Of a stretch of DNA of 64,000 nucleotides, positions 1 to 64,000 are shown in pieces; positions within the stretch are counted from its first letter, which is position 1, and the number at the start of each line of letters is the position of its first letter. Below the pieces are notes generated by a model. It was not told the origin of the DNA, searched no databases, and saw only the letters and a list, made by a program, of their open reading frames with translations. The stretch lies in the NCBI GenBank assembly GCA_000004985.1, contig GG738905.1; one strand, written 5' to 3'. A program made the translations under genes and the position numbers. The DNA comes from Naegleria gruberi. Its lineage: Eukaryota.

Positions 1-489
1 TGAATTTTAGATAAACTTCTATTAGTATCTATTAGATTCTCATCCTTATTTTCATAAGTGATTCCATTATCATTTTGACATTCTGTATTTTCCAATTCTC
101 TTCAACACAACAAAATATTTGAACATCCACCACCAACATTCTACATCCACCACAATCAAAGAATATGCAAACACACCAGAACTATTTGATAATTTAAATG
201 CTTGATACTCTGTATCAGTTGATCCAATTAGATATGTTAATAATACTAACAATTCCAACAATGAATATCCAAATATTTCAATATTTATTCTCTATTATTA
301 CCACAGCTGACATTTTTTTATTAACTTATTAACAAGTGAGTTGTTATCATTTTTGGTTTATGGAAGTAGTCTTCAAAAGGTTATCATTGGAAATTCCAAC
401 ATTGAATTATCAATTTAAATATCTGAAATTATAATTGTCATCAATTCATCTAAATCATCTTCTAATCTTAATCTTCTAATCTTAATCAT

Positions 490-3400
490 CTAATCATCAT
501 TCCAATCAATATCTTGTTTAATTCTAAAATCAACCAACCAATTTTTAACTTTTTCTTTTAATTTTTGTCCATGTTCTTGTTTTTCTCTTTCAATTATATT
601 TAAATCCTTATTTAATTTTAATTTTTTAAAATAAAATCTTTTTAAATAATTTAAATAAAATTCATCTGATTTTTTCTTATTTTCAAATTTTTTAATTAAA
701 CGTTCTTCTTTTGAAAATCTAAATTTTTTAATCCATTCATTAAAATATTTTTTAATTTTTAAATTTCTTTCAAATTCAATTGATTCTTCATAATTATTTA
801 AATGTTCTTTTAAATTTAATTTTAATCCTTTTATGGATTTTGATAAATATTTTCTTTCTTTAATTAAAATTAATTTGTTAATTTTTTCTAATTTTAATTT
901 TTTACGTAATTCAACTTGATCATTAATATTTAATTTTAATCCAATAAATATTTTAATTTTTAATTTCTTTTCATAAATATTAATTGAATTTAATTCTTTT
1001 TCTTTCTTTTCTTTAATTAAATTTAATAATGGATTAAATATTTTCCTTTTTAATAAATTTAAATAAAAATTATCTGCTTTAATTTTTTTCATATTCATTT
1101 CTTGAATTAATTTTTCCTTTTCCAATTGTTTTAATTTTAATAATTCTTTTTCTTTTCTTTTTTCTTCAATTATTTGTTTTTTCCTTTCTTGTTCTTCTTC
1201 TTGTTTTTTCTTTTCTTCTTCCAATTTTAATTTCTAATTTTGTTTTAAATTAAATTAAATAATAAAACAACTTACTTCTTTTTCTTCTTCTTGTAATTTA
1301 TATTTATCTTGTAATTGTTTCCAACGTTCTTTTCTTTCATTAACTCTTTCTTCCATTGCTTTAAGAAATTGTGGTGTTTGTTGATTTGTTGTTGGTTGTT
1401 TTTTTAAATTAATTATATTCGTTGCTGTTGCTGTTGCTGTTGATTTTTCATTATTAGTATTATTACTACTATTTGTATTACTAATATTAGTAGAATTATT
1501 AGATATCTGATTAGAATCATTAATTAAAGAAGTATTTGGTGTAATAATATCACTATGATTACTTATAGTAGAGAGACTACTATTACTATTATTAATTATT
1601 ATATTATTGATAGATGAATGAGTTTCATTATTTAATTCTATTACTTGTTCATTATTGGAAGGAATTAAATCTTTTTCATTACTTGTATTACTTTCATTAA
1701 TATTTGAATTATTATTACTAGTATTTGTAGTATTTGTAGTATTTGAAATATTTCTCTTTTTCTTATTTTCATCATTAATTTTAGAATTAATTATTTGACC
1801 TCCACCACTATTATTTTTAATTTTCCTTCTTGATGTATTAATAATTTCCTGAGGTGTGTTTGTTGTATTATTAAAATAATTACTACTATTACCACCAATA
1901 GTATTATTACTTGTATTATTTGTAGAGCTATTACTATTATTAGTAATATTATTAGAATTATTTGATTCATTTAAAGTTAATTTTTCAATAAAATTATTCA
2001 TCATTTCTTTTCTCCTTAAATGTTGTTTTTCAATAATTTTTCTATCTCTTGATATTTTATATTGACATGTCCATTTAAGGAAATAATGTGATAATATTTT
2101 ACTTCTATGCATTTGATCTGCTGCTTGAATTCTTTTCTTTTCTAATAAAATTGTTTTTTGTATTTTAATTTCTTCTTGTTTTTCTTTTGCTAATTTCCAA
2201 TTTTGTAAAATTGATTTAAATGATTTTTTTTTAATTTTCCATTCATATAATGTCTATTTAAATATTTAAATATTAAATATTAAATTAAATATTTACCTTA
2301 ACTTTTAAAATCATTTGAAATCTTTTTTGACATTTTCTAAACCAAATATTAAATATTTTACTTTTTAAAGTTAAATTATTTGTATTAATTAAATCACTTG
2401 TCATTCTATTTAACATTTCATTTCTTTCCTTTTCATGTTCTTTTAATATTTTTAATTGTTGTTGTTTTAATTTTTCCATTTCCTCTTTCCTTTTTAAAAT
2501 TATTTAATTATTATTAAATATTATTCAAATACTTACATTTGCTGATTTTGTTTAATTGATTTTAATTCTTCCTTTTTAATTTGTTGAACTTGTTTTAATT
2601 TTGATTTTTCTTCTTCAATTTGTTTTTTAATTTTTAAAACTTCTTCTTCAGCTTTTCTCTTTTCATTTTCTGCAATAAATAATTCTTTTTGAGTTGTAAC
2701 ATAATTTGATGTTGATGGTTGTTGATTTGTTCCGATAGATGGTATTTCAACAATACGTTCTTTTTTAATTTTACTATTATTATTAGATGATGGATTTACA
2801 ACAGTATTAGGTGTTGTTGAATTATTAGAATTATTTGTATAATTAGTTCCCAATAATTTAGTTTTAAAAATGTTCATTTGTTGATCTAATGAATTATTAA
2901 TTAAATTTGTATTTAAAATTGAAGAAGGTACAATTGAGTTATCATTAAATTTAGGTTTTTCAATTGAATTCATTGTTGTCACTACTAAATGGTTTATATG
3001 AAAATAATGAATCTTTCTTTTCATCATTTGAAAATATTGATGATGTAAATTTAGATGAAGATGGTCCAATTATTTCATTTACAATATTATCATTATTATT
3101 ACTCATATCATATTTATCAAAATTAAATAAATCACATTGATTCATCATGGTTGAGTTGATGTTGTTGATTATCGGAAGAGTTTAAATCATTTTTTACAAG
3201 TTGAATTTTACTTTCAAAAGTTGGTTCTAAAACATTTAAAACAACAACATTCTTTTTACGTTCCATTGAAAGTCTTAATTTCTCCCATCTTGTTAATTCA
3301 GATGGTCTTTTATCTTTAATTTTATCCATTAATGGTGTATTTAATAATTGATTAGCAGATACTTGATCATCCGATAGTGTTGATTCAATAATTGATTTTG

Positions 3401-3842
3401 TTGTTATTGGATTAGTACTTTTTAATAGTGGATTTTCATTCCTAATTGATGATGTTGTTCTTTTAATTGATGATGATGATAAATTATTACTACTCATATT
3501 AAGACTAGTATTTAATATTAAATTATCTTTAATTTGAAGATTATCTTGTTGTTCTCTTGTTGTCCATTTAGTTATTAGATTTTTAGCCTCCAATCTTAAT
3601 CTTTCCTCACTTGAATTTACTTTTGTATTTACATTATTATTACCAATTCCTTTGATACTTAAATCGGAGGATGATCCTAATGTTGATGATGATGATGAAA
3701 TTAAAAGTGGATGTTGTTGAGGTGTTGTACTTCTATTACCTCTCATATTTGATGATGTTGTTGTATTGTTGGTAGTTGTACTTGATTGGGCGGGAATTGC
3801 TTGCCTCCTTGTACTTCCACCACTGCTCTGAGGTCTTTTCAT
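490..3842 (-). CDS. Multi-exon gene encoding a long K/E-rich coiled-coil protein with Asn/Ser/Thr low-complexity segments and Sfi1-like Trp-containing repeats. Product is unassigned. The 5' part is uncertain.
   Basis: Minus-strand ORFs 490-1224, 1255-2112, 2285-2479 and 2533-3069 join in frame through three short introns. Intron coordinates are about 1234-1275, 2254-2296 and 2490-2536. Each has a GTAAGT or GTAAAT donor and an AAATTAG, TTAAATAG or AAAAAG acceptor. The upstream ORFs 2960-3148 and 3132-3842 are in other frames and could not be joined cleanly. Repeated W-containing K/R-rich units (FNIWFRKCQKRF, HYFLKWTCQYK, LYEWKIKKK, FNEWIKKFRF, KNWLVDFRIKQD) resemble Sfi1 centrin-binding repeats. 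Confidence 0.5.
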
Positions 3843-3999
3843 TAATTTTTATTCAACTTGTTTCGTCTATTTAAATACAATGAAACACATTACTTGTAAT
3901 AATAATACCTTAATATTTTACACCATCATTGAACATCTCCAAATAATGACTCAACTAAGGTTACACTAACATATAAATTTAATTTTGGAATGTAAATAT

Positions 4000-5235
4000 T
4001 TATTGTTGATATTGTAACATATCATCATCTGAATCATGATCATTTTGTTGATTCTTTTGATTTTCTAAATAAGCTTTACCTCCTTGAACAGCCAGAGATG
4101 AGGCTGCTTTTCCACCTTTAACAGCTCCCTTAGCAAGTGTCATGAATCCAGAAGCAACCTTTTTTTGAACCTCCTTATTGGTTGCTGCATTAGCAATTGC
4201 TGTTCCTGCTTTTTGTTGGAATTCCTTATTACCAACAGTTTTAGAAATGGCTGTACCAACTGTTTGTTGAACTTGTTCATTTTGAGCAAATCCTGAAACA
4301 AGTTTGTTGTCAGTATTCTTTGAAATCATATTACCAACTGATTTTTGATATTCTCTATTATTTGAAGCATTAGAAACTGCTGATCCAACTCTTTCTTGAA
4401 CTTTTTCATTGTTTGCAAAATTGGCAACTCCTTGACCCACTTTTTCTTGAACTTGGTCATTATGAACTACTTTACCAACTCCACTATAAACCTTCTTTTC
4501 ATTTTCTGTCAAGTCAGAGGTATCTTCTTTATAGGTTTTCTTTGGTAATGGTGGTGGAGCTCTTCCACTACCACTACTGCTATGACTGTTGTTACCACTA
4601 TTGCTACTGCTACCACCAAGTGACAAGTTTGAAAAACTACTCAAAATACTGCCACTTCTTGATTGTTGTTGTGGTTGCTGTTGTGATACTACTGTATTAC
4701 TATTATTATAATTATAATTGTTAACAACATTATTATTAACTGGAGGTGGAGGAAGTGATGATTGTGGTTTTGGAATGAAAGGAGGTGGAGTTGAAGATTT
4801 TTGAGTTTGTTGTTGTTGAAGAAGTGATTGTGGAAGTGGAGGTGGAACTTTCTTAAAAGAAGGAGGTGGTAATTGACCACTATTAACAACATTATTCACT
4901 GAAGAACGTTCTTCTGGATATTTCTTAAATATTTCTTCTAATATTTGTCTCTTTTCTTCTTGAACAGTTGGTAATTTCTGAGCATTATATTCATACTCTT
5001 TAGCATAATTTGGATCATTAAATTGTGCATGTTCTGATGGTAATCTATGACAAACCAATAATTCATAGGCTTGTAAATAAATATAGCAATTTTCATAATC
5101 ATTAATTCTCTTATATTGACCTGCTTGTTTTAAATAGTTTGCTCCATCTTTAAAGTATTCGGATAATGATCTATTAGAATCAATTAATCCAATCTTTCTA
5201 GAAGCTGTTACATTTAATATATCTATTTTACCCAT
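4000..5235 (-). CDS. Protein with an AMSH/USP8-type N-terminal helical (MIT-like) domain, a Pro/Gln-rich linker and a C-terminal array of ~19-aa tandem repeats. No catalytic domain is present.
   Basis: Single 411-aa ORF. The N-terminus (YFKDGANYLKQAGQYKRINDYENCYIYLQAYELLVCHRLPSEHAQF) follows the USP8/AMSH N-terminal domain pattern. The C-terminus carries about six repeats of NxExVQxxVGxAxxN, visible as ~57-nt DNA repeats around 4140-4500. Confidence 0.55.
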   Translation of the reverse strand: MGKIDILNVTASRKIGLIDSNRSLSEYFKDGANYLKQAGQYKRINDYENCYIYLQAYELLVCHRLPSEHAQFNDPNYAKEYEYNAQKLPTVQEEKRQILEEIFKKYPEERSSVNNVVNSGQLPPPSFKKVPPPLPQSLLQQQQTQKSSTPPPFIPKPQSSLPPPPVNNNVVNNYNYNNSNTVVSQQQPQQQSRSGSILSSFSNLSLGGSSSNSGNNSHSSSGSGRAPPPLPKKTYKEDTSDLTENEKKVYSGVGKVVHNDQVQEKVGQGVANFANNEKVQERVGSAVSNASNNREYQKSVGNMISKNTDNKLVSGFAQNEQVQQTVGTAISKTVGNKEFQQKAGTAIANAATNKEVQKKVASGFMTLAKGAVKGGKAASSLAVQGGKAYLENQKNQQNDHDSDDDMLQYQQ

Positions 5236-5867
5236 TTTGTGTTATTTAGTTATTATTTAATAGTAGTGATGATAATGTTATAATTGATGATCTGTTTTGA
5301 TCTAATAAATTAAAATATTGTGATGATATTCTCTCTAGAGAGTAAAGAAGAATATTTTGGATATGTACAAAAATTAATTTGATATAATTAATAGTATAGG
5401 AAAAATGTTTGATCAGTAATTGAGTCAAACCTTGTGTATCACCAAGTTGTTGTTGTGTTGTTATTTATTTGAATGATGGAAGAACAGCGAACAAGTCGAG
5501 GCTAATTTTTTGTTGGAATGTTGGATGATACTTTGGAGTTTAAATAGAACTCTCATGAATTCGCTCAGCGAAAGATATTGTGTGTAACCCTTTTTTCAAA
5601 ATTAATACATGATAAATTATCTTTCAACTAGGTTTACATGAACTTTAGTTTCAATATTGTAATATTTATTATTTTTTAATTTTATAAAATATTTAATGGT
5701 TCAATTTTGTAAACTCTCTTCCATTTTCTAAAATGAACTGTTATTATTGACCATGCAACTCAATTAATAGAAGAGATTAAACTTGAACAACAATTGGTCT
5801 TGAATATTAAATAATAATGTAATAATGTAAATACGTTTAAAAAATCTTTTTTTAAAATTTAAAAAAA

Positions 5868-7430
5868 ATGCAAAGACTCGGAAAAACAACAAATATTCTC
5901 ATCAACAGTATTGCTCGCGGATCTGCCAAGAGAGCCTTTTCTTCATCTAGTAAATTTTTCACTGCTACTAGTGAACCATGTGGATATCCTGGTGCTGTTA
6001 ATGCTACATTGACTCATGATCTTAAATTCAGATCAAGTATGAATGAAGACGGTACACCATTCCCAATTTTCAACATCATGTCCAAGGATGGTGAAATTGT
6101 CAATGAAAAGGCTTTCAAGGAAATTGATGTAAGTTTTTTATTAGCCAAGCCTTTTTTAATTTTCATCATTTTTCCACAACAAATTAAATGTTGTTACTTC
6201 TTAATACGAATATATAATACTATATACCTGTTTGAATAATATTGTTATATATTCGGTACAAATTGCAATTTATACAATGTATTCTTCTCATCTTTATCTA
6301 TTCATCACTACATTGTCATCAACATTATCATCAACATACGATTACATCATCATCATTGTACAATTTTCAATTTTCTCTTCTTTCAATAACAGTACACAAA
6401 TGAAGATTTAGTTAACATGTACAAAACCATGATTCGTTTGGAAACTATGGATGATATTTTATATAATGCTCAACGTCAAGGACGTGTTAGTTTTTACATG
6501 ACTAATTATGGTGAAGAAGCACTTCAAATTGGATCAGCAAGTGCACTCTCACGTGATGATACAATTTTTGCTCAATATCGTGAAGCAGGTGTTTTAATGC
6601 ATCGTGGATTTACTCTTGATAATTTCCTTAATCAATGCTTCTCAACAATTGAAGATTTTGGAAAAGGTAGACAAATGCCAGTTCACTACGGATCAAAGGA
6701 ATTGAATTTCCAAACAATTTCATCACCACTTGCCACACAAATTCCACAAGCTGCAGGTGCAGGTTATGTTTATAGAATTCAAGGAAAGGAAAATGTTTGT
6801 GTTTGTTACTTTGGTGAAGGTGCTGCTAGTGAAGGTGATTTCCATGCTGCTTTGAATTTTGCATCAACTTTGAATTGTCAAACAATTTTCATTTGTCGTA
6901 ATAATGGTTATGCAATTTCAACTCCAACTCGTGATCAATATCATGGTGATGGTATTGTTGCTAGAGGTATTGGTTATGGTATTCCATCTATTCGTGTTGA
7001 TGGTAATGATTTATTTGCTTCATACTTGGCAACAAAGAAGGCTCGTCAATTGAGTATAGAATCAAAGGGACCAGTTCTTATTGAATTTATGACTTATCGT
7101 GCTGGTCACCATTCTACTTCGGATGATGCTTCTCGTTATAGATCTAATGAAGAATTATCTAAATGGAGAAATGAACAAAATCCAATTATTCGTTTCCGTA
7201 AATATTTAGAAAAGAATCAATTGTGGAATGAAGAAATGGAAAAGACTGAACGTGATACTAATAGAAAGACTGTCTTGTCGTTGTTGGCAAAGGTTGAACA
7301 TGCTCCAAAACCACATCTTGATGAATTAGTTTTGGATGTTTTCGATCAAGTTCCTCAACATTTACAACATCAAAGAGAATGGACTGAAAATATTGTTAAG
7401 AAATATCCAGAAGCTTTTGAAGGTCATTAA
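5868..7430 (+). CDS. BCKDHA: 2-oxoisovalerate dehydrogenase (branched-chain alpha-keto acid dehydrogenase) E1 alpha subunit, mitochondrial. Two exons.
   Basis: Exon 1 is 5868-6128 and ends ...KAFKEID with a GTAAGT donor at 6129. The intron ends with the acceptor ...caataacAG at 6392. Exon 2 is 6393-7430. The joined protein aligns along its length with BCKDHA (FYMTNYGEEA, YREAGVLM, GKGRQMPVHYG, ISSPLATQIPQAAGA, CYFGEGAASEGD, FICRNNGYAISTP, GYGIPSIRVDGND, EFMTYRAGHHSTSDD). Confidence 0.85.
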
Positions 7431-7456
7431 ATTTGTAGTTGTTACACAAATAAAAA

Positions 7457-7462
7457 GGCGCC
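7457..7462. promoter_or_regulatory. GGCGCC-core element (AAGGCGCCAATTTT) 13 nt upstream of the 7475 ATG, in the 44-nt spacer after BCKDHA.
   Basis: One instance of the recurrent TTGGCGCCAA(A)-like GC-rich palindrome found in AT-rich spacers. Confidence 0.3.
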
Positions 7463-7474
7463 AATTTTGAAAAA

Positions 7475-9280
7475 ATGTCATCAACAAATGTAACGGAAAA
7501 GCAACAAATTAAACAACCTAAATCATCATCACCACCACTACCTCCCTCATCATCCTCAACAATTCCCACGCCAATATCTTCAAATAAGCCAAAATTAAGG
7601 AAGAAATCTTCAATGAAAAACAATGATAACAAACCCGAACCTTATGATCCCTTCAATTTATTTGAATACGACAATAGAGCCATTGCACTACAAACACTTC
7701 AGAGAATTAATGATAATCTCCTCAACAATAATACATCTAACATTTCATCAGCACTCAATTATCAAGATATCAACAATGGAATATCCCCTAATTCATCTGT
7801 ATCATCATTTCATAATAGTAGTAGTAGAAGGAGAGCATCTATTTCTTCATCATCACTTACACCAAGATCTTTATCAACTAGTAATAATAATAGGAAGAGT
7901 CCTCGTCAGCTAAGAGAAACAACACCATCTTCACAACAACCTTCAGCACCAGTGAAAAGAACTATTTCCAATCAATCATCACCATCCAAGTTTTCATCAG
8001 TGAGTGGATCTTCAACAACTCCTCGACATAATGTGTTTAATAGATCAAATTCTGATTCTCAAACAATTTCAAATCATAGACCTTCCAATTCAAAGAGAAG
8101 GGCATCTATTGGTGGTATGGGAACAAGTAATTGTCAACAACATGAAAATAATTGTATATGTAGTCATTGTGGACATGAAATGAAATTAAAAGAAGAAAAG
8201 AAACCTCTCATCACACCAACAAATGAAATTTTCAAAGCCTTAACAGAAATTGAATATGAACAGGCGCTAAAACAAAGTATGAAAGGAATGGACAAGGTTA
8301 ATTTAAATGATGAAGAACAATTGGATTTAGTTGCTGAAATATTATCTGAAACTTTATTAAAGAATGATGGATTAAGTTTATCCTCGAAAAGAAAACAAAA
8401 ACTAAAGAAAGCAACTCACTTTTCACAAACTGAAACTTATTTTGAGAATAGAATTGATAATAGACCTTCACAAACAATAGAGAAACAATTTGATTTTACT
8501 AATTGTGAATCAACTAACAAGACAAATGTCGAAACAAATCAGCAATTAGTTAATTCTAATATTGTTAATAATAATAATAGAAATGCACCAATTAAGAAAA
8601 AACCAAATATTCAAATATTTAGAAATATTGAGGAAAAGAATATTTCACCTCTTGATGAGGAATGTAAATTAATTTCAGAACCATTTATTACAATTCAAAA
8701 TAATCGAATGAATTTCTATCCAAACGAACCAACAAGAATAGCACCTGTGAGTAGGAAGAAGGATTCACGCAATATTCCATCAAGCAAACAACCAATTTAT
8801 AATGAACAAAAGGTTCAATCAAGAAAATCATCACCTCAACAAACTTCATCAGTAACTGAAAACAACAATGAAACTCAAACTAATGCATACATTGAGTATG
8901 ATACTAATGAAGATCAACCTGATAGTATTAATACTGATACTACTAGTGATGATGATAACATGGTGTATAGAGATAAATGTCTGAACACTGATGATTGTTT
9001 AATTATGAATGAAGAAATAAGGAATGAACTTTATGAAAATGCTAAACGAAAAGGACAAGATGAAATAGTTAGAATGTATATTAATTCTAAATTGAAAGAG
9101 AGATTAACAAAGCAAAGTAAGAGAAGTGATAGAAAATCATCTCTTTCATTCTTATTTCCTGGTCTTTACAAGAAAATTCAAACAGATTTGAAATTAAAAA
9201 GATTAGAAAGTACAGACCCATACAAAAAACCAATGAATAATATAATTCAAGAAATGAAATCTCTCGTTGAAAGATGTTGA
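7475..9280 (+). CDS. Ser/Asn-rich low-complexity hypothetical protein (601 aa).
   Basis: Long single ORF starting in an aaaaaATG context 44 nt after the BCKDHA stop. Serine-rich, with a small Cys/His cluster (CICSHCGHEM). No recognisable domain. Confidence 0.5.
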   Translation: MSSTNVTEKQQIKQPKSSSPPLPPSSSSTIPTPISSNKPKLRKKSSMKNNDNKPEPYDPFNLFEYDNRAIALQTLQRINDNLLNNNTSNISSALNYQDINNGISPNSSVSSFHNSSSRRRASISSSSLTPRSLSTSNNNRKSPRQLRETTPSSQQPSAPVKRTISNQSSPSKFSSVSGSSTTPRHNVFNRSNSDSQTISNHRPSNSKRRASIGGMGTSNCQQHENNCICSHCGHEMKLKEEKKPLITPTNEIFKALTEIEYEQALKQSMKGMDKVNLNDEEQLDLVAEILSETLLKNDGLSLSSKRKQKLKKATHFSQTETYFENRIDNRPSQTIEKQFDFTNCESTNKTNVETNQQLVNSNIVNNNNRNAPIKKKPNIQIFRNIEEKNISPLDEECKLISEPFITIQNNRMNFYPNEPTRIAPVSRKKDSRNIPSSKQPIYNEQKVQSRKSSPQQTSSVTENNNETQTNAYIEYDTNEDQPDSINTDTTSDDDNMVYRDKCLNTDDCLIMNEEIRNELYENAKRKGQDEIVRMYINSKLKERLTKQSKRSDRKSSLSFLFPGLYKKIQTDLKLKRLESTDPYKKPMNNIIQEMKSLVERC

Positions 9281-9335
9281 AATTATAACTACTTGAATTC
9301 TTTGTAACTTATCGTAAATTACCTTTGTTATTTAA

Positions 9336-9340
9336 GCGCC
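9336..9340. promoter_or_regulatory. GCGCC-core element (TAAGCGCCATTTTT) about 40 nt upstream of the kinesin ATG.
   Basis: Degenerate variant of the same motif. Confidence 0.25.
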
Positions 9341-9380
9341 ATTTTTAAATTCATAAACGTTAAAAGCCTTTTAAAAAAAA

Positions 9381-11552
9381 ATGAGTCTACAAGACTCTCC
9401 GTCATCATCAGCCTTAATTCAAGATGAAATGCTTCATCACTCTCCAAATGATACTCATGAATTTTTAGTGAGGAAAACAACAAATTATGATTGTGATGTT
9501 AGTTATGATATTAGTAGATCCGGACTATATTCTTCATTCTCTAGTAGTAGTATTTGTAGTAATATTCTTGATGAATCCAATACAATGCTTGTTTTTCCAT
9601 CTCCCATTGAAAAGACATCAATTAATCATCAAACTAATCAAGAAATATCCCCTCCAGGAGGTAGAACTGTTGTTGATGGAAATAATAGTGGAGATGATAG
9701 TTTAATGTTAGGTTTGCCTTCTCCAATAGATTCTTCTTGTTATCAAACACCTGTTCAGCAAAGTACAGCCTATAAGAAGAGAATGATATTTAGTGATTAT
9801 TCATCTATTGGACCATGTTCAGTAAAATCAGATTGGAGTGATGTTCCATTAAGTGAATTGAGTAATATCCAAACACCACTCAAAAGAAATGTATATATAA
9901 CTGATTCAACTCCAAGAAATGTAGTTAATGCTCTTGTATTGAATAAGGGATTCTTATCAAGCGATTCTAAGAGAAAGAGTTTAAAGGTTAAAAAATTAAA
10001 TGTTTCAGGTTCTCCTCAAAGAATATTTGATGATTTGGAATTGTCAAATATTATTGAAGAAAAGGAAAATTCTAATCCACAATTTCAACAACAATCACTT
10101 CAACTCAATAATAGTAATTGCTCAACTATTCATAATGGACAAGCATCTAAGAATTCATCCTCAATATTTTCCTCACTTAAAGATTTAAAGTATTACAATG
10201 AGTCGTCTGGTATTTTAGATTCACCTCCTGAATATAGTTTATGTAGTTGCTGCAAGAGTAAAGATAGAGAAATTGAAGAATTGAAAAGAAGATTATTTGA
10301 ACAAGAAGAAAAGTTTAATGATTTATTGAAAGAACATCAAAAATATTTAACTCTAGATAGATGTGATACATTATCGGATACTTCAACTTTGTCAACTGGT
10401 TCAAATCAATCGGATACTTCAACTAGGAAAACACTAAGAAATGTAATTTCATTTGAAAATTCAAAATTTATCAAATTGTACTGCCGAGTTAGAAATTATA
10501 CACAAGATGAATTAGAAAATGTACAGAAAAATCAAACCAATCTAAGTTCCTTAATAACACATTCAGAAGCAAATTTGTCATTTGAGTCATCAAGTCAAAT
10601 GTTGGAAGGACAAATTCAAGATGAAAGTAATTCAGTGGTTGCAACAGACGAAACAAGAATCACTATAAGAAAGTACTTAAAGAATTCAGTATCTGGAATG
10701 GGAAGTAAAATGTCAAAATATGAATTTCATTTTGACAAAGTATTTGGATATAATACAGATAATGATGAAGTTACAGATTCATTAAGTAATTTCATTGACA
10801 GAGTTGTCTATGATGAACCTCAACAAAGATTGACAGTTCTTGCGTATGGTGCAACTGGTAGTGGTAAAACATATACTATTAATGCTGTAATGAATTATGT
10901 GCAGAATATGTTGTTTAGCCCTGAAAAGAGTAGAATAGTTAGAGGTGTTTATTTCAATTGTTTTGAAATTTATAATGAACAAACTCAATTATTAATTAGC
11001 AAAGATGTTGATGAATTTATAAGAGTGGATTCAGTTCAAGATTTAGAAAGATTAATTATTAAATCCCAGAATAAGAGAAAATGTGCTGAAACTGAATATA
11101 ACAAGAAAAGTTCTAGAAGTCATTGCATTTATAGATTCAAAGTTTGTTTTGATCAACAAGATGATCAATACTACAATGTTTTGAATGTGATAGATTTGGC
11201 TGGAAGTGAGAAGTTATCAAGTGATGAATTTATTCAAAATCAAACAAAAGATACTTCAGATTTTAGAGATTTGAAAAAGATGAGAAATTCAGAGACTGTC
11301 AATATTAACAAATCACTTTCAGTGCTAAGCCAAGTAATTAAGGGACTTGCTCAAGGATCTAAATTCATTAATTATAGAGACTCTGTTCTGACAAAGATTT
11401 TAAAGAATGATTTATCTCAAGTTGCTTTGATTGTGAATATTAAACCTCCAACTCAATCCAAAGACAAGATTGAAATTGAAAAGATTGTAAATTCATTAAC
11501 CTTTGCAAAGAAAGCAAATGCTTTTGAGATTACAAAATCCAATGTAAAATAA
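9381..11552 (+). CDS. Kinesin-like protein with a divergent C-terminal motor domain.
   Basis: The C-terminal half carries the kinesin motifs GATGSGKTYTI (P-loop), SSRSHCIY (switch I) and IDLAGSE (switch II). The N-terminal ~440 aa are non-motor and low-complexity. Confidence 0.7.
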   Translation: MSLQDSPSSSALIQDEMLHHSPNDTHEFLVRKTTNYDCDVSYDISRSGLYSSFSSSSICSNILDESNTMLVFPSPIEKTSINHQTNQEISPPGGRTVVDGNNSGDDSLMLGLPSPIDSSCYQTPVQQSTAYKKRMIFSDYSSIGPCSVKSDWSDVPLSELSNIQTPLKRNVYITDSTPRNVVNALVLNKGFLSSDSKRKSLKVKKLNVSGSPQRIFDDLELSNIIEEKENSNPQFQQQSLQLNNSNCSTIHNGQASKNSSSIFSSLKDLKYYNESSGILDSPPEYSLCSCCKSKDREIEELKRRLFEQEEKFNDLLKEHQKYLTLDRCDTLSDTSTLSTGSNQSDTSTRKTLRNVISFENSKFIKLYCRVRNYTQDELENVQKNQTNLSSLITHSEANLSFESSSQMLEGQIQDESNSVVATDETRITIRKYLKNSVSGMGSKMSKYEFHFDKVFGYNTDNDEVTDSLSNFIDRVVYDEPQQRLTVLAYGATGSGKTYTINAVMNYVQNMLFSPEKSRIVRGVYFNCFEIYNEQTQLLISKDVDEFIRVDSVQDLERLIIKSQNKRKCAETEYNKKSSRSHCIYRFKVCFDQQDDQYYNVLNVIDLAGSEKLSSDEFIQNQTKDTSDFRDLKKMRNSETVNINKSLSVLSQVIKGLAQGSKFINYRDSVLTKILKNDLSQVALIVNIKPPTQSKDKIEIEKIVNSLTFAKKANAFEITKSNVK

Positions 11553-11557
11553 TAATT

Positions 11558-12384
11558 TTATGGAGCAATTGTCATTAATAAAAGTAAAATGATGCAAGTT
11601 GCAATTACAAAAGCTAAAATAATCATATCCCTTCTATTCTTTTGTTGAATTCTATTCAAAAGTCCATCAATAACAGGAAATCTTCCTAAAAAAATAATTA
11701 CAATAATTTGTCAAATTAAAATTGACTTACCTTTCATATTATTAAGAACTCTATCAAAATTTCTAAATATTTCCATTTGTTCTTCTAGAGCTGCTTTGGA
11801 AGTGTGACCTTGTGTAATTAAATTTTGCATTCTTATATTGGTATCTCTTAATCTTTGAATTTCAGATTCACGTGATGATCCTAACAACGAATCATTTTCA
11901 TTATTTCTATTCGAATTATTTAAATAATAAATAAAATCTATTAAACATACACATCCTCTTCATCAGAAATATACAATAAATCATTCCTATTTTTCTTATT
12001 TGCTAATCTTTGTCTTCTCGATTTAAATTCTTGTTTAATTCTATTAAAAAATGTTTCATGTTGTTCATATTGATACACAATTGATGATGATAATATTGAA
12101 TGATTATTTTCATCTTTAATAAATTCCTTCATCCTATCATTTACTTCTCGTAACTATTAAAATAATTAATAATCACATCATGATGATCATCATACCTCTT
12201 TTAATAAATGGTCAATTTCCTCCGTTATTGCTTCAAACAACTGTTCCGATGTTGATATATTGTTAGATACTATTGGTTCTTGGAATAATTCATCCTCTAT
12301 CTTGGTTGCTAAATTTTGGTAAGTGATTAACTTTTGTTCAATTTTATTTTCAAGTTGTGTAGCTTGTTTGAGCAGTTGATTCAT
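11558..12384 (-). CDS. GOSR1: Golgi SNAP receptor complex member 1 (GOS-28-type Qb-SNARE). Four exons.
   Basis: Exons are about 12384-12195, 12139-11950, 11905-11731 and 11685-11558. The first two introns are ~44-55 nt; the last intron is about 11686-11730 with a GTAAGT donor and a tttttttAG acceptor. The N-terminus MNQLLKQATQLENKIEQKL matches the GOSR1 N-terminus. The C-terminus GRFPVIDGLLNRIQQKNRRDMIILAFVIATCIILLLL matches the GOSR1 SNARE/TM end (ANRFPAVNSLIQRINLRKRRDSLILGGVIGICTILLLL). Its stop codon lies 5 nt from the convergent kinesin stop. Confidence 0.8.
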
Positions 12385-12545
12385 TTTTTTAATATTAAAA
12401 ATAAATTTGATGACCTATAATGCTCGTCATCACACTCTGCTTCTTTAAATTTCACCATCGTTTGTTACTACTATTGAATCTTTTTAAATCTATTTAAATC
12501 TCAAAACTTATTTCCTTATTATATTGAATGAAATGATTTAAATGG

Positions 12546-13097
12546 CTACTTTTCATTAACAACTAGTCCAACAATTGTCTTCACACTTTCATCATTCAAT
12601 CTTCCAAGTTTTGGTTGATCTTCAATGTTGTTTGATTGGTCTGAGTGATCTGAATGATGAAATAAAAGTGGTTTGTAAAAAGTATAGTTGGTAAGATGAA
12701 ATGATTTCCAATTAGGAGAAGTTTGATAATAGTAAAATCTCAAGTTATTAAAAACCATATCTTTTTTGTAGGCTGAACTAAACTCTTTTAAACAATTAAT
12801 TCTAACATAATTCTGTGATTCATTTTCATAATTTGGATTTTCCATTAATTGATATTTAGATAATAATGTAATAAATGTTCCATTTTGTGCTTTGTATTTA
12901 ATTGTTACATGGGAACAATAGAAATTTCGAAATATTATAAATCCAATCTTATTAATTCATCAATAAAAACAATTCCGAACCAAACATACTTGAGTGGGTT
13001 TTTCAAATTTTACATCTTGATATATTAAACAAGGTCTCTTTGATTGTTCCTTAACAATGTCCAGTAATTTAAAATCACACAAAACAGGTGTGTTCAT
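12546..13097 (-). CDS. Hypothetical protein. Two same-frame ORFs are separated by tandem in-frame TGA TGA, so the model is uncertain.
   Basis: ORFs 12960-13259 and 12546-12845 are in the same frame. Only a TGA TGA pair at about 12955-12960 interrupts the frame. The likely start is the internal Met MNTPVLCDF at 13097, which has a TTGGCGCCAAA element ~40 nt upstream. The region between the ORFs has no canonical intron. Confidence 0.35.
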
Positions 13098-13133
13098 CTT
13101 TTTGTATTTTTTATTTAAAAAAATGTAATTAAA

Positions 13134-13143
13134 TTGGCGCCAA
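13134..13143. promoter_or_regulatory. TTGGCGCCAA palindrome between the divergent 13097(-) and 13441(+) gene starts.
   Basis: Exact 10-nt palindrome. Confidence 0.3.
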
Positions 13144-13440
13144 ACTAATTTTACACACTTGTAATGAATATTTTCTAATTCCACCTTATAGGAGGAAGAT
13201 ATCTTATTGCAAAGTGAATGACCAACATTAATAACAATATTTGCACTCTTTAAAAACATTTAATGAGAACACACATTATTGTAAAAGTTCAAAAGCAAGC
13301 TATTATTGGAACAGTAGGAACCTGCAGCAGAGAACCACATTGGAAATTTATTATTAAAAAAAATATTGATCATCATCAACCCTTTAAAAAAATTACACGT
13401 GATTGATCATCATTAAAACTTTCCAACAATTGTACAGAAA

Positions 13441-14043
13441 ATGACTGATAAACGTATTGTAGAAATTATTAACACCAAACAATTCGGTACACTTCTTTAT
13501 GAATGCGAATCACATGAAGTTGAAGTTTTGGCCGGACAAAAACAATCAGCATCAACTCTCTTCTATGGTTCCTTCCTCTTGGGCTATCTTATCAATGATG
13601 ACTTGAATAATTGTAGATTCCTTTGGAAGAGAATGCCAAATGATGCTAAAAAAGATGATGATCTTAAAGGAATATGGGAGGTTGCCAAACAATTATGGAA
13701 TAGAAACTATGAAGGAGCCTACCAAGCAATTTCTCAATTGAGCCCTGCATCTCCACAATTGAAGGAACTTATCAATTATTTTGTCGATCAATTACGTCAA
13801 AGAACATTGTTACTCATTTCAAAGGCTTATGCTAATATTAACACTAATGATTTGATGAAATGTTTAGGTATCAATGATGTGAATGTTTTGAATCAAATTG
13901 TTTCACCATTGAATTGGACTTTTGATAGTGCTACTAATGTATACATTCCACAAGTAATTACTGTTAAACCACCAGAAATGCCTGTTGGTCTCGATGCTAT
14001 CAAGGGTATGACTCAAAAGGCTGTCTTTTTGGAATTGGACTAA
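13441..14043 (+). CDS. CSN8: COP9 signalosome subunit 8 (PCI domain, CSN8/PSMD8 family).
   Basis: The 200-aa ORF aligns with CSN8: LLYECESHEVE with LLDQCENQELE, NCRFLWKRMP with NARYLWKRIP, and GIWEVAKQLWNRNY with GIWSVGQRIWQRDF. Length matches. Confidence 0.7.
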   Translation: MTDKRIVEIINTKQFGTLLYECESHEVEVLAGQKQSASTLFYGSFLLGYLINDDLNNCRFLWKRMPNDAKKDDDLKGIWEVAKQLWNRNYEGAYQAISQLSPASPQLKELINYFVDQLRQRTLLLISKAYANINTNDLMKCLGINDVNVLNQIVSPLNWTFDSATNVYIPQVITVKPPEMPVGLDAIKGMTQKAVFLELD

Positions 14044-14644
14044 ATACTTTCTATTAAAAATCATTGTACTATTAAATGTTATTGTTGCTTCCAACATTTT
14101 GAGAAGATGAACTTTGATGAAATTAGTCTACACTCTATTAAATCAATGTCTCATTATGAATTCAAATGAATAGTGTAATGAGTATTAGACTTTAAATGAT
14201 ACATTTAATTGTTATGCTTTACACGTGCACAAACAAGTCTAAAAAATCACCCATTCTCCTTTGTTTGGTTCCAAAGTAGACGTTCGTACCAGAATATTTT
14301 TCATCGGTGCGAATCCATCAAAAGCCTTGGGAACGACAACAACAAAAAATACACCACACTGAACAACTCCGCCATCCACTTGTCAACAACAAACCACCAC
14401 CCAACAACCCAACAAATATTGTTGAACGTTGAATTGATAATAGTCTAAATTGTCTTTGGCAATACGCAAACAGTTGTTGTCCCAAAATCATCAACAAGAG
14501 TAACAATTACCAAGTCTTCAACGAACTAAACAATAACTATCTCCAAAGCTTTTATTATACAAAATTTAATTGCTTTTAATAACTAATTATCCACCATCAT
14601 ACAACTATTATTTATTATTTAAAAACGATCATCACTAAAACAAA

Positions 14645-15782
14645 ATGAATAACAACAATCCACAATCAAGACCTCCAATGTTGAACGTATCAACGGTCGT
14701 TAAATCAAAATGGAAAATTCAAGGAAAGTTAGGTCAAGGTGCATTCGGAGAAACCTATGCTGCTGTCGATCTTCATAGTGGCGAGGATGTTGCCATTAAA
14801 GTAGAAAAACTAGATAACAAGAAGATCGTACTTAAATTAGAAGTTATCGCTTTGAAGAAAGTTCAAGCTTGTCCATATGTTGTAAGATACATTCACAGTG
14901 GAAGACAAGACGATTACAATTTTCTTGTCATGGAAAGACTGGGAGAAAGTTTAGCTGATTTACGTAAACGAACACCTCGTGGAGCTTTCTCAATGAGTAC
15001 AACATTGAGATTAGGTATTCAAATGATTGAAAGTTTAGAAGGTGTACACAAATTAGGTTATATTCATCGTGATGTGAAGGTATGTTAATATTATTGTTAT
15101 TGTTTATTATAATTTTTTCATTATTTAGCCATCTAACTTTGTAATGGGAAGATCGAAACCTAAAAGAGGAAGAACCTATCTCATCGATTTTGGTCTAGCT
15201 CGTAAATATAAATTACCAAGTGGTGAAATTAGACCACCACGTAGAAATGCTGGATTTAGAGGTACAGCTCGTTATGCATCTATAAATTCCCATCATTCTA
15301 AAGAATTGGGAAGACGAGATGATTTGTGGTCTGTTTTTTATGTGTTGGTAGAATTTGCTTTAGGTTCCCTTCCATGGAGAAAGATCAAAGACAAAGAACA
15401 TATTGGTGAACTGAAAGAACGGTTCACAAATGCAGAATTGGTTAAAGATTTACCAAATGAATATCAATTATTTATGGAACATTTACAAAAATTAGGATAT
15501 GCTGATGAACCTGATTATGATTTTTTGAAGTCATTACTTCTCCAAGTATATAGCAGAGATGGTTATTCACATGATGAACCATTCGATTGGCAAAGAAGAG
15601 ACAAACAATCAATACCACCACATATTGATCTCACTAGTATTGTTGATGATCAACCTGTTGTTTCTGCCACTGAAAACTTCCCTCAAAAGTTTGTCAATGG
15701 ACAAAAGAGTGAAGATAAACCACCAAAGAATAATGTTGATTCTGAAAAGTCAAGCAAAGGATGTAAATGCGTGATTTTGTAG
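14645..15782 (+). CDS. Tau-tubulin kinase-like protein kinase (CK1 group). Two exons.
   Basis: Exon 1 is 14645-15079 and ends HRDVK with a GTATGT donor. The intron is 15080-15128 with the acceptor tatttAG. Exon 2 is 15129-15782. The spliced protein reads HRDVKPSNFVMG. It carries GQGAFGE, a VAIK lysine, LIDFGLARKY, RPPRNAGFRGTARYAS and DDLWSVFYVLVEFALGSLPWRKIKDKE, all close to TTBK1/2. Confidence 0.8.
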
Positions 15783-15910
15783 ATGGACAATATATAGCTC
15801 AATACCTTTTTATTATTGAGGCATTGTATTTCTATTTGCACCAAAATAGTGATCTTAGTCGAGTTTTTAATCTCTGAAATGTAAATGAATAAACCAATTA
15901 TTTGATTCTT

Positions 15911-15920
15911 TTGGCGCCAA
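15911..15920. promoter_or_regulatory. TTGGCGCCAA palindrome about 43 nt upstream of the SWIM/RING gene ATG.
   Basis: Exact 10-nt palindrome in the TTBK-to-SWIM spacer. Confidence 0.3.
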
Positions 15921-15962
15921 ATCATTTACTAGTATTTGAAAGTAATAACTACTCATAAAAAA

Positions 15963-17336
15963 ATGATGTACAAACAGCAAGTGGATAAGGAGGACGTAGA
16001 AAAATTAGCTCTCAATATTGAACAAGTTCAAAATCCAGGAGAAACACCATTCTATGTTATTAAGAGTCTCGGAAAAACAAATTTTCTTATAAAACACAAA
16101 GGATCAAAATATAAAGTTGCAATAGGAGAAAGGAATGAATGTTCTTGTTCATTGAAACGTTCCGTAAATTGTGTTCATATTTTATTTGTTTTATTGAAGA
16201 TTTATGGCTTGGAAACCGATTCGGCACTTCTTAAGAAGGTTGCATTCAATGAATATGAACTTCAAAATATTCTTCAAGGAAAAAAGTGTTATTATGAAAA
16301 AAAGAAACATTTATTTACAAAGGATCATCAAACACAGTCTTCATCTGGTTCTGAAGAGAGTTCGAAAAAAAGAGGTCCAAGACAAATTGAGGAAGGTGAT
16401 TGTTGTCCAATTTGTATGGATGAAATTTCAGAAAAAGACATTGATGTCAGTTTAGTGTGTTGTAGATATTCATGTGGTAATTATATTCATGCAAATTGTT
16501 TAAGGGAATACTTTGCAAATTCATATCAGAAACATAGATCTTGTCCTTTTTGCAGATTTGATTGGAAAAATGATCTTGACAATCAAATACTTGATTTAAA
16601 AAATAAGAAAATGAAAAAGAAGGAGGAAAATACTGTCACTTCATTTAATTGTGCTGAATGTCAATCTCAATTAGAAAGTAAGAAGAAAATATTTGTTTGC
16701 CATTTTTGTTACAAATGCAGAAACTCAGTGGTACCATTTTGTAATAACTGTTATCGTAGTAAGGATGTGCACATTCAACACAAAGGAAAATATTATGTTG
16801 TTAGAATTGGAAATTCAAAGAAAATTGATCATGAAATTCTCAAGGAGGAAGAAATAACAGATAGGCAGAAAGATATTATGCCATTTGCTAATTCTAATGA
16901 AGGTGTTGGGAACACATCACCAATAACTTGTCAAATTCATTCATTTCCCAATTTAATGTCCTTACCAAAGCAGTTGACTTTTCCAAATCCTCAATCAATT
17001 CAACCACCACAATTCACACCATCCCATCAACAAAATCAACCTAGTAGACTTTCCAAACCAATGTCAAGTAATTTATCTTTTAAAAACAAGGACAAACATT
17101 CAAACAGTTCAGAAGATTTAGATTCCCTATTATCAATTATTGGAAACACGTATGTTGATCAACCAAAATCACCAAGAAAACAATACAATTCCAGTCTTAA
17201 AAGAGGATTTACATTCACTCAACAAAGTAAGAGAACAGAGACTTTGAATCATACCAATAATTTAGACTCACTCTTGACCATAACGAATCATCATCCTTCA
17301 ATATTTATTCCAAATTCTTCACCCAAAAGAAAGTAA
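15963..17336 (+). CDS. SWIM zinc finger + RING-H2 + ZZ-type zinc finger protein (ZSWIM2-like E3 ligase architecture).
   Basis: SWIM motif CSCSLKRSVNCVHILFVL. RING-H2 motif CCPICMDEI...CCRYSCGNYIHANCLREY...CPFCRFDW. A second Cys-rich ZZ-like module FNCAECQSQ...CHFCYKC...CNNCY. The likely start is MMYKQQ at 15963 (aaaaaaATG). The ORF-track start at 15936 uses TTG. Confidence 0.6.
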   Translation: MMYKQQVDKEDVEKLALNIEQVQNPGETPFYVIKSLGKTNFLIKHKGSKYKVAIGERNECSCSLKRSVNCVHILFVLLKIYGLETDSALLKKVAFNEYELQNILQGKKCYYEKKKHLFTKDHQTQSSSGSEESSKKRGPRQIEEGDCCPICMDEISEKDIDVSLVCCRYSCGNYIHANCLREYFANSYQKHRSCPFCRFDWKNDLDNQILDLKNKKMKKKEENTVTSFNCAECQSQLESKKKIFVCHFCYKCRNSVVPFCNNCYRSKDVHIQHKGKYYVVRIGNSKKIDHEILKEEEITDRQKDIMPFANSNEGVGNTSPITCQIHSFPNLMSLPKQLTFPNPQSIQPPQFTPSHQQNQPSRLSKPMSSNLSFKNKDKHSNSSEDLDSLLSIIGNTYVDQPKSPRKQYNSSLKRGFTFTQQSKRTETLNHTNNLDSLLTITNHHPSIFIPNSSPKRK

Positions 17337-17362
17337 TAATAAAATTAACAAAATGAAAATGT

Positions 17363-17370
17363 GCGCCAAA
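17363..17370. promoter_or_regulatory. GCGCCAAA element (a second GCGCCAAC lies at 17427-17434) upstream of the IFT74 ATG.
   Basis: Two half-site variants in the 116-nt spacer. Confidence 0.25.
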
Positions 17371-17452
17371 AATCTAACCTCCTCTAACTACTCATCAAAA
17401 ATTGTAGTCAAAAATAGGTTGTATGAGCGCCAACAAAAACCAACCATAAAAA

Positions 17453-19231
17453 ATGAGTCGACCATTAATGAGCAGAGGTCTTTTTACTGGTGCCAATCCA
17501 GGTAACACAACAGCTGTGCCAGGAACAGGTACAAGGAGAGGAACAGGAACAGCAACAAGAGCTGGTATGCAAACAGGAGGTGTTGGCATTGGCCTTAGTA
17601 CTGATATTACTGTTGAGGATAGACCAGTTACCAGAGAAGGAATGTTTGGTATGAAAGCCCCTTTAACAAATCAAAAAAGACAAGTTCAATCATCATCATA
17701 TTTTCTCGGAGAATTACATGCAAAGATTTCATCATTGACTGAAGAATTGGAACGTTTAAGGAATGAAGGAAGAAAACTTCAACAGGATCGTGTTCAATCT
17801 GAAGCTTTAGTAAAAAAAGAAGCAGATTTAAAGGATGAAATTGTTCAATTAACAAGTAGAGCTAGGGATTTGAATGCAAGTGTCGAAAAACTTCAACAAT
17901 TCGACGCTATCAATGCTCAAGATAGAGAGCCATTGGAAAAATTAAAGGCTCAATATGAAAAGTTTAAAGCAGAGAATGAAAAACTTAAAGAAACAAACAA
18001 TGAAATTTTCAGAAAGAGAAATGCGAGTGATGAAATGATTAGAGATATTGAACAAAAGATACAAGACTATCACGATGATCTTCAAGATAAATTAAATGTG
18101 GATCTTTCAAAGAGGAATATTTACTTCTCTCTTAAAGATGAAAAAGCAGAATTGGAAGAAGTTTATAGAGAAATGGAACATCAAATGCAAGAATTGAATG
18201 ATTACTTGCAAGGAGATGGTGGTGCTGTATTATCGAATGATCCTCAAAAGCAAAAATACTATGAAAAGCTGCAAGAAAAGAGAGCTCTAGAAAAGAGAAA
18301 ACAAGATGTACAAAATAAGCTTAGTGGTGGCACTGTTACAGACGAAGAAAAGAACCATTTAATGCTCCAAATGAAAAATGATAAGCAAGATGCTGCTCGT
18401 CTCCAAGAAGCAATCAAACAATGTAAAAATCTGGTAACTTCTGAAAAGGAAAAAATGAAGGTACTTTCTGATCAATTGGATTCACATAGAGGAGATAAGT
18501 CAAAGAGTTACTCTGAATTGAAGAATAAGGATACAGTACTGACTAAGTATATGGCTAACTTTGATACTGACAAGAATAAGGAATTGAAGGAATTAGCTGA
18601 CCATCAAGAAATCATTGTAAAATTATTAGATCACATTAGTAATAACATGGGAGATCAAGAAAATATGCCAACTCAAACAAAACTTGAAGAAATGAAAGAC
18701 GATTTGGCTTTCAAACAGGACCAAAGAAATATTTCGTTATCTACACTTGAAAGATTGAGACAAGATTTGAAACAAAGAAAGGAAGAAATGGATAAGGTTA
18801 ATAATTTGGAAGTCAAGATTGTTCAAGATATGAAACGATTAGATGAATCGATGAGAGACATGAAAAATTCTCTTGATACATACAGTAATATTGATTTGTT
18901 AAAGAGGCAATACGAAAAGCAAAAATCTGATTTAGTGGAGAAGAGAGAACAATTGAAATTATTGAAAGAAAATCTGAAAACGGAAATGCACTTGCTCAGC
19001 AGATATAATACTACTTTGGATAGAAAAGTTAAATCCAATGATTTATATACTATTCTCAATGATTTAGAACAAAAGATTAGAGTGTATGAACAAAACAATT
19101 TCCTTCTCAATGATTATATTACTCAAAAGGGTGCTGAATCTGATTATTCAATGGTTAAGTATAATACAATGAAACTTGTAAATGAAGCATGTGAATCAGT
19201 CAAGGAAGCAGCTGCCAATAATGTTTTCTAA
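17453..19231 (+). CDS. IFT74: Intraflagellar transport protein 74 (IFT-B core).
   Basis: 592-aa single ORF. It has a Gly/Arg/Thr-rich basic N-terminus, then DRPVTREGMFGMKAPLTNQKRQVQSSSYFLGELHAKISSLTEEL, which aligns with human IFT74 HRPVTQQGLTGMK...[25 protein letters not shown]. A long coiled coil follows. Confidence 0.8.
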   Translation: MSRPLMSRGLFTGANPGNTTAVPGTGTRRGTGTATRAGMQTGGVGIGLSTDITVEDRPVTREGMFGMKAPLTNQKRQVQSSSYFLGELHAKISSLTEELERLRNEGRKLQQDRVQSEALVKKEADLKDEIVQLTSRARDLNASVEKLQQFDAINAQDREPLEKLKAQYEKFKAENEKLKETNNEIFRKRNASDEMIRDIEQKIQDYHDDLQDKLNVDLSKRNIYFSLKDEKAELEEVYREMEHQMQELNDYLQGDGGAVLSNDPQKQKYYEKLQEKRALEKRKQDVQNKLSGGTVTDEEKNHLMLQMKNDKQDAARLQEAIKQCKNLVTSEKEKMKVLSDQLDSHRGDKSKSYSELKNKDTVLTKYMANFDTDKNKELKELADHQEIIVKLLDHISNNMGDQENMPTQTKLEEMKDDLAFKQDQRNISLSTLERLRQDLKQRKEEMDKVNNLEVKIVQDMKRLDESMRDMKNSLDTYSNIDLLKRQYEKQKSDLVEKREQLKLLKENLKTEMHLLSRYNTTLDRKVKSNDLYTILNDLEQKIRVYEQNNFLLNDYITQKGAESDYSMVKYNTMKLVNEACESVKEAAANNVF

Positions 19232-19377
19232 GACTTAACAGCAATAAACAAAAATTCTGTAAACAACCATTTTCCAGAATGAACTTCAAATAATTATTTT
19301 ACCTGTTATCCAATTCAGAATTGACTTGTAATTCGTCAGCTAACAACAATTTATTAATAGAATTTAACTTTAAAAAA

Positions 19378-20241
19378 ATGATAAACAAGAGACAGGCATC
19401 TACATCACAACAATTTAGACAACAAAAAGACTTGGAAGAGGATACTGAAACTAGAGTACGCAACAAGATCAAGACAATCATGAAATCGGACAAGAGGAAG
19501 GTTGATCATAAACCAACAAAAATTCATAAAGATAAATTATTAAAATGTTATTCAGCATTTAAACAAGTAATGCAAGAGTCACACATTGAACATTTCCTTT
19601 CTCTTGGTAATCATGAACCAAAAGAGAATCTTATTAGATTTTCAACTAGTGAATTAGAATATATTGAACATTTACATATTTATGATTTTGATGGTACACT
19701 TTTTGAAACATTATTACCTGAAGAAGGAATGGAATTATATAGAAAAGTAACAGGAAAATCTTGGCCTCATGGAATGAGTTGGTGGTCAAGAAAGGAATCA
19801 GTTTCAACATTTACATATGTAAAAGATAAAAATGATGAACATTTAGTTAAAGAAGGTGAAGCATATCCACACTATATTCAAGCTAAAAAATCACAAAAGA
19901 AATCAGATTTAATAGTTATGATGACTGGTAGAAAGAGTGTAATGAAAAGAGAAATAACTGAATTTTTAAAACATAGATTGACTGACAAGCTGATGCCTGA
20001 AGTTTTATGTTTCAAGCCAGATGAATTTGGTAGCTCAAATACTATTGGATTCAAAGTTAGACAGATATATTCTTTCTGTAATTCTTTACCAAATTTAAAA
20101 CAAGTTACAATGTGGGAAGATAGAGTTGAACATGCAAACAGATTCCAAAAATTAGAAATCAAAAACTTTACTTTAAATAACCCTATTTCAATAACTGTAC
20201 AATTGGTTGGAAAGGAAAAAGATGAAGCAATGGTTGAATAA
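19378..20241 (+). CDS. HAD-superfamily hydrolase-like protein.
   Basis: DxDGT motif I (IYDFDGTLFETLLP), in the style of Swiss-Army-Knife RNA-repair HAD domains. The likely start is MINKRQ at 19378 (aaaaaaATG). An in-frame TTG at 19321 is the alternative start. Confidence 0.5.
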   Translation: MINKRQASTSQQFRQQKDLEEDTETRVRNKIKTIMKSDKRKVDHKPTKIHKDKLLKCYSAFKQVMQESHIEHFLSLGNHEPKENLIRFSTSELEYIEHLHIYDFDGTLFETLLPEEGMELYRKVTGKSWPHGMSWWSRKESVSTFTYVKDKNDEHLVKEGEAYPHYIQAKKSQKKSDLIVMMTGRKSVMKREITEFLKHRLTDKLMPEVLCFKPDEFGSSNTIGFKVRQIYSFCNSLPNLKQVTMWEDRVEHANRFQKLEIKNFTLNNPISITVQLVGKEKDEAMVE

Positions 20242-20245
20242 ATAA

Positions 20246-22163
20246 TTATTGTCTAACTACAATTGGAACATATGATGGATTCCACATTCTAGATCCAACA
20301 TATTCGTCCATTTCAATATTTGAGTCAATGAAACTCTTTGACTTATTAGCCAACTTTGGAGCATTTCCTTCAGCATATGCTTGTCTGATAACACCAATAG
20401 CAACTTTCTTACTGACCTCTCTGATATCTTCAACTTTTGGATAAACTTCCTTTCTTAAAATTGCTTCATCTGAAACAGTAGCAGCAAGAGCCTTAGAGGC
20501 AGCATAAAGCATATTATCAGTAATTGTGTTACATCCAGATATCTGACTCATCAGACCAAGAGCAGGGAAGATAAACATGTTATTTGCTTGTGGAGGTCTA
20601 ATAACTTGTCCATTTGGTAAAGTTACTAAATCAAATGGTGAACCACTGGCAAATACACCCTTTCCTTCAGTACATTTAAAGACAAGTTCAGCACTTGCTT
20701 CAGATTTGCTTGTTGGATTTGAAAGTGGGAAAATAATAGGTTCCTTTCCTCTTTGCTTACATTGATTACTCATTTCTTTAAGAATATCTTCAGTGAAAAG
20801 TCCACCAATACCTGAAAGACCAAGAAGAATATCAGGTTTAACAGTTCTAATTGTTTCAAGAATTGATAATCCTTCTGGTAAATCATCTCTAACTTCAGCA
20901 TAGTATCTTTGTGATGAAGTGAAATGAATTCCCTTTTCATCACCTTCTTCAATTCTACGAGAGGTTAATAAACCATCCTTATCTACAATATAAAAGTTTT
21001 TACGTGCTTCTTCGTCATCTAAACCTTCACGAACCATAGCTTCTTTCAAACTATTAGTAACTCCCAAACCTGCACTACCAGAACCAACAATCATAATCTT
21101 TTGATCCTTAATATCTTCAAACTTTTGTCCAATAGCTCTCAAACTGTTAAGAATACCAGAAACTTTGAAATATTTCAGTATTTTTCAATATTTTTCAAAA
21201 CTTACCAATAACTGAACCAGTTCCTTGAATATCATCGTTGAATGAAAGATACTTGTTTCTATACTTCTTCAAAACAACTTCTGCCTTATCACTTGTAAAA
21301 TCTTCGAATTGAATTAAAACATTTGGCCATCTTGTTGTAATTGCTTCCATAAATTCATCAACAACATCAAAATATTCTTGTCCAGTCAATCTCTTTTTCT
21401 TAATACCCAAATACAATGGATCATTTAACAACTTTTCATTATTTGTACCAACATCCAACATAACAGGAAGAACTCTACCTGGATTAATACCACCTGCAGC
21501 AACGTACAAAGCAAGTTTACCAATTGGAATACCATCACCATTTGCACCAAGATCTCCGAGACCTAAAATTCTACCACCATCTGTCACTACAATGACGTCA
21601 ACTTCATCAACAGGGTGATTATAAACCATAGCTTTCATTTCTCCACGATCTTCAGCANNNNNNNNNNNNNNNNNNNNNNNNNNNNNNNNNNNNNNNNNNN
21701 NNNNNNNNNNNNNNNNNNNNNNNNNNNNNNNNNNNNNNNNNNNNNNNNNNNNNNNNNNNNNNNNNNNTTCTATCTTGTATTGAGTACAAAATTGATACTT
21801 GTCAATATCTGTTTGTAAACTATTATATCTTTCTGTGATACGTAATAATTGAGTTTCAATATCAACAACAACAGCAGGTAATAAACCTCTGATGTGTAAT
21901 CTATCTCTTTCAGTTATAGAGAATGAAGTACCCTTATTTAATAATGAATTATTCATTACATCAATACCTGTCTATTATTGTTAAATAATAATCGGAATTG
22001 TTAATTATCATCAATATTAACATACTTGTGTAGTTAAAATTAATCCCTTCTTAAAATTTGAGTGATCTTGAAAGCCTCTTGTTTGCTCTACAAATTTACC
22101 ATTTTTGCAAATTAATGATGATGATGAGGCTTTAGCAGATGAATTTAATACTACTCTCTTCAT
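20246..22163 (-). CDS. NAD(P)-dependent malic enzyme, probably organellar. Three exons. Exon 2 is interrupted by an assembly gap.
   Basis: Exon 1 is 22163-22026 (MKRVVLNSSAKASSSSLICKNGKF..., a targeting-peptide-like leader) with a GTATGT donor. Intron 21972-22025. Exon 2 is 21971-21206 (NNSLLNKGTSFSITERDRLHIRGLLP..., VVTDGGRILGLGDLGANGDGIPIGKLALY...FNDDIQGTGSVI) and contains N 21658-21767. Intron 21163-21205. Exon 3 is 21162-20246 (VGSGSAGLGV..., IIFPLSNPT, FASGSPF). These are all malic-enzyme hallmarks. Confidence 0.8.
21658..21767. other. Assembly/scaffold gap (110 N) inside malic-enzyme exon 2.
   Basis: Run of n characters. The flanking coding sequence on both sides matches malic enzyme. 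Confidence 0.95.
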
Positions 22164-22704
22164 GTTTTTATGTACAAGTAATTCTCTCAATATTAAATAA
22201 ATAATAGTATATTATTGAATAATAACAACAAGCTTTCCTTCTATTAAGTTGAGATATTTTTTAAAAAAGATCCTCCACAGTCTGAGAAATTAGATGAGAA
22301 ACGTAACGGATGCATTCAGTGTTGTAAAAGGTGGTCCACATTAATTTCATTGCCCACACGCACAACAAGCCACCATAGAGTTGTTTTGGCTTTGTTTCTT
22401 AGAGTATCAAATGGTGGGTTGTTCTGGTTCGGTCTTCGACTTGAGATTTAAGAAGTTTCAAGTCGTATTGTAAAACAAGAATGAAATCTTGATGTGGGTA
22501 TCTAATACTTGAGAGTTTGGTGAAAAGAACATTATTAGAACATTGGATTCGTCCATGCTTTCTTTAAGCAATTATTCTACTTTCGAATAAATTGCTTAAA
22601 GAAACAACACATGACAATTTTCGGATGTAATAACATTGGTTTGTTCACAACAAAGTACAACATTTGTTAAATCATCACAAGATAAAACACATAATAATTT
22701 AATT

Positions 22705-23624
22705 TTACAAGTTTTTGTTTTCCTTCACATTATCACCATAACTATTTAAATTTAAATATTAAAGAAATGTTAAATGTTAAACTTACCAATTCCTCAAGTC
22801 AGCACCTGTGGTATCAGCATCTTTCCAATTGCATCCACCCAAATCAGAAAATTGCAAATTGACATTCCTCATATTGCAACCATCCAAACGAGCACCTTTC
22901 AGACTCACAAATTGCAAGTCAGCTCCTTCAAGATTAGCACCACGTAAATCAGCGTTCTATTGTTTTGTTAGTATTATTATTATTATTATTATTAGTATTT
23001 TGTATTTCAGCAATGTGTATAGTTGGATATTTAATATATTGTTTTTTGAATGATATTGTTATTAATATTAAAATCAAAACAGTTATTATTGTAGTAACAA
23101 TAACAATGGAAAAGAGAATGGGGTTTTGATATTTTGTTATTGTTGTTGGTGAAGAAGGTACATCAATTATTGACGTGTATTTCAAAATAATAATTCAAAT
23201 ATATTGTCATCATCATTAAAAGAAAGAAACAAACCTTCAAATTAGCCTTCTTCAAGTCTGATCTGACGAATCTAGCACCACGTAAGTTAGTCCATTCGAA
23301 TGAAGCACTTTCAAGTTTACCTTCATCGAATTTAGTACCTTCCAAGTTACTACCAGTAAAATTGGCTCTCTTTAATTGCAAATGTCTCAAGTCCAATCCA
23401 GACAAGTTACAATGAGGTAATTGAAGACCAGATTGTACGTCGAATTCTTGTCTTGTTTGATTACCAGTAACAACTTGAATAGAAACTTTAGTTTGACTCA
23501 ATTGGTTTACCATTTGTAAAATCTCCTTTCTTGTAAAACGATCTGTTGGTTCGGTATGACCTCCAACCAATCCACCAACTTCTTCTTTATGTTCCGCAGA
23601 GAGCGTGCTTTGATGTTCACTCAT
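22705..23624 (-). CDS. Pentapeptide-repeat protein. Three exons.
   Basis: Exon 1 is 23624-23235, ending KKANLK with a GTTTGT donor. Intron 22957-23234 contains an (ATT)n microsatellite. Exon 2 is 22956-22787 (NADLRGANLEGADLQFVSLKGARLDGCNMRNVNLQFSDLGGCNWKD...). Its donor is GTAAGT (intron about 22742-22786). Exon 3 is 22741-22705 (CYGDNVKENKNL). It has tandem A(N/D)LxGAxL-type pentapeptide repeats. Confidence 0.65.
22973..22995. repeat. (ATT)n microsatellite inside intron 1 of the pentapeptide-repeat gene.
   Basis: gtattattattattattattattag, about seven ATT units. Confidence 0.7.
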
Positions 23625-23773
23625 TTTTATTGTTTAGTTTTTGTTGTTGTTAATTGAAAATGATGGGTTGAAATTTTTTAATTGGTGAGTGTGCGACGAT
23701 GGATAGGTTAACAGCTTGTCATTTTAAATTTTATCAATGCTTCCCTTTTTTGAATTGGATGAGTTGTTATGAA

Positions 23774-26364
23774 TCAGAGTTTATTTATCTTTTCCAACAC
23801 TCTTTCCCTAATACTTTGAATGATAAGGTTGTCCCCAAACACTTCATTTAACACTTCGTTCAAACTACTATCAACAAGTGGTTGATGATATTTAGAGAAT
23901 AAGTTCCTTTCTTTTCCACCATTACTTCTTTCGAATAGAATCTTGTTTTTAAAATCATCAAGAAATGATTTTCTATTGAGCAGTGATGTGTCTGTTGTTT
24001 CTTCCCGTTCCCTTGCTTGTTTTGTTTGCAAGTATTTAAACTCATTGAGTGGAGTTTCCAGTATTTGCTTTGACAATTTTTGGTTACTATTCATTTGTTT
24101 TGGTAAGTATAAATCAAATACGTTTAGACCAAGATCCAGTTTCAAATGAGTCGTATCACAGTTCGGTCTGTGGTCCAAGTTCCAAAATCTACTCTTAATA
24201 ATTCTCTGTAGTGTGTAAATAATTTCTGATATGTGGTTGATACTAATCCAACTTTCCAGAGTGTATTTGCTATTTGATATTCTTGTGAATGGAAAGCATG
24301 ACATTAAACTCTCAAAAATGTGGCTGGGCATAACTGGACCTCTGTAAGCAAAACTAGGTATTGCAAGGTTATTACAATCTGTCAACTCGGTATAAAAGTA
24401 AAGAGAAATAGTGTTTAAAATTGAAACAAGCTCATTAAACACTATAAAAATCAGGTTTGATTTCAAATTTCTCTTTTTTTTCTCTAAAAATTCTAATAAG
24501 TAGGATTCCAAAACATGTGAAAGACTTCCTTCTTCATTAAAATGAAGAGAGAGCATTTGGGGTTCAGATAATTTCTTTGCAGCTTTGGAATGAACAACTG
24601 TTGGGTGACTATTTGAATATTCACTGTTTCTTTCCACAACCCTCGGTCTAGTATCTTCCCTAAAGTTTCTCCTCACTTTGGAATTCTCTGTTTTTTGAAC
24701 TAAACCATTCTAAAACTGTTAGTAAAAAAAGTGGTACAACTTACAGAAAAATAGAGATCAAGAACTAATTGTAGAATTTTGTCATCTCTTAAATCAACTT
24801 GACGTTTCGATGTTTTCCTAGAAAGTGCTTCAGACATGATAGTCTCCATATTAAATGTCCTCAAAGTATTGTTTCTCTTTGCTATTTCTTCTAAGGAAAT
24901 ATACTTGGATTGGTTTTCCTTAACTGGATAAAATATACAGTCCTCTTTCAATATTCTTTCTTCCCGTTTCTTTTCTGGTCTTTTGGGAGATGTTATTTCT
25001 GATTCTCTAACTTTGAAATCTTCCTTTGATTTGAGGGAGAGGAAAACCTTTTCAAGATTTTCTTTTGTTGTTGGCTGTGAAGATACTGGAACCGATTTTG
25101 TACTCGAAGATGATTTATCAGATCTATTATCCTCAACTACTGTACTTTCAATATTAATATTTTTTGCTAGTGGCTTAACCTTAGGAGATATTTTGATGGA
25201 TTGAATAGGATTGTAATTTTCAAGATCATCCTCTTCATTTTCAGATTTAGGAGAGTATGTTGAAGGAAGAGTAAATTTAAGAGTTGAAGTTTGTCTTTGA
25301 AGTATTGAGTTTTGATTAGATTGAAGAGTCGATTGTTTTGATGAAAGGTTTGGTTGGAGAGTTTGTTTTTGAGATGATATTGTGGATTGTTGTTCTTGTT
25401 GAATCGGTTGAACATTTTGAATTGAGGATTGAGATCTAGATGGCTGATGTGAAATTGGCAGAGCTAATTTCTGAAGAGTAGATGCTGTTGCAAGAGATGA
25501 TGTCGTTTCTTTCTGTGACTCTTGTTGAGGCTTGTAATTAATCTTAGGGGGGAGTGTCTTGGCAAAATTTTGATCCTGAATTGATTTTTGGTCAAAATTT
25601 CGATATGAATCACTTCTAATAGATTGACTGTATGGCTGATTCAAATAATTGTTTTGTGGCAGTTCTTGGGGAGTTTCTTTGTTATTGTTGATAGAGTTGA
25701 CCTGAGATTGCTCAATTTCTTCACTGTCATTTATCTCTTCCTGAGCTGCTTCATCATCGCTATAATCGTCGTAGTCATCCAGAGTTCTGTATTGTTTTTC
25801 AAAATTTACATTTTCCAGCTGGTCAGATTCATTGGATTCAAAACTTTCAGTTACTTGTTTCTCCTCTACAGTTGAAGGAACTGATGGTATTGCAATTTGT
25901 TCTTCTTTTGGAGGTGATTCAGTTTTTTTCACAATTCTGAATGAATTTGTTTGTTCATCTTCCTCAACATCGTCATCTGAAAGCTCAAAATTGTCATCAA
26001 AATCATCATCATCAGAATCCTCCAAATCATCAATTGTTCTGATTGGATTTGGTGATGGTGATTCTTGAGCTTGTTTTTCCTCCTGGTGTGATTCCTCAAA
26101 ATGTTCATTATCAAAATCATCAAAGCTCTCATTATGATCCACTTGTCCAAACATCATTGGATCCATTTCTTCCGATTCATGAGGATTATACTCTTGTTGA
26201 GGAACATAATCATTCTTCTTTGATGGAATAAGATCTTCATCCTCATCGTGATTTCTTGCTGATAATGTTTCACTGACTGTATCAAGTTGATTACTCTGTC
26301 CTCCCCAAGATGAACCATCAAAATCATCATCATCGAAATCATCCAAATCCACAAGGTTGTCCAT
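23774..26364 (-). CDS. Large acidic/Ser/Gln-rich hypothetical protein. Two exons.
   Basis: ORF 26364-24745 begins with an extremely acidic N-terminus (DDFDDDDFDG, DSDDDDFDDNFELSDDDVEEDE). It joins ORF 24709-23774 through a 35-nt intron at 24710-24744. That intron has a GTAAGT donor, a TACTAAC branch-site-like heptamer and a TTTTAG acceptor. The reading frame is restored exactly across it. The C-terminal ~300 aa form an uncharacterised globular region. Confidence 0.55.
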
Positions 26365-26399
26365 AATTTTTTGAAAAGCCTTTTTTTTGTAGTAATTTT

Positions 26400-26405
26400 G
26401 GCGGC
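26400..26405. promoter_or_regulatory. TTGGCGGCAAA variant about 36 nt upstream of the minus-strand 26364 start, between divergent genes.
   Basis: One-mismatch variant of the motif. Confidence 0.25.
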
Positions 26406-26486
26406 AAATTTTTCATCAATACAATTTCAGCTATTTAACAACAATTAAAATTATTAAAATTCCAATACATTTAATATCATTGATAA

Positions 26487-27558
26487 GTGAAAGCAATATT
26501 GAAAAATTGTAAAATCAAACATTCCGATAATATATTTAAAAAATTTAATCACGGAATGTTAAAACAATCGGAAATTCATCAATTAAAAAAAATGAACGTT
26601 GATAAATTGAAGGAATTATGTGATGATGGTAAATTCTATGAAGCACAACAAATGTTTGTTGTTCTCTTCAACAAGACATTTAAACAAGAAAAGTATGATA
26701 AATGTGCTCAAATTTTATTATCGGGTTTAAATAAGATGCATCAATTTAAACAAGTAGCCTTGTTGATCGATCTTGCTAAATACATGCTTTCTCTTTTTAC
26801 TAAATTAAATGCTTCAACCACACATACATTCACAATCAAGGAAGATAAAATTACAGCAATAGGTTTGTATAATGAAAATGTATAGAAATATTATAACATT
26901 TTGATTTTACTCAGATCTTATTAGACATATTGTTGAATCGTATCATCAACTTGAAGATATAACACCAAAAGAAGATATTCAAAGAATGATTTCATTTTTG
27001 GATAAAGTAGTGACGTGGAGTGCTGAACATCAAGTTCCTAAAATTTCAGACAGTCACGGAGAACCTTTTATACATATGGAACTTGGAAAGCTTCACTTTA
27101 AATTAGGAGCTAATGAAGAAAGTAATAAGAATTTTTTGAAATCAAACTCACCAGACGAATTTGCTGAAATGATTTCTGAATGGATTAAAAAGGGAGAAGA
27201 TGGAGAACATGATTTATTCATTACTCGTGCTGTTTTGCAATTATTGCAATTAAAGAAATTGGAAATGGCTAAAAGAGTTTTTGAATTATTACAACAAAAA
27301 ACTGAAAAATTATCATCAACTCCACTTCTTCACTTTGTTAAATTTTTGATAATTTCTATTGAAAAAGGCAATTTGGAATTGTATCATCATATCAATCAAT
27401 CTTATGCAACTGAGCTCACTAGAAGGGATGCCAGCTTTAAAGATGTTTATCTTGACAAGATTGGAAGTATTTACTTTGGTTTACAAAAATCCAAACCACA
27501 AAATCAAGGACTTGGATCAATGATTAACTCATTGTTCTCTTCAATGATGTCAAAATAA
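26487..27558 (+). CDS. GET4: Golgi-to-ER traffic protein 4 (GET4/TRC35). Two exons.
   Basis: Exon 1 is 26487-26862, with donor G|GTTTGT. The intron is 26863-26914, with acceptor ttttactcAG. Exon 2 is 26915-27558. Matches to human GET4: DGKFYEAQQMFVVLF with GDYYEAHQMYRTLFF, LFITRAVLQLLQLKK with MFVAQAVLQFLCLKN, DVYLDKIGSIYFGL with NEYLDRIGQLFFGV, and GLGSMINSLFSSMM with GLLGNLLTSLMG. Confidence 0.8.
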
Positions 27559-27699
27559 ATAATCTCATTCCAAGCTTGATATAAAAACAATAAATATATT
27601 ATTGCTTTTAAATATTTCCCTTGATATAAACTTAACCTTAGTGAACTATTTTAAAACTACAGAAAACATCACCATCCTTCAAAAAGGTACTTTGAAAAA

Positions 27700-28342
27700 A
27701 TGCAAAGAATGGTTGTACAAAGTGAAGGTGAGAAACACCTTCAAGCCTATTTGGAATATAGAATGATTGTTGGTGATCGGGATGGAGGAGTTTTATTACC
27801 TGAGGCTGAATATGAAAAATTGAGGAAAGAATTTTATGCAAAACGAGAAGAGCACAACTTGCATTTTGTTGATACAAGCAAGATGATTTCAGGTGGAAAA
27901 AACAAACGTCTGCAATCTGGATCGGAAGAGATGAAATATGAACAGAGAAAGCAAAAAGGATCAAAAACAAAAGTGTATTCATCCATATCTCCCTTAGAAT
28001 TGTATAACAAGTAAGTGTCACAAATAATGATTGTATTATTTAATATGATTATTTATTAGAGAGCCTGATTTTTCATTATCTCAATTTAGGACAATTCCTG
28101 AGGAGCCTGTAAAATCAAGAGTTTACTCTTCCAGAATGCTACCATTGAAAAAACCTTCCTCTAACACCATTTCATCAACAACTTCCACAACTAACAGTAG
28201 ACCATCATTATCAAAACCATCATCATCATCCACAACGAATAGAAAACCATCATCTACACCAATAGATAGGAAGCCACTTCCATCAGTATCTCGATTTACT
28301 GAAGTAAAAAAAGAAGTGAGAACTACCTCAATTAGAAAATAA
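27700..28342 (+). CDS. Hypothetical protein with a Ser/Thr/Pro-rich C-terminal tail. Two exons.
   Basis: Exon 1 is 27700-28010, with a GTAAGT donor. Intron 28011-28059 ends in tatttattAG. Exon 2 is 28060-28342, in frame. The overlapping minus-strand ORF 27638-28021 has no such support. Confidence 0.5.
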
Positions 28343-28390
28343 GATGTTATTCGTGACTTGTACAAAGTAAACTTTCAGTTATTATTTATT

Positions 28391-30448
28391 TTACATGGAG
28401 AAATCCAAGAGATCTTGGTTGGCTGGTTGAGTTTTGGTGGGATTGGATTCATTGTCATCGATTTGATTGATTGAAGAATCAGAAGTGTTAAATAGATCTT
28501 GACTATCAACTTGAATAATCTCTTCAGTTAATAGTTTGTAATTTTGGATAATGAATGCAGCGGCTTTGAATTTTGGAGTAATACCTTCTTTATCACCACA
28601 ATCATCTTTTACACTTCTTTGACTTGGAATTTTAGTGGAAAGTAATAAATGAGAGAAAATCATTGACAAGTCCTTAATATTTTGTTCTGTAGTGGTATAA
28701 GCATCACTAACCATACACAAAAATTCACAAACTCTATACAATATGTGAACATTATCTTTTGGAAGTGTTTTGATAAATTCTTTGAGGGCAACTATTTTTT
28801 CTTCAAATGTTAAATTGGTTGCATTACAGAGGTCAATCATCTTTCTGTAATATTGAGATGTTAAAATTGGTTCTGGAAGTGATTCCAAAAAGTAGCATAT
28901 TAAAGATGCTACTGAATAAGGTGATGTATCGTGGTCTGACAATAAATCTTGCTCATCATGAATATGTCCATGATCAAAATTGAGCATTAATCTAAGCATT
29001 AATGTATCTTGCATGTCGTAATTTGTGGAAAATAATTTTGGAAACTCTAAAGCAGCACTCTTTTTAAGATAACTCACACAAATATCGATCATATGTCTAC
29101 TTCTTTCATCAATTTCAACTCCAAACATTGGATTTGAAGTGGTACCATTCAAGTAAATCATTGATGAATAAGCATAAGACGATCCAGATCTTCCTCCAAG
29201 AACTATTAATCTATTGTTGAAAATTAATGTTTGAGCATTAACTATTGTACATTCAGGTGATCCAATACCTGCAGTAGAAAGGTTATAATTTCTAATATTA
29301 TATATAAGTACATCATCCAAAATTGGTTCTCTCATAGTTAGCAGAGATCTAGGTCTATCCAATAATTCACCTCCAACTATGAAAATAAAATCATCAAAAA
29401 TATCTGCCGAGCCCCATCTAGCTGGAATAAGATCCATCATGTCAGATCTTCTAGGAATTAGTCCTGATATTTGCCAATTACCACTGGCAATATCATATTC
29501 CAAAATTTCCTTAAATGGAACATCTTCACCTCGTTCACTTGTTCCACATCCACCAACTACATAGAATTTTTCTCTCTTTTCACATAAAACCATCATGTGA
29601 CCATATCTACCTGGTCTTGCAGGTGATTTGAGTTGTTTCCATACATTTAATTTGGTATCAAACATCCAAAAATCATTGAGAGGTTCAGGAATTGCTCTTT
29701 TCAAATTTTGGAGTGATAAATAATATCCTAATCCTTTTGGTTGTTGATTAATTGAATAATTAAAACCTTCACCTCCATAAACATATAAGTTTCCTTTGAA
29801 AGAACAAGCAGAATGATATCTTCTTGGTTTTGGTATTGGTAAATCGAGAGGTGTTCTGATTCTTTGAATTGTATTTTGAGATAAATCAATATCATAAATA
29901 TATGGATCATATTGAGTATTAACATCTGATGTACTTTTTCCAGACAATCCTTTGAAGAAATTATTTAAATTAGTACCGACACTTGATGGATTATAACCAA
30001 TTTGTCCGCCATACAATAGTAATCTATTTTCATAAATTTGATTCACTGTGTGATGGGCTCTTGGTCTTTGTTCAAATTCCGCAATAATATTAGGATCTTC
30101 TTCCTTTGCCAATTGTAATTTTACAAATTTCCAGTCCAATTTTTCAACATAATATAAATGCAATGGATTTTGAAATTGATTAAATCTAGTCTTTCCTCCA
30201 TGAACATAAAATCTATTCGGATCCTTATGTCCTTTAATATGAACGGCAGCAAATCCCTCCGATGGAAATGGAGCAAATTCATCTCTAATCATGTACATAT
30301 CATCGTTGTGCAATATTTGCCATATATTTACAGGTTTACTTGGTGATTCTGCTCCGGGCACTCCATCTGTTGTATTCAAAAAGTAGGCTATTGATTTTTC
30401 AAAGGCTGTATTAATTCCATTAGAGAGTTGATCGATGGGATTCTGCAT
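28391..30448 (-). CDS. Kelch/galactose-oxidase-type beta-propeller fused to a C-terminal RhoGAP-like domain.
   Basis: 685-aa intronless ORF. The N-terminal two-thirds has repeated propeller blades with GG motifs (RFYVHGGK, LLLYGGQIG, NLYVYGGEG, KFYVVGGCG, IFIVGGELL, LIVLGGRSG). The C-terminus has RhoGAP-like helices (PYSVASLICYFLESLPEPILT, VHILYRVCEFLCMV, NIKDLSMIFSHLLL). No obvious GxFRxSG arginine-finger motif sits at the expected position (the sequence there is EFPKLFSTNYD). Confidence 0.6.
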   Translation of the reverse strand: MQNPIDQLSNGINTAFEKSIAYFLNTTDGVPGAESPSKPVNIWQILHNDDMYMIRDEFAPFPSEGFAAVHIKGHKDPNRFYVHGGKTRFNQFQNPLHLYYVEKLDWKFVKLQLAKEEDPNIIAEFEQRPRAHHTVNQIYENRLLLYGGQIGYNPSSVGTNLNNFFKGLSGKSTSDVNTQYDPYIYDIDLSQNTIQRIRTPLDLPIPKPRRYHSACSFKGNLYVYGGEGFNYSINQQPKGLGYYLSLQNLKRAIPEPLNDFWMFDTKLNVWKQLKSPARPGRYGHMMVLCEKREKFYVVGGCGTSERGEDVPFKEILEYDIASGNWQISGLIPRRSDMMDLIPARWGSADIFDDFIFIVGGELLDRPRSLLTMREPILDDVLIYNIRNYNLSTAGIGSPECTIVNAQTLIFNNRLIVLGGRSGSSYAYSSMIYLNGTTSNPMFGVEIDERSRHMIDICVSYLKKSAALEFPKLFSTNYDMQDTLMLRLMLNFDHGHIHDEQDLLSDHDTSPYSVASLICYFLESLPEPILTSQYYRKMIDLCNATNLTFEEKIVALKEFIKTLPKDNVHILYRVCEFLCMVSDAYTTTEQNIKDLSMIFSHLLLSTKIPSQRSVKDDCGDKEGITPKFKAAAFIIQNYKLLTEEIIQVDSQDLFNTSDSSINQIDDNESNPTKTQPANQDLLDFSM

Positions 30449-30564
30449 TTTTTTTAAAAATCTAAAAATATGGAAACTTCTTGTTGAAAATTCTCATTTT
30501 CACAATCAAATGATATGATTGATTCATCAACTTGTCACAATTGATTCATTGCAGACATGATAAG

Positions 30565-31707
30565 TTATTTATTTTGATTATTGTTGGTATTGTACCATCT
30601 GAAAACATATTTGATATATTCATAAGTTGTCCATGTGACAGCTGCTGAAGGTGTGAAATAAACAACTCTAGGTATAGATCCTCTAAAGAGATTTTTAAGT
30701 AATCCTCCTTCTTCTTTCCTCAATAACGAAATTGCTTCCTTAACAGTATCTGCTTGACCTACTTGTAAAAGAGTTTTCACAACATCAAATGGATTGGAAA
30801 CGAGTCCACCAACTGCACCTGCTGCACCACCTGCCATGAAATGCTTTACATGTTTCCATTCATCGTGGTCATGATCATGGTCATCGTGGTGATGGTCGTG
30901 GTCGTGGTGGTCGTGGTCATGATGGTCAAATAATTTCTTTTTCATATATTCATAAGTCACAAAGTGGAAACTAGTATATGGAATATTCATCAAAATTGTA
31001 GTTGGTAAACTGACAAAGAATGCTCTAAGACCTCTTGTGGCATAAATTTCACGTGTTGCACTCATTAAATTATAATTTTGAACATGACCTTTCAATTGCT
31101 TTAAATATTTCAGTAAAAAAACTATTTGAAAAATAGACAACATACCATATGTTGCTTAATAACATCTGTTGGAGTTGCAATACCATCATGTGCAATAGTT
31201 GCTGCAATACCAGCAAGTGCACTAACACTCCAATCATTAACATATTGAGTTTGACGTCCTTGTAAAATATTTTTAACAGCTTCATAAGTTGTGAAATAAA
31301 ATGCATGAGATGGTAAAGCTCCATATAACACAACAGTCAATCCACTATAAAAATTACGAATTCCTCCAATAGATTTAATACTTTTAAATATTCCTTGATT
31401 ACTCGATTGAACATAAGTCTTGATAGTATCAATTGGATACATTACTAAATTTCCACACAATTATGTCAAATTAATTAAAGAATCAAAATTTACCTGCGTG
31501 TTCAACTAAGCCGGCCATAGCACCAGCAGTCATATATTGCATTGGATTACCTTTTAATTCATCATTATCTTCCATTTCTTCAACGTGTGTCAAATAAACT
31601 GGTTGTTTTACACCTTGATTTAAACGACTTGTTGAATTAATTTCCTCCTCTTCCACTGTGGAACGATCCTTCCTCCTTGATAATTTATCTTGATTATAAT
31701 TATTCAT
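30565..31707 (-). CDS. Mitochondrial carrier, mitoferrin-like (iron importer family), with a His/Asp-rich loop. Three exons.
   Basis: Exon 1 is 31707-31494 with a GTAAAT donor. Intron 31445-31493. Exon 2 is 31444-31146 with a GTATGT donor. Intron 31099-31145. Exon 3 is 31098-30565. The spliced protein reads ...[30 protein letters not shown]..., matching the mitoferrin N-terminal carrier repeat. Further carrier signatures follow. Exon 3 carries an HHDHDHHDHDHHHDDHDHDHDE insertion. Confidence 0.7.
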
Positions 31708-32330
31708 TTTCCGAATTATCTAGATAATATATTATTATTATTGTTGTGATAAAAGAAGATTTGAAAAAAGCCTAGATTCTCTAAAGAAATGATGACACAA
31801 AGCCTTCTGTTGTGTGATGATATTTTTTTCTCAAAATGCACTCCACTACAAAGCCTCGAGCGAAGAATGAAGAAGAATATCGGTCAAATGGGTTTTGAAA
31901 CTCTTACTGAATGAAGGAAGTTTATGTTTGAGGGATTTAAATGGACATTTTGCAATGTGCATTAATATTCGATATATGGTGAAAAAATTGGATATTGGAT
32001 TGATGAATGGATTTACGTGGATTCTCAATGGAGTAAGCCATGGTGTTAAATAAAATACTATTTTTAATTGATTGTTAATTTCGAAAATATTATTCCAAAT
32101 GTTAATAAACTTTTATTACACTACTTTAATAATATAAACTAATATTGTAATTTAACATCAACAAGGCTTGATTTAATTATTTAAAAAAAAATATTAAAAA
32201 TCCGATTCCAAGATGATCAATACAACAACATCATCAACAATAATAAATAAATCCAATAATAATAATACTCATCATCAACAAAGTAAATAATTTCGGAGCC
32301 TCTTCTCTCATTAATGAACAATCACTTTCA

Positions 32331-32984
32331 ATGCCAAACAATTCCCAAAAACAAAATTCAATGGAACAATATGATCCCGAATTGAAAAAGAAATTGAAAA
32401 TATTAAAAAAGGAATATTTAAAACAAAAAGCAGAGTTGGAAAGATTGGCACAAATTGCACTTTGTCAACAAGAAGAATTAAAACAAAAAGATTATCAAAT
32501 TAAGAAATATAAACAACAATGTGAAGAACAATCAATTAAACTTTCAGAATACGAATCACAATTACAAATAGAACGAGAATTATGTGAAGGAGCTATTAGA
32601 ATGAAAAAATCACAACAAGGGACGGCGACAAATGTTGCTGTTAATAATAATCAAGAAAAGGAAAAATCAAATCAACCACTTTCAGATAATGATCTTTCTC
32701 TATTATTATTAGATGAAGGATTAACAACGAAGGATATTATGGAAAAGACATATAAATATTTACAGGATGATACCTATACTTTCATGTTAAATACAGATGA
32801 ATATCAGGAAGAAGAAACAATTTCATCACTGAAACAGGAAATTGCTGCATTGAGAGAGGAAAATTTCACACTCAGAGAAGAAAAACACAAACTCAATATT
32901 GAAAAGGTACATTTATATGAACTAGTACATGATCTCAATCAGAATTATCTTCGTTCCCAACAACCAAACAATAACACAAATTAA
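32331..32984 (+). CDS. Coiled-coil hypothetical protein (217 aa).
   Basis: Single ORF, K/E/Q-rich heptad-like sequence. No domain assignable. Confidence 0.45.
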   Translation: MPNNSQKQNSMEQYDPELKKKLKILKKEYLKQKAELERLAQIALCQQEELKQKDYQIKKYKQQCEEQSIKLSEYESQLQIERELCEGAIRMKKSQQGTATNVAVNNNQEKEKSNQPLSDNDLSLLLLDEGLTTKDIMEKTYKYLQDDTYTFMLNTDEYQEEETISSLKQEIAALREENFTLREEKHKLNIEKVHLYELVHDLNQNYLRSQQPNNNTN

Positions 32985-33051
32985 CTTTTTTGTAATCCAT
33001 TATCAATATGAAACACGTGTTCAAGTTAAAAAAAGAATACTTTGAAAAAAA

Positions 33052-35145
33052 ATGAATTACATTAGACAGAGATTTTTATTGGTTGTTTTGTTGTTGGTAA
33101 TTGTTAGCACTATACCTTCTTCGGAATGTAAAATTAACAAACAAGAATTTGATCCAAATAATTTTTTTAACTTTGTACAAATAACAGATGTTCATATTGA
33201 AGATTTCACATCATTGTTAAATAGACCTTCATTTCTAAAGGAAGCACAAGAAAGGTACAATGATTATATTACACTAACTCAGAATATATTACCAAATTTT
33301 GTAAAACCTCATGTAATAACAATAACAGGTGATTTAACTCATGCAATTGCTCTGAATTTTGCTAACAGATCATTGGACTGGATTGACCGAAAGATAAATA
33401 TCTATGTTCCTGGACAATGTGAAGAACAATGGGAGTTTTATTCAAATATTACAAATCTTGCTAATGAACAGTTAGTTAATTCAATGAAAAATTCACACAG
33501 CTCAATCAAGATTGTTTATCCATTTGAGGAGGATATTTCAAATCAAAGAATATTTGATTTACCAGGAAACCATGATGCATTTGGTGTTAGTAATAAGATG
33601 GATGAAAACAAATGGCTATTTTTGAAATATTCTAAAAGTGCAAAGTTTTTTAATAACGGTCAATTTTATGTTTTTGATTTGAAAAATAATTTTGGAAAAT
33701 TTAGATATTTAATGTTTGACTCAACTCCAATAATTGGAAGTTATAGACCTGTGAATTTTTTCTCTTCAATTCAAATTTCACAATTGAGAAAACTTGAAGA
33801 ATTTTTGAGTAGTAACTCTGAAGGAATTTCACAAACATTTGCTTTTGGCCACTATCCATCATCAATGATTTCAATTATTGAGAATGATGGATCTGTATCT
33901 AATACTTATACAATTCAAGATTTTTACAAAAGATTTAATATTATTTCATATTTTAGTGGACATTTACATAAGGAATTCTTTGAAATGTCAAAATATATGC
34001 CAAAGAGTGGACATATTGAAATTCAAAGTCCTGATTTTAAAAAGGAGAGAAGTTTTAAAATTATAACAATGGATAATAATAGAATTGGGTTTAAGGATTT
34101 TACTGTTAGCGAACTGGAGAAAAAACCAGGAGTAATTATTTCGCATCCAAAGGATTGTAGATTTATCACTGATAGAGAGCCAAAAGTGTTCAATGATAAT
34201 TTCATTAGATTATTCATCGTTTATCCATATAATATTGAAAGTGACAAGTTGAATGTTATTGTAAAGCTTGATGGAAATGTTATGGATGAAAATCTCATAA
34301 TAACTAGAGGCCAATCCGAGTATAGAATCAATTTTGATTTCAATAATTTACCAAATGATTCCTCTATCCACAAAATAACTGTAGAATTTGATGGAAGCTC
34401 CATAGTTGAACATTTATTTACAAAGGATGATTCACTTTGTGAACCAGTAAATCTCTCACGCACAGATACAATAAGGTCATTTATTTCATGGTGCGTTTTG
34501 AGCTTGGATTGGAGAACAATATTTAGAGATGTTACTCATTACTCTTGTATTGCATCTGTATTCATATTATTAGCATCAAAATTTATGTTTTTAAGGAGAG
34601 TTACATTTATTGAAGTGATATCACTAGTGCTCCAATCTGTTTCTATGAGATATGGTCTTTGGTTTTTAGGAGTACTAACTGAAGATAATAGATTTGGAGG
34701 ATTACTCAATTTAACATACTTTTACTTTAATTCTGATCCAATCAATACACTAGAACCTATTCACAAATTGGAGCCATTCACTGCTCTCTCAGCTCATTTC
34801 AATAGAGTTACCATTATTGATGACAGCTCTCTATTTTTCACACTTATTGGTCCAACTTTCGTTTTCTCACATTTGGCAATTATTATTGGATACCTATTAT
34901 TGGAATGTCTCGACAGGATTGAAAGCAGATATCACAAAAAATATTTCAAATTGAGAATACTCTTATTTCTAATTATTTCCATTTCTCATATGGTTGGATT
35001 TTTCAATTTCTATAGAAAATATGTTAGATCATATGGCAAAATTGTCTTATTCACATCATTTAACAATGTAATGTTCCCATTTTTGAATATGTCAATAATG
35101 GCAGCTCGAACATACAACGATTGTACAAAGCAAAAAGTTGAATAA
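33052..35145 (+). CDS. Calcineurin-like metallophosphoesterase membrane protein (TMEM62 / PGAP5-Cdc1 family-like).
   Basis: N-terminal signal/TM segment (LLVVLLLVIVSTIPSS). Metallophosphoesterase motifs VQITDVHIED, ITGDLTH, GNHD and GHLHKE. The C-terminal third has multiple predicted TM helices. Confidence 0.6.
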   Translation: MNYIRQRFLLVVLLLVIVSTIPSSECKINKQEFDPNNFFNFVQITDVHIEDFTSLLNRPSFLKEAQERYNDYITLTQNILPNFVKPHVITITGDLTHAIALNFANRSLDWIDRKINIYVPGQCEEQWEFYSNITNLANEQLVNSMKNSHSSIKIVYPFEEDISNQRIFDLPGNHDAFGVSNKMDENKWLFLKYSKSAKFFNNGQFYVFDLKNNFGKFRYLMFDSTPIIGSYRPVNFFSSIQISQLRKLEEFLSSNSEGISQTFAFGHYPSSMISIIENDGSVSNTYTIQDFYKRFNIISYFSGHLHKEFFEMSKYMPKSGHIEIQSPDFKKERSFKIITMDNNRIGFKDFTVSELEKKPGVIISHPKDCRFITDREPKVFNDNFIRLFIVYPYNIESDKLNVIVKLDGNVMDENLIITRGQSEYRINFDFNNLPNDSSIHKITVEFDGSSIVEHLFTKDDSLCEPVNLSRTDTIRSFISWCVLSLDWRTIFRDVTHYSCIASVFILLASKFMFLRRVTFIEVISLVLQSVSMRYGLWFLGVLTEDNRFGGLLNLTYFYFNSDPINTLEPIHKLEPFTALSAHFNRVTIIDDSSLFFTLIGPTFVFSHLAIIIGYLLLECLDRIESRYHKKYFKLRILLFLIISISHMVGFFNFYRKYVRSYGKIVLFTSFNNVMFPFLNMSIMAARTYNDCTKQKVE

Positions 35146-35155
35146 ACTCCATTAT

Positions 35156-35983
35156 CTACTTGTCAAATACCTTTAGACTTTCCAAACAAGAGTCAACTAT
35201 TAAACTCTCCTTTGAATTCAACTTGTTAACTAAATCATATAATTCCTCACTATCCTTGAATCCTTGCTCAAATTTTTTCAACGTGGTTGCTATAAGTTTT
35301 TGATTTACAGGCATATTAAGATCTACTAAACTCTTGGTCGTTTGATTATTTAACGAGTTTTGCTGTTGTGATTGCATATATCTCAAATATAATTCATCCG
35401 TAGATGACATTCCATATCGTTGATTAATCTTTTCCTCTGGTTCTTCATTATTCTTTCGTTTTGCCAGCAGAACATCCACATAATAATACATGAAAACAGT
35501 GTGGAGAAATATTTGTTGTTCCTCTTTAGTACGTAATTGAGCAACAAGTCTTTGAAATTCAATTGTATGTTTAGCAAAATATTCTAAATTATCCTCAAAG
35601 AACTGTAAAGTATTAAAAACAAATGGAGTGAAATTTGCGTTTGGTAAAGCCTTTTTTCTTAACTTTTCCAAATTCTTTTGTTTCTTTTCTAAAATTTCAA
35701 TTTTTGTTAATTCCTTTTCCTTTTCTAACTTTTTAGCTTCCTCCTCCTCTTTTTTACTTATCTTTTCTTGTTGTTTTAAAAGCATGGTTAGGAAATCCTT
35801 TGTATTTGATTTATTTGCACTCGTCTTTTTTCTCTTTTCTTCCTCGAATTGTTTCATAAATTCCTCCAGGAAGGGAGCATTTAGTTTACTCTTTTCCGAT
35901 GGTTGTTTACTTGATGTTTTCATCTGAGGAAGGGAGGAATTCGGTTTTTTGATAGCAGTTTGTGGTTGTGCTCGTTTCTTCAT
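35156..35983 (-). CDS. K/E-rich hypothetical protein (275 aa).
   Basis: Single ORF with a charged, coiled-coil-like N-terminal half. No recognisable domain. The antisense ORF 35628-35927 was judged spurious. Confidence 0.45.
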   Translation of the reverse strand: MKKRAQPQTAIKKPNSSLPQMKTSSKQPSEKSKLNAPFLEEFMKQFEEEKRKKTSANKSNTKDFLTMLLKQQEKISKKEEEEAKKLEKEKELTKIEILEKKQKNLEKLRKKALPNANFTPFVFNTLQFFEDNLEYFAKHTIEFQRLVAQLRTKEEQQIFLHTVFMYYYVDVLLAKRKNNEEPEEKINQRYGMSSTDELYLRYMQSQQQNSLNNQTTKSLVDLNMPVNQKLIATTLKKFEQGFKDSEELYDLVNKLNSKESLIVDSCLESLKVFDK

Positions 35984-36041
35984 TTTTTTTCAATTAAATT
36001 ATTTATTAATAAATGGTATTTAATAAATATTATTTAATAAT

Positions 36042-37680
36042 TTATTCTTTTGTTTGTATTGTAATGTCAGAGAATGGTCCACAAATATTCTGAGAATCAA
36101 TAAATATTTTCATCATTCTATAAGCTTTTGAAATGGTAGGTCTAAGTTGAAAATGGAATTTGGTGAGATCGGATGATTCCCATCTTCTTGTACCATTTAC
36201 AGAACAGACACTTCCACCAAAGATATAGACACTATTTCTATTATAATCCAGACTCATTGAAAAATAGTTTCGTCCAACAAATGTTTCATCAAATTCTGAG
36301 ATATTAAGCTCGTGAGGTGATCTCTTTGCTTCATTTGATTCTTGCCCAAATATTTGTCCAACTCCTTGTAAACATGACTCATCTGATGCAGCGATTGAAT
36401 GTTTGGTATCAACCAAGTACACAACTTCAGGATCATGACTTGAAAGTGTATCACAAACTTGCCATGTTAATTCCTCAACATCAAATATTAAAACATCTCT
36501 TGTGAAATCCTGTGGCTGATCTCTAGTATGACATGTACCACCAAAAGATAATAACTTGGTTGGTGATATCTTTACCATGTTATGAGAACGAGTTTTTGGA
36601 GTTTTAACCCAAAAATTCTTTGTCATTACTCTGTATTCGTCTGGTATTTTCTTAAATGCTGGTATTGGAGAGCTACATGGAATGGCTGTCGATTCAACCT
36701 TAATCCATGTATTTGTTTTAAAGTAGAAAATGAGTGAATCATTACTAACCTTATTAGTTAGAAAATGAATAAATCATTACTAACCTCATTGGTGCATTCT
36801 CTCCAGATCTTAATTTTCCTCCAAACACTACCATTGCATCAATCTTATCAAAATATAAACTTTGATGATAGGCAACTGTTGATGTGACATGTTCGAATCC
36901 AAACATTTTTTCCTTTTTCATGTCTTGAAATTCAACAGTTCCTGCTACATGATCCAACAATACTCTATAGAATGAATTTGTGAAAACTAAATTTCCTCCA
37001 TGACCTCCATAAACATAATATTCTCCATTCCTACGTTTTACTATGGTATGTCCTTCAAGGCCTGGAAGCCATTGTGATGATATGTATCGTCTCCAAATAA
37101 ATGTTTTCATATCAATTCCATAAAATTCATTTGACAGAGTTCTTCCTTGTTTCAACCCTCCATATCTATTAGTAATAGTATTATTAAATATTATTAATTA
37201 AAAACATACAAAAAGACTTCCTTTAAATCATCATCATAATAACATGCTGGAAATATTCTACCTCCATAACAACCATTATATGTTTTCACCTCCTCTACAG
37301 CAATTTTCTCTAATTTAAATCATCATCATCAATTCATAGGAATGATGATAAATTTACATCAATCAACAAAACAAACCTGTTTCTTCATATAATCTATTAA
37401 TTTCATCCAAATGAATTCTCATTAAACAATAATCATTCACAACAGAATTAAAACTGTGCCAAATATTAGAACCCATGAAAATATACAAATAATCATCACA
37501 AATAAATTGATAATTGTGAGAATTTTCAAAATAACGTGATGTTGTAGGATCAATATTATGAGTTGGATATCGGATCGTTGTTGTTCTTTGTTTATCGATA
37601 GTATCACCATCAACATATAATTGTTTAACCTTATCAATAACAAAATCTAAATGAGGTTTTAGTGGTGTTTGTTGTGACAT
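36042..37680 (-). CDS. Kelch-repeat (beta-propeller) protein. Multi-exon (about five exons).
   Basis: Minus ORFs 37363-37680, 36754-37155 and 36042-36626 are linked by short introns with GTTTGT, GTATGT and GTTAGT donors. The 36627-36753 intron contains a ~30-nt tandem duplication. The protein has repeated YGG/FGG kelch blades (YYVYGGHGG, MVVFGGKLR, VYIFGGSV, LLSFGGTC). Confidence 0.55.
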
Positions 37681-38070
37681 TTTTTTCAGTTACTAATCAT
37701 ACAATTACAATGAATATTGCACATTTGATCATCAAATACATCCTATTACAATAATGTAAAACCATAGATGGTCAACCATAATTGAAACATTTGAATTGTT
37801 TACAATGAAATAGATTACTCCGACTTGGATTCTTCACAAAGATGACCATGAGCCTGTACTGTACCTTAATAGTTAACGTAGTTGATGCCGATTGGGAAAA
37901 CTGTAGTTAGCAGATAAACAACATCTTTAAAAAAAACACCACATGACCACACAACAAGAATCACTGAGGACTTGGTTAATTTGTTGTCTCTTTGTAGTAG
38001 CTTTTATTGCCTCCATACAACCATATTACTCTGTATTATCAACAACAACCACTAATACATCATCATCAAG

Positions 38071-38955
38071 TTGTTCAACAGAGGATGGTTATCTGATTTA
38101 CAACAGGAAGCAATAACATTGCAAAATACTGTATCCAAGTTGGAGAAGGCCGTTGGAGTGTTGAATACAACCAATACTAATAGTACCTCACAAATAATTG
38201 CAATGAGAGTTTCTCAGTTGAAAAAGGTAAAGACAGCCCTTAATAATCTTAACTTGGAAATTCAAGTTATTAGTGATAGATGTAATAATTATGATGGAGA
38301 TGATTGTAACATTACAAGAGCATTGAATATTACTGGTGAATTTATGTATTTTAGTTTTGACAATGGTGATTTAGCTGACAAGTATGGAATTCCAACTGAA
38401 TCCTATGGAATGTCATTCAGTGATGCTTCCCCTAGAAAGCCATATTATGGTAAATATGCTGTGTTCAACAAAGCTACTTCTTCAAACTTTAATACAAATA
38501 GTCCAACATGGGTAACTTTTGGTACTGGTAAATCTCTTTCACTGTGGCTTAGAAAGTTAACTAATACGGATTCAGGTGTTGTTTGGAGCTTTCTAATGAG
38601 CCAACCTCCTTTATTTCAACACATGGGAAGTAATGGTTTAGCTTCAAGTGATAATCTTGAATTTTATTGGAAAACATCATCAACATTACCAATAAGGTTT
38701 TATTCTTCATCCAAATTGTTAGACAATGAATGGCATCATCTTGCTGTTGTTTGCAAGGCAACTGGAGTTGATATTTATATTGATGGAGTTTTAGACAATT
38801 CCAGTTCATCAACTTTTGATCCAGTAACAAGTAATATTAAGTTTGGCGGCCTCCAAGGTATCAACTCTGCTTTTTTCAGTGGTCACATGGACGAAATTAG
38901 AATGTTCAATGTTGAATTAACAGCTGCCCAAATCCAACAAATTTATAATTATTAA
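38071..38955 (+). CDS. Concanavalin-A-like/laminin-G-like (LamG) domain protein. The N-terminus is unresolved.
   Basis: The C-terminal part (NEWHHLAVVCKATGVDIYIDGVLDN...FGGLQG...FSGHMDEIRMFNVELTAAQIQQIYN) is a typical LamG / Laminin_G_3 fold signature. An A-rich-context ATG at 37943 opens a signal-anchor ORF (MTTQQESLRTWLICCLFVVAFIASIQ...) in a different frame. That ORF terminates at 38110. Confidence 0.5.
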   Translation: MFNRGWLSDLQQEAITLQNTVSKLEKAVGVLNTTNTNSTSQIIAMRVSQLKKVKTALNNLNLEIQVISDRCNNYDGDDCNITRALNITGEFMYFSFDNGDLADKYGIPTESYGMSFSDASPRKPYYGKYAVFNKATSSNFNTNSPTWVTFGTGKSLSLWLRKLTNTDSGVVWSFLMSQPPLFQHMGSNGLASSDNLEFYWKTSSTLPIRFYSSSKLLDNEWHHLAVVCKATGVDIYIDGVLDNSSSSTFDPVTSNIKFGGLQGINSAFFSGHMDEIRMFNVELTAAQIQQIYNY

Positions 38956-39039
38956 ATCCCACTCAACAGAGTTGGTAAATGAATAAATTCAATATTGTTT
39001 ATTTACATATTAGTACATTTCAATAACCTGAAGAATTTC

Positions 39040-39486
39040 TTACTTCATAAAGGTCAAACATTTTTCAATCATTAGACTTTCATCAATTTCAGAACCATGT
39101 GAACATTGAATAGTTCCAGTCATTCCTTTAAATTTTTTCTTAACTAAATTTGTAGCTGCAGTAAATAAAAACTTTTCCCAAACATTGGTTTCATCCGGAC
39201 ACCAAGTAAGGAACATTATCTTACTTCTGATTCCTTCTCTGAGTTGAGTATTTTCAGTAGGCATTTCGAAACTCAATAAATAGCAGATGAAACGAGTGTT
39301 CTTTGGAGGAAGTTTTGGGATCAATTCGTCCAATGTGGCAAGGTTGGTCAATTCTGCATCAATTTGAATGAAATTGTCTTGCATTTTCAATACTAGAAAC
39401 TTTACATCCTTATAGACACCTTTTCCTAATCTCATTTCGTCGTAGTTTTTGACTACTTCATCGTTGATATCACAATTTTGCAACAT
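39040..39486 (-). CDS. Actin-depolymerising factor / cofilin family protein (ADF-H domain).
   Basis: MLQNCDINDEVVKNYDEMRLGKG...KNTRFICYLLSFEMP...KIMFLTWCPDETNVWEKFLFTAATNLVKKKFKGMTGTIQCSHGSEIDE aligns with the cofilin/ADF pattern (...[26 protein letters not shown]..G...E.Q.N...). The ORF extends upstream to 39735, but the upstream part looks non-homologous. Confidence 0.65.
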   Translation of the reverse strand: MLQNCDINDEVVKNYDEMRLGKGVYKDVKFLVLKMQDNFIQIDAELTNLATLDELIPKLPPKNTRFICYLLSFEMPTENTQLREGIRSKIMFLTWCPDETNVWEKFLFTAATNLVKKKFKGMTGTIQCSHGSEIDESLMIEKCLTFMK

Positions 39487-39782
39487 TGTTATAAACTGGT
39501 TGTTTTGATTTTTGTTTTGATAATATTGAAGGTTTGGAACAAAAGATTTAGCAGGATTTAAGCTCACTTGAACTGTATCAAAATGAAGACAGGTGATTAA
39601 CTTGAAAGATTGGTGGTGCATCAACCAATAGAATTGTTGTATTTTTGATGGACAAGCGGAATTTTGCATTTCATCAACTTGGTATTGTAAACTTTCCAAT
39701 ACAAAGATCACAAATAAATTTGATACAAAATTCAATTAAATAATTTTAAAACATTAAATTTGAGTGGAATTTTTAGAAAAAA

Positions 39783-41528
39783 ATGGAATCACCTCTCAAA
39801 AAGAAGAAACTCGATCACAACACAATAATACCACGAGAGGAAGAAAATATTACTTCTAATGAAAATGTTAAAATAATATTTTCTAATGAATTATCAGAGA
39901 GTTTAATGTTGAAGAAAAAACTAGGAGGAAATAAAGTCCGAACTTTCCATATAATGATGTCATCCTCCTCTGTTAGTATTGATGGTTTATATGATATAGA
40001 TTCGAAGCAAGTAAGAGCGTGTCCACAGAGGAAATGGTTAATTCTTGGTACAGGTAAAGAGATTTTAATATATGATTCGGAAAGTGGGAAATTGCTACGA
40101 ACAATTAAATTAAGGCATTATTTATTTGATTTGGATAGTAGTGGGGAATGTTTGTACATCTATTCGGATAGGAGGATGAGGAAAACGAAACTTGATTTAT
40201 CTTCGGAATGGAAAAGCTGTAAATTTTCAGTGGATCGCTTTACTGTTTGTGAATCCAAGAATGAAATTTATACCATTCACAAGTTGGATATCACTGTTTT
40301 GGATTCTAATAATGGCTCAGTTAAGAGGAGCATTGACATAGGTGAGGATTTCAGTAAGAAGTGGAGATGCACAAAAATTTCATACGACGAGAAGGAGGGA
40401 AAGATTTATCTTTCAGGTAGGGCTGCATTAGAATCAGATGACAGCAGTACTAGTTCAAATGATTCTTCAGATGAAGAACCTGGTGGTTGCGGTGTTATCA
40501 TCGTTGAGGAACGAACTGAGGAACGCAATTATGTAAAATGTGAGGATGGTGTTGATTTTACCATGCCATTTGGAAAGTATTTTGCGTGTTTCACATTTTC
40601 TGATATGGCGTATATCTATGATTCTAAGACAAAAGATTTATTGTCAACCTTTTACTCTACGGATATCTGTGAAGAAGACGAAAGGATCACTTATTTTGAC
40701 AGCGTTACTAATACATTATTCTGTCAAAAAAAAGAAAGAATTTACTGTGGAAAACTTAACATTATGGAGAGCTTAATTGAGACACCAATCAACAAAGAAA
40801 CATGCTTTGCTCTTGAGAAATTGGGAGGTAAATTACCAACAGCTATTACAATGTTTCAATCTACCAATTCATTTAATTTTCCAGAATGCTTAGAGTACTT
40901 GACTGGAATTAAGTTTGCAAATAGGAAGTTGTGGTACATTGATGAAGAGATTGCAAAATATTTTACATTTAAAAAACGCTCGGAACCCTCAACAACAATG
41001 AAGAAATGGATGAAAGAAAATGATGCCATATTGATTGGAGGTTGTTATGACGATTCAAAATTGGAACGTAACAAGTTTGGAGTTTGTCTCTTTGCAAAGA
41101 AATCAGAAGTTTCTAACACAACAAGTGGTGATTTCCCAATTTATTTGTATTACAAAAAAAATAATGATAATAATAATGTAATTAAGAGGTTTTATCTATC
41201 AGAGTTTATTTCCAAATTGGGGACTGCAGAGCTAGTCAAAGAAGAAGATAACTATTTGATTTATTTTGAAAAAATTTATGAAGAATTATTGAAACAAGGA
41301 ATTATTGATTCAGAAAAGAGAGAACTCAATCAATCTCTTTTATTTGAGCAATATCAGAAACTGTTTTGTGATATTAACGAAAAATATGGAAGTTTGGGAC
41401 AGCATTTCCAATTTTCAACAATTAGATTTGAACAAAAAGATTACAAAAAGATTGATTTGCTTGTATTATCTGAATATTGTAGTAATTATTGTGTTGTAAA
41501 TCTGGATGATGTTTATTGGAATAAGTAA
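39783..41528 (+). CDS. Hypothetical protein (581 aa).
   Basis: Long single ORF. No confident domain assignment. Confidence 0.45.
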   Translation: MESPLKKKKLDHNTIIPREEENITSNENVKIIFSNELSESLMLKKKLGGNKVRTFHIMMSSSSVSIDGLYDIDSKQVRACPQRKWLILGTGKEILIYDSESGKLLRTIKLRHYLFDLDSSGECLYIYSDRRMRKTKLDLSSEWKSCKFSVDRFTVCESKNEIYTIHKLDITVLDSNNGSVKRSIDIGEDFSKKWRCTKISYDEKEGKIYLSGRAALESDDSSTSSNDSSDEEPGGCGVIIVEERTEERNYVKCEDGVDFTMPFGKYFACFTFSDMAYIYDSKTKDLLSTFYSTDICEEDERITYFDSVTNTLFCQKKERIYCGKLNIMESLIETPINKETCFALEKLGGKLPTAITMFQSTNSFNFPECLEYLTGIKFANRKLWYIDEEIAKYFTFKKRSEPSTTMKKWMKENDAILIGGCYDDSKLERNKFGVCLFAKKSEVSNTTSGDFPIYLYYKKNNDNNNVIKRFYLSEFISKLGTAELVKEEDNYLIYFEKIYEELLKQGIIDSEKRELNQSLLFEQYQKLFCDINEKYGSLGQHFQFSTIRFEQKDYKKIDLLVLSEYCSNYCVVNLDDVYWNK

Positions 41529-41638
41529 CTGGTAATGTTTGGAAAGTAATTGAAATGGCATTGTAAACAATCCGAAATAAAAAAAGTTCCTTAAGAAATC
41601 TAAAAATATTTTTAGAATTAAAAACAAATTAAAAAATT

Positions 41639-42290
41639 TTGATCATGTCATCATCATCGGAGGAGAAAGCAACACTGAATATTAGATTATTAGATGGCAC
41701 AGCAGTTCAAGCAATATTCAAGGCCGATGCCAAACTATCTGTGGTACAGCGTTATGTTCAAACAAAAGCTGTTGAATTAAAAAAACATTTATTGCCTTTT
41801 GGGAAGGCCTACATTGAAGATAATGCTATTGAATTCCAAACTTTAAATCCAAAAGTTACATTTAAATACGAAGATTTCCCAAATATAACATTAAAAGAAG
41901 CAGGCTTATATCCTCGAGCAGCTATTTCAACAGTTCTTGTTGGTATTGATAGACAAATGAAAAAAGGATCACAAGTTGAAAAGGAAGAACGAGGTAAGTT
42001 ATTATTCTTAACTGTTACTCATCATCATAGCCATTCATAATAAGAGTAAACTCCATTCCGATCCATTAAAAGACGACTTTAAAGAAAGACTAAGAATGGA
42101 AGAAGAATTAGCCAAAAAGAAGGAACAAGAAAAGAAGAAGGAAGAATTGGAAAGACTCAGACTTCAAATCGAGGAAGACAAATCCAAGAGAAAGGAAATT
42201 GATTGGGTAGGTAATGCCTTGAGAAAGGACAAGCCAACTACTGCCACAAAATCATCACCAACACTCCCTCCATCCAATGATGATAATTAA
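41639..42290 (+). CDS. UBX/ubiquitin-like domain protein with a charged coiled-coil C-terminus. Two exons.
   Basis: Exon 1 is 41639-41993, with a GTAAGT donor. The proposed intron is 41994-42030 (37 nt), with acceptor catcatAG. Exon 2 is 42031-42290, in frame. The N-terminal ATLNIRLLDGTAVQAIFKADAKLSVVQRYV resembles the UBX/UBL fold of TUG/ASPSCR1-type proteins. Confidence 0.5.
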
Positions 42291-42706
42291 TCATTTCTTT
42301 TGTAAATTCTCTCCTTCATTCTAATGTAATCATGTAAGAGCTCTTCTCGTTGTTCTCTTGTATAATTTTGTTCGAAACGTGTTGGCCAACGTTCAATATC
42401 AACATGTTCTGCATTCATTGGAGGAATATAAAAATTATTATCACTATTAGCAGCACATGTACCCTCCTCGGAACGTTCATAACTCTTCAAAACAGAAAGT
42501 AAAAAGAGGCCTTCTCTTTGTTTTCTCTGATTGATACGATCATCAAATCTTTCCTTAACAAAATTATTTTCATAATAATTAACTAATTCATAAAACAAAT
42601 AGACATAAAAAATAGAAAGAGAAAGATGGAAGGCTGGATAAGTTCTAAATTCATACTTTCCAGAAGTTAAATACTTGAATCTATTCACTAATCCTTTTAT
42701 CGACAT
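42287..42706 (-). CDS. Small single-pass membrane protein (139 aa), unknown function.
   Basis: Single ORF with one hydrophobic helix (FHLSLSIFYVYLFYELVNYY). Its stop codon overlaps the convergent UBX-gene stop within the sequence AATTAAT. Confidence 0.4.
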   Translation of the reverse strand: MSIKGLVNRFKYLTSGKYEFRTYPAFHLSLSIFYVYLFYELVNYYENNFVKERFDDRINQRKQREGLFLLSVLKSYERSEEGTCAANSDNNFYIPPMNAEHVDIERWPTRFEQNYTREQREELLHDYIRMKERIYKRND

Positions 42707-42732
42707 TTTTTAATATTAAATTTATATTAAAA

Positions 42733-43715
42733 ATGTCTCGATCATCATTGGTTGCCTCAAACACGAAGGCTTCTTCATGTCGGAATGTTTGTACTCACTG
42801 TGGATTTATGCAGGATCATACAAGTATTTATACGGAAGGAAAAAAAGATATTAGATTAAATAGATGCGAGAATTGTAATGAATTGATTGATAAATATGTG
42901 GAGTATGAATTTACTACCATCATGTTCGATTTACTCTTGTTGAAAACTAAAGCTTTTATTCATGTTTTATTTAATTATATTAATAGATCGAGTTTAATTA
43001 ATGTAAATATTAGAAAATTTAATTTAATTATTTAAAATGTTTAGAATAATTTAATGAGATTGATATTATCTTCAATATTATTGAGAACTTGTATGTTTTA
43101 TTAATTTGGAATAGAAATTTAAATAATATCCATATAGATTTAAAGTTTTTATTGTTAGGAGAAAATGATTTGGAAAATTTATGTGGTAATTTCAAATTTG
43201 TGTTTGGAGAGCAAAACAAATTGGTTTTTCTTGAAAATTCCTCAATTTTTTACTTTATTTTCATATTAATGACTCTTGAAATTTGTCTTTCAATTGGGTC
43301 AAATGTAATACTCACATGGTTATTCCAGAAAGAAAGAATTGGAAACAGATTAAAGTTAATAGTATTGGGTACCATGTTGAGTGAATTTTCAGAGTTACTA
43401 AGAGCTCCACTTATTATTTGGAGAGATGAAATCAATCCAATGTCTCCATACATTACATTTTCCATAACTATTTACAATTTCATAACCATGATGACAATAT
43501 GTAGAGTAGTAATATTTGAGGTTAAGGAAAATATGAGCCAATATTCAAATTCTTTCTCTAAATGGTCAATCTCATTCATAATAACTTTATTTACCTTTAC
43601 TATCAAATGGTTATTCTGTTCATATTTTACAACCTTCCTTTTACACCAAATTAATTGCTCTCAGAGAGAAATCAATATTTTGGATGTTTTCAAACATATT
43701 TCATTTTGGAAGTAA
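42733..43715 (+). CDS. ARV1: ARV1 homologue (sterol/sphingolipid homeostasis protein; Arv1 homology domain + multi-TM). Two exons.
   Basis: Exon 1 is 42733-43002. It contains the zinc-ribbon CxxCG...CENCNELIDKYVEYEFTTIMFDLLLLKTKAFIHVLFN, matching the Arv1 homology domain (CxxC...C.sC....DKYIEYD...IDAILCKAQAYRHILFN). The donor is GTAAAT at 43003. The acceptor is most likely 43057-43058 (ttaatgAG) or 43084-43085. Exon 2 runs to 43715 with several TM helices. Confidence 0.7.
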
Positions 43716-43720
43716 ATTAT

Positions 43721-44611
43721 TTATTTGAAATATTTACATTCTGGGTTTTGGCGTTTACCATGTCCAAAACCTGGTAAATTCTTAGCATCTGGTTGTTGAG
43801 AAGCATAAACAGCAGCAGGAATGAGCTTTTTAGTAGTAGGTGCTTCCATATCAAATGATGTAAGATCAGTATATTGATTAAGTGGTGAGAAGAAAGAATT
43901 CGCTCTCAAATAATTGGCCCAAGAAAATTCTTGGAATTCTTGGTCAATCTTACCATAACCTCCTTGTCTTCTATCGAAATAAGCAAGAGAACGGAATGGA
44001 TCATTCTTTAAATACATAACTGAGGATGGAAGAGAATCTGGGAAATTATGTAATGGCTTGCCAAATTCATCATATGTATATGTCAAATTGTTCTTAATGA
44101 GAGTATTCCAGAAATTTGTCTTTGATAAGGTTGAATAATCTCTTTGAATAGTAGCGTAGACATATCTTTCAGTAATGTCACTATACTTTGGTGGAAGATA
44201 AGAACCCCTCATCATGAAAATAGCATAAATTAAATGGTGATGATCAGTAATATACAGACTAGAATTAGAATGGGTATGTTGATGATTAGAGTATGGACCG
44301 ATAACAACCGGAACTGGCTTCTTTTCTAATTGTTTGAAGAAGTCACCATTTTCAGCTAGTTCTTCCAATTTATCTCTTTTACATGCAGCAGCTACATAAC
44401 CAATTGGTAATTGTGTTGGAAAAGCATCAACAATTTTCATCAAACAAGTATCACCTTGCTTTGCAACACCCTTGTTAATCAAATCAAAACAGAAAACAGG
44501 TTCCGATGATTCTTTAGGTCCCTTAATCTTGAACCTTTCTTGGGGTGTTGCTGTTTGCACATAAATAACACCTAATACCAAAAGGATAGTTAATAGCGAG
44601 AACCCTCTCAT
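43721..44611 (-). CDS. Secreted hypothetical protein with a signal peptide.
   Basis: The probable start is MRGFSLLTILLVLGVIYVQTA at 44611, a classic signal peptide. The ORF extends to 44725. It is His-rich (HQHTHSN, ITDHHH). No family assigned. Confidence 0.45.
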   Translation of the reverse strand: MRGFSLLTILLVLGVIYVQTATPQERFKIKGPKESSEPVFCFDLINKGVAKQGDTCLMKIVDAFPTQLPIGYVAAACKRDKLEELAENGDFFKQLEKKPVPVVIGPYSNHQHTHSNSSLYITDHHHLIYAIFMMRGSYLPPKYSDITERYVYATIQRDYSTLSKTNFWNTLIKNNLTYTYDEFGKPLHNFPDSLPSSVMYLKNDPFRSLAYFDRRQGGYGKIDQEFQEFSWANYLRANSFFSPLNQYTDLTSFDMEAPTTKKLIPAAVYASQQPDAKNLPGFGHGKRQNPECKYFK

Positions 44612-44907
44612 CTTTTTTTTATTAAGATTTTTCGGAGTGTTGATATTGAGGCAGTGTAAGCTTTTAACAACAAAGATAAATAATGCGTACACATTTCTTT
44701 CTGTTAGTGAACCTTTCAATCTCATAGCATTTCAGTTTTTTGAAATTAGCTTTTCGAAATGTTCCCTCTGTAAATAGTTTTAGGAAACTAAATGAATATG
44801 AATCAATAATTAAGGGAATCAATGAGATGTAATAGTTGTAAACGGATTCTTATTTGATTGGATTAGTGGCGGCGGAATAGTTTTTTTTAGAATGAGGAAC
44901 GCTATTT

Positions 44908-45628
44908 ATGTGGTGGAATTTTGACGTCAATATCAAACCAATCAAAAAAATGAGTAGTAAAGTAGATGAAATTTGCAAAGTAGTACAGAAATACTCGGCT
45001 ATTGCATTTTCAGGCTTCTTAACTCTGCACTTGTCAAACACTATTGTGGGAAGAGTTTCACAGTCATTGTATGACACTTATCAATCATATTTGAGACAAG
45101 TGTATCGACCAAATTGGTTACTTGGAAGATCTGCTGAATATGTCTGCATTCTTACTCCACTAGCTGTTCATATAATTTGTGGTATTATTAGAATGAGTAG
45201 AAGATCATTTAATGAATCAAAATATGCCACTTGGATGGAATATTTGAAAAGTAAATTATCCAATCCATTACAACTCCACAGATATGCTGGATGGATTTTA
45301 ACCAGTATCGTTCCTATCCACGTTATTGCAACAAGATTCTTTTATCCAATTGATTCTGATTTCAGTCAAGTAACCCATTCTATGGAGAAGAAACCTGGTG
45401 CCTTAGTTATGCTTGCTACCTTATTATACTGCCATGTTATTGGCTGGTGTTTTCCATTATTCCTATGGATTGAATGCCACAATTTTCAAGTACAAGTTTA
45501 CAAAGAGATCTGTTTACATTGCATGTGGTGTTATATTTGCCTTGTCCTTTGCTGGATTCTTGGGCATGTCTGGTTATTTATATTCAAACATTGATAGATC
45601 CAACTATGAAATATGGAAACAATTTTAA
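44908..45628 (+). CDS. Multi-pass membrane protein of unknown family. The reading frame shifts near 45420-45470.
   Basis: ORF 44908-45594 has TM-like segments. A second, overlapping frame (ORF 45413-45628) gives a more protein-like C-terminus (GVIFALSFAGFLGMSGYLYSNIDRSNYEIWKQF). No intron of plausible size links the two frames. Confidence 0.4.
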
Positions 45629-45633
45629 ATAAA

Positions 45634-46392
45634 CTATAATTTAGATCTTCTTTCACTTGGATGTGATTCGGTGTATGGTTGTTTTTTCTCTTCCTCCCCA
45701 TCAGGAAGTATCTCAATAGTGACCCCTTCCTCTGCTTCTTTCTTTTCATCAGTGCCATCATTTTCTTGCGTGTTTTGTGGCTGGTTTGGTGCACCAAGTG
45801 GATTCTTTAAACCTAACATTCCAGCTAGGGCCTTTAATTTATCTTCGTTTTTGTGATATAATTCAAATAAATTATTACTATTCAATATTGGAGTTCCATA
45901 AACCTTTAAAGAATTAAGTTTGCATTTTCCATTTTGTTCCTCATCCAAAAGTTTGAATTGGAATTTCAAATATTTTAATTGAACAGGTTTAGAGAAAGAT
46001 ATCACAAACGGCCTTGTTCTTTTCAAATCCGTACTTCTGAGTCGTGTTAATTTTTTAAAATTAATCTTCTTTTCATCAATCGAGAATGAAATATTAATTT
46101 CTTTAGGAACAGAATTTTTATCCAAATCCAAAATAATTTTTCTAACATTGCAAGCCAAATATAATTCCAAAAGTAGTGTTTTTTGGTTGACAACATCGTC
46201 ATTATTCCATGATAAGCTTGTTGGAGGTGCATTTAAAACATGGGAGACATCCCGAACATTTTTGTTAGAAACTTCCAACAAGGAACTTCCTATCGAAGGA
46301 GAACTAATATTAACAATATTTTGCTGAGCATAATCCCAAATTTTTGGCACGAGAAGTGTGTAGAGAGCACCTGATGAAAGCATTTTTTTCAA
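45634..46392 (-). CDS. Galactose-binding-domain-like (discoidin/APC10/IFT25-like fold) protein. Assignment is tentative.
   Basis: 252-aa ORF. The middle region is beta-rich (LLLELYLACNVRKIILDL...VQLKYLKFQFKLLDEEQNGKCKLNSLKVYGTPI), reminiscent of F5/8-type-C-like domains. The C-terminus is acidic. Confidence 0.3.
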   Translation of the reverse strand: MKKMLSSGALYTLLVPKIWDYAQQNIVNISSPSIGSSLLEVSNKNVRDVSHVLNAPPTSLSWNNDDVVNQKTLLLELYLACNVRKIILDLDKNSVPKEINISFSIDEKKINFKKLTRLRSTDLKRTRPFVISFSKPVQLKYLKFQFKLLDEEQNGKCKLNSLKVYGTPILNSNNLFELYHKNEDKLKALAGMLGLKNPLGAPNQPQNTQENDGTDEKKEAEEGVTIEILPDGEEEKKQPYTESHPSERRSKL

Positions 46393-46691
46393 TTTTAAAA
46401 TAAATTATTAAATAATTATTATAATATTACAATATCAATTCAATGACGATCTTATTGTCCAATTATGTACAAGGTACAAAACTGTTCTCGATAGATTAAG
46501 AATAGCAATTCTAAAAAATTGAACAAAACATCAAACTGTTACCCCATCACGAATGCCACAACAGCGTCATCATCATACGAGTAGTAACCTCGTGAGCCAT
46601 CATCACTTTTTTTTCTTTGCCGCCTTGCTTGTGATTGCATTAATCATTCTCTATCTGATTGGAAAGGCCTTTGGATCAAAGTGATTTCAAA

Positions 46692-46701
46692 TTGGCGCCA
46701 A
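46692..46701. promoter_or_regulatory. TTGGCGCCAA palindrome (a CCCGCCAAAT lies at 46716-46725) about 60 nt upstream of the 46760 ATG.
   Basis: Exact 10-nt palindrome. Confidence 0.3.
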
Positions 46702-46759
46702 TAATGTAGATTCTTCCCGCCAAATGCAAAATAAAATTAAAAAAGTTTAAGAAAAAAAG

Positions 46760-48232
46760 ATGAACAGTTCTACCACCTCAAATTCAACTTATTCTCAAAG
46801 CTATAAGACTGGCAGTGACTCATCATCTTCCGGGTTCATTTCATTACCTGGTATTCCATCGGGAAGAAGAAAAGTATTTAGAAATGAACCTGTTGTATCG
46901 AATACTAAATATTCCTTCTCCTCTTGTACTAAGAGAAGAATTTTAAAACACGTTGCTGATAATGAGGATAATATTAATAACTATCTCGTGAGGGAGAATA
47001 AAACTCAAGAAGACGATCCGAAGAAGAGATTCATTTTCAATGCAGAATTTCATGTTTGTCTCCATACCAATAAGAATATCAAGGTAGTCAAGGATTTGGG
47101 AAAACAACCTTCCGATGTTGTTGATGTTGAAGGTAGTAAGCATTCTTTCTCCAATGCAAATGATGCTGCATGTTTTTATCAGGACAGCACAACAGAAAGA
47201 AGGAGAAGAAAGGAAGAAAAGCTAAGAGTTTTCAATGATACTGTAAAACAAAGAATCAAAGAGAAGAGTAAGTCAACCTTAATAGAAAAAGAAGCAGCTG
47301 CTGCTAGGATAAAATATGAAAAGGAGAGAAAGAAGGAGCTCTATAGAAAAATGTGTAATTATGGCAAACAAGCTAATAATTTGAATATGAAAATTGCGTC
47401 CGGAGGAACTACCCCAAGATTGAATTCAACAAATGGAAATATATCACCAAACTCTTCTAAAATTTCTTCTGGATCAGTAAGCAATACTCCCAGAACACCA
47501 AGAACACCAAGAGCAGATGCAAGAGGCCAAGCGTTTTCATTGGTAGATTTAGATTTGCAAGATCAAAGTCATGAAGAGTGTGAAGGTCATGACGAACAAT
47601 TTGTAAATTTCAAATCTCCAACCCAGTCCAACAGTTCTGAATCAACTAGTGTAACCACAGAAGACTCTTACACAAATGAATCAGACAATGGTAACCCTAA
47701 AAAGACAGTGAATGCCTTTAACCTTTTCGCCAGACAAAACTTGGCAAATGTTGTTCCATCAACTTCCTCAGAGGTTTACGCTCATTTCGAAAAGGGAATA
47801 AGCAAAGAGGATAACAATATTATTGTACAAGCTCCATGTTTTACAGTATACTTAGACGATCCAATTCATACTTTTACTCTCAACAAACCTAATTACATCC
47901 CTCTCAATACTAGTAAGGCTTCAGATAGCGAAATTATGTCATTCAAATCATCAGATACTTATCAATCTGCTGTTCATTCAAATGCTAGGTCAGGATCAAA
48001 TAAGGAACAAAAGAAGAAGGAATACAGAGAAGAAAAGAGGTATCTCAAACAACTCAATAAGCAGTTCTTAGAAACGGTAAAGAACATGAGTATTGAACTG
48101 CCTAGTCTGTGTCACTGTGACATTGAAACCATGGATGTCAATGCACAACATTCCAATAACTGTTATTACTTCCAAAATAAGAATGATTATGCAAGAGATT
48201 TATCTTCTCTATTTCATTCGTATAACCTTTAG
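46760..48232 (+). CDS. Ser-rich hypothetical protein (490 aa).
   Basis: Single ORF with low-complexity S/T/N/K-rich composition. Tandem TTGGCGCCAAT and CCCGCCAAAT elements lie 40-70 nt upstream. Confidence 0.45.
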   Translation: MNSSTTSNSTYSQSYKTGSDSSSSGFISLPGIPSGRRKVFRNEPVVSNTKYSFSSCTKRRILKHVADNEDNINNYLVRENKTQEDDPKKRFIFNAEFHVCLHTNKNIKVVKDLGKQPSDVVDVEGSKHSFSNANDAACFYQDSTTERRRRKEEKLRVFNDTVKQRIKEKSKSTLIEKEAAAARIKYEKERKKELYRKMCNYGKQANNLNMKIASGGTTPRLNSTNGNISPNSSKISSGSVSNTPRTPRTPRADARGQAFSLVDLDLQDQSHEECEGHDEQFVNFKSPTQSNSSESTSVTTEDSYTNESDNGNPKKTVNAFNLFARQNLANVVPSTSSEVYAHFEKGISKEDNNIIVQAPCFTVYLDDPIHTFTLNKPNYIPLNTSKASDSEIMSFKSSDTYQSAVHSNARSGSNKEQKKKEYREEKRYLKQLNKQFLETVKNMSIELPSLCHCDIETMDVNAQHSNNCYYFQNKNDYARDLSSLFHSYNL

Positions 48233-48302
48233 CTCCGAGTTGTCAAAGTTTGTAAATATCCCTAAGTTATTGAATAAATTAATTTTTATTCTCAACTCGT
48301 AT

Positions 48303-49970
48303 TTAGGCTGAGAAAATAACAAATATTGGTAAAATAATATCATTAATAATGAACGGCAGAATATCTTGTGTAGTAATGTAATAAGTTGAAAAACACAACA
48401 TTGCAATAGTTGTACAAGCATTTGTCAACATTCCCAAAGTTCGAAGAGAATGGTGAATAGTATATCCAATCCAAAAGAAAATCCTACAAAGTAGAAAGGT
48501 TATAGAAGCAAATACAATAATTCTAAGATTTTCTCTCGAAACATAATAACCAAGTATGAGACAGCCCATTGAATGCATTATAAACTGCTCAATTGAATTT
48601 TGTAACACTCTTTGATGAATAGTTATCCTTAATTGATGTTCCTTATTAATTAAATTAGTTAGTAGTGGATTACTCGCTTCTTCAAAAAGTCTATTCCTAA
48701 CAATGGCCACAAATACAAGTGGAAATATCCAAGAGCTAACAAATATACATTTCATTGTAAAGTAAAATCTTTCAGTCAAATTATCTCGTCCTTCCAATAT
48801 ATTTTTCAATACATCTGTATTAAAGTAAATATTATACCAAATAATTGCAAAAATTCCAAACATTGAAAATCCACTAATAAACATAGTTAACATATCTCTT
48901 TGTATAGTTCTGTTTGCTTTTTCTTGTTTCCTTATTGCTTCAATACTTTGAGGGCTACTACCATTAGGTGCAATTACTCTTGATTGAATTCTGAAAAATT
49001 TAGCAATCATTAAAGAAAACAACCTAAAGTATCTATTTTGAGACATACTTGTCAGTAACATATCATCATCTGTATCCGTATCAGTTGCAAAACTTGATTG
49101 TTGTTGAATTTGCTGTTTGTACTTTTGCATTATTCTCTGTTTTAACAAGGTTGGAGTTGAAGGATAAGTTTCAGTTCTGTTTCTTCTCGTAATAAATGTA
49201 TCCAAATTTCCCTCACTCTTTGTGTGAATAATTTTAGATTGGAGTGGAATTGGTTTTGTTGAAATTGGTTCTTCCTCCTCTTCTTCTTCTTCTTCCTCAT
49301 CGTCCTTCCTTGTAGAGAGGAGTTTCTCTGAATTACTTAAAATTGTAGAGAAATCCATCATATTTACAAGACTGCTATTTGGTGTTTGTGGACTCTTCTT
49401 TTCCTCATTGTTATTAACATTATCTGATTCCATTTCTTCCAAAGTATTATCATCATAAAGTAGAGCATTTGCTTCCTCTTCTACCAATTGTTCAAATGAT
49501 AGAAAACTTCCATGACTTGGTTTAATTAAAATTCCTTCCGATGACGATTCCGGAGTTTGATCATTCCCCACACCTCCACTAACAAGAGATTGTTTGTTAT
49601 ATTGTTGTTGGGTGGTAATGTCCATGTCTGTGTTAATTTCCTTCTTCTCTCCAATTTCCTCTCCATCATTAATGGAGTAAATTGGTTGTGTATGATGGTT
49701 GTTTGTTGATGATGAAGTTATTGGTTCTACTATATGAGGTTCTTGTTCTTCTTGCATTATTACTTGATTATTTACAGCATGATGATCATCTTCCGAAACG
49801 TGTGGTGCTTTAACCATTTGATCATCATCCTCTTGTTGTGTTGTTGATGATGAAGGTTTGGAGGTGGGTGATGACGATGATGAATTTTCTGTTAGTTGTT
49901 GGTGTTGACTCATTTTTAAAATGGTGATGAAGATAAAAATTGTGAATGGAAAATTTAAGGAGAATATCAC
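48303..49970 (-). CDS. Membrane protein with an acidic/Ser-rich N-terminal region and a C-terminal multi-TM domain.
   Basis: 555-aa ORF. The C-terminal ~230 aa carry 5-6 hydrophobic helices. The N-terminus has an EEEEEEEEEE run. The likely start is MSQHQQ at 49913. Confidence 0.45.
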   Translation of the reverse strand: MIFSLNFPFTIFIFITILKMSQHQQLTENSSSSSPTSKPSSSTTQQEDDDQMVKAPHVSEDDHHAVNNQVIMQEEQEPHIVEPITSSSTNNHHTQPIYSINDGEEIGEKKEINTDMDITTQQQYNKQSLVSGGVGNDQTPESSSEGILIKPSHGSFLSFEQLVEEEANALLYDDNTLEEMESDNVNNNEEKKSPQTPNSSLVNMMDFSTILSNSEKLLSTRKDDEEEEEEEEEEPISTKPIPLQSKIIHTKSEGNLDTFITRRNRTETYPSTPTLLKQRIMQKYKQQIQQQSSFATDTDTDDDMLLTSMSQNRYFRLFSLMIAKFFRIQSRVIAPNGSSPQSIEAIRKQEKANRTIQRDMLTMFISGFSMFGIFAIIWYNIYFNTDVLKNILEGRDNLTERFYFTMKCIFVSSWIFPLVFVAIVRNRLFEEASNPLLTNLINKEHQLRITIHQRVLQNSIEQFIMHSMGCLILGYYVSRENLRIIVFASITFLLCRIFFWIGYTIHHSLRTLGMLTNACTTIAMLCFSTYYITTQDILPFIINDIILPIFVIFSA

Positions 49971-50030
49971 AATTTAAAACTGGATTATATAATACAATAG
50001 AGAATGTTAACCTAGTCCAATAGTTTTCAA

Positions 50031-51074
50031 TTAATGACCATACATGAATCTGAATTGTTCCAAAAAGACGAAAGTGAGAAGAGTGTGAGGACCCAATCTC
50101 AAAAAGTATGGAGTGAAACCTCTCCACAAACTCAATATACCTTCATTCTTAATAGCCTTAGTAATGACATCAAGTGGTCCCTTATATTCAGGAACCATTT
50201 GACCAGTAACTGGATCCAAAACAGTTTTCATACTTTGAAGTCTTGTCTTGGCCAAATCTACAGGAATTGAAACAGCAGTTGATGCAAATCCACTGATTAA
50301 TGAACTGACACAGTGACATCCAATACCATCTTGCATAATATTGTATTTGATAAGAACTTCCTTAGCTTGAGAATAGAAAGATAATTGAGCAGCATTGAGA
50401 ATAACAGCTCTAGTAACAGTTGGTGATGTTCCTCTCCATAAACTCTTAATTCCTTCATCTTTAGCTATTCTAACTAATGCTTGACCTACATGGCTATAAT
50501 TGAATTTACCAGATGTCATTCTAATCAAACAAACTTCAGCAGGATTTCCTACAACCTAAATAATGATAAGTATTAAATTCCTATTTCCTTACTTACAGCA
50601 CCAATACCACCAGCAACCATTCCTGAAACAATTTTCATTGCAAAGTTTGGTTGAACTTTCTTTCCATTACTATCTGTGGTTGTGAGATAATCTTGCAGAG
50701 CATTAAAAACACCCAATCTAGTTGTTGTGTAAGTGAGTTGTCTCAATATACCAGCATCTAATCCTTTATAAATTCTAAGAATACCTTCTTGTTTAATAAG
50801 ATTAGAAACAATAGTCACTGGGGATCCTCCTTGCAATTGCATTCTTGTCTATTATTATGATGGGCAATAATTCAAACATGATGATATTATTCATCCTATT
50901 CGGAAATGAAAAATTTACCTTTATAAGATCAACTGGTTGAACAACACAAGTTGCCATCATTCCACTTAAACCTCCAAAGTAAAATCCTAAATATTAAACA
51001 TTAGAATCATTTGATTATATTGTCATCATACCTTGAGCACTTGTTAATGTTTTTGCCTTCTCTGTCGTTGCCAT
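50031..51074 (-). CDS. SLC25A11: Mitochondrial 2-oxoglutarate/malate carrier (SLC25A11 family). Four exons.
   Basis: Exons are 51074-51032, 50984-50919, 50847-50597 and 50555-50031. Introns are 50985-51031, 50848-50918 and 50556-50596, with GTATGA, GTAAAT and GTAAGT donors and TTTAG/AATAG acceptors. The spliced protein is MATTEKAKTLTSAQGFYFGGLSGMMATCVVQPVDLIKTRMQLQGG...LRQLTYTTTRLGVFN...VVGNPAEVCLIRMT...LWRGTSPTVTRAVILNAAQLSFYSQAK...LWRGFTPYFLRLGPHTLLTFVFLEQ. It is collinear with human OGC. Confidence 0.8.
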
Positions 51075-51251
51075 TTTTTTTGGTATTTTTACTTTTAGTT
51101 TTTAAGCCGATAAGTTGGTTTAAATTTTCCCTTCGCCTTGTTTGATATTTTCCGATTGAGTAAAAGTGCCATAACTGAATGTTTTTTCCTAACCGTGACA
51201 AGTGGCATCTTGTTTACAAAATTAAGATTCTCAAATAATTTATTCCTAGGT

Positions 51252-54149
51252 TTAGTTGGTTTCTTCGTCATCTTCAATAATGTGTGGGTTGACAAAACCA
51301 GTTCTTCCTTCAATGTTAACATCTGCTTGTTCTTCTTCTTCATCTTCTTCTTCTCCCTTAATTTTAGCAACTGGATCTTGTTGAGGACCAGCAATTAAAA
51401 GTAAAGAAGGCAAGAATAATAAACCATGAAGAGCTCCAGAAACTACAATAGACAAATACATTCTAAAGTAATAAATTCTGAAAAGTTCAGAGTGGGAGAA
51501 GGCAAGGACAATTACACCAATAAATTTGGTGAAGGTAATACCAGAAAGGACAGATGAGCCCATTTCAATCATGGCCTTCTTTACTCTGTCTTTATGGGTT
51601 CCTCTAGCTTTCATAAATGCTCTAGTAATATGTACACAAAATTCAACACTTATACCAATTGACATTACCAAGTTGACAACAGATAAAGCATTTACATAAA
51701 TACCCCAAACTGCCATAATTCCCAACAAATTAGTCAAAATCATGGAAATACAAATCAAAACATAGATTGAGGCAACTGGAGAGCCTAGTAAAATTAAAGT
51801 AGTAAGGAAAACTGCACCACTAGCAATCATAATGTTCATTGCTGAAATTTCTGGTAAATAGAGATATTGGGCGAAATAAATATAATAAATACTATAAGGA
51901 TAGGTTTCAAGTGGACCAAAACCGCTGGTTGGACTATACTTTTGTGGATTGGAAAGATAAGTGGAAGTAAAGTATGATGACTTCATACTATTGATAAAAT
52001 CTTCCTGTGTTACCAATGTCTTGGTTTGTGTCATTAATCTTGCTGCATCAATAGATTTTCCATCAGCAGAGAATTTCACATCTTGCTTAAATTGGAAGCC
52101 ACAAAGTGGGACAACTTGGAAATTAATTTTACAGCATTCTTCTTGTTGAAGGAATTCCTTTAGCCATTCTACATAGTGTTCAGGAGGTACGTGGCTTGCA
52201 GAAACGTTCTTGTGTGAGCATTCATTACTCAAAACCCACTTTTTGAAATCTGTGTAGAAGAAAAGAATACTTCCTCTATCCAAATACTCGGTTTCTGCAA
52301 CAATATTCATCATTCTACTCATTTGATCTTGAACTGCATGTGAAGTATAATCCAAATTCTTTGTAACATAATAAACAGGAGGTCCTAAATCAACATATTC
52401 TCTTTGTTTTAAAAAGTATTCACCAAGATATGATCCAGTTGGTAAGGCAGTAATTTGATCAAGACCTTGGCTCAAAAACATGGAAGCATAAATAGAGGCA
52501 CCACATAGACCAAGGAAAACAATTAGAATGAAAAAGCTCACAGGAAGGAATGTCACAATTGGTGCAATAATCTTTTTCATGATAAATCTGGCTCCTCCTG
52601 CAATACTGATCCAATCTCTAGTGAAGTACTTGTTAGTAATAACGACAGTAGGTTCCAATTCCAATCTATTAGAAAGTCTTCTTCTCAAATCCAAAGATAA
52701 TAAAGCAGAGAAACATGTAACCTGAAGAACAAAGTTTGCAATAATTGCAACACCTGAAAAGATACAAAAGGCTTGTACGGCAGGCATTTTGGTCAAACTA
52801 CCAAGCATGAAAGCCAAAAATTCAGAAATTGAGGCAAGGGTCATTGAAGAACCGACAGTAGCCATTGTTTCAGCAATAGCCTCAGCAACTGTTAACTTGG
52901 AGCCCTTTCTTTTAACAACTTGATCAAGATGGTTAGCCATAATAAACATGTTATCTACACCAATAGCAAGAATAAGGAAAGGCATGACCTCCATAATAAT
53001 TAATGTGGCTGGTACACCTGCCAGACAACAAATACCAGCTGAAATAACAATTGACATTACCACAATAATCACACCAGCAAGACCCATGATAATTCTGGAT
53101 TTGATTGGGTGAATTTGACCTAGTGAAATGGCAACATAAACAAACATTACAGCATAACTTATGAGAACTGTAGAAATATCTCCACTGGTTTCATCAGCCA
53201 ATTCATCTTGTACAGATCTTTCAGCAGACACATAAATGGTGGAATAAGTACGAGGTTTTTGAGCAACTTTCAAAAATTCCTTTTCCCATAATAAAGCTCT
53301 TTCAGCTGTCACATTATCATTATTGAGAAGTATTGTGACAATAAGTGCCTGTGCTGTGGCATATGATGTTGTTGCATTGTAGGATACTTTACCAAACATT
53401 TGCTTATCATAAAGAGGAATACCAATATCTGATAAACAAATTGGGGATAAACTAATTCTTTGACTAAAATCCTTGTTAATAAACAATACTTTGAATAATT
53501 AAAACATACGTGCACAAGTATACGTGATTGACGAGTTGGTTTTTTCCAGTTTCGAAAGTGTTGTAATTCATTTGATAAAATTGAAGTGGTGATTGAATCA
53601 TGCATCCCTTAGATGGAATAGGCTTGTAGCATAAATCATCAAGTGTAATAGGTGCTGTTGAACAATTTCCATCATAAATTTTAATACTGTCAATTTCTCT
53701 TTGAATTTGAAATAATTCTTCCATCATGTCCACATTGATTGCATTCGTAATTGAAGTGTTTTTAGGGAAAATAATCATTTGTTCAATTCTAAAGAATGGT
53801 GAGAATTGGTCATCGAAATAGTTCTTTTGTTTCACAGTATCACTGTCAGGTGGAACCTATCAAAAAAAACACATTAATATCATATGATGATTTTAAATCC
53901 ACTTACCCAAAGACCTTGAGGATCAGTGATTAATTGAATGTTTTTAATTCCCACACCAATTCCGGCAGTAAAAATCACTGCAATCACAATAAATAATATA
54001 GGAACTGTAGCAGTAGCATATCCAATATAATAAAAGATGGTACGGAAAATCTTATCCAAATAATATGATGGTAATGATAAATAATAGGATAAACCCTTCT
54101 GATTGTTGTTATTATTGCTATACATTTTGTGTTGATGAAGGCTTGACAA
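51252..54149 (-). CDS. NPC1/Patched-family sterol-sensing-domain (RND-type) transporter lacking the NPC1 N-terminal domain. Three exons.
   Basis: Exon 1 is 54149-53907 (TM1, then ...DPQGLW) with a GTAAGT donor. Intron 53857-53906. Exon 2 is 53856-53510 (VPPDSDTVKQKNYFDDQFSPFFRIEQMIIFP, matching the NPC1 segment [32 protein letters not shown]) with a GTATGT donor. Intron 53464-53509. Exon 3 is 53463-51252. It carries the SSD/RND core (GVDNMFIMANHL..., two 6-TM bundles) and an acidic C-tail. Confidence 0.75.
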
Positions 54150-54744
54150 TCAAAATAAATATGTTGTGTTGTTTAATAATCTATTAAAATTGTTTTAATA
54201 CTCCAAACACTGAATCAAAGTCGTTGTAGGGAGGAGGTATCACACAATTATAATACTATTAATGATAATGTTGATGCTGATGATGTATTAGTGTGCCTTT
54301 AGCCTTTGCAATAAGTCTTAGAGGAGTTTTTTTTTAGCTTTTTGTCAATACATGATCGGAATACGATAATCCAATGTAACTCCTCAATAATAATAATGGA
54401 GGAGGAATTAAGAGGCTTTATCAAGTTGGTTGATTTTGTAAATTTAGAGTAAGGAAGAGGAAATGGAAGGAAAGATTGAATGCATTCATGATATTGGTTT
54501 GAATGGAGAAGGTTTCCATTTAAGTTAAAGTTGTTGGAAGATATTTTTTTGGATTCAATGATCAGAATGAAATAGTTTAGTTTACAATAATATTTGAAAC
54601 ATGGCAAATAAAACTGTAGTTAAGAGATCCGTACCTGCACAATTACGGAGAGTCAAGTACTTGTTGTCTAATCACAAATCATTAATGGATCGCTTTAAAA
54701 CAGAGTTGACTAATCACAACTTCCTTCACATAAAAACAAAAAAA

Positions 54745-55705
54745 ATGTCTAGAGCTTTCTCTCGTTTTGATTCTATCAAATTCACTGTTGTTAGAGGTGA
54801 AAAACTAATGGTTGGTGATTCGAATGGACTTAGTGACCCATACGTTTTAATTATTGATCAATCAACAAAGCAAACTCTTCACAAAACGGTTGTCGATAGA
54901 AAAACTTTAAATCCAAGATGGAATTCAACATTTTGGAAACGTTACACTGAAGAAACACCAAAGAATCTCAAGTTAAAGATTGAAGTTTATGATTGGGATG
55001 ATGACAAGGATGATGTAAGTTATTATGATATATCTTCTTGGTCAATTAAACAACATATAGGATTTCCTTGGTTGGTTTGAAATTGAACTTGATCCAAACG
55101 TATTGAATCCAGATCAAACATATGAATCTTCACATCAATTAGAAGATGCTACAACTGGTAAAGTTTGGATCAATTACAAATGGGATACATCAGAAAGAAA
55201 GCCAAGTGCCAAGACATCAAGTACAGGAATTGGGTCAGATGGTTTCAAGGTCATTACAGAATTGAATTCAAGTTGTTTCATTCCTAAAGTTCCAAGCTCT
55301 TTTGTTCTTATTGGAACAGATGTTGATTCATTGAATCAAGATTACACAGTCACTTGTGTTGATTCCACAAATGGTAATACTCTCCTCTTTACCTTTACAA
55401 AACTCAAATCCAAAACATTTGAGAAGGCAAAGGAAGATCACTTATTCATCATGTTAAAGAGTTTGAAAGATAAATATCCAAACTTGAAGGCATTGAAGAG
55501 TGATGTTGCTGGATCCACATTTGGAGGAAAGGTCAACTCTTCAACCAAGAGTGTTTATGATGCTGGTAATAAGACAGTTATAACATCAATTTGTGCCAAT
55601 TTCAAGAACAAGGCATTCATCAATTTGGCTTTAATTTCAAAAGGAGAAGATTTGGCTGCCATGTTAGACGATGTAATGATCAAGACAACTTTGTTAGCTC
55701 TTTAA
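54745..55705 (+). CDS. C2-domain protein. Two exons.
   Basis: Likely start MSRAFSRFDSIKF at 54745 (aaaaaaaATG). The ORF-track start is 54601. Exon 1 ends at 55014 (…DWDDDKDD) with a GTAAGT donor. The intron is 55015-55060 with acceptor acatatAG. Exon 2 is 55061-55705. C2 signatures: GLSDPYVLI, LNPRWN and KLKIEVYDWD. Confidence 0.6.
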
Positions 55706-55807
55706 AAAATTTGTAATTTATTAATGTACTTGTAACTGATATAAAATTGAACTAATTTGAACTAATTTTCCATTGTAACGTTTTGATTTTGGTAAAATTC
55801 AAGAGTT

Positions 55808-58501
55808 TTAAATAAACAATACGGATAAAATAGAAATGATTATTACATCTAAACTAAGGATGGCCATGAATGATGAATTAATTACAGAACCTCCACCAAC
55901 TACTTTCTTACTTTGGCTAGTGATTGGACAATTAGATGCCATTATTTGGTAGGATCCATAATAATCCAATCCTATTTCAATACCATTTGTTGTCTTTGAT
56001 ATCTTTGAAATTCCACCATTTCCAACAGTACTTCCAATAGAGTAGACCTTTGAATTAATACTCACACATGATGCACTTGAAATCTGTTGAAGAACTACAG
56101 TTCCCTTTGATTTTGGAGGAACTTCAACAGTAATAGAAAAGAGGTTATTAGAATTGGACCAATACACTGATAACTTTCCGTTTGGAGTTTGTACTGCTCC
56201 TTTAGCCCATGTTAATGAACCAGTTTGAGGTTTTACAACCCATTCAGAGTAACCAGTACTAGTAGGTCTGATTCCTAGAACGTATTTTGAAAGCAATGGA
56301 GAAACGCCACCACTCCAAGCATGAGCAAAACTGTTTGAGGCGCTTTGAGTGGCTCCAATTTCAATACTTTCCCAAAAAGCATTGGTAAAGTAAGGTCCCT
56401 CAACAGTCATTGGTGTCCAAACTGAATTAATAATATCAAATGCATGATCTTCTCTATTTGATTCAAATGCTGCTGCTGCATGGAAGTAAGAAATGTATGG
56501 AGAGGTAAAAGATGCTCCAGCATTCTTGAATGTTAAATAATTAGAGCCAGACTTCAATTGATCTTTCATAGTATCCAGTAATGTGCTGGAAAAGTTCTTT
56601 CCTCTCAAAGATGCAATGCCTGATAATATTGCGAATGCATTGGTATCCTGAGCTATGCCAGACTTTTGATCTGAAATAATGTAAGTACCCGAGTTTGTAT
56701 CAAACAACTTTTCATTAACTAGTTGTTTTGTAGAGTTAGCTCTTATTAAGTACGTTTCAGCCAAATTTGTTTCTCCAACTGCTTTTGCCAAAACTGAAGC
56801 AGATTCCATTGCCATAGCATATTGAATATTTAGTTTTGTAAATCTTCCCAAAAGCATTCCTAAACTTGGATAAAAGTCATAGGTCCAATTTGGATTAACA
56901 CCTTGCAACAAACCATCACTACCTTTAAGAGAATCGAAAGCATTAATGAGTAATTTCAATCTTGTCCATTGTTCCTTAACAAAAGATAAATCGCCAGAAT
57001 ATAGATAGTATTCCTCAATAGCTGATAACGAAGCTAAAAAGTATGTATAACTGTAAAATATTGGTGTTACAAAATCGTCAGATGGATCAATGGTTTGATA
57101 AGGGAAACCAGTACCAATTCTAGAAGAAACAAATCCACTTTTCAATTGATAGGATGTGCATATTCCAAGAGTTCCACTTGCATATTCATTAGCATAATAA
57201 GAATAGTATAATAATGGGCCTGCTACGAGTAAGTCACCACTCCAAACATTACGATCTCTCTTAGCACCATCCAGAATTACAGCTACAGGGTTGGTTCCAA
57301 CTCCAAAATCATGAGCTGATTGTTTTGATGTGAGAGGATCTTGATGAAGAATGCTACCACTGACATCAACTACTTTAAGATTCTTAATAAATGCACTTTG
57401 ATACTTTTTAGCAGAAAATCCAACTCCACCTGGAACAACTGATGGGATGTATGGATTAGTGGACTGAGGAAGATTAATATCAAATATCAAGGCACCATCT
57501 ATATAAACCTTAAATACAAGTTGATTAACAGAAGCAAATACATCATACCATTGATTTTCAACCAAGTTAGGAAGCGAAGTATTGTAATACAAGGTTTCAT
57601 AAGGGTAAAGCTCTTGTGCACTTATTACTTGAATCATATTTGGATTATGAGAACTATTTAGGCTATTTAAGGTGACTCTTGTTTCAGAATAGTCGTTTGA
57701 TCTAATAGCAAAAGAAATACCATTCTTCATAAATAGAGTAGAGAAGGATACATTATAATTAATCCATGACATTCCCTTTAAAAAGACACCTGCAGTACCT
57801 GGTGAAATATAAAGACCTTGATCAGTGCTAATAAACCCAGGTTGAACAGTTCTTGGTGGGACCATGTTCAATTGTAAAGTTCTTACCCCCATATTCCACA
57901 TCTTGTTGTAAACCTCATTAGAACAAGAGAAAGCACCATTAGATTGAGAAGGATCTCTGGTATAGATAGCTGATGTGAATGAAACAGAAGAGATGGTAAT
58001 AGAAGCTCCAACAGTAAGTAATTCAATTCTCTGATAACGTTGAGCTCCTTGGATACCATTTGTATCAAAATGGCCAGCTATTTCAATGGTATGGATATTT
58101 ACTCTGTCCAAATCAAAGGCACGAATCATTGGATTGAACAACATGTCGCCATCCTTAATATTTGGAAGACTTTCAGAATAGGATACTCTAATTTCTATTG
58201 GACTTTGAGAAATGGATGCAATGTCAAACATTGGAAAACCAGCAACATTTTGTCCATAATCCAAAACAATGGAAGCAAGATTACCAGACATGTCATTATT
58301 GAGAGTAAATGGAAACATTCCATCAGCACCTGCAACAGTAACACTACCATTCACAGATAAAACAGATTTTGGTTTTTGGACAAGTGGCAAATCAGCAATA
58401 CTGCTGTCACCATTCACAAACATTTCATTGAGGTTAACCCACAACGCAACCAAAACGCTTAATACCAAGCATAAAACAGCTCTACTAGTTGTAGTTGTCA
58501 T
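55808..58501 (-). CDS. Secreted glycoside hydrolase family 78 (alpha-L-rhamnosidase)-like protein.
   Basis: Intronless 897-aa ORF. Signal peptide MTTTTSRAVLCLVLSVLVALWVNLN. The GH78 catalytic-region signature DGAKRDRNVWSGD is present. There is a C-terminal (alpha/alpha)6-barrel-like region (NAFWESIEIGATQSASNSFAHAWSGGVSPLLSKYVLGIRPTSTGYSEWVVKP...LTWAKGAVQTPNGKLSVYW). Confidence 0.6.
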   Translation of the reverse strand: MTTTTSRAVLCLVLSVLVALWVNLNEMFVNGDSSIADLPLVQKPKSVLSVNGSVTVAGADGMFPFTLNNDMSGNLASIVLDYGQNVAGFPMFDIASISQSPIEIRVSYSESLPNIKDGDMLFNPMIRAFDLDRVNIHTIEIAGHFDTNGIQGAQRYQRIELLTVGASITISSVSFTSAIYTRDPSQSNGAFSCSNEVYNKMWNMGVRTLQLNMVPPRTVQPGFISTDQGLYISPGTAGVFLKGMSWINYNVSFSTLFMKNGISFAIRSNDYSETRVTLNSLNSSHNPNMIQVISAQELYPYETLYYNTSLPNLVENQWYDVFASVNQLVFKVYIDGALIFDINLPQSTNPYIPSVVPGGVGFSAKKYQSAFIKNLKVVDVSGSILHQDPLTSKQSAHDFGVGTNPVAVILDGAKRDRNVWSGDLLVAGPLLYYSYYANEYASGTLGICTSYQLKSGFVSSRIGTGFPYQTIDPSDDFVTPIFYSYTYFLASLSAIEEYYLYSGDLSFVKEQWTRLKLLINAFDSLKGSDGLLQGVNPNWTYDFYPSLGMLLGRFTKLNIQYAMAMESASVLAKAVGETNLAETYLIRANSTKQLVNEKLFDTNSGTYIISDQKSGIAQDTNAFAILSGIASLRGKNFSSTLLDTMKDQLKSGSNYLTFKNAGASFTSPYISYFHAAAAFESNREDHAFDIINSVWTPMTVEGPYFTNAFWESIEIGATQSASNSFAHAWSGGVSPLLSKYVLGIRPTSTGYSEWVVKPQTGSLTWAKGAVQTPNGKLSVYWSNSNNLFSITVEVPPKSKGTVVLQQISSASCVSINSKVYSIGSTVGNGGISKISKTTNGIEIGLDYYGSYQIMASNCPITSQSKKVVGGGSVINSSFMAILSLDVIIISILSVLFI

Positions 58502-58927
58502 GTTTTTTTCTAATTGATTTTCTCAACATTTCAGAAGAACTTATTCACTTAAATACTCGCCACTCTGCTTGAGCAAAACTTGCTTGGTTTTGTGCGTTGG
58601 AATACTAAAACCAAGTTCCATCTTCCCTGCGCTGAGTAGAAGGAAACTCAGCTTGGAGCGATATAGTTGATTGAATCAGAAATGTAACAAAATATTAGAT
58701 GCAAAAGGGATATGTTTTGATGCAAGGAAGTACAACACATGATTGAAATAAAACATGACAGATTCAAAAGAGTTCCACCCGATTGCTTGTAATTTTTGTA
58801 GACATCTACATAAACAATGGTAAGAATTTGATAATTATTATTTAAATTATTTAAATATGATGAAAAATTATTATAGTGGTAAGTTGTTGAAAGGAAACAT
58901 TTTTTAATAATAATTATGAAATAATAG

Positions 58928-60288
58928 GAAAACAATTACCGACATGTTCCAGATGTGCAACAAAAGGTATTACATGTGAATATAAAACACCAAAGAAGAG
59001 AAAGATTGCTTCGATATCATCAGCATCGGAATTGCCTGCAAAAGCAGTTTCAAAAGAAGTTGTGGAAAATAAGGATGTACCAGCTGATACAACAATTGTT
59101 TCTAGGTATTCAAAGCAATTTACAAAGAAACAAATAATTGATTTGTATTATGTGATGATTTGTGATCATTATATTATTGTTGAAAAAGAATTGTTGGAGA
59201 AGTACATCTTGAATGAGGAAATAACAGATCAGCAACCCTTAAAGAAGGAAATGAATGCCTTCTTTCATTCTATTCAAGCATTGTTGGAACAGAGATTTGG
59301 TTTTTGCGAAATTGCAGAAAAATCAGCCAAGAAATCAAGAGATTTACTATCAAAGATTTTTGATCAAGTTTCAAACTATTATGTTGCTTGCTGCTATTCA
59401 TCTCTTGGAATTTATGAAATAGGAACAGGAAGAGGAAAACTTGCAAAATTCTATATCAAAACAGCTAAATTTTACTTTGATGGGATTGAATTGGAAAAAC
59501 TTAATAATTCTGAACGTTTACTGCTCGAACTTATATCAGTAATGGAACTAATGATTGAGGATGATTTAGGCACGAACAAAATTCTAAAAGATTTCCCAAG
59601 TTACTTTTACATGGCAACCAGTACATCAGTTCCTCAACAATTTCTAGAAAAGATTCCACAACAAGTTGACTTATCAAATTTGGAGACGTATTTGGAAGTT
59701 ATTTGTCAAAGTCTCAAAGAATTTTTCATTTCTAAAGCAAAATCAACCAGATCACAATTTGACCTTATTTGGTATAGTGCTGGTTCTAATTATTATTTTG
59801 AAATAGTTCATTATGGACTGAAATTATTGTTTCTTATTCAAAATTGTCCAGAATATAGATCAGAAATTGAGCAAACTGCTTGTAAAATAACATTACTTTC
59901 AGATAGTGAATATTTTCCATTTACTACATTTGCTGCTATTCCTTATTTTACAATGGCTAGTAGAGTCCATGTACAAGTGGCCAAGGAAATTGAAAAGGGA
60001 TTGAGAAGCAATCTGTCTTATGATATTTATTCAATGATTACAAAGGATTACCGATCTCTGCATGTATTGAAATCACGTTATAAAAGAGTGAATGTTGTGG
60101 CTGGAAGTGTGATATTGGAAATGGAGGAAATATTGAAAAAAAGAGATATTGAACCAATCACCCAAGCAGAACACAACAGTGTATATTCTCCCCTTACTAA
60201 TTTCTTAGATATGTTGTTCAATCCAGACGATTCATTCAGCACTTCTATGATTTCCAGTTTAATGGACCCTTCACAAGATAAGATTTAA
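58928..60288 (+). CDS. Putative Zn2Cys6-type (fungal-type binuclear cluster) DNA-binding protein. The model is incomplete at the 5' end.
   Basis: ORF-track ORF 59032-60288 (418 aa) extends in frame upstream to 58891. The extension encodes ...LPTCSRCATKGITCEYKTPKKRK, which has the C-x2-C-x6-C + basic-tail second half of a Zn2Cys6 cluster. A possible upstream exon at 58755-58819 (MTDSKEFHPIACNFCRHLHKQ + tg|GTAAGA) would supply the first half. It cannot be joined to 58928 with canonical sites while keeping the third Cys. Confidence 0.4.
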
Positions 60289-61226
60289 CAAATCGGAGAG
60301 TTTAAGTTGCACAATAAACAAGGAAATTAAATGTACTACCACGACTAATTTAACATTTGTAGTATTCCTATCAAATTCAAGCAACACTTTAATCATTTCA
60401 CTATTTACAAAATCACTACAGTCAACCATCAATTCTTGTCAACTGATTGTTGCTTACCATTTTAATAGACTTGACGTCAAGAGCACATTATTATAATTAG
60501 CAAGGACATTTCAATAAACTTTCCATTTGCACAAAATCGAAGCAACACCCAAAATCCATCTGCCTTCTTGTTATTCATGCAGTGCTTGTTTTGGTTGGGT
60601 AACATAACGGCTCACATGTCCCTTTTTGTAACACTTGAAAACACTCATTCTCAATTGAATAATAATATTTTCTGTTTTTAAGCATTCAATCATTACAATT
60701 AAATTGGGATTCTCTCTTTCCGAAGTCTCCATTCCAATAATAACACTGAGATGTTGTCTACCACATCAACAAACGTCGTACAGAGAATTGAATCGTAGTT
60801 GGAGGAGGTATTAATAGATAAAACTACAACACGATCGCACATGAACATTCTCATTTTTGCATTCATGCGCCCTTATCTGATGCTTCAGTTAATAATTAAT
60901 TGTGTGATGATGGAAGTACAGAGAGAATAGCCCATTAACGAGGTGAAGAAGGAGGAAGAATTGGAAATGATGCGCGCTCGCCATTTGCTCTTAATAAGTC
61001 TTGGTGATTTTTAATGGCGGACCGTTTCATTATTTGATTGTCAAAACCAAAAAAACAACTCAACAACACTACCCAACCAACCTGCAAACTGCATAGCGTG
61101 GTTATTATCCAACACACAAAAACCGAAAGGCATTAAACGTTCGATTTTGAAAAGATTTTCTGAACGTTCCCTCACTAATAATATAATTCGAATAGAGCCA
61201 GTTATTGAAAATATTCTTCAACAACA

Positions 61227-62288
61227 ATGAGTAGTACTCTTGATTTACAAACAACTAATACCACATCAACAATGCCACACAGTTACTCGGAATCTGAGAT
61301 TCAAAACTTGGGTGATGATGTTTCTATTGATAGTGAAGAATTCAATAATACCGTAGTTGCTATGGACCAATTAACACTTGGTTCCACACCACTAGACGGT
61401 CTTACTGATAAGCAATTGGAAATATTGAAGAAGTTTACCCAAATGTTTGAAGATGACCGTTCCAAACTGACCCAACTTCAACAATATTATTGTTTCCATG
61501 ATAGATTCTGTTTTGTCAGATATTTGAAAGCCAGAGATTGGGACATTCCAAATGCTACTAAATTATTGAAGAGTTCTCTTACTTGGATTGAATCCTCATA
61601 CAAGCCATTTAGTTTAACTGCTAAACAATTATGGTTAGAAGCATCACCTGCCAAGACTTATATCAAGGGTCATGATAAGGCTGGTCGTCCAATTATTTAT
61701 CTTCATGCCGGTAGAGATTTCACAAATGATCCTGCTACTGGTGTTAGTTTACTTGTTTATAATTTGATTGCTGCCAGTTATAGAATGGGTCCAAATGGTT
61801 CTCAAATGACTTGGATTTGTGATTTCAGTTCCTACACAACAAAGTCTGCTCCTCCATTGGCAGTTTGTAAACAAGCTGTTGAAATTTTATCTTCACACTT
61901 CCCTGAAAGACTTGGTTTGTGTTTGATGGTCTTTGCTCCTAAGGTTTTCTATTGGTTCTTCAAATTAATTTCTCCTCTCATTCCACCTGTCACTAAGCAA
62001 AAGATTCAATTCTGTAAGGGCACCAAACAAAAGGATATGAGAGCATTCTTTGAACCATTTGTGGATATGTCTCAACTTGAAAAGAAATATGGAGGTGATC
62101 AAGATTTCACATACAATCATAAGGAAATGTGGGCTCACGAAATTGAACATGATTTGAAGAGATTGCACAAAATTAAGGAAGCTGGTGGTATGAAACCAGA
62201 AGAAGCTGATGCTTTAATTAATGAACCAATTATTGACACTTTGGAAAAGCACAACAAGTTTTTCAAAGCCAGACATGCTTCCAAATAA
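61227..62288 (+). CDS. SEC14/CRAL-TRIO lipid-transfer protein.
   Basis: 353-aa single ORF. It has a CRAL-TRIO N-terminal helical region (YYCFHDRFCFVRYLKARDWDIPNATKLL) and the lipid-binding domain (DKAGRPIIYLHAGR..., QMTWICDFS..., HFPERLGLCLMVFAPKVFYWFFKLISPLI). Confidence 0.75.
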   Translation: MSSTLDLQTTNTTSTMPHSYSESEIQNLGDDVSIDSEEFNNTVVAMDQLTLGSTPLDGLTDKQLEILKKFTQMFEDDRSKLTQLQQYYCFHDRFCFVRYLKARDWDIPNATKLLKSSLTWIESSYKPFSLTAKQLWLEASPAKTYIKGHDKAGRPIIYLHAGRDFTNDPATGVSLLVYNLIAASYRMGPNGSQMTWICDFSSYTTKSAPPLAVCKQAVEILSSHFPERLGLCLMVFAPKVFYWFFKLISPLIPPVTKQKIQFCKGTKQKDMRAFFEPFVDMSQLEKKYGGDQDFTYNHKEMWAHEIEHDLKRLHKIKEAGGMKPEEADALINEPIIDTLEKHNKFFKARHASK

Positions 62289-62653
62289 GACGAGCTATCT
62301 AATAATTTAAACATCCATTCTCTTTCCTCCACTGTGAATAACACCTCCATCAACACACTAAAACAAAAATAAATTAATTTATTCGAATGTATTTGCTGTA
62401 GTATTTAATTTTCAAGAAATTCAACCTTTTGTTGGACTGCAACTGTCCTTAATGCCACCTAGTGATGAATAATGAACGGTATCAGTTGCAGATTTTTTAA
62501 ATACCACACCAAAACATGGAAAATTCACTCCCAAATTTCCAATCTTTATTTTTCAAATTTGGAATTTCCACACACAATTCAACATTCCTTTGAATTTAAT
62601 ACTTACACCTCAGCGTGTGAATAGAATTGAAGAATTGAAAAAAACACTAAGAG

Positions 62654-64000
62654 ATGGTCACCAAACATTACACTTCCATTAACCATGACAGTGCACCAGA
62701 TGATTTCACAACACAGCAACAAGCAGTATCATTCCACCACAACACAACTGTGAAATATCATACAGTAGTAACTCAGACAGAGAATCATAACAACCAAACA
62801 ATCAGCACAGCTAAAAAGACACCCACTCCGAAAGGTCCTCACACCTACAATTCATTTGTTGCCTATTGTTATTGTGTGAATTATATATTGGGAGTTGGAG
62901 TTTTGGGAATTCCTTATGCTTTTCAGAAAGGTGGTCTACTAATGGGTCCTATCTTTCTCTTAATAGTTACATTATTGGCTGGTATGGTTCTGGTTTGGAT
63001 TTTAGAAACATTGTGTAGATCTGTGCCATTCTTTAAGGAAAAAGAAGAACAAAAGAAGGATTACAAAATGTTGTCTGCTTCCTCTTCAGTTTCATTACCC
63101 ACAGTTGAATCGTCAGCTTCTGTAGATTCTAATATTAATGCTGTTGAAGAAGAGGAAACATCTACTACTCCTCCTGATGATAAAAAAGAAACTAAACAAG
63201 TTGACACTACTTCAATTGCAACAGAAGAAGGAACAAGGATTGAATTTCCATTCCCAGAAAAGAAGTATGAAATGAATGAATTGTGTGCACTCCTTCTTGG
63301 TTGGCCAGGTAAAATAATCTATGAAGGAGCTCTTGCATTATGTCTGTATGGTAATTTATGGGCCTTGTCAACTATATTTGCAGAGTCAATGTCATCAAAT
63401 GTTCCACTTCCAGTTGGACCTAATAATTACAATTGGTTTACTTGTAATGTTTACACAGATGGTTCATCAAATTGTGATGCATTGTACAAAATTTATATTG
63501 GAGTTTTTGCTTTATTTGTTATTCCAATGACTTGTTTGAATTTAACAGAACAAAAGATTGTTCGTAAGTAGAATTTCATGCTTTTTAGTTAACATTTTAC
63601 AATTTCAGAAATATTCTTGACAATATTTAGATATGTTGCTTTAACATTGATGGTTGTGACAACTTTGGTTTCCATATTTGTTGATCCTTATTCAAGATAT
63701 GAACATAATCCACATATTGCAATGGAAAGACATGGACCATATACTTCACCAACTAGCTTAGTTTCTGTGTTGGGATTTTCTACTCTATTACCTGTTTGCA
63801 TTTATGCTCAAATTTTACATCATTCAGTTCCTGGTTTGGTAAGTTGCAACAATTTTTGAAATATTTTACAATTGTTGTAAATGTAGTGTGAACCAGTGAG
63901 GAATAAGAAACATTTACCTAAAATTTTCACATCAACCTTCATTACCACATTCTTTATTTATTCATTATTGGGAATTGTGCTTAGTATTTATTATGGAGAT
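62654..64000 (+). CDS. Transmembrane amino-acid transporter (Aa_trans/SLC38-like), 3' partial. At least three exons.
   Basis: Exon 1 is 62654-63563 (FVAYCYCVNYILGVGVLGIPYAF...). GTAAGT donor. Intron 63564-63608 (tttcAG). Exon 2 is 63609-63838 (IFLTIFRYVALTLMVV...). GTAAGT donor at 63839. A probable exon 3 starts at about 63893 and runs off the end of the window. Confidence 0.6.

Follow-up and report, generated by a model that had tools for sequence, protein, structure and literature searches.

We analyzed a 64-kb stretch of Naegleria gruberi DNA (64,000 nucleotides of contig GG738905.1, hereafter the window) in which a GC-rich box recurs upstream of start codons. Such a box precedes about one in five of the gene starts (~8 of ~42). 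The genes concerned include a kinesin gene at 9381, which is the annotated N. gruberi kinesin-14 and probably the mitotic paralogue with an acidic tail (preprint 10.1101/2024.01.08.573270), an IFT74 gene (E = 9e-37 to the IFT74 chain of PDB 8bd7) and a gene with its ATG at 15963 in which both SWIM and RING domains were confirmed; the names given to these three genes in the original prediction, which was made from the DNA letters, are thus upheld. The boxes and the weaker candidates are the following:

7457..7465, plus strand: GGCGCCAAT box with TTTGAA on its 3' side (7466-7471); the Ser-rich, 601-aa gene that it precedes has its ATG at 7475, 10-18 nt away.
9336..9341, plus strand: GCGCCA box that precedes the kinesin-14 ATG (9381) by 45 nt; on the 3' side of the box lie a CHR-like TTTAAA (9344-9349) and AACGTTAAA (9356-9364).
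13134..13143: TTGGCGCCAA palindrome in the divergent spacer between a CSN8/PSMD8-like gene (ATG 13441) and a conserved minus-strand gene for a 169-aa nicolin-like protein, 37-46 nt upstream of the latter's ATG (13097).
15911..15920: TTGGCGCCAA palindrome before the SWIM+RING gene (ATG at 15963, 43-52 nt away); the full context of the box at 15909-15922 is TTTTGGCGCCAAAT.
17363..17370, plus strand: GCGCCAAA, distal IFT74 box, 90 nt before the ATG at 17453.
17427..17434, plus strand: GCGCCAAC, proximal IFT74 box, 26 nt upstream of the same ATG.
26396..26409, minus strand: TTTTGGCGGCAAAT (on the gene strand GCCGCCAAAA), ~35 nt upstream of the ATG at 26364; the gene encodes a 554-aa acidic protein with no assigned function.
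44867..44877: TGGCGGCGGAA, a weaker box that lies between two divergent genes, one for a ParB-like nuclease (minus strand, ATG 44725) and one for a 228-aa membrane protein (ATG 44908).
46692..46701: TTGGCGCCAA palindrome, with TTCAAA at 46686-46691; the gene that follows, 490 aa long and without assigned function, has its ATG ~60-68 nt away at 46760.
46714..46725, plus strand: TTCCCGCCAAAT (other strand ATTTGGCGGGAA), second box of the same promoter, 35-46 nt before the ATG at 46760.
3786..3796, minus strand: TTGGGCGGGAA (on the gene strand TTCCCGCCCAA), a doubtful site ~50 nt within the predicted coding sequence of a ~1000-aa minus-strand gene.
60972..61022, plus strand: GCGCGCTCGCCATTT and TGGCGGAC, weak GC boxes that precede the ATG (61227) of a CRAL/TRIO gene by 205-255 nt.

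The palindrome TTGGCGCCAA is exact at 13134, 15911 and 46692, and a one-mismatch copy, TTGGCGGCAA, lies at 26398. The four exact GGCGCC hexamers of the original prediction are all in place and make up the complete set for the window (starts at 7457, 13136, 15913 and 46694), and each relative that it listed, at 9336, 17363, 17427, 26400, 44868 and 60972, is present as written. Its list lacked TTCCCGCCAAAT, which is a textbook E2F box. The copy at 13134 was rightly placed upstream of a start codon, but the gene in question lies on the minus strand rather than the plus strand. The spacers had been described as 44-150 nt long, which is wrong for some of them: 180 nt precede 15963, and the spacers at 13098-13440 and 46393-46759 measure ~340-370 nt. 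The copy at 60972 had been listed among the one-mismatch relatives; it is weak and stands ~250 nt from the next ATG, and it is doubtful that the GC boxes at 60972..61022 belong to the family.

Against dinucleotide-preserving shuffles of the window, GGCGCC occurs four times where 0.34 are expected (0 of 100 shuffles reach four). The half-site GCGCCA/TGGCGC gives 10 matches, or seven sites, where 1.38 are expected, and SCGCCAAW gives 11 matches where 0.84 are expected. No shuffle equaled the observed count for any of the three. The statistic is stronger for the half-site GCGCCA than for GGCGCC. This enrichment is seen despite a CpG-depleted genome (CpG observed/expected: coding DNA 0.35, non-coding DNA 0.52), where GCGC in all contexts occurs just 13 times in 64 kb. 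A comparison with coding DNA, where an equal occurrence would have refuted the original prediction, places all seven GCGCCA sites in non-coding DNA, which makes up 23% of the window (0.233^7 = 4e-5), and all seven within 100 nt upstream of an ATG, at 17-90 nt from it; GCGCCA is also the sole GC-containing k-mer enriched in the non-coding part. Box-to-ATG distances range from 13 to 90 nt, mostly 17-50 nt, and two promoters have two boxes each. The independent non-palindromic sites tend to one orientation, with SCGCCAAA on the coding strand (~6 forward against 1-2 reverse). One-way orientation and tight spacing to the ATG are traits seldom stressed for E2F sites.

GC boxes of the same family are found in the orthologous spacers of N. 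fowleri, of N. lovaniensis and of a relative whose kinesin is 79% identical, in a comparison that left out the box at 44867..44877. Upstream of IFT74, the SWIM-RING gene, kinesin-14 and the 169-aa gene the box is kept in both N. fowleri and N. lovaniensis. It reads ATGGCGCCAT 34 nt upstream of IFT74 in the former and TTGGCGCCAT 40 nt upstream in the latter, CCCCGCCTGG (L001 19778) and TTTCCCGCCTGG (L003 19541), respectively, in the SWIM+RING spacers, and it lies at L001 14011 and L003 13909 in the spacer of the 169-aa gene. For the Ser-rich gene, N. lovaniensis keeps GCGCCAAAAA at L003 8806, 20 nt before the orthologous gene. The kinesin-14 box is also retained in Willaertia and in the relative with 79% kinesin identity, and the whole array of GC box, TTTAAA-type block and AACGTTAAA block is kept in five taxa (alignment A1). 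Retention at five orthologous promoters thus amounts to 9 of 9 comparisons (orthologue annotated in N. fowleri or N. lovaniensis), and drift is confined to SSCGCS (GCGCC, CCGCC, CCCGCC, GCGCGCGC), a pattern that indicates purifying selection on the box. The orthologues of the ~1000-aa gene with the doubtful site at 3786 have GGCGC/GGCGCC boxes upstream of the ATG, 36 nt away in N. fowleri and 28 nt in N. lovaniensis. No box was found in N. fowleri or N. lovaniensis at four neighboring promoters (E1 dehydrogenase, the 404-436-aa gene, GOSR1 and a kinase); these are likewise boxless in N. gruberi save for one CCGCCA (14369) between the CSN8-like and kinase genes. GCGCCA ranks first among the GC-rich 6-mers for enrichment between genes in the loci of N. 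fowleri, N. lovaniensis and Willaertia (10/12, p = 1.7e-5), and once tRNA-like ones are excluded, 16 of the 25 GC boxes of the relatives lie in intergenic DNA, which accounts for 19% of the sequence (p = 1e-6). Boxes in N. fowleri and N. lovaniensis lie 20-40 nt from the start codon and are ATG-proximal even where the spacer is long.

The canonical E2F/DP site is TTTSSCGC, with a palindromic form TTTGGCGCCAAA and a DHFR-type form TTTCGCGCCAAA. Alignment of the Naegleria sites gives the consensus SSCGCCAAA (opposite strand TTTGGCGS), and an SSCGCS core with a T-run and/or an A-run (TTTSSCGC) is present in the three copies of TTGGCGCCAA and in GGCGCCAAT, GCGCCAAA, TTCCCGCCAAAT and TTTTGGCGGCAAAT. 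The form TTCCCGCCAAA occurs exactly once, within TTCCCGCCAAAT, beside the palindrome in the same promoter (46692..46725). A minority of boxes have poorer flanks (GCGCCATTTT, GCGCCAAC), and the full T-run of the E2F consensus is absent from several sites, such as AAGCGCCATTTT before kinesin-14. Like canonical sites, the boxes combine the core with A/T flanks (TTTTGGCGCCAAAT; half-site SSCGCCAAA), are promoter-proximal as far as the distance to the ATG indicates and occur in a genome that encodes the factor family. Unlike them, they stand unusually near the start codon, tend to one orientation and precede, among the carriers with a name, kinesin-14, IFT74 and nicolin-like genes rather than replication genes.

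The original prediction had noted the resemblance to E2F/DP sites and suggested a search for the factors in the proteome, and it is strengthened by SSCGCCAAA, by the exact TTCCCGCCAAA and by the proteins found there: E2F, DP, DEL and RB are all encoded, with conserved DNA-contact helices. The N. gruberi E2F (P0010) has E2F_TDP and CC-MB domains and has orthologues in N. lovaniensis, N. fowleri, Willaertia and Acrasis. A 24-aa stretch of its DNA-binding domain, including the recognition helix, is the same as in human E2F4 (E2F4-DP2-DNA structure 1CF7); since the helix is unchanged from human, an E2F protein of this specificity is present in the Naegleria cell. DP (RRRVYDALNVL), DEL (two such domains) and RB are listed in the source data of PMC4862756. 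N. gruberi encodes a cognate E2F and DP with the RRXYD DNA-contact helix.

A close counterpart is found in Cryptosporidium parvum, where the E2F-like upstream motifs are TGGCGCCA / DTTGSCGCCH and TTTGGCGGGAAV (PMC3734150). By alignment, the box consensus equals the E2F consensus and both of these motifs: the two forms TGGCGCCA and TTTGGCGGGAA are identical between the organisms, and the Naegleria TTCCCGCCAAAT (46714-46725) has the same form as C. parvum TTTGGCGGGAAV. Short spacers, a compact protist genome of ~30% GC and functionally mixed genes are shared as well (PMC3734150). In C. parvum, however, the motifs are over-represented in clusters that hold most of the analyzed genes (163 of 200 clusters, 2,379 genes; PMC3734150) and there is no known RB, whereas in Naegleria, a member of Discoba rather than Apicomplexa, ~1/5 of the promoters are boxed and RB is present.

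As judged from its sequence and its conservation, the TTGGCGCCAA palindrome is a genuine promoter element of N. gruberi; it has been conserved in evolution and matches the E2F/DP binding site. We consider it fairly probable (roughly 0.65) that the boxes are Naegleria E2F-family sites, placed in the proximal promoters of only part of the genes. They would be read by an E2F-DP heterodimer or, on the TTCCCGCCAAA form, by a two-domain protein of the DEL/E2F7-8 type, and E2F-DP bound at the box, alone or together with the RB pocket protein, would turn those genes on or hold them off. We infer the binding by E2F/DP/DEL, the sign of the regulation and the programme concerned, be it the cell cycle, the mitotic spindle or flagellar differentiation. 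In this very compact genome a box a few tens of bases from the start codon would lie at or just upstream of the transcription start, and the proximity to the ATG and the prevailing orientation make a role at or beside the transcription start possible in the boxed promoters. We found no description of the box motif in Naegleria in the literature; the box appears to be new for this genus, the E2F-type element itself being already known.

The original prediction had favored a general core-promoter or initiator element, positioning transcription starts for all kinds of genes, over a cell-cycle module. The closeness of most boxes to the start codon in N. gruberi, N. fowleri and N. lovaniensis, including the ATG-proximal boxes of long spacers, fits this idea, as does the shared direction of most non-palindromic copies. 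There is also a precedent in the mammalian DHFR promoter, whose overlapping E2F sites TTTCGCGCCAAA, located at the start of transcription, were originally reported as an initiator-binding activity (HIP1). Yet the distances vary over 13-90 nt, two promoters have two boxes, and just ~8 of the ~42 gene starts in the window have a box at all. None was found before the metabolic or general-function genes of the window (pyruvate dehydrogenase E1, malic enzyme, mitochondrial carriers, GET4, cofilin, NPC1), trafficking genes among them, and the relatives' loci L007, L010 and L011 have 0-2 boxed promoters per 10-12 genes (0 of 12 in N. fowleri L010, 1 of 11 in Willaertia L011). With few promoters boxed and general-function genes boxless, we take the box for a gene-specific E2F-type element and consider a general one quite improbable. 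It is less far-fetched, though still unlikely, that a genuine promoter element is read by another, possibly lineage-specific protein that prefers the TGGCGCCA palindrome. That palindrome is the strictest recurring core, with flanks that are merely A/T-rich, and several copies have CCAT or CCAAT in place of CCAAA. Typical cell-cycle genes also lack the box in the relatives: none was found across the 1.3-kb upstream spacer of the N. lovaniensis E2F gene or at three cyclin B genes (N. fowleri, Willaertia and a close relative). Against such a protein, the drift at orthologous promoters follows the SSCGCS degeneracy of the E2F core and not a strict palindrome, the exact TTCCCGCCAAA lies beside the palindrome in one promoter, and the recognition helix of E2F is as in human.

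A box that works as RNA, within the 5'UTR and on translation or mRNA stability, would accord with the closeness to the AUG and the trend to one orientation; with spacers down to 44 nt, some boxes may well be transcribed. However, the palindrome is perfect in three N. gruberi copies, RNA folding of seven leaders gave no unusual stability (z of -1.4 to +2.1), and the base changes between species preserve the E2F core where they would break RNA pairing, all of which makes this reading very improbable. Chance or base composition, for instance a better tolerance of CpG outside genes, could draw on the milder CpG depletion of non-coding DNA, but this account is already contradicted by the conservation at orthologous promoters and by counts beyond every shuffle. 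Moreover, GCGCCA is the only GC-containing k-mer so enriched, and it is enriched again in independent loci of three other species; we give chance practically no weight beside predicted E2F-family sites.

In animal G2/M genes, a GC-rich CDE is followed after 4 nt by a CHR (TTYGAA), and the pair is bound by the DREAM/MuvB complex. Similar arrays, in which TTTAAA or TTTGAA follows the GC box after 2-4 nt, are found in the Ser-rich (GGCGCC-AAT-TTTGAA, 7457-7471) and kinesin-14 (GCGCC-ATT-TTTAAA, 9336-9349) promoters, and the kinesin-14 tandem is kept in five taxa, its CHR-like block being TTTGAA, TTCAAA or TTTAAA in the relatives. Only 3-4 Naegleria boxes have a CHR-like neighbor, however, and spacing and orientation vary; we regard this as a likeness and no more.

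The carriers that can be named are microtubule-related (kinesin-14, IFT74, nicolin-like) and not S-phase genes, in sampled DNA that holds no DNA-replication genes; a MutL/PMS-like gene of N. lovaniensis does have a box. In the window, 3 of 3 microtubule- or cilium-related genes are boxed against 5 of ~39 others (Fisher p = 0.005, post hoc). Speculatively, and with the odds well against it, the box could be a cis-element shared by "microtubule-on-demand" genes, that is, mitotic-spindle and flagellar/basal-body genes silent in interphase amoebae, and an E2F/DP/RB (DREAM-like) switch could run the amoeba-to-flagellate differentiation, with programme-specific partners such as a Myb/MSA-like CGTTA element. 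As in the E2F4/5-Multicilin programme of animals, an E2F-type site would precede genes for de novo centrioles and cilia (IFT74, nicolin-like), a likeness drawn from promoter sequence. Animal E2F4/5, in contrast, mainly drives centriole-amplification genes, and animal IFT genes are RFX targets. According to a review, Naegleria lacks RFX, FOXJ1 and XAP5 (PMC12183034). If the idea were true, a transcription factor would be named for the cilium genes of a eukaryote without these three, and the link between E2F and ciliogenesis in animal multiciliated cells would move back towards the last eukaryotic common ancestor. A Myb/MSA-like CGTTA element is common to the kinesin-14 and cyclin B promoters.

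The 64-kb window holds exactly four copies of the hexamer GGCGCC (at 7457, 13136, 15913 and 46694), where 0.34 are expected and none of 100 dinucleotide-preserving shuffles reached four. The recurrence reported in the original prediction is thus confirmed, and the one-mismatch relatives listed there were all found as written. Exact copies of the palindromic decamer around the hexamer, TTGGCGCCAA, lie at 13134, 15911 and 46692; a further copy, at 26398, differs by one mismatch. The window contains only 13 GCGC in total. The half-site gives a cleaner signal than the full palindrome: GCGCCA/TGGCGC has 10 matches at seven distinct sites (1.4 expected) and SCGCCAAW has 11 matches (0.84 expected). 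All seven GCGCCA sites fall in the non-coding 23% of the window that remains after masking long open reading frames, and each of them stands no more than 100 nt ahead of a start codon. An unbiased comparison of k-mers in the window showed GCGCCA to be the sole GC-containing word enriched in non-coding DNA, the other enriched words being made of A and T only. CpG content does not explain this pattern because the difference in observed/expected CpG between coding (0.35) and non-coding DNA (0.52) is small. The GpC ratio is near 0.8, against a strong CpG depletion that is consistent with cytosine methylation in N. gruberi, and conserved CpG-containing boxes stand out on this background.

The window has a GC content of ~31% and is translated with the standard genetic code; its spacers are very short. 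On a gene map based on open reading frames and Pfam, ~8 of ~42 gene starts carry a proximal box.

Boxed gene starts of the window
601-aa Ser-rich gene
Kinesin-14
Nicolin-like gene (minus strand, 12546-13097)
SWIM-RING gene
IFT74, two boxes
554-aa acidic protein
ParB-like / 228-aa divergent pair
490-aa gene, two boxes

Unboxed genes include, among others, those for pyruvate dehydrogenase E1, malic enzyme, mitochondrial carriers, GET4, cofilin, NPC1, rhamnosidase, a Kelch-RhoGAP protein, UBX and Arv1. The kinesin, IFT74 and SWIM/RING labels proposed earlier were upheld: the kinesin frame is the annotated N. gruberi kinesin-14 (same-length cluster member XP_002671391.1), the 592-aa protein aligns along its full length with solved IFT74 (E = 9e-37), and SWIM and RING domains are present in the 457-aa protein. 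The palindrome at 13134 was assigned to a gene on the minus strand, with its conserved start (MNTPVLCDFK...) at 13097. This gene has two exons; its 169-aa product shows high conservation in N. fowleri and N. lovaniensis, and neither Pfam nor PDB yields a match for it. In N. fowleri the spliced product, of 169 aa, aligns (E = 5e-13) with a provisional human query sequence that we take to be nicolin-1, a subunit of the tubulin polyglutamylase complex. The unnamed carriers of 601, 490 and 554 aa are low-complexity proteins that gave no informative Pfam or PDB match. Boxed genes are clustered, with five boxed promoters within 10 kb (7457-17434; region 7431-19231) and six boxed of about 13 genes in each of the syntenic loci of N. 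fowleri and N. lovaniensis, compared with 0-2 per 10-12 genes in other loci; the cluster may be a co-regulated neighbourhood.

Syntenic loci were compared from five sources: N. fowleri (L001), N. lovaniensis (L003), a relative with a 79% identical kinesin (L004), Willaertia magna (L005) and a near-identical metagenome strain (L006). Protein identity between the window and N. fowleri or N. lovaniensis is only ~50%, and spacers can be aligned in short blocks only; even so, a GC box of the same family was found in the orthologous spacer in every N. fowleri or N. lovaniensis comparison with an annotated orthologue.

Boxes at orthologous promoters (distances are to the ATG)
IFT74: N. gruberi, two GCGCCA boxes; L001, ATGGCGCCAT at 34 nt; L003, TTGGCGCCAT at 40 nt
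SWIM-RING: N. gruberi, TTGGCGCCAA; L001, CCCCGCCTGG; L003, TTTCCCGCCTGG
Kinesin-14: N. gruberi, GCGCCA; L001, CCCGCC; L003, GCGCGCGC; L004, CCGCCATTTTG; Willaertia, TTGGCGC
Ser-rich: N. gruberi, GGCGCCAAT; L003, GCGCCAAAAA at 20 nt; L004, GGCTCC; L001, gene unannotated, no box
169-aa gene: N. gruberi, TTGGCGCCAA; L001, GGCGCG; L003, TTGGCGCT

At the Ser-rich gene of L004 (4935-4960), GGCTCC replaces GGCGCC while the adjacent TTTGAA is kept; either the CpG has been lost or the variant is tolerated. The promoters of the E1 dehydrogenase, the 404-436-aa gene, GOSR1 and the kinase have no box in N. fowleri or N. lovaniensis and are likewise unboxed in N. gruberi, save for one CCGCCA (14369) in the CSN8-like/kinase spacer. 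The ~1000-aa gene is discordant: it is boxed in N. fowleri and N. lovaniensis (GGCGC(C), 28-36 nt upstream), whereas N. gruberi has only TTCCCGCCCAA at 3786-3796, ~50 nt inside the predicted coding sequence. That end of the window (1-3842) has a GC content of 20-23% and encodes, on the minus strand, a ~1000-aa Asn/Ser/Thr/Lys-rich coiled-coil protein. The GC-rich 6-mer with the strongest intergenic enrichment in the relatives' non-orthologous loci is again GCGCCA (10/12, p = 1.7e-5). Across L001, L003, L005 and a further N. lovaniensis locus (L007), 16 of 25 boxes are intergenic when tRNA-like boxes are excluded, compared with 19% of the DNA. Retention at orthologous promoters together with intergenic enrichment in the relatives argues that the element is under selection. 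Judged from these comparisons, the box is a property of the clade and not peculiar to the window. A metagenome scan with IFT74 for further relatives gave no confirmed match.

Read on the gene strand, the aligned sites give SSCGCCAAA (TTTGGCGS on the opposite strand); two of the copies, TTTTGGCGCCAAAT and TTCCCGCCAAAT, are classical E2F forms, and the likeness to E2F/DP sites noted in the original prediction therefore holds. For scanning, the box can be written as SSCGCCAAW, TGGCGCCA or TTCCCGCC. The upstream motifs TGGCGCCA/DTTGSCGCCH and TTTGGCGGGAAV of Cryptosporidium parvum, reported as E2F-like (PMC3734150), are exactly the same two forms as the Naegleria box. Drift at orthologous promoters is limited to GCGCC, CCGCC, CCCGCC and GCGCGCGC, which is the degeneracy expected of the E2F core and not that of a strict palindrome. 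The proteome holds the corresponding factors. N. gruberi E2F has both E2F domains, with orthologues in N. lovaniensis, N. fowleri, Willaertia and Acrasis, and over a 24-residue stretch that includes the recognition helix it is identical to human E2F4 of the E2F4-DP2-DNA crystal structure. DP (RRRVYDALNVL), a two-domain DEL/E2F7-8-type protein and RB are also encoded by N. gruberi according to published source data (PMC4862756).

The best-supported reading is that the box is a putative E2F-family site and a gene-specific element of the proximal promoter, on which an E2F-family protein would act gene by gene. As spacers can be as short as 44 nt, the box would lie at or next to the predicted transcription start, for which mammalian DHFR, with E2F sites at the start site of a TATA-less promoter, provides a precedent. 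The general core-promoter or initiator-type element of the original prediction would account for several features of this placement: the distance between box and ATG is mostly 17-50 nt (20-40 nt for the N. fowleri and N. lovaniensis boxes), the boxes remain ATG-proximal even in spacers of 160-370 nt, and the non-palindromic copies are mostly oriented towards the gene. This generality is nevertheless not supported, because four promoters in five in the window have no box, and boxed promoters are few at other loci (0-2 per 10-12 genes). A role at the RNA level, in the mRNA leader, is unlikely, given that folded leaders were no more stable than shuffled controls and that palindromic and drifting forms suit recognition as DNA. 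Searches bearing on the start site brought little: the literature yielded nothing useful on N. gruberi transcription starts, and a search for IFT74 transcripts matched only a genomic metagenome contig.

Other sources of a GC-rich box were also rejected. The flanks of the copies have nothing in common outside the box, against a repeat or mobile-element origin; CCAAT, the NF-Y site, is present in only some copies; and the half-sites are at zero spacing, unlike TTGGC-N5-GCCAA of NFI, a metazoan family. No tRNA gene lies in the window. In Willaertia L005, one box falls in a tRNA-Arg gene (12843-12915) and three in a tRNA-Ser-like stretch with a duplicated D-arm region (7800-7960), called by neither ARAGORN nor Rfam; these GC boxes are unrelated to the promoter motif.

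We found no description of the box in the literature on Naegleria and E2F, promoter motifs or GGCGCC, our coverage of which is incomplete. Elements of this kind are well known; what appears to be new is to find one in Heterolobosea, conserved and placed in promoters. E2F, DP and RB probably go back as far as the last eukaryotic common ancestor, but to our knowledge most documented binding sites for them come from animals, plants and a few protists. If Heterolobosea (Discoba) do share a conserved E2F-type box, this would show the DNA side of the circuit to be equally ancient, and would offer a concrete, testable handle on Naegleria transcription. Since the box is short, rare and easily scanned, it could be compared at once with RNA-seq time courses already published for differentiation and for mitotic synchrony.

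As to the genes concerned, the ~170 kb of heterolobosean DNA examined contains no replication gene. Autoregulation of E2F was rejected, the 1.3 kb upstream of the N. lovaniensis E2F gene being devoid of boxes, as was cyclin B as a target, since none of three genes (N. fowleri, Willaertia, close relative) has an upstream box. A MutL/PMS-like N. lovaniensis gene has a GCGCGC box ~100 nt upstream. Its 1233-aa product (L007, 17609-19313) shows by eye in translation the MutL/PMS N-terminal signature VVKELIENSLDA ... DNGIGI ... FGFRGE, which marks it as a probable mismatch-repair gene; in animals, genes of this class are under E2F control. In the window, the microtubule-related genes that can be named are boxed in 3/3 cases versus 5/~39 for the others (Fisher p = 0.005, post hoc). 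The tail of the window kinesin-14 is acidic (pI 5.2) and fits the single mitotic kinesin-14 paralogue, described in a preprint as having a negative tail (10.1101/2024.01.08.573270). The same preprint reports that expression of microtubule genes in Naegleria is confined to mitosis or differentiation. A 2025 review (PMC12183034) notes that the organism lacks RFX, FOXJ1 and XAP5 and that the regulators of its sharply timed cilium-gene programme are unidentified; we found no regulator of the mitotic programme named in the literature. From the three boxed microtubule genes, this restricted expression and the missing ciliary factors one could speculate that E2F/RB gates 'on-demand' microtubule genes (spindle, cilium), echoing the E2F4/5 programme of animal multiciliated cells, a proposal that we consider rather unlikely.

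The kinesin-14 promoter contains three blocks conserved in five heterolobosean taxa (alignment A1): the GC box, a CHR-like TTTAAA/TTTGAA 2-4 nt further, and AACGTTAAA (TAACGGTAAA in Willaertia). Together they are reminiscent of animal CDE/CHR plus Myb sites.

Kinesin-14 promoter blocks
Window, 9336-9364
L004, 6741-6770
L001, 9964-9995
L003, 9963-9990
L005, 9906-9945

The cyclin B orthologues have no GC box but share a Myb/MSA-like upstream element (CCGTTA), possibly an element of mitotic genes, that resembles the CGTTA[A/C]AC block in front of kinesin-14.

Myb/MSA-like elements upstream of cyclin B
L009 (metagenome contig of a close Naegleria relative), ~1840-1860, ACCGTTAACC
L010 (N. fowleri), ~9675-9700, AACGGATCTAGCCGTTACAC
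L011 (Willaertia), ~9870-9950, TCCGTTACAC ... ACAACGG ... AACGTTACG

The same L009 contig carries at 140-190, inside a gene call, two E2F-like boxes (ATGGCGCGAAA and TTTTGGCGGCAAG) directly before AAAATG, probably an unrecognised promoter upstream of an NAD-binding dehydrogenase gene.

What the first reader, a model, noticed from the sequence alone, without database searches (positions are those of the whole stretch)
28391..30448. Kelch-type beta-propeller fused to a RhoGAP-like domain without an obvious arginine finger
A single 685-aa ORF combines six or more kelch/galactose-oxidase-like blades with a C-terminal RhoGAP-like helical domain. The recognisable helices are VASLICYFLESLPEPILT and VHILYRVCEFL. 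At the position where catalytic RhoGAPs carry GxFRxSG, the sequence reads EFPKLFSTNYD. This suggests a GTPase-binding but catalytically inactive pseudo-GAP. The domain combination is unusual.
Basis: inference. Interest (0 to 1): 0.5.

Follow-up and report, generated by a model that had tools for sequence, protein, structure and literature searches.

The report
Kelch propeller fused to dead RhoGAP
This Naegleria gruberi gene encodes a six-bladed Kelch propeller joined to a well-folded RhoGAP-type domain that has lost the catalytic arginine and most Rho-contact residues; this is another case of a known theme, the "pseudo-GAP", not a new kind of system.

Summary

The arginine finger is missing: p50RhoGAP R282 aligns with S474. 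K319, R323, N391 and P398 are also replaced (C518, E522, D593, H600). The finger loop (aa 464-481) contains no Arg.

The architecture is rare but not unique. At least 17 Kelch-RhoGAP protein clusters exist:
- Eleven of twelve metagenomic relatives keep GxFR plus Lys.
- A heterolobosean clade lacks both: N. gruberi, N. fowleri, Acrasis kona and two metagenomic proteins (88% NJ bootstrap).
- That clade shares its own signature: R486, R535 and an SVKDDxxDxxGxxP insert.

The dead domain is as conserved between the two Naegleria species as the propeller (71% vs 74% identity; dS saturated).

Best reading: a non-catalytic RhoGAP-fold binding module carried by a Kelch adaptor. Whether it still binds Rho GTPases is untested and doubtful, because its pattern of losses resembles p85. 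This is a new member of a known kind, of modest interest.

The parts
28391..30448 (-). Complete single-exon ORF of 685 aa plus stop; N. gruberi Kelch-RhoGAP-like protein
   Evidence: ORF listing. 100% identical over aa 51-685 to the NCBI N. gruberi 'rho GTPase activating protein' P0001. The syntenic N. fowleri orthologue P0002 lies in a locus that also carries Mito_carr and GET4 genes.
30299..30448 (-). N-terminal 50 aa missing from the NCBI model, which starts at M51; probably coding
   Evidence: 52% identical to the N-terminus of the N. fowleri orthologue. In-frame stops lie upstream of M1.
29174..30298 (-). Six-bladed Kelch beta-propeller, aa 51-425
   Evidence: Pfam Kelch families, E down to 1.1e-26. 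Six GG signatures. Beta-strand pattern in the low-confidence full-length AF2 model.
28514..29116 (-). RhoGAP-fold domain, aa 445-645; inferred pseudo-GAP
29006..29059 (-). Loop between helices A and A1 (aa 464-481, SAALEFPKLFSTNYDMQD), where the arginine finger normally sits. S474 (29027-29029) occupies the finger position and the loop has no Arg.
   Evidence: loop limits from the secondary structure of the model.
28883..28897 (-). Helix B positions C518 and E522, which replace p50RhoGAP K319 and R323
28649..28672 (-). Helix F positions D593, M596 and H600, which replace p50RhoGAP N391, V394 and P398
28574..28627 (-). Clade-specific conserved insert PSQRSVKDDCGDKEGITP (aa 608-625; motif SVKDDxxDxxGxxP)
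   Evidence: Invariant in all five fingerless members; absent or different in the finger-bearing relatives and in p50RhoGAP. Modelled with high confidence.
28394..28513 (-). Poorly conserved, disordered C-terminal tail (aa 646-685) ending in LLDFSM
   Evidence: 27% identity to N. fowleri except for the terminal LLD[FL]SM. Low pLDDT.

Best explanation
The gene encodes a cytoplasmic adaptor of the Rho-signalling or cytoskeletal sphere. An N-terminal six-bladed Kelch propeller acts as a protein-protein interaction platform. The C-terminal RhoGAP-fold domain has been converted from an enzyme into a non-catalytic binding module, a pseudo-GAP.

Shown here:
- The fold is RhoGAP.
- The catalytic Arg, the paired Lys and three of four further Rho-binding determinants are replaced.
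- These losses are shared by a heterolobosean clade (Naegleria, Acrasis), while relatives with the same architecture keep them.
- The domain is under purifying selection and has gained clade-specific conserved residues: R486, R535, D539 and the SVKDDxxDxxGxxP insert.

Inferred:
- An active Kelch-RhoGAP ancestor lost catalysis in the heterolobosean lineage.
- The domain cannot accelerate GTP hydrolysis by the canonical arginine-finger mechanism.
- It now acts by binding. The ligand is either a GTP-bound Rho/Rac held without hydrolysis (as in OCRL1) or, given the loss of the contact residues, a non-GTPase ligand recognised through the new conserved surface (as in p85 BH, ARHGAP36 and OCRL F&H-peptide binding). 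The Kelch propeller supplies the second partner or the localisation.
For: - Residues: R282 is S474, K319 is C518, R323 is E522, N391 is D593, V394 is M596 and P398 is H600 (consistent). There is no Arg in loop 464-481. The domain has only six Arg, and only R486 and R535 are conserved in the clade.
- Comparison: all 5 members of the clade lack both R and K; 11 of 12 other Kelch-RhoGAPs keep GxFR plus K. Clade monophyly has 88% NJ bootstrap support.
- Constraint: N. gruberi vs N. fowleri identity is 71% in the GAP-like domain and 74% in the Kelch domain; dN is 0.23 and 0.19; dS is saturated. Hydrophobic core positions are shared with active GAPs.
- Precedent: PMC8305018 states that Arg282 and Lys319 are the functional hallmark of the domain. 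It also states that fingerless human RhoGAPs (ARHGAP36, CNTD1, DEP1/2, FAM13B, INPP5B, OCRL1) are catalytically inactive, and that p85 alpha/beta lack the binding determinants.
Against: - No biochemical data exist.
- No residue-level 3D superposition could be made because the tools return no model coordinates. An alternative catalytic residue from elsewhere in the fold (R486, R535, K471) is therefore made unlikely but not excluded.
- From my own recollection, not checked here: finger-less p50RhoGAP mutants keep some residual stimulation by stabilising the GTPase switch regions. 'Inactive' may therefore mean strongly reduced rather than zero.
- The GAP-domain tree supports a common origin with the finger-bearing Kelch-RhoGAPs only weakly (41% bootstrap). 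The direction 'active ancestor to dead descendant' rests on the shared architecture and on the universality of the finger in RhoGAPs.
Confidence: 0.7

Rival explanations
1. It is still a working Rho/Rac GAP that uses a non-canonical catalytic arrangement. A basic residue from another position (K471/R471 in the loop, or the clade-conserved R486 or R535) would reach the active site, or the domain would act purely by stabilising the GTPase's own catalytic Gln.
For: The fold is intact and well conserved. The structural LPEP motif and the hydrophobic core are retained. R486 and R535 are invariant in the clade and absent from canonical GAPs. NCBI names the protein a Rho GTPase activating protein.
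Against: Position 471 is K, R, N, Q, N across the clade, so it is not conserved. R486 aligns about 12 residues, roughly three helical turns, into helix A1 beyond the finger; that this places it too far from the nucleotide site is my inference, not a measured distance. K319, R323, N391 and P398 are lost together with the finger, which argues against a preserved canonical GTPase interface. The NCBI name is an automatic domain-based label.
Confidence: 0.12
2. It is a non-catalytic but genuine Rho/Rac-GTP binder, an effector-like or sequestering module. It would tether an active GTPase to whatever the Kelch propeller binds.
For: OCRL1, a fingerless RhoGAP-like domain, binds GTP-Rac1 without stimulating hydrolysis (PMC8305018). 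Naegleria has many Rho-family GTPases: 25 in the pangenome analysis (PMC9928731). The overall fold is preserved.
Against: Five of the six residues the review lists as catalytic or binding determinants are changed non-conservatively, and they differ among clade members. This suggests the canonical interface is no longer under selection. The positions that are conserved in the clade lie elsewhere: R486, R535/D539 and the 612-625 insert.
Confidence: 0.3
3. The RhoGAP-like part is a decaying relic or a gene-model artefact, for example a missed intron hiding the real finger-containing exon.
For: Its Pfam score (70.7 bits) is much lower than that of relatives (110-350 bits).
Against: The ORF is continuous and the model is complete with pLDDT 93. 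The same substitutions occur in the syntenic N. fowleri orthologue and in Acrasis. The domain is as constrained as the Kelch domain.
Confidence: 0.02

Closest known systems
Canonical RhoGAP domains (p50RhoGAP/ARHGAP1, RICS/ARHGAP32, p190/ARHGAP35, ARHGAP15)
   Different: It lacks the Arg finger (S474), the paired Lys (C518), and R323, N391 and P398. It carries a conserved SVKDDxxDxxGxxP insert after helix F. It is fused to a Kelch propeller.
Uncharacterised metagenomic Kelch-RhoGAP proteins with an intact finger (e.g. P0009, P0010, P0016, P0020, P0029, P0036, P0051, P0056, P0116, P0137)
   Same: Same N-terminal Kelch propeller and C-terminal RhoGAP architecture. They align collinearly over both domains at 23-32% identity.
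   Different: They keep GxFR plus the Lys, and mostly N391. They lack the 612-625 insert, R486 and R535. Their organisms are unknown.
OCRL1 / INPP5B RhoGAP-like domain
   Different: The architecture is different (5-phosphatase-ASH-RhoGAP-like). It is not the closest relative by sequence or structure, so the loss is independent.
p85 alpha/beta BH domain of PI3K
   Same: A RhoGAP-like fold with no detectable GAP activity that lacks most binding determinants (R323, N391, V394, P398) as well as the residues around the finger (PMC8305018). The same set is altered here.

Membership tests
RhoGAP domain family (Pfam PF00620; fold) | Profile match above the curated threshold | tested here: met
   70.7 bits against a cut-off of 24.5, E=1.6e-19, covering profile positions 3-146 of 148.
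RhoGAP domain family (Pfam PF00620; fold) | All-helical RhoGAP/BH fold | tested here: met
Catalytically competent RhoGAPs | Arginine finger (p50 R282/R85) in the loop between helices A and A1 | tested here: not met
   S474 at that column in five independent alignments. No Arg in loop 464-481.
Catalytically competent RhoGAPs | Paired conserved Lys (p50 K319/K122) | tested here: not met
   C518; the column is hydrophobic in all five clade members.
Catalytically competent RhoGAPs | Rho-binding determinants R323, N391, V394, P398 (list from PMC8305018) | tested here: not met
   E522, D593, M596 and H600; only V394 to M is conservative.
Catalytically competent RhoGAPs | Stimulation of GTP hydrolysis on a Rho-family GTPase | not testable with these tools
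   Needs a biochemical assay.
Kelch beta-propeller | Multiple Kelch repeats recognised by profiles, with GG doublets | tested here: met
   PF24681 E=1.1e-26, PF13418 E=5.7e-22, PF01344 E=1.5e-10. Six GG signatures spaced 59-78 residues apart.
Kelch beta-propeller | Closed six-bladed propeller in 3D | tested here: inconclusive
   The full-length model has mean pLDDT 53. The blades are predicted as beta-strands with pLDDT 70-86, but the loops and the closure are uncertain.
BTB-BACK-Kelch (KLHL) ubiquitin-ligase adaptors | N-terminal BTB and BACK domains | tested here: not met
   No BTB or BACK hit in Pfam at E<=1.
Known pseudo-GAPs (OCRL1/INPP5B, p85 BH, ARHGAP36, DEPDC1A/B, FAM13B) | Closer relationship to one of these families than to active RhoGAPs | tested here: not met
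   The best sequence and structure matches are active GAPs (RICS, p190, p50, ARHGAP15). OCRL and p85 rank lower. The protein works like a pseudo-GAP but is an independent lineage.

The most novel reading that the evidence does not exclude
In Heterolobosea an ancestral Kelch-RhoGAP enzyme was converted into a new kind of adaptor. Its RhoGAP fold no longer recognises GTPases. It uses a newly evolved conserved surface (R486, R535/D539 and the SVKDDxxDxxGxxP insert) to bind a different ligand, linking it to the Kelch-bound partner during amoeboid motility or the amoeba-to-flagellate switch.
Probability: 0.3. Interest if true: 0.45.

Novelty: new member of a known kind. Interest (0 to 1): 0.3.

Why it matters
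The practical value is mainly for annotation. The NCBI label 'rho GTPase activating protein' (and 'PMD1' for the Acrasis orthologue) overstates or misstates the function. Counts of RhoGAPs in Naegleria, such as the 14 in the pangenome study, probably include at least this non-catalytic member.

Biologically it is a clean natural example of enzyme-to-adaptor conversion. Catalytically intact relatives with the same architecture are available for comparison. This could be useful for asking what fingerless RhoGAP folds bind in a motile amoeba related to the pathogen N. fowleri. It does not open a new class of system.

Tried and rejected
- Full-length AF2 with the 4-row alignment A1 gave a poor model (pLDDT 53; the finger region was below 50), so it was not used for the GAP domain.
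- A word-indexed homologue search with the 3-sequence GAP alignment returned only 2 hits. The later search with the 14-sequence alignment gave 23 RhoGAPs, enough for a good MSA.
- The afdb50 fold library was not available, so UniProt-named structural neighbours could not be listed.
- Literature searches for a described Kelch-RhoGAP architecture, or for this Naegleria gene, found nothing specific.
- An NJ tree of the GAP domains supports the fingerless clade (88%) but only weakly supports monophyly of all Kelch-RhoGAPs (41%). Common origin is therefore argued from architecture, not from the tree.
- Cluster look-ups gave no taxon names for the finger-bearing relatives; all are metagenomic. Their contigs are gene-dense eukaryotic DNA.
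- dN/dS could only be bounded because dS is saturated between the two Naegleria species.
- Considered and rejected: a BTB-Kelch ligase adaptor (no BTB); a pseudogene or mis-spliced model; K471 as a substitute finger (not conserved).

Full report
**What is there.** Window 28391-30448 on the minus strand is one uninterrupted 685-codon ORF, with in-frame stops just upstream of its first ATG. The window is AT-rich (about 30% GC) and comes from Naegleria gruberi. Residues 51-685 are 100% identical to the NCBI protein 'rho GTPase activating protein [Naegleria gruberi]' (P0001, 635 aa). N. fowleri has a 687-aa orthologue at 67% identity (P0002). The N. fowleri locus also carries a mitochondrial-carrier gene next to the orthologue and a GET4 gene further along, as the window does, so the two genes are syntenic orthologues. 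The 50 N-terminal residues missing from the N. gruberi model are conserved in N. fowleri (52% identity). The longer ORF is therefore probably the real one.

**Domains.** Pfam finds several Kelch families across aa ~128-423 (best E=1.1e-26) and the RhoGAP domain PF00620 at aa 453-605 (E=1.6e-19, 70.7 bits against a threshold of 24.5). Six hydrophobic-GG Kelch signatures (aa 84, 147, 225, 299, 359, 418) indicate a six-bladed propeller. There is no BTB/BACK or other domain.

**The finger.** Five independent alignments put S474 (in KLFSTNY) at the column of the catalytic arginine of GxFRxSG:
- phmmer to p190, where GIYRVSG aligns with KLFSTNY;
- MAFFT alignments of the family;
- an HMM built only from finger-bearing RhoGAPs and searched against the fingerless proteins;
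- the family profile against human p50RhoGAP, end to end, E=1e-36;
- a direct MAFFT alignment that includes p50.

In the model, the loop between helices A and A1 spans aa 464-481 (SAALEFPKLFSTNYDMQD). It contains no Arg and a single Lys, K471, whose column is K, R, N, Q, N across the clade.

**Other functional residues.** The review PMC8305018 names Arg282 plus Lys319 as the functional hallmark of the domain, and R323, N391, V394 and P398 as binding determinants. Here these are S474, C518, E522, D593, M596 and H600. The loss therefore goes beyond the finger. It resembles the p85 BH domain, which the review describes as lacking GAP activity and most binding determinants.

**Relatives.** An exhaustive HMMER search of 1.84 billion cluster representatives found 596 hits at E<=0.001, mostly Kelch-only or RhoGAP-only proteins. 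Among the best 150 hits, at least 17 distinct proteins have the same Kelch-then-RhoGAP architecture and align collinearly over both domains. They fall into two groups.
- Group 1 lacks both the Arg and the Lys. It comprises N. gruberi, N. fowleri, Acrasis kona (P0006, mis-named 'negative regulator of sporulation PMD1') and two metagenomic proteins (P0003, P0008).
- Group 2 comprises twelve metagenomic proteins of unknown taxon. Eleven of the twelve keep GxFR and the Lys; P0012 has Lys and Val at these two positions.

In an NJ tree of the GAP domains, Group 1 is monophyletic in 88% of bootstraps. Monophyly of all Kelch-RhoGAPs gets only 41%. Group 1 also has its own invariant signature that canonical GAPs lack: R486 in helix A1, R535 and D539 in helix C, S/T599, and an insert SVKDDxxDxxGxxP at aa 612-625. 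The hydrophobic core positions are shared with active GAPs.

**Constraint.** Between the two Naegleria species the GAP-like domain is as conserved as the propeller: 71% against 74% identity, and dN of 0.23 against 0.19. Synonymous sites are saturated. The C-terminal tail is only 27% identical. The domain is maintained by selection and is not decaying.

**Interpretation.** The simplest history is that an active Kelch-RhoGAP lost catalysis in the heterolobosean lineage and the fold was kept as a binding module. It is very unlikely to work as a canonical GAP (my confidence is about 0.7 for 'non-catalytic binding module').

Whether it still binds Rho/Rac GTPases cannot be decided here. Naegleria has many of these: 25 in the pangenome analysis PMC9928731, together with 14 RhoGAPs. 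OCRL1 shows that a fingerless domain can bind Rac-GTP. In this clade, however, the canonical contact residues are changed and they vary among members, while conservation has moved to other positions. That favours a repurposed surface. The Kelch propeller presumably supplies a second partner or the localisation; nothing in the data identifies that partner.

**Comparison with the known.** The protein is a member of the RhoGAP domain family by sequence and fold. It fails the tests for a catalytically competent RhoGAP. It works like the known pseudo-GAPs (OCRL1/INPP5B, p85, ARHGAP36, DEPDC1A/B, FAM13B) but is not related to any of them more closely than to active GAPs. This is therefore an independent loss. 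I found no paper describing a Kelch-RhoGAP protein or this gene.

**Verdict.** The combination is rare but not unique. This is a new member of a known kind, of modest interest (0.3), and mainly an annotation correction plus a tidy example of enzyme-to-adaptor conversion.

**Limits.** No model coordinates were available, so no residue-level 3D superposition or distance measurement could be made. No multimer prediction was possible. The afdb50 library was unavailable.

Noticed in passing
window 30299-30448 (-): The NCBI N. gruberi gene model (P0001, 635 aa) starts at M51 of the ORF. The 50 upstream codons are open, begin with ATG and are 52% identical to the N. fowleri N-terminus, so the deposited model is probably truncated at its 5' end.
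   Followed up: partly
window 30565-31707 (-), His/Asp run at about 30862-30927: The upstream neighbour is a mitochondrial carrier split over several ORFs, which suggests introns. It carries an unusual 22-residue His/Asp-only stretch (DHHDHDHHDHDHHHDDHDHDHD) between carrier repeats, possibly a metal-binding loop.
   Followed up: no
window 28394-28411 (-): The extreme C-terminus LLDFSM (LLDLSM in N. fowleri) is conserved although the rest of the tail is not. It loosely resembles a clathrin-box-type short linear motif. It is absent from Acrasis and the metagenomic clade members, which end right after the GAP-like domain.
   Followed up: no
window 27700-28014 (+) and 28136-28342 (+): Two short plus-strand ORFs converge on the 3' end of the gene. 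One has a weak FAM221 hit (E=4e-4); the other is a Ser/Thr/Pro-rich low-complexity stretch. They may be exons of the small convergent gene seen at the same place in N. fowleri (213 aa).
   Followed up: no
P0175, P0177, P0178 (RhoGAP-only hits) and P0012 (Kelch-RhoGAP): Other protist or metagenomic RhoGAP domains also lack the finger (DLFN, DLFT, DIFV). P0012, in the otherwise intact Kelch-RhoGAP group, has Lys in place of the finger Arg and Val in place of the Lys. Loss of the finger is therefore recurrent.
   Followed up: partly
P0006 (Acrasis kona KAL0486351.1), P0009, P0156, P0157: Automatic names of family members are misleading: 'negative regulator of sporulation PMD1', 'N-acetylneuraminic acid mutarotase' and 'DNA-binding ferritin-like protein (Dps family)' are given to proteins that are Kelch-RhoGAP fusions.
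   Followed up: no
L003 10130-13252 (-): In the metagenomic contig that carries the fingerless homologue P0003, the adjacent gene is a hybrid histidine kinase (PAS-HisKA-HATPase-response regulator). This fits a protist genome such as a heterolobosean or amoebozoan, but the contig was not identified taxonomically.
   Followed up: no

What the first reader, a model, noticed from the sequence alone, without database searches (positions are those of the whole stretch)
30565..31707. Mitoferrin-like carrier carrying an HHDHDHHDHDHHHDDHDHDHDE insertion
The three-exon carrier matches mitoferrin at its N-terminal repeat ([27 protein letters not shown]). It also contains a 22-residue loop made only of His, Asp and Glu. 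This is encoded by an imperfect CAT/GAT trinucleotide repeat around 30880-30950 on the + strand. His/Asp clusters are classic metal-binding (Fe/Zn/Ni) sequences. Placing one in an iron-importer homologue suggests a metal-sensing or metal-capturing loop, or alternatively a replication-slippage expansion.
Basis: partly seen in the sequence, partly recalled or inferred. Interest (0 to 1): 0.5.

Follow-up and report, generated by a model that had tools for sequence, protein, structure and literature searches.

The report
Naegleria mitoferrin with His/Asp loop
This is the single mitochondrial iron-importer (mitoferrin) gene of the amoeba Naegleria gruberi, and it carries a 23-residue loop made only of histidine, aspartate and glutamate that faces the side iron arrives from, is kept in all three sequenced Naegleria species, and probably acts as a metal-catching arm, though that has not been tested.

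Summary
The gene lies on the minus strand (3 exons, 30565-31707, 348 aa) and is identical to the NCBI model for Naegleria gruberi. The run is 23 residues (229-251, DHHDHDHHDHDHHHDDHDHDHDE), encoded at 30859-30927.

The protein is a true mitoferrin orthologue. It has three Mito_carr repeats and all the mitoferrin-specific residues (E69-H70, H118, H157-D158, M208-N209, H257). It falls on the mitoferrin side of an NJ tree in 200 of 200 bootstraps.

The loop joins helix 4 to helix 5, so it faces the intermembrane space. It ends five residues before the conserved entry histidine H257.

N. lovaniensis (20 aa) and N. fowleri (18 aa, identical in three assemblies) carry it at the same place. It stays pure His/Asp/Glu although synonymous sites are saturated, which neutral point mutation cannot explain.

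Willaertia has a (H-x)8 C-terminal tail instead, and Acrasis a His-rich H2-H3 loop. All 16 His-rich segments found in mitoferrins face the intermembrane space. None was found in 148 other carriers (6/150 vs 0/148, p = 0.03).

Best reading: a slippage-born, selectively kept metal-capture loop analogous to ZnT/ZIP His-loops. Metal binding and any effect on transport are inferred, not shown. New variant of a known kind; moderate interest.

The parts
31494..31707 (-). Exon 1 (ATG at 31707; residues 1-71 plus the first base of codon 72). Holds a poorly conserved N-terminal extension and the start of helix 1, including E69-H70 (31503-31498).
   Evidence: splice model gives a 1047-nt in-frame CDS; 100% identical to the NCBI N. 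gruberi protein; residues 1-43 have low pLDDT.
31445..31493 (-). Intron 1, 49 nt, GT..AG, phase 1
   Evidence: The intron position is conserved in N. lovaniensis and N. fowleri.
31146..31444 (-). Exon 2 (residues 72-171): rest of helix 1, matrix loop 1, helix 2 with H118 (31307-31305), the C1 loop, and helix 3 with H157-D158 and the second PX[DE]XX[KR] motif
31099..31145 (-). Intron 2, 47 nt, GT..AG, phase 0
30565..31098 (-). Exon 3 (residues 172-348 plus the TAA stop): matrix loop 2, helix 4 with contact-point M208-N209 (30990-30985), the His/Asp loop, helix 5, matrix loop 3, helix 6 and an Asn-rich C-terminal tail
30859..30927 (-). The His/Asp/Glu run, residues 229-251 (DHHDHDHHDHDHHHDDHDHDHDE). 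It is an imperfect GAY/CAY codon repeat forming a disordered loop between helix 4 and helix 5, facing the intermembrane space.
   Evidence: sequence and codons; helix 4 ends at residue 229 and helix 5 starts at 253, with loop pLDDT about 54-58 and below 50 at 240-243; conserved in N. lovaniensis and N. fowleri; composition kept despite saturated synonymous divergence.
30841..30843 (-). Codon of H257, the conserved histidine at the intermembrane-space end of helix 5, five residues after the loop. From my recollection of the yeast sequence it corresponds to Mrs3 H222.
   Evidence: His in 53% of mitoferrin-like sequences at this column against 7% of other carriers; alignment.

Best explanation
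The gene is the single mitoferrin (SLC25A28/37, Mrs3/4-type mitochondrial Fe2+ importer) of Naegleria gruberi.

Its loop between transmembrane helices 4 and 5 sits at the rim of the carrier's mouth on the intermembrane-space side. That loop has been expanded into a flexible 23-residue stretch made only of His, Asp and Glu.

The stretch most likely arose by slippage of a GAC-CAC-type codon repeat. It has since been kept by selection on its composition.

The proposed mechanism is inferred, not shown. The alternating imidazole and carboxylate side chains would bind divalent metal weakly and multivalently. This would raise the local Fe2+ concentration at the carrier entrance. The metal would then pass to the conserved entry histidine H257 five residues downstream, and onward to the in-pore ligands (H70, H118, M208-N209).

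This is the role demonstrated for the cis-side His-loop of the zinc transporter ZnT7. A regulatory role is a sub-variant that the data cannot separate from capture. In that variant a metal-loaded loop would gate the carrier or alter its stability.
For: SHOWN

Mitoferrin identity:
- Pfam finds three Mito_carr repeats, E = 5e-56.
- The best non-heterolobosean hits are all annotated mitoferrin or SLC25A28/37, at E about 1e-46. S-adenosylmethionine carriers follow at about 1e-20.
- Mitoferrin-specific residues are all present: E69-H70, H118, H157-D158, M208-N209 and H257. They occur in 53-95% of 219 mitoferrin-like sequences and in 1-9% of 151 other carriers.
- NJ bootstrap places the protein on the mitoferrin side in 200 of 200 replicates.
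- The N. fowleri orthologue was published as mitoferrin and rises 1.8-fold on iron starvation (PMC7326272).
- It is the only Naegleria protein in the mitoferrin group.

Topology:
- The AlphaFold model (pLDDT 82, pTM 0.79) has the canonical six helices and three matrix helices. The run lies between H4 (202-229) and H5 (253-284) and has low confidence.
- The fold matches UCP1 and the ADP/ATP carrier.

Conservation:
- The same loop is present in N. lovaniensis (20 aa) and N. fowleri (18 aa, identical in three assemblies). The downstream neighbours are syntenic and the introns are conserved.
- Four-fold sites differ at 62-63% between N. gruberi and the other two species, which is saturation (JC K of at least 1.3).
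- In simulation, a 23-codon loop stays pure H/D/E with P about 1e-4 at only 0.2 neutral substitutions per site.
- Third codon positions are scrambled (8 T, 14 C), yet no codon encodes anything but H, D or E.

Positional turnover within the clade:
- Willaertia lacks the loop run but has a C-terminal (H-x)8 tail with fixed His and variable spacers.
- Acrasis has HHDFHHHHHHEH in the H2-H3 loop.
- Other heterolobosean-like sequences (P0141, P0191) have long H/D/E H4-H5 loops.

Survey:
- All 16 His-rich segments found in 197 mitoferrin-like proteins lie in intermembrane-space-facing parts. None lies in a matrix loop.
- In the word-index-free representative search, 6 of 150 mitoferrin representatives carry one, against 0 of 148 other carriers (Fisher p = 0.03).

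INFERRED
- Metal binding and hand-off to H257 are inferred by analogy with ZnT7. Its flexible TM4-TM5 His-loop binds two Zn2+ and is needed for efficient transport (PMC10409766).
Against: No experiment or computation here shows that the loop binds metal or affects transport.

Slippage with repeated expansion and contraction can by itself regenerate compositional purity. The Asn-rich C-terminal tail of the same protein is also compositionally conserved across the three species, so low complexity can persist without an obvious role.

The enrichment statistic is modest (p = 0.03). The control carriers are not taxonomically matched and were drawn from a different clustering level.

The positional statistics weaken under conservative counting. 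If the heterolobosean H4-H5 loops count as one origin, P(no segment in matrix loops) is about 0.05 and the excess in the H4-H5 loop is not significant.

Matrix loops contain short structured helices and may simply tolerate low-complexity inserts less well.

Most mitoferrins, including the well-studied yeast, fish, fly and human proteins, work without such a segment, so it is not required for iron transport.

No population data could be found to test length polymorphism within N. gruberi.
Confidence: 0.5

Rival explanations
1. Neutral low-complexity expansion. The run is a replication-slippage product in a permissive surface loop. It is tolerated but has no role, and its purity is maintained by ongoing expansion and contraction rather than by selection.
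For: - The DNA is an imperfect GAY/CAY codon repeat with short perfect sub-repeats.
- Length differs between species (23, 20, 18 aa) and the order of H and D is not conserved.
- The loop is disordered in the model.
- Willaertia lacks it at this position.
- The Asn-rich C-terminal tail also persists compositionally.
- Most mitoferrins lack any such segment (144 of 150 representatives).
Against: - Synonymous sites are saturated between N. gruberi and its relatives, yet none of the 61 loop codons in the three species encodes a residue other than H, D or E.
- Homogenisation by slippage should also homogenise third codon positions, and these are scrambled.
- The loop is identical in three N. fowleri assemblies.
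- Relatives that lack it carry a His-rich segment at another intermembrane-space-facing site.
- The Willaertia tail keeps His at every second position while the spacers vary, which is not a simple repeat.
- 0 of 148 other carriers have such a segment.
Confidence: 0.25
2. Metal sensor or regulator rather than capture arm. Metal occupancy of the loop would gate the carrier (auto-inhibition at high metal), or mark it for turnover by an intermembrane-space protease. This would resemble the His-rich loop of the plant transporter IRT1, or the Fe-S-binding matrix loop of SLC25A39.
For: - A carrier of the same family, SLC25A39, uses a loop with four cysteines to sense Fe-S clusters and control its degradation by AFG3L2 (bioRxiv 10.1101/2023.11.06.565855).
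- In ZnT7, excess Zn2+ is proposed to immobilise the His-loop away from the transport site.
- N. fowleri mitoferrin abundance responds to iron supply.
- The loop's position at the mouth of the carrier would allow it to act as a lid.
Against: Nothing in the sequence distinguishes sensing from capture. No degron or protease-recognition feature was identified. The 1.8-fold induction in N. fowleri could be transcriptional. His-rich segments that sit in C-terminal tails (Willaertia, P0135, Teleaulax) are less well placed to act as a lid.
Confidence: 0.15
3. Selectivity or protection element. The loop would preferentially bind Zn2+, Cu2+ or Ni2+ and keep these competitors out of a carrier that is otherwise promiscuous. 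Alternatively it would act as a pH-responsive element in the intermembrane space.
For: - Reconstituted fish mitoferrin-1 transports Fe, Mn, Co, Cu and Zn and is inhibited by Ni, so it is poorly selective (PMC11381811).
- His-rich loops affect metal preference in a Plasmodium ZIP transporter (PMC11578967).
- From general chemistry: His/Asp sites bind Zn, Cu and Ni more tightly than Fe2+, and His titrates near intermembrane-space pH.
Against: No direct evidence. Tight binding of Zn or Cu at the carrier mouth could as easily promote their import.
Confidence: 0.1

Closest known systems
Mitoferrins (SLC25A28/37; yeast Mrs3/Mrs4; trypanosomatid MIT1/MCP17; N. fowleri NF0079420)
   Same: Same family and almost certainly the same job. 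It has three carrier repeats, the PX[DE]XX[KR] and [FY][DE]XX[KR] networks, contact-point M-N, and the conserved histidines of helices 1, 2 and 5. The N. fowleri orthologue is published as mitoferrin and is induced by iron starvation.
   Different: The characterised mitoferrins have a short H4-H5 loop. Here it is expanded by a 23-residue pure His/Asp/Glu run. In addition, the Arg that usually follows each PX[DE]XX[KR] motif is lost in all three repeats. No paper in the searchable library describes a His-rich segment in a mitoferrin.
His-rich loop of CDF/ZnT zinc transporters (for example human ZnT7, TM4-TM5 His-loop)
   Same: Both are flexible, disordered, His-rich loops between two transmembrane helices, on the side from which the metal is taken up. 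In ZnT7 the loop binds about two Zn2+, is needed for efficient transport, and is proposed to hand metal to the transmembrane site (PMC10409766). The position and composition here suggest the same logic.
   Different: The fold and family are unrelated (CDF versus SLC25). The presumed metal differs (Zn2+ versus Fe2+). The compartment differs (cytosol versus intermembrane space). The function is demonstrated for ZnT7 and only inferred here.
(HX)n motifs of ZIP transporters (IRT1 HGHGHGH; Plasmodium ZIP1 His-rich loop)
   Same: Alternating His-x repeats in an extramembrane segment of a divalent-metal transporter. The Willaertia (H-x)8 tail and the Teleaulax (HG/HD)n tail are of exactly this type. 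Such loops influence metal preference or sensing.
   Different: In ZIP importers the main His-rich loop is on the exit (cytosolic) side. Here it is on the entry side. The fold is also different.
SLC25A39 matrix loop 1 (Fe-S-sensing insertion in a mitochondrial carrier)
   Same: It is a precedent for a lineage-specific, metal-ligand-rich loop insertion in an SLC25 carrier that links the carrier to iron status.
   Different: That loop uses cysteines binding an Fe-S cluster, faces the matrix, and controls degradation by AFG3L2 in a glutathione carrier. The loop here is His/Asp, faces the intermembrane space, and sits in the iron carrier itself.

Membership tests
Mitochondrial carrier family (SLC25, Pfam PF00153) | Three tandem Mito_carr repeats of about 100 residues | tested here: met
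   Pfam PF00153 matches three stretches, E = 4.7e-56, 186.9 bits against a cut-off of 22.3.
Mitochondrial carrier family (SLC25, Pfam PF00153) | PX[DE]XX[KR] on each odd helix and [FY][DE]XX[KR] on each even helix | tested here: met
   PIDTIK at 75, PTDVIK at 163 and PFDVVK at 274; YEAVK at 125, YEYMK at 220 and YEYIK at 330.
Mitochondrial carrier family (SLC25, Pfam PF00153) | Six-helix barrel with three short matrix helices, and both termini on the intermembrane-space side | tested here: met
   AlphaFold model, pLDDT 82 and pTM 0.79, with H1-H6 and h12/h34/h56 in canonical order. Foldseek top hits are UCP1 and the ADP/ATP carrier, with TM-score up to 0.78 when normalised by target length. 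The orientation in the membrane follows from established carrier structures and was not measured here.
Mitoferrin subfamily (SLC25A28/37, Mrs3/4) | Contact-point II residues M-N on helix 4, described as the signature of iron-transporting carriers in PMC4704735 | tested here: met
   M208-N209 in LMNIPY. M and N occur in 84% and 86% of mitoferrin-like sequences and in 2% of other carriers.
Mitoferrin subfamily (SLC25A28/37, Mrs3/4) | Three conserved histidines needed for iron transport in Mrs3/4 (Brazzolotto 2014, as summarised in PMC10003640) | tested here: met
   H70, H118 and H257 are present. The corresponding columns are His in 92%, 95% and 53% of mitoferrin-like sequences, against 1%, 9% and 7% of other carriers. 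The mapping to Mrs3 H48, H105 and H222 rests on my recollection of the yeast sequence, because the original paper was not held.
Mitoferrin subfamily (SLC25A28/37, Mrs3/4) | Groups with known mitoferrins to the exclusion of other carriers | tested here: met
   Best hits are annotated mitoferrins, with a gap of about 25 orders of magnitude to the next family. In the NJ tree, 16 named mitoferrins separate from 20 named other carriers in 199 of 200 bootstraps, and this protein falls on the mitoferrin side in 200 of 200. Caveat: this is a distance method on an alignment fitted to a mitoferrin profile.
Mitoferrin subfamily (SLC25A28/37, Mrs3/4) | Fe2+ transport across the inner mitochondrial membrane; mitochondrial localisation | not testable with these tools
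   Only indirect evidence exists. The N. fowleri orthologue was detected in membrane fractions and rose under iron starvation (PMC7326272).
His-rich metal-binding loops of metal transporters (ZnT/CDF His-loop, ZIP (HX)n); a functional class, not a homologous family | Extramembrane, flexible segment with clustered or alternating His, plus Asp/Glu/Gly/Ser spacers | tested here: met
   13 His, 9 Asp and 1 Glu in 23 residues. The segment lies between H4 and H5 and has low pLDDT.
His-rich metal-binding loops of metal transporters (ZnT/CDF His-loop, ZIP (HX)n); a functional class, not a homologous family | Binds the transported metal and modulates transport or regulation | not testable with these tools
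The analogy is to ZnT7.

The most novel reading that the evidence does not exclude
A His-rich 'antenna' facing the intermembrane space may be a recurrent, selected accessory module of protist mitoferrins. It would be able to move between the H2-H3 loop, the H4-H5 loop and the C-terminal tail while always staying on the iron-entry side. If so, it would be the first extramembrane metal-binding element described for the SLC25 metal importers. It would also give a natural handle on the open question of how, and in what form, iron is delivered to mitoferrin in the intermembrane space.
Probability: 0.4. Interest if true: 0.6.

Novelty: new variant of a known kind. Interest (0 to 1): 0.45.

Why it matters
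Mitoferrin is the main route of iron into mitochondria. How it acquires iron on the intermembrane-space side, and from what donor, is not settled, and no structure of any mitoferrin is in the PDB.

A selectively maintained His/Asp loop at the carrier's mouth, next to the conserved entry histidine, would be a natural experiment. Deleting or transplanting it could show whether local metal capture limits mitochondrial iron import.

The organism adds practical interest. The loop is present in the brain-eating amoeba N. fowleri, whose mitoferrin is induced on iron starvation and whose iron handling has been proposed as a drug target (PMC7326272). The human orthologues lack the loop.

If the loop turns out to be neutral, it is still a clean example of a coding microsatellite keeping its composition across saturated divergence.

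Tried and rejected
(1) An unspliced intron or gene-model artefact was rejected. The run is in frame and about 50% G+C, whereas the two real introns are far more A+T-rich. It has no GT..AG boundaries. It is part of the independent NCBI model and is retained in the orthologues.

(2) Bias from the word-indexed search was addressed. The query's HDHDH words could pull in H/D-rich proteins. The survey was therefore repeated with a profile search that has no word index and in which the loop columns are not profile positions.

(3) A metagenome scan for closer Naegleria relatives or alleles found nothing above 34% identity, so no population or length-polymorphism data were obtained.

(4) The PDB sequence and fold searches found only ADP/ATP carriers, UCPs and similar proteins, and no mitoferrin structure.

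(5) The primary papers on the three histidines (Brazzolotto 2014) and on reconstituted mitoferrin-1 (Christenson 2018) are not held. Their content was taken from papers that summarise them.

(6) The first two NJ attempts failed. One had a missing sequence and the other a distance formula undefined above about 85% difference. They were fixed by capping the distance.

(7) Two His-rich hits are of doubtful value. P0049 has poly-His beside poly-(CV) and looks like an assembly artefact. P0138 ends in D7-H6 (seven Asp followed by six His), which could be natural or a tag. Excluding them does not change the picture.

(8) The organisms behind P0141, P0149, P0191 and P0031 could not be named from the records returned.

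(9) The positional statistics were recomputed with heterolobosean H4-H5 loops counted as one origin (my arithmetic from the insert counts). They then become only suggestive: P about 0.05 for absence from matrix loops, and about 0.1 for the excess in the H4-H5 loop. With the less conservative count they are 0.03 and 0.003.
Full report
WHAT IS THERE

The interval 30565-31707 holds a three-exon gene on the minus strand. The exons are 31707..31494, 31444..31146 and 31098..30565, and the GT..AG introns are 49 and 47 nt. The spliced CDS is 1047 nt and encodes 348 residues. That protein is 100% identical over its full length to the NCBI model XP_002671468 / EFC38724, 'predicted protein [Naegleria gruberi]'. 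The window is therefore N. gruberi nuclear DNA, about 30-35% G+C.

The acidic/His run is residues 229-251, DHHDHDHHDHDHHHDDHDHDHDE. That is 23 residues: 13 His, 9 Asp and 1 Glu. It is encoded at 30859-30927 by a mixture of GAC, GAT, CAC and CAT codons plus one GAA. Tandem Repeats Finder sees only imperfect periodicity (70-84% matches, periods 6-21). It is the only such run in all six reading frames of the window.

WHAT THE PROTEIN IS

Pfam finds three Mito_carr repeats (E = 5e-56). The three PX[DE]XX[KR] motifs and the three [FY][DE]XX[KR] motifs are present.

Outside the Heterolobosea, the best database hits are all annotated mitoferrin or SLC25A28/37 (flies, fungi, plants, trypanosomes), at E about 1e-46 to 1e-33. 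S-adenosylmethionine carriers follow only at about 1e-20.

I aligned 219 mitoferrin-like and 151 other carriers to one profile. The N. gruberi protein has every residue that distinguishes mitoferrins:
- E69-H70 on helix 1: 94% and 92% in mitoferrins, 3% and 1% in others.
- H118 on helix 2: 95% against 9%.
- H157-D158 on helix 3: 65% and 91% against 1% and 1%.
- M208-N209 on helix 4, the contact-point pair called the signature of iron-transporting carriers in PMC4704735: 84% and 86% against 2% and 2%.
- H257 at the start of helix 5: 53% against 7%.

A neighbour-joining tree separates 16 named mitoferrins from 20 named other carriers in 199 of 200 bootstraps. This protein falls on the mitoferrin side in 200 of 200.

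No second Naegleria protein appears in the mitoferrin group. The N. fowleri orthologue (P0121) corresponds to the protein published as mitoferrin NF0079420, which rises 1.8-fold under iron starvation. That paper's text does not comment on the loop (PMC7326272). I treat mitoferrin orthology as settled.

WHERE THE LOOP SITS

An AlphaFold model built on 38 homologues has pLDDT 82 and pTM 0.79 and gives the canonical carrier architecture:
- H1 55-86
- H2 107-133
- H3 143-173
- H4 202-229
- H5 253-284
- H6 312-346

A short matrix helix lies between each odd-even helix pair. The model superposes on UCP1 and the ADP/ATP carrier.

The run fills the whole H4-H5 connection and is the only low-confidence stretch inside the barrel (pLDDT about 54-58, below 50 at 240-243). 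By the established topology of the family, loops joining an even helix to the following odd helix, and both termini, face the intermembrane space. The loop therefore sits on the rim of the cavity through which substrate enters.

It ends five residues before H257. From my recollection of the yeast sequence, H257 corresponds to Mrs3 H222, one of the three histidines proposed to form a ladder of iron ligands across the carrier cavity (summarised in PMC10003640).

IS IT CONSERVED?

N. lovaniensis has EHDDHHDHDHHDHHHDHDED (20 aa) and N. fowleri has EHDDHDDHDHHHHDHDED (18 aa) at the same place. The N. fowleri loop is identical in the reference protein and in two independent assemblies.

These are positional orthologues. 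The downstream neighbours, a Kelch-RhoGAP gene and then GET4, are shared, and both intron positions are conserved.

Divergence is deep. Outside the loop, 23% of residues differ between N. gruberi and the other two species. Four-fold degenerate sites differ at 62-63%, which is saturation (JC K of at least 1.3). N. lovaniensis and N. fowleri differ by K = 0.28.

In simulation, a 23-codon loop remains pure H/D/E with probability about 0.01 at 0.1 neutral substitutions per site, and about 1e-4 at 0.2. The real distance per lineage is several times larger. Yet none of the 61 loop codons in the three species encodes any other residue, while third positions are scrambled (8 T and 14 C in N. gruberi; 11 and 7, and 11 and 5, in the others).

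Neutral point mutation alone cannot explain this. Slippage-driven homogenisation could restore purity, but it should also homogenise synonymous positions, and it has not. The most economical reading is a slippage origin followed by selection on composition.

BEYOND NAEGLERIA

Willaertia magna is the next relative (64% identity over profile columns). It has an ordinary H4-H5 loop but ends in DDHSHDHNHDHNHEHSHEHENKK. This is a strict (H-x)8 in which His is fixed and the spacer varies among S, D, N and E. It is encoded by non-repetitive codons in a single ORF.

Acrasis kona has HHDFHHHHHHEH in the H2-H3 loop. Other sequences that cluster with these (P0141, P0191, and more weakly P0143 and P0004) have H/D/E-rich H4-H5 loops.

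Further away, related proteins again differ in where the segment sits. P0149 has it in the H4-H5 loop and P0031 has it in the C-terminal tail. Long His-rich C-terminal tails also occur in Teleaulax (P0013), P0135 and a mucoralean fungus.

To avoid bias from the word-indexed search, I ran a profile search with no word index. The loop columns are not profile positions in that search.
- 6 of the best 150 representatives carry a segment with at least 6 His in 12 residues.
- This undercounts. Several clusters whose representative lacks such a segment have members that carry one: Naegleria/Willaertia, Acrasis, Teleaulax and Chlamydoabsidia.
- Among 148 non-mitoferrin carriers from two searches, none has one, even under a relaxed criterion. 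Fisher p = 0.03.

All 16 His-rich segments in 197 mitoferrin-like proteins lie in intermembrane-space-facing parts. None lies in a matrix loop, although matrix loops hold 23% of all non-profile residues.

Even outside this clade, the two intermembrane-space loops of mitoferrins are richer in His (8.5% and 4.3%) and in acidic residues than the matrix loops (about 2% His).

These statistics are modest:
- The control set is not taxonomically matched.
- If the heterolobosean H4-H5 loops count as one origin, the positional tests are only suggestive (P about 0.05-0.1).

HOW IT MOST LIKELY WORKS

Shown: identity, topology, conservation and recurrence.

Inferred: the His/Asp loop is a weak, multivalent divalent-metal binding site tethered at the entrance of the carrier. 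It would concentrate Fe2+ there and pass it to H257 and then to the in-pore ligands.

The closest demonstrated analogue is human ZnT7. Its flexible His-rich loop between TM4 and TM5, on the uptake side, binds about two Zn2+. Its histidines are needed for efficient transport, and it is proposed to deliver Zn2+ to the transmembrane site (PMC10409766).

A regulatory version cannot be separated from capture with sequence data. In that version the metal-loaded loop acts as a gate or stability signal. Precedents are the Fe-S-sensing matrix loop of SLC25A39 and the immobilised ZnT7 loop at high zinc.

A selectivity role is also possible, because reconstituted mitoferrin-1 is promiscuous among divalent metals (PMC11381811).

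The neutral-slippage reading remains alive at roughly one in four.

COMPARISON WITH WHAT IS KNOWN, AND NOVELTY

The gene is a member of a well-known family, and its N. fowleri orthologue is already named in the literature. What appears undescribed is the His/Asp loop and its pattern across protist mitoferrins. Four full-text searches combining mitoferrin or mitochondrial carrier with histidine-rich terms found no paper that attributes such a segment to a mitoferrin. The library is incomplete, so this is absence of evidence only.

I rate it a new variant of a known kind: a mitoferrin with a ZnT/ZIP-style His-loop on its entry side.

VERDICT

Interest is moderate (0.45). The case for selection is reasonably good. 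The mechanism is plausible and directly testable, but nothing about metal binding or transport has been shown.

Noticed in passing
window 31464-31462, 31151-31149, 30771-30769 (codons Y82, H170, L281): In all three Naegleria mitoferrins, the basic residue two places after the salt-bridge Lys of each PX[DE]XX[KR]X[KR] motif is replaced (KTYVQ, KQHMQ, KTLLQ). The same columns are Arg in 150, 207 and 135 of 219 mitoferrin-like sequences. Willaertia keeps Arg only in repeat 1.
   Followed up: partly
window 28391-30448 (-) and 26986-27558 (+): The genes downstream of the carrier are a 685-aa Kelch-repeat plus RhoGAP protein and a GET4 homologue. This order is shared with N. lovaniensis, and the Kelch-RhoGAP neighbour also with N. 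fowleri. The upstream side differs: a Metallophos-domain ORF at 33052-35145 (+) here, COG5 in N. lovaniensis and N. fowleri.
   Followed up: partly
L002 7096-7158 (Willaertia magna orthologue, C-terminal tail): The tail DDHSHDHNHDHNHEHSHEHEN is a strict (His-x)8 with variable spacers (S, D, N, E) and non-repetitive codons. This looks like selection on His periodicity rather than a simple repeat.
   Followed up: partly
mitoferrin-like proteins in general, H2-H3 loop (N. gruberi residues 134-142; window about 31259-31233): Across 188 non-heterolobosean mitoferrin-like sequences, the short H2-H3 intermembrane-space loop is 8.5% His (many carry G-H-H-P) and the H4-H5 loop is 17-18% Asp+Glu. Matrix loops have about 2% His. 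The entry face of mitoferrins is therefore generally His-rich and acidic.
   Followed up: partly
window 31707-31545 (residues 1-54): The N-terminal extension before helix 1 has low model confidence and is poorly conserved. N. gruberi has about 14 extra residues (QDKLSRRKDRSTVE) relative to N. lovaniensis and N. fowleri. A conserved acidic motif THVEE(M/L)EDxxELKGNP precedes helix 1.
   Followed up: no
window 30565-30600 (C-terminal tail): The Asn-rich C-terminal tail (NTNNNQNK; NNENQEKK; NNSNNSNGNQEKK) is compositionally conserved in the three Naegleria species. This is a reminder that low-complexity composition can persist without an obvious function.
   Followed up: no
window 1-4000: The first 4 kb of the window are markedly more A+T-rich (20-23% G+C) than the rest (about 28-35%), with strongly negative AT skew.
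   Followed up: no
P0154 (mitoferrin-like representative), H4-H5 loop: This protein carries a roughly 60-residue insertion in the same loop, ending in DGHHSHADDDDDDDGHDH. It is another long, acidic, His-containing expansion at this site that fell below the His-rich threshold used.
   Followed up: no

What the first reader, a model, noticed from the sequence alone, without database searches (positions are those of the whole stretch)
55808..58501. Intronless secreted GH78 alpha-L-rhamnosidase-like gene, a candidate horizontal acquisition
This 2.7-kb ORF has no introns, while most neighbouring genes have several. It starts with a signal peptide and carries the GH78 hallmark DGAKRDRNVWSGD plus a six-hairpin-barrel-like C-terminal region. 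GH78 enzymes are typical of bacteria and fungi and rare in animals and most protists. In a gene neighbourhood full of metazoan-type cilium genes this is conspicuous. Its codon usage is fully ameliorated (AT-rich, Asn-rich), so any transfer would be old.
Basis: partly seen in the sequence, partly recalled or inferred. Interest (0 to 1): 0.6.

Follow-up and report, generated by a model that had tools for sequence, protein, structure and literature searches.

The report
Amoeba rhamnosidase gene shared with rotifers
This is a real, intact gene of the amoeba Naegleria gruberi for a probably surface-anchored enzyme that probably clips the sugar rhamnose off glycans; its closest relatives are in another amoeba genus, bdelloid rotifers and an amoebozoan-like organism rather than in bacteria, which points to old gene exchange between eukaryotes.

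Summary
Window 55808-58501 on the minus strand is one uninterrupted 897-aa ORF, 100% identical to a Naegleria gruberi predicted protein. It is a GH78 alpha-L-rhamnosidase by Pfam, PDB sequence search, AlphaFold/Foldseek and conserved catalytic residues (D416, D423, E711, H727). It has an N-terminal signal-like segment, a ConA-like module inserted at residues 222-402, and a C-terminal hydrophobic tail that looks like a GPI signal.

The horizontal-transfer reading is only partly right.
- The gene is not contamination and not recent. Its flanks are eukaryotic, its codon usage matches the host, and Willaertia magna has an intronless orthologue (55% identity) next to the same Zn-cluster and CRAL/TRIO genes.
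- Being intronless is not diagnostic in this lineage.
- The nearest relatives are not bacteria, whose best identity is 34%. They are bdelloid rotifers (47-55%) and an intron-bearing copy in a probable tubulinean amoeba (43-49%), then Protostelium (33%), then Dikarya fungi.
- My likelihood tests place this clade with fungi (RELL 0.98) and against any bacterial group.

The best reading is vertical descent within the Naegleria/Willaertia lineage after older eukaryote-to-eukaryote transfers. The direction of those transfers is unresolved. This is a new member of a known enzyme family, of moderate evolutionary interest.

The parts
55808..58501 (-). Complete intronless coding sequence of an 897-aa GH78 alpha-L-rhamnosidase-like protein. 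The stop codon is at 55808-55810.
   Evidence: ORF. (100% identical to the N. gruberi predicted protein P0001, also 897 aa). (Pfam).
58409..58501 (-). N-terminal signal-peptide-like segment, residues 1-31. It has R7 followed by the hydrophobic core AVLCLVLSVLVALWV.
   Evidence: hydropathy above 2.0 for 15-residue windows starting at residues 5-11, i.e. residues 5-25. (isolated helix 5-29 of low to moderate confidence). All relatives in the eukaryotic clade have a similar N-terminus. No signal-peptide predictor was available.
57839..58384 (-). N-terminal beta-sandwich domain, residues 40-221.
   Evidence: aligns to residues 16-189 of A. niger Rha 8IWD. (beta strands, pLDDT about 85-96).
57296..57838 (-). 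ConA-like jelly-roll module, residues 222-402, inserted between the N-domain and the catalytic domain. It is a putative carbohydrate-binding module and is absent from the solved Aspergillus 'short-form' enzymes.
   Evidence: gap in the PDB alignments. (insert present or absent classes). (weak Laminin_G_3 hit). (domain model, pLDDT 93). (best folds are CBM66 4B1M, E 5e-7, TM 0.60-0.67, then the levanase C-domain, galectins and laminin G).
56279..57295 (-). (alpha/alpha)6 catalytic domain, residues 403-741.
   Evidence: PF17389, above gathering score. (Foldseek to AoRhaA 8HMM, E 8e-39, target TM 0.83).
57233..57271 (-). Active-site motif DGAKRDRNVWSGD, residues 411-423. It holds the putative general acid D416 (nt 57254-57256) and the rhamnose O3/O4 ligand D423.
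   Evidence: aligned to KoRha Asp222/Asp229 and BT1001 Asp335/Asp342. (roles as given in PMC4690510). (D411, G412, K414, R415, D416, R417, W420 and D423 invariant in 32 sequences)..
56369..56371 (-). Codon of E711 in FWE, the putative general base. The nearby H727 codon is at 56321-56323.
   Evidence: aligned to KoRha Glu486/His508 and BT1001 Glu595/His620. (W710 and H727 invariant, E711 at least 90% conserved)..
55934..56275 (-). C-terminal beta-sandwich, residues 743-856. PF17390 covers 743-807 and extra strands follow.
55811..55933 (-). Flexible linker ending in small residues (VVGGGS) plus a 20-residue hydrophobic C-terminus with no cytosolic extension. This is a GPI-attachment-signal-like or tail-anchor segment (residues 857-897).
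   Evidence: hydropathy. (pLDDT below 50 at 861-884, then a helix at 877-896). Equivalent tails occur in Willaertia, bdelloids and the L004 organism, but not in fungi or the Protostelium transcript.
59032..60288 (+). Neighbouring host gene (Zn-cluster-type in Willaertia). It is used as a microsynteny anchor and is not part of the enzyme gene.
   Evidence: window 59257-59439 matches Willaertia L001 6914-6732 at 54% aa identity..
61227..62288 (+). Neighbouring CRAL/TRIO (Sec14-like) host gene, the second microsynteny anchor.
   Evidence: PF00650, 1.4e-29. (41% aa identity over 132 aa to the Willaertia CRAL_TRIO gene that lies next to its GH78).

Best explanation
The ORF is a functional nuclear gene of Naegleria gruberi. 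It encodes a 'long-form' GH78 alpha-L-rhamnosidase.

Shown:
- The domain order is signal-like N-terminus, beta-sandwich, inserted ConA-like module, (alpha/alpha)6 catalytic barrel, C-terminal beta-sandwich, then a hydrophobic tail.
- The residues that do the chemistry in solved relatives are present.

Inferred mechanism: an inverting, single-displacement hydrolysis of terminal alpha-L-rhamnosides. D416 acts as general acid, E711 as general base, and D423, Y483 and H727 hold the sugar. The enzyme is exported and kept on the cell or phagosome membrane by a GPI anchor or tail anchor. The ConA-like module binds the glycan. The likely substrates are rhamnose-rich bacterial or plant/algal polysaccharides met by a bacterivorous soil amoeba.

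Evolution:
- The gene was already at this locus in the common ancestor of Naegleria and Willaertia, and has been vertically inherited since.
- It belongs to a tight, eukaryote-only clade made of Heterolobosea, bdelloid rotifers and a probable tubulinean amoeba. These are mutually 43-55% identical and share the tail.
- The next relatives are Protostelium and then Dikarya fungi. Bacterial homologues are more distant.
- Because these hosts are unrelated, the clade must have spread by at least two eukaryote-to-eukaryote transfers. Their direction is unresolved.
For: Identity and integrity.

GH78 membership.

Catalytic residues.

Insert fold.

Termini.

Host integration: eukaryotic neighbours; host codon usage.

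Vertical descent in the Naegleria/Willaertia lineage: intronless Willaertia orthologue beside Zn_clus and CRAL_TRIO genes; the same two neighbours in the window; Naegleria+P0002, and these plus Willaertia, each 99% NJ bootstrap.

Eukaryote-only clade:
- with bdelloids 100% bootstrap, with Protostelium 100%.
- Willaertia-Adineta 54.6% identity against Willaertia-Naegleria 54.9%.
- L004 copy with two GT-AG introns, a signal peptide and a GPI-like tail.
- the HisRS gene of that organism is closest to Copromyxa and Amoeba proteus.
- trees that break up the Heterolobosea+L004+bdelloid clade (Protostelium placed inside it) are worse by at least 42 lnL, more than 3 SE.

Fungal rather than bacterial affinity:
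- the sister clade is made of named Dikarya.
- the top nine of 51 placements are on or inside the fungal clade. The best non-fungal placement is 24 lnL worse, KH z about 2.2. RELL is 0.98 for fungal placements and 0.018 for the rest.
- 584 bacterial relatives, none above 34% identity.

Rotifer copy is genomic: (A. vaga chromosome CP075495, intronless, with eukaryotic neighbours).
Against: - No biochemical data exist. Substrate, anchoring and localisation are inferred.
- No GPI or signal-peptide predictor was available.
- The position equivalent to BT1001 Trp440 is Phe543 (Phe or Tyr across the clade), a minor departure in the sugar pocket.
- The phylogenies are my own NJ and fixed-backbone likelihood calculations, using a Gonnet-derived model with 4 gamma categories. 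They are not a full ML or Bayesian search with mixture models.
- Support for the fungal affinity is moderate (NJ 85%, KH z 2.2-2.5).
- Raw identity to bacterial proteins (29-34%) is slightly higher than to fungal ones (25-32%).
- The Protostelium sequence comes from a transcriptome of a mycophagous amoeba and could be prey-derived.
- The identity of the L004 organism rests on one housekeeping-gene fragment.
- Absence from N. fowleri and other Heterolobosea is only 'not found among protein-database hits'. Their genomes could not be searched.
Confidence: 0.7

Rival explanations
1. Direct, ancient bacterium-to-Naegleria transfer. This is the classic reading of an intronless secreted glycosidase in a protist. 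Similar genes in rotifers and other amoebae would then be independent acquisitions from related bacteria.
For: - GH78 is overwhelmingly bacterial. There are 4690 hits in the representative search and 584 relatives in GTDB genomes, many from soil taxa such as Burkholderia, Paenibacillus, Streptomyces and Chloroflexia.
- Bacterial long forms share the same ConA-like insert.
- Bacterial proteins have slightly higher raw identity (29-34%) than fungal ones.
Against: - No bacterial sequence exceeds 34% identity, while unrelated eukaryotes share 43-55%.
- The eukaryotic copies share a signal peptide and a C-terminal hydrophobic tail, which independent bacterial acquisitions would not explain.
- Likelihood placement on bacterial branches is 24-31 lnL worse, with combined RELL 0.018.
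Confidence: 0.07
2. Ancient vertical inheritance. A long-form GH78 was present in early eukaryotes and has been lost from nearly all lineages. The Naegleria copy was never transferred, and only the rotifer copy is foreign.
For: - All eukaryotic long forms (the amoeba/rotifer clade plus Dikarya) group together to the exclusion of bacteria.
- Within the Naegleria/Willaertia lineage the gene is vertical and syntenic.
Against: - Heterolobosea (Discoba), a probable tubulinean amoebozoan and bdelloids form a near-trichotomy at about 50% identity. Protostelium (Amoebozoa) and fungi are far more distant at 25-33%, which contradicts the species tree.
- No homologue was recovered from any other discobid, from non-bdelloid animals, plants or most protists in a 5.8-billion-protein search.
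- The scenario needs dozens of independent losses.
Confidence: 0.1
3. Heterolobosea are the source rather than a recipient. The gene entered, or arose in, the vahlkampfiid lineage first and was later passed to bdelloids and to the amoebozoan-like organism.
For: - Branch order among the three lineages is unresolved, RELL 0.58/0.36/0.06.
- Bdelloids are known to hold many protist-like foreign genes. PMC4632278 reports about 29% of foreign Rotaria transcripts with protist best hits.
- Willaertia is as close to Adineta (54.6%) as to Naegleria (54.9%).
Against: - Heterolobosea are monophyletic in the gene tree, not paraphyletic around the other two.
- Protostelium (Amoebozoa) is the next outgroup, which fits an amoebozoan source at least as well.
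- This is a variant of the best explanation rather than a contradiction of it.
Confidence: 0.25
4. Contamination, an assembly artefact, or a decaying or non-catalytic relic.
For: None specific. This is the generic worry for bacterial-looking genes in protist assemblies.
Against: - The gene lies within a 290-kb N. gruberi scaffold between eukaryotic genes.
- Codon usage is host-like.
- There is a syntenic orthologue in an independent Willaertia assembly.
- The 897-codon ORF is intact and all catalytic residues are conserved across the clade, with 70% mean column identity.
Confidence: 0.02

Closest known systems
Aspergillus oryzae AoRhaA (PDB 8HMM) and Aspergillus niger N12-Rha/Rha-2 (PDB 8IWD/8IWF), GH78 alpha-L-rhamnosidases
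   Same: - They are the best sequence and structure matches: phmmer E 6e-30 and 4.5e-29, Foldseek E about 1e-38, target TM 0.83.
- They share the N-terminal beta-sandwich, the (alpha/alpha)6 barrel and the C-terminal beta-sandwich.
- They share the DGAKRDR.VW.GD acid motif with Asp (not Glu) as the putative acid, the FxE base and the AHxWS histidine.
   Different: - The fungal enzymes are about 640-aa 'short forms'. They lack the 180-residue ConA-like module (residues 222-402) and the C-terminal hydrophobic tail.
- Identity is only about 20%.
- They are soluble secreted enzymes studied on flavonoid rhamnoglucosides. The Naegleria substrate is unknown.
Bacteroides thetaiotaomicron BT1001/BtRha78A (PDB 3CIH) and Klebsiella KoRha (PDB 4XHC)
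   Same: They belong to the same GH78 sub-type with an Asp general acid. The query's D416, D423, Y483, E711 and H727 align to BT1001 Asp335, Asp342, Tyr383, Glu595 and His620, and to KoRha Asp222, Asp229, Tyr284, Glu486 and His508.
   Different: - The accessory domains differ.
- BT1001 Trp440 corresponds to Phe543 here.
- The loop carrying BT1001 Tyr610 / KoRha Tyr498 is absent from the query in the alignment.
Bdelloid rotifer 'alpha-L-rhamnosidase-like' genes, for example Philodina roseola B3G4P2 and Adineta vaga I4U23_010757
   Same: - Full-length homologues at 47-55% identity with identical domain order, signal peptide and C-terminal hydrophobic tail.
- They are intronless.
- They form a 100%-supported clade with the heterolobosean genes.
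   Different: - The host is an animal lineage famous for foreign genes.
- The A. vaga copy lies about 445 kb from the end of a 16.3-Mb chromosome.
- The link to heterolobosean amoebae was not found in the searchable literature.
Bacterial 'long-form' GH78 proteins with a DUF1080/ConA-like insert (Streptomyces, Burkholderia, Paenibacillus, Chloroflexia and others)
   Same: They share the N-domain / ConA-like insert / catalytic / C-domain architecture over 82-88% of the query.
   Different: - Identity is only 28-34%.
- Many carry extra F5/8 type C modules; no tail resembling the eukaryotes' C-terminal hydrophobic tail was looked for in them.
- They fall outside the eukaryotic clade in NJ and likelihood tests.
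CBM66 (Bacillus subtilis SacC, PDB 4B1M/4AZZ) and other ConA-like lectin folds
   Same: This is the best structural match for the inserted module: E 5e-7, TM 0.60-0.67, with a beta-jelly-roll topology.
   Different: - Identity is 12% and there is no sequence-profile match to CBM66.
- The ligand-binding residues were not compared.
- The resemblance is at fold level only.

Membership tests
CAZy GH78 / Pfam Bac_rhamnosid6H + Bac_rhamnosid_C | Profile match to the (alpha/alpha)6 catalytic domain and the C-terminal beta-sandwich, above the curated thresholds. | tested here: met
   PF17389 scores 50.9 bits (cut-off 24.5) and PF17390 scores 53.9 bits (cut-off 22.1).
CAZy GH78 / Pfam Bac_rhamnosid6H + Bac_rhamnosid_C | Three-dimensional fold superimposable on solved GH78 enzymes. 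| tested here: met
   The AF2 model has pLDDT 87 and pTM 0.86. The top 11 Foldseek PDB hits are all GH78 rhamnosidases, with 8HMM at E 8e-39 and target TM 0.83.
CAZy GH78 / Pfam Bac_rhamnosid6H + Bac_rhamnosid_C | General acid (Asp or Glu in the D..KRD/ER..W.GD motif), general base Glu, and sugar-binding Asp and His. | tested here: met
   D416, D423, E711 and H727 align to the KoRha and BT1001 residues. They are invariant or at least 90% conserved in 32 homologues.
CAZy GH78 / Pfam Bac_rhamnosid6H + Bac_rhamnosid_C | Measured alpha-L-rhamnosidase activity with inversion of configuration. | not testable with these tools
   Requires an enzyme assay.
NCBIfam equivalogs rhamnosid_Flavobac (NF041572) and rhamnosid_Stmyc (NF041573) | Whole-protein score above the equivalog cut-off. 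| tested here: not met
   Scores are 38 and 35 bits against cut-offs of 1800 and 1720, and only the C-terminal region matches. It is not a member of these bacterial equivalogs.
Horizontally acquired gene in Naegleria | Physically integrated among host genes (not contamination). | tested here: met
   Eukaryotic neighbours, microsynteny with Willaertia and host codon usage.
Horizontally acquired gene in Naegleria | Gene tree incongruent with the species tree, and patchy distribution. | tested here: met
   Heterolobosea, bdelloids and an amoebozoan-like organism form a clade. Protostelium and fungi are outside it. No other eukaryotic groups appear among the close hits.
Horizontally acquired gene in Naegleria | Absent from close relatives of the host (lineage-specific acquisition). 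| tested here: not met
   A syntenic orthologue is present in Willaertia magna, and a 59% relative (P0002) is sister to the Naegleria protein. Not found in N. fowleri proteomes among the hits, but those genomes could not be searched.
Horizontally acquired gene in Naegleria | Prokaryotic donor identifiable. | tested here: not met
   Best bacterial identity is 34%. Bacterial placements are rejected at RELL 0.018.
GPI-anchored surface protein | N-terminal signal peptide plus a C-terminal signal: a small-residue omega region, a short spacer, and a hydrophobic tail ending the protein. | tested here: inconclusive
   The sequence pattern fits...VVGGGSVINSS followed by a 20-aa hydrophobic end with no cytosolic residues. 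No GPI predictor or experiment was available, and a tail-anchored transmembrane helix is not excluded.
CBM66 (for the inserted module) | Sequence-family membership and conserved ligand-binding residues. | tested here: inconclusive
   Only fold similarity was found (TM 0.60-0.67, 12% identity). Pfam gives a weak Laminin_G_3 hit (E 0.005). Bacterial relatives carry PF06439 at this position.

The most novel reading that the evidence does not exclude
One membrane-anchored GH78 rhamnosidase cassette (signal peptide, ConA-like module, catalytic barrel, GPI-like tail) has moved directly between unrelated phagotrophic eukaryotes that share soil and freshwater habitats. These are heterolobosean amoebae, tubulinean amoebozoans and bdelloid rotifers. 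The Naegleria gene would then be one end of at least two eukaryote-to-eukaryote transfers. The bdelloid 'foreign' rhamnosidase, known since 2008, would have an amoeba-type rather than a bacterial or fungal source.
Probability: 0.65. Interest if true: 0.6.

Novelty: new member of a known kind. Interest (0 to 1): 0.45.

Why it matters
The enzyme itself is an ordinary family member. What is worth keeping is the evolutionary pattern.

- A complete eukaryote-adapted gene, with its targeting signals, is shared at about 50% identity by a discobid amoeba lineage, an amoebozoan-like organism and bdelloid rotifers, and by almost nothing else.
- That gives a concrete, testable example of eukaryote-to-eukaryote gene flow among co-habiting phagotrophs.
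- It points to an amoeba-type donor for one of the classic bdelloid foreign genes.
- It shows that 'intronless plus bacterial-looking' is not enough to infer a bacterial donor.
- It also flags an uncharacterised 'long-form' GH78 architecture, with a ConA-like module inserted before the catalytic barrel. I found no solved structure with this architecture among the PDB matches.

Tried and rejected
- Exact-protein look-up of the window gene in the contig index found nothing on record.
- The Naegleria genome paper (PubMed id 20211133) is not held. Three other papers did not give Naegleria intron density. The figure I recall (about 36% of genes with introns, about 0.7 per gene) is unverified here.
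- Literature searches for Naegleria+rhamnosidase, bdelloid+rhamnosidase and GH78+rotifer found nothing on this gene. A search for Naegleria GPI anchors was unproductive.
- A search with a kinase neighbouring the GH78 gene failed to identify the L004 organism. A HisRS exon from the longer contig L142 did give a lead.
- The metagenome scan with clade-specific patterns added only one more bdelloid-like locus (L086). L141, listed at '74% identity', turned out to be a 23-residue match in a 74%-GC bacterial short form.
- A full NNI likelihood search was too slow, with one round taking 267 s. I replaced it with a placement scan and fixed-topology tests.
- Contamination, pseudogene and direct bacterial-donor readings were considered and rejected for the reasons given under the rival explanations.


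Full report
**What is there.** Window 55808-58501 holds a single uninterrupted ORF on the minus strand. It starts with ATG and encodes 897 aa, with the stop at 55808-55810. The protein is 100% identical over its full length to a 'predicted protein' of Naegleria gruberi on a 290,827-bp scaffold. That identifies the window's source. The whole window is AT-rich, 20-36% GC per 2 kb.

**Is it a GH78 enzyme?**
- Pfam places Bac_rhamnosid6H at residues 403-741 and Bac_rhamnosid_C at 743-807, both above their gathering scores.
- The bacterial NCBIfam equivalogs are far from met.
- Against solved structures, the best sequence hits are the Aspergillus niger and A. oryzae rhamnosidases 8IWD and 8HMM (E 6e-30 and 4.5e-29), then Bacteroides BT1001 (3CIH). 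The identities of these PDB entries come from PMC11901676.
- An AlphaFold2 model built on 32 homologues is confident, with pLDDT 87 and pTM 0.86.
- Its eleven best Foldseek matches in the PDB are all GH78 rhamnosidases. 8HMM scores E 8e-39 with target TM 0.83.

**Catalytic residues.** The motif DGAKRDRNVWSGD sits at residues 411-423.
- In residue-level alignments, D416 and D423 match KoRha Asp222/Asp229 and BT1001 Asp335/Asp342.
- E711 matches Glu486/Glu595, H727 matches His508/His620, and Y483 matches Tyr284/Tyr383.
- PMC4690510 assigns these residues as general acid, O3/O4 ligand, catalytic Glu and sugar ligands.
- All are invariant or nearly invariant across 32 homologues.
- Two small departures exist. 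BT1001 Trp440 corresponds to Phe543, and the loop bearing BT1001 Tyr610 is missing.

**Architecture.** The PDB alignments skip residues about 230-400.
- In a 182-sequence alignment the family splits into two classes. 'Short forms' of about 650-700 aa lack this stretch, like the solved Aspergillus enzymes. 'Long forms' of about 830-900 aa have it.
- Modelled alone, residues 222-402 give a confident beta-jelly-roll (pLDDT 93).
- Its best structural matches are CBM66 of Bacillus subtilis SacC (E 5e-7, TM 0.60-0.67), the C-terminal domain of levanase BT1760, galectins and laminin-G modules.
- I read it as a ConA-like putative carbohydrate-binding module. This is a fold-level resemblance only.
- The protein has exactly two strongly hydrophobic stretches, residues 5-25 and 877-897.
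- The second one ends the protein. It follows a disordered linker and a run of small residues (VVGGGS). That is the layout of a GPI-attachment signal, although a tail anchor is not excluded.

**Host integration and age.**
- Flanking ORFs are ordinary eukaryotic genes: NPC1/Patched-like, C2-domain, CRAL/TRIO and an amino-acid transporter. Further away lie E1 dehydrogenase, kinesin, Kelch-RhoGAP and malic enzyme.
- Codon usage is indistinguishable from 14 other ORFs in the window. GC3 is 0.235 against 0.14-0.30, and RSCU correlation is 0.94. Asn content (6.7%) is unremarkable.
- Willaertia magna, a vahlkampfiid relative, has an 877-aa intronless orthologue (55-56% identity). It lies next to a Zn-cluster gene and a CRAL/TRIO gene. 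The window has homologues of the same two genes immediately upstream of the GH78 gene, with a local rearrangement.
- The gene was therefore at this locus before Naegleria and Willaertia diverged.
- Six of the seven other complete gene calls around the Willaertia copy are also intronless. Lack of introns is therefore not a signal of foreign origin here.

**Who else has it.** The word-indexed search of 5.8 billion proteins returned only 43 hits at E up to 1e-5.
- After Naegleria come a metagenomic protein (P0002, 59%) and Willaertia (56%).
- Next come bdelloid rotifers at 48-49% over about 90% of the length: Adineta vaga, A. ricciae, A. steineri, Philodina roseola and Rotaria sordida.
- Actinobacterial-type proteins follow at 30-34%, and fungi at 25-28%.
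- The exhaustive HMMER search of 1.84 billion representatives found 4690 homologues. Only two cluster representatives exceed 40% identity. The next is a Protostelium nocturnum transcript at 36%.
- A scan of 185,579 bacterial and archaeal species genomes found 584 relatives, none above 34% identity. The best are Burkholderia, Paenibacillus, Actinoplanes, Chloroflexia and Streptomyces.
- The A. vaga copy is intronless and lies on a 16.27-Mb chromosome at 15.83 Mb, among eukaryotic genes.

**A further eukaryotic lineage.** One more lineage emerged from metagenome contigs L004 and L142-144.
- There the gene has two canonical GT-AG introns of 56 and 65 bp. It encodes an 877-aa protein with a signal peptide and a textbook GPI-like tail.
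- A histidyl-tRNA synthetase exon on the same contig is closest to Copromyxa protea (68%) and Amoeba proteus (67%), against 50-54% for plants and stramenopiles.
- The host is therefore probably a tubulinean amoebozoan. This inference rests on a single gene fragment.

**Phylogeny: neighbour-joining.** The tree used 89 sequences, 652 columns and 200 bootstraps.
- Naegleria+P0002 and their grouping with Willaertia each get 99% support.
- Adding the bdelloids gives 100%, and adding Protostelium gives 100%.
- The sister group is a large clade at 85% support. Every named member of it is a Dikarya fungus, including Ilyonectria, Rhizoctonia, Naematelia, Kwoniella, Monilinia, Verruconis, Aspergillus and Alternaria.

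**Phylogeny: likelihood.** No ML program was available, so I wrote a likelihood evaluator. It uses a rate matrix derived from the Gonnet matrix, four gamma categories and analytic gradients checked against numerical ones.
- I grafted the amoeba/rotifer clade onto each of 51 backbone branches. The nine best positions were all on or inside the fungal clade.
- After fuller optimisation, the best position was sister to all fungi.
- The best non-fungal position was 24.1 lnL worse (KH z 2.2). Bacterial positions were 25-31 lnL worse.
- RELL support was 0.98 for fungal-associated placements and 0.018 for the rest.
- Within the clade, Heterolobosea, the L004 organism and bdelloids group to the exclusion of Protostelium. 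Alternatives were at least 42 lnL worse, more than 3 SE.
- The order of those three lineages is unresolved, with RELL 0.58/0.36/0.06.
- Pairwise identities tell the same story. Willaertia is as similar to Adineta (54.6%) as to Naegleria (54.9%).
- The C-terminal hydrophobic tail is shared by these three lineages and absent from fungi.

**Interpretation.** The enzyme assignment is secure.
- The inferred mechanism is the inverting GH78 reaction, with D416 as acid and E711 as base, carried out by an exported, membrane-tethered protein. A ConA-like module probably helps bind polymeric substrate.
- Rhamnose-rich bacterial envelopes or plant/algal glycans are the plausible targets for a bacterivorous amoeba. 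This is my inference and is untested.
- The gene is old and vertically inherited within the Naegleria/Willaertia lineage.
- Its relatives are eukaryotic, and a bacterial donor is disfavoured.
- A discobid, a probable amoebozoan and an animal lineage share a gene at about 50% identity, while nearer relatives lack it or have far more divergent copies. Vertical descent cannot explain that, so at least two eukaryote-to-eukaryote transfers are needed.
- Bdelloids are known to carry many protist-like foreign genes (PMC4632278), so the rotifer side is expected. The heterolobosean-amoebozoan link and the amoeba-type affinity of the rotifer gene were not found in the searchable literature.

**Caveats.**
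- The trees are my own distance and fixed-backbone likelihood analyses with a single-matrix model.
- Fungal affinity has moderate support, and raw identity to bacteria is marginally higher than to fungi.
- Protostelium eats fungi, so its transcript could derive from prey.
- The genomes of N. fowleri and other Heterolobosea could not be searched. Their 'absence' means only that no protein hit was returned.
- Signal peptide, GPI anchoring, substrate and localisation are inferred from sequence alone.

**Verdict.** This is a new member of a known enzyme family in an uncharacterised long-form architecture. Its distribution is a tidy case of probable inter-eukaryote gene transfer. Interest is moderate.

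Noticed in passing
window 43721-44725 (-): A 334-aa ORF with a strong match to PF08857 ParBc_2, 'putative ParB-like nuclease' (E 6.6e-42). This family is more usual in bacteria and mobile elements, so it may be another candidate for foreign origin.
   Followed up: no
L004 5448-8202 (also L142-L144): This homologue, from a probable tubulinean amoeba, carries two GT-AG introns (5828-5883 and 6231-6295). The heterolobosean and bdelloid copies have none. The gene lies next to a C5 DNA-methyltransferase-like gene and split kinase genes.
   Followed up: partly
L002 10001-12655 (Adineta vaga CP075495.1, 15.83 Mb of 16.27 Mb): The A. vaga copy lies about 445 kb from a chromosome end. From memory, bdelloid foreign genes are enriched towards chromosome ends.
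   Followed up: no
family-wide (alignment, tree): Short forms (no ConA-like insert) and long forms are interspersed among the bacterial branches of the NJ tree. This suggests repeated gain or loss of the inserted module, or poor resolution in that part of the tree.
   Followed up: no
window 56873-56875 (-), residue F543: The aromatic residue equivalent to BT1001 Trp440 / KoRha Trp341 in the sugar pocket is Phe here, and Phe or Tyr throughout the amoeba/rotifer clade. This could bear on substrate specificity.
   Followed up: partly
window 51252-54149 (-): An NPC1/Patched-like sterol-sensing-domain gene lies about 1.7 kb from the 3' end of the GH78 gene, beyond the C2-domain gene. It is split into at least two ORFs, so it has at least one intron.
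   Followed up: no
L003 (JGI 3300002220, 3.6-kb contig, 41% GC): An unidentified organism carries the closest relative of the Naegleria protein (59% identity, sister at 99% bootstrap). The copy is intronless and has a hydrophobic tail. It is presumably another Naegleria-like vahlkampfiid.
   Followed up: partly
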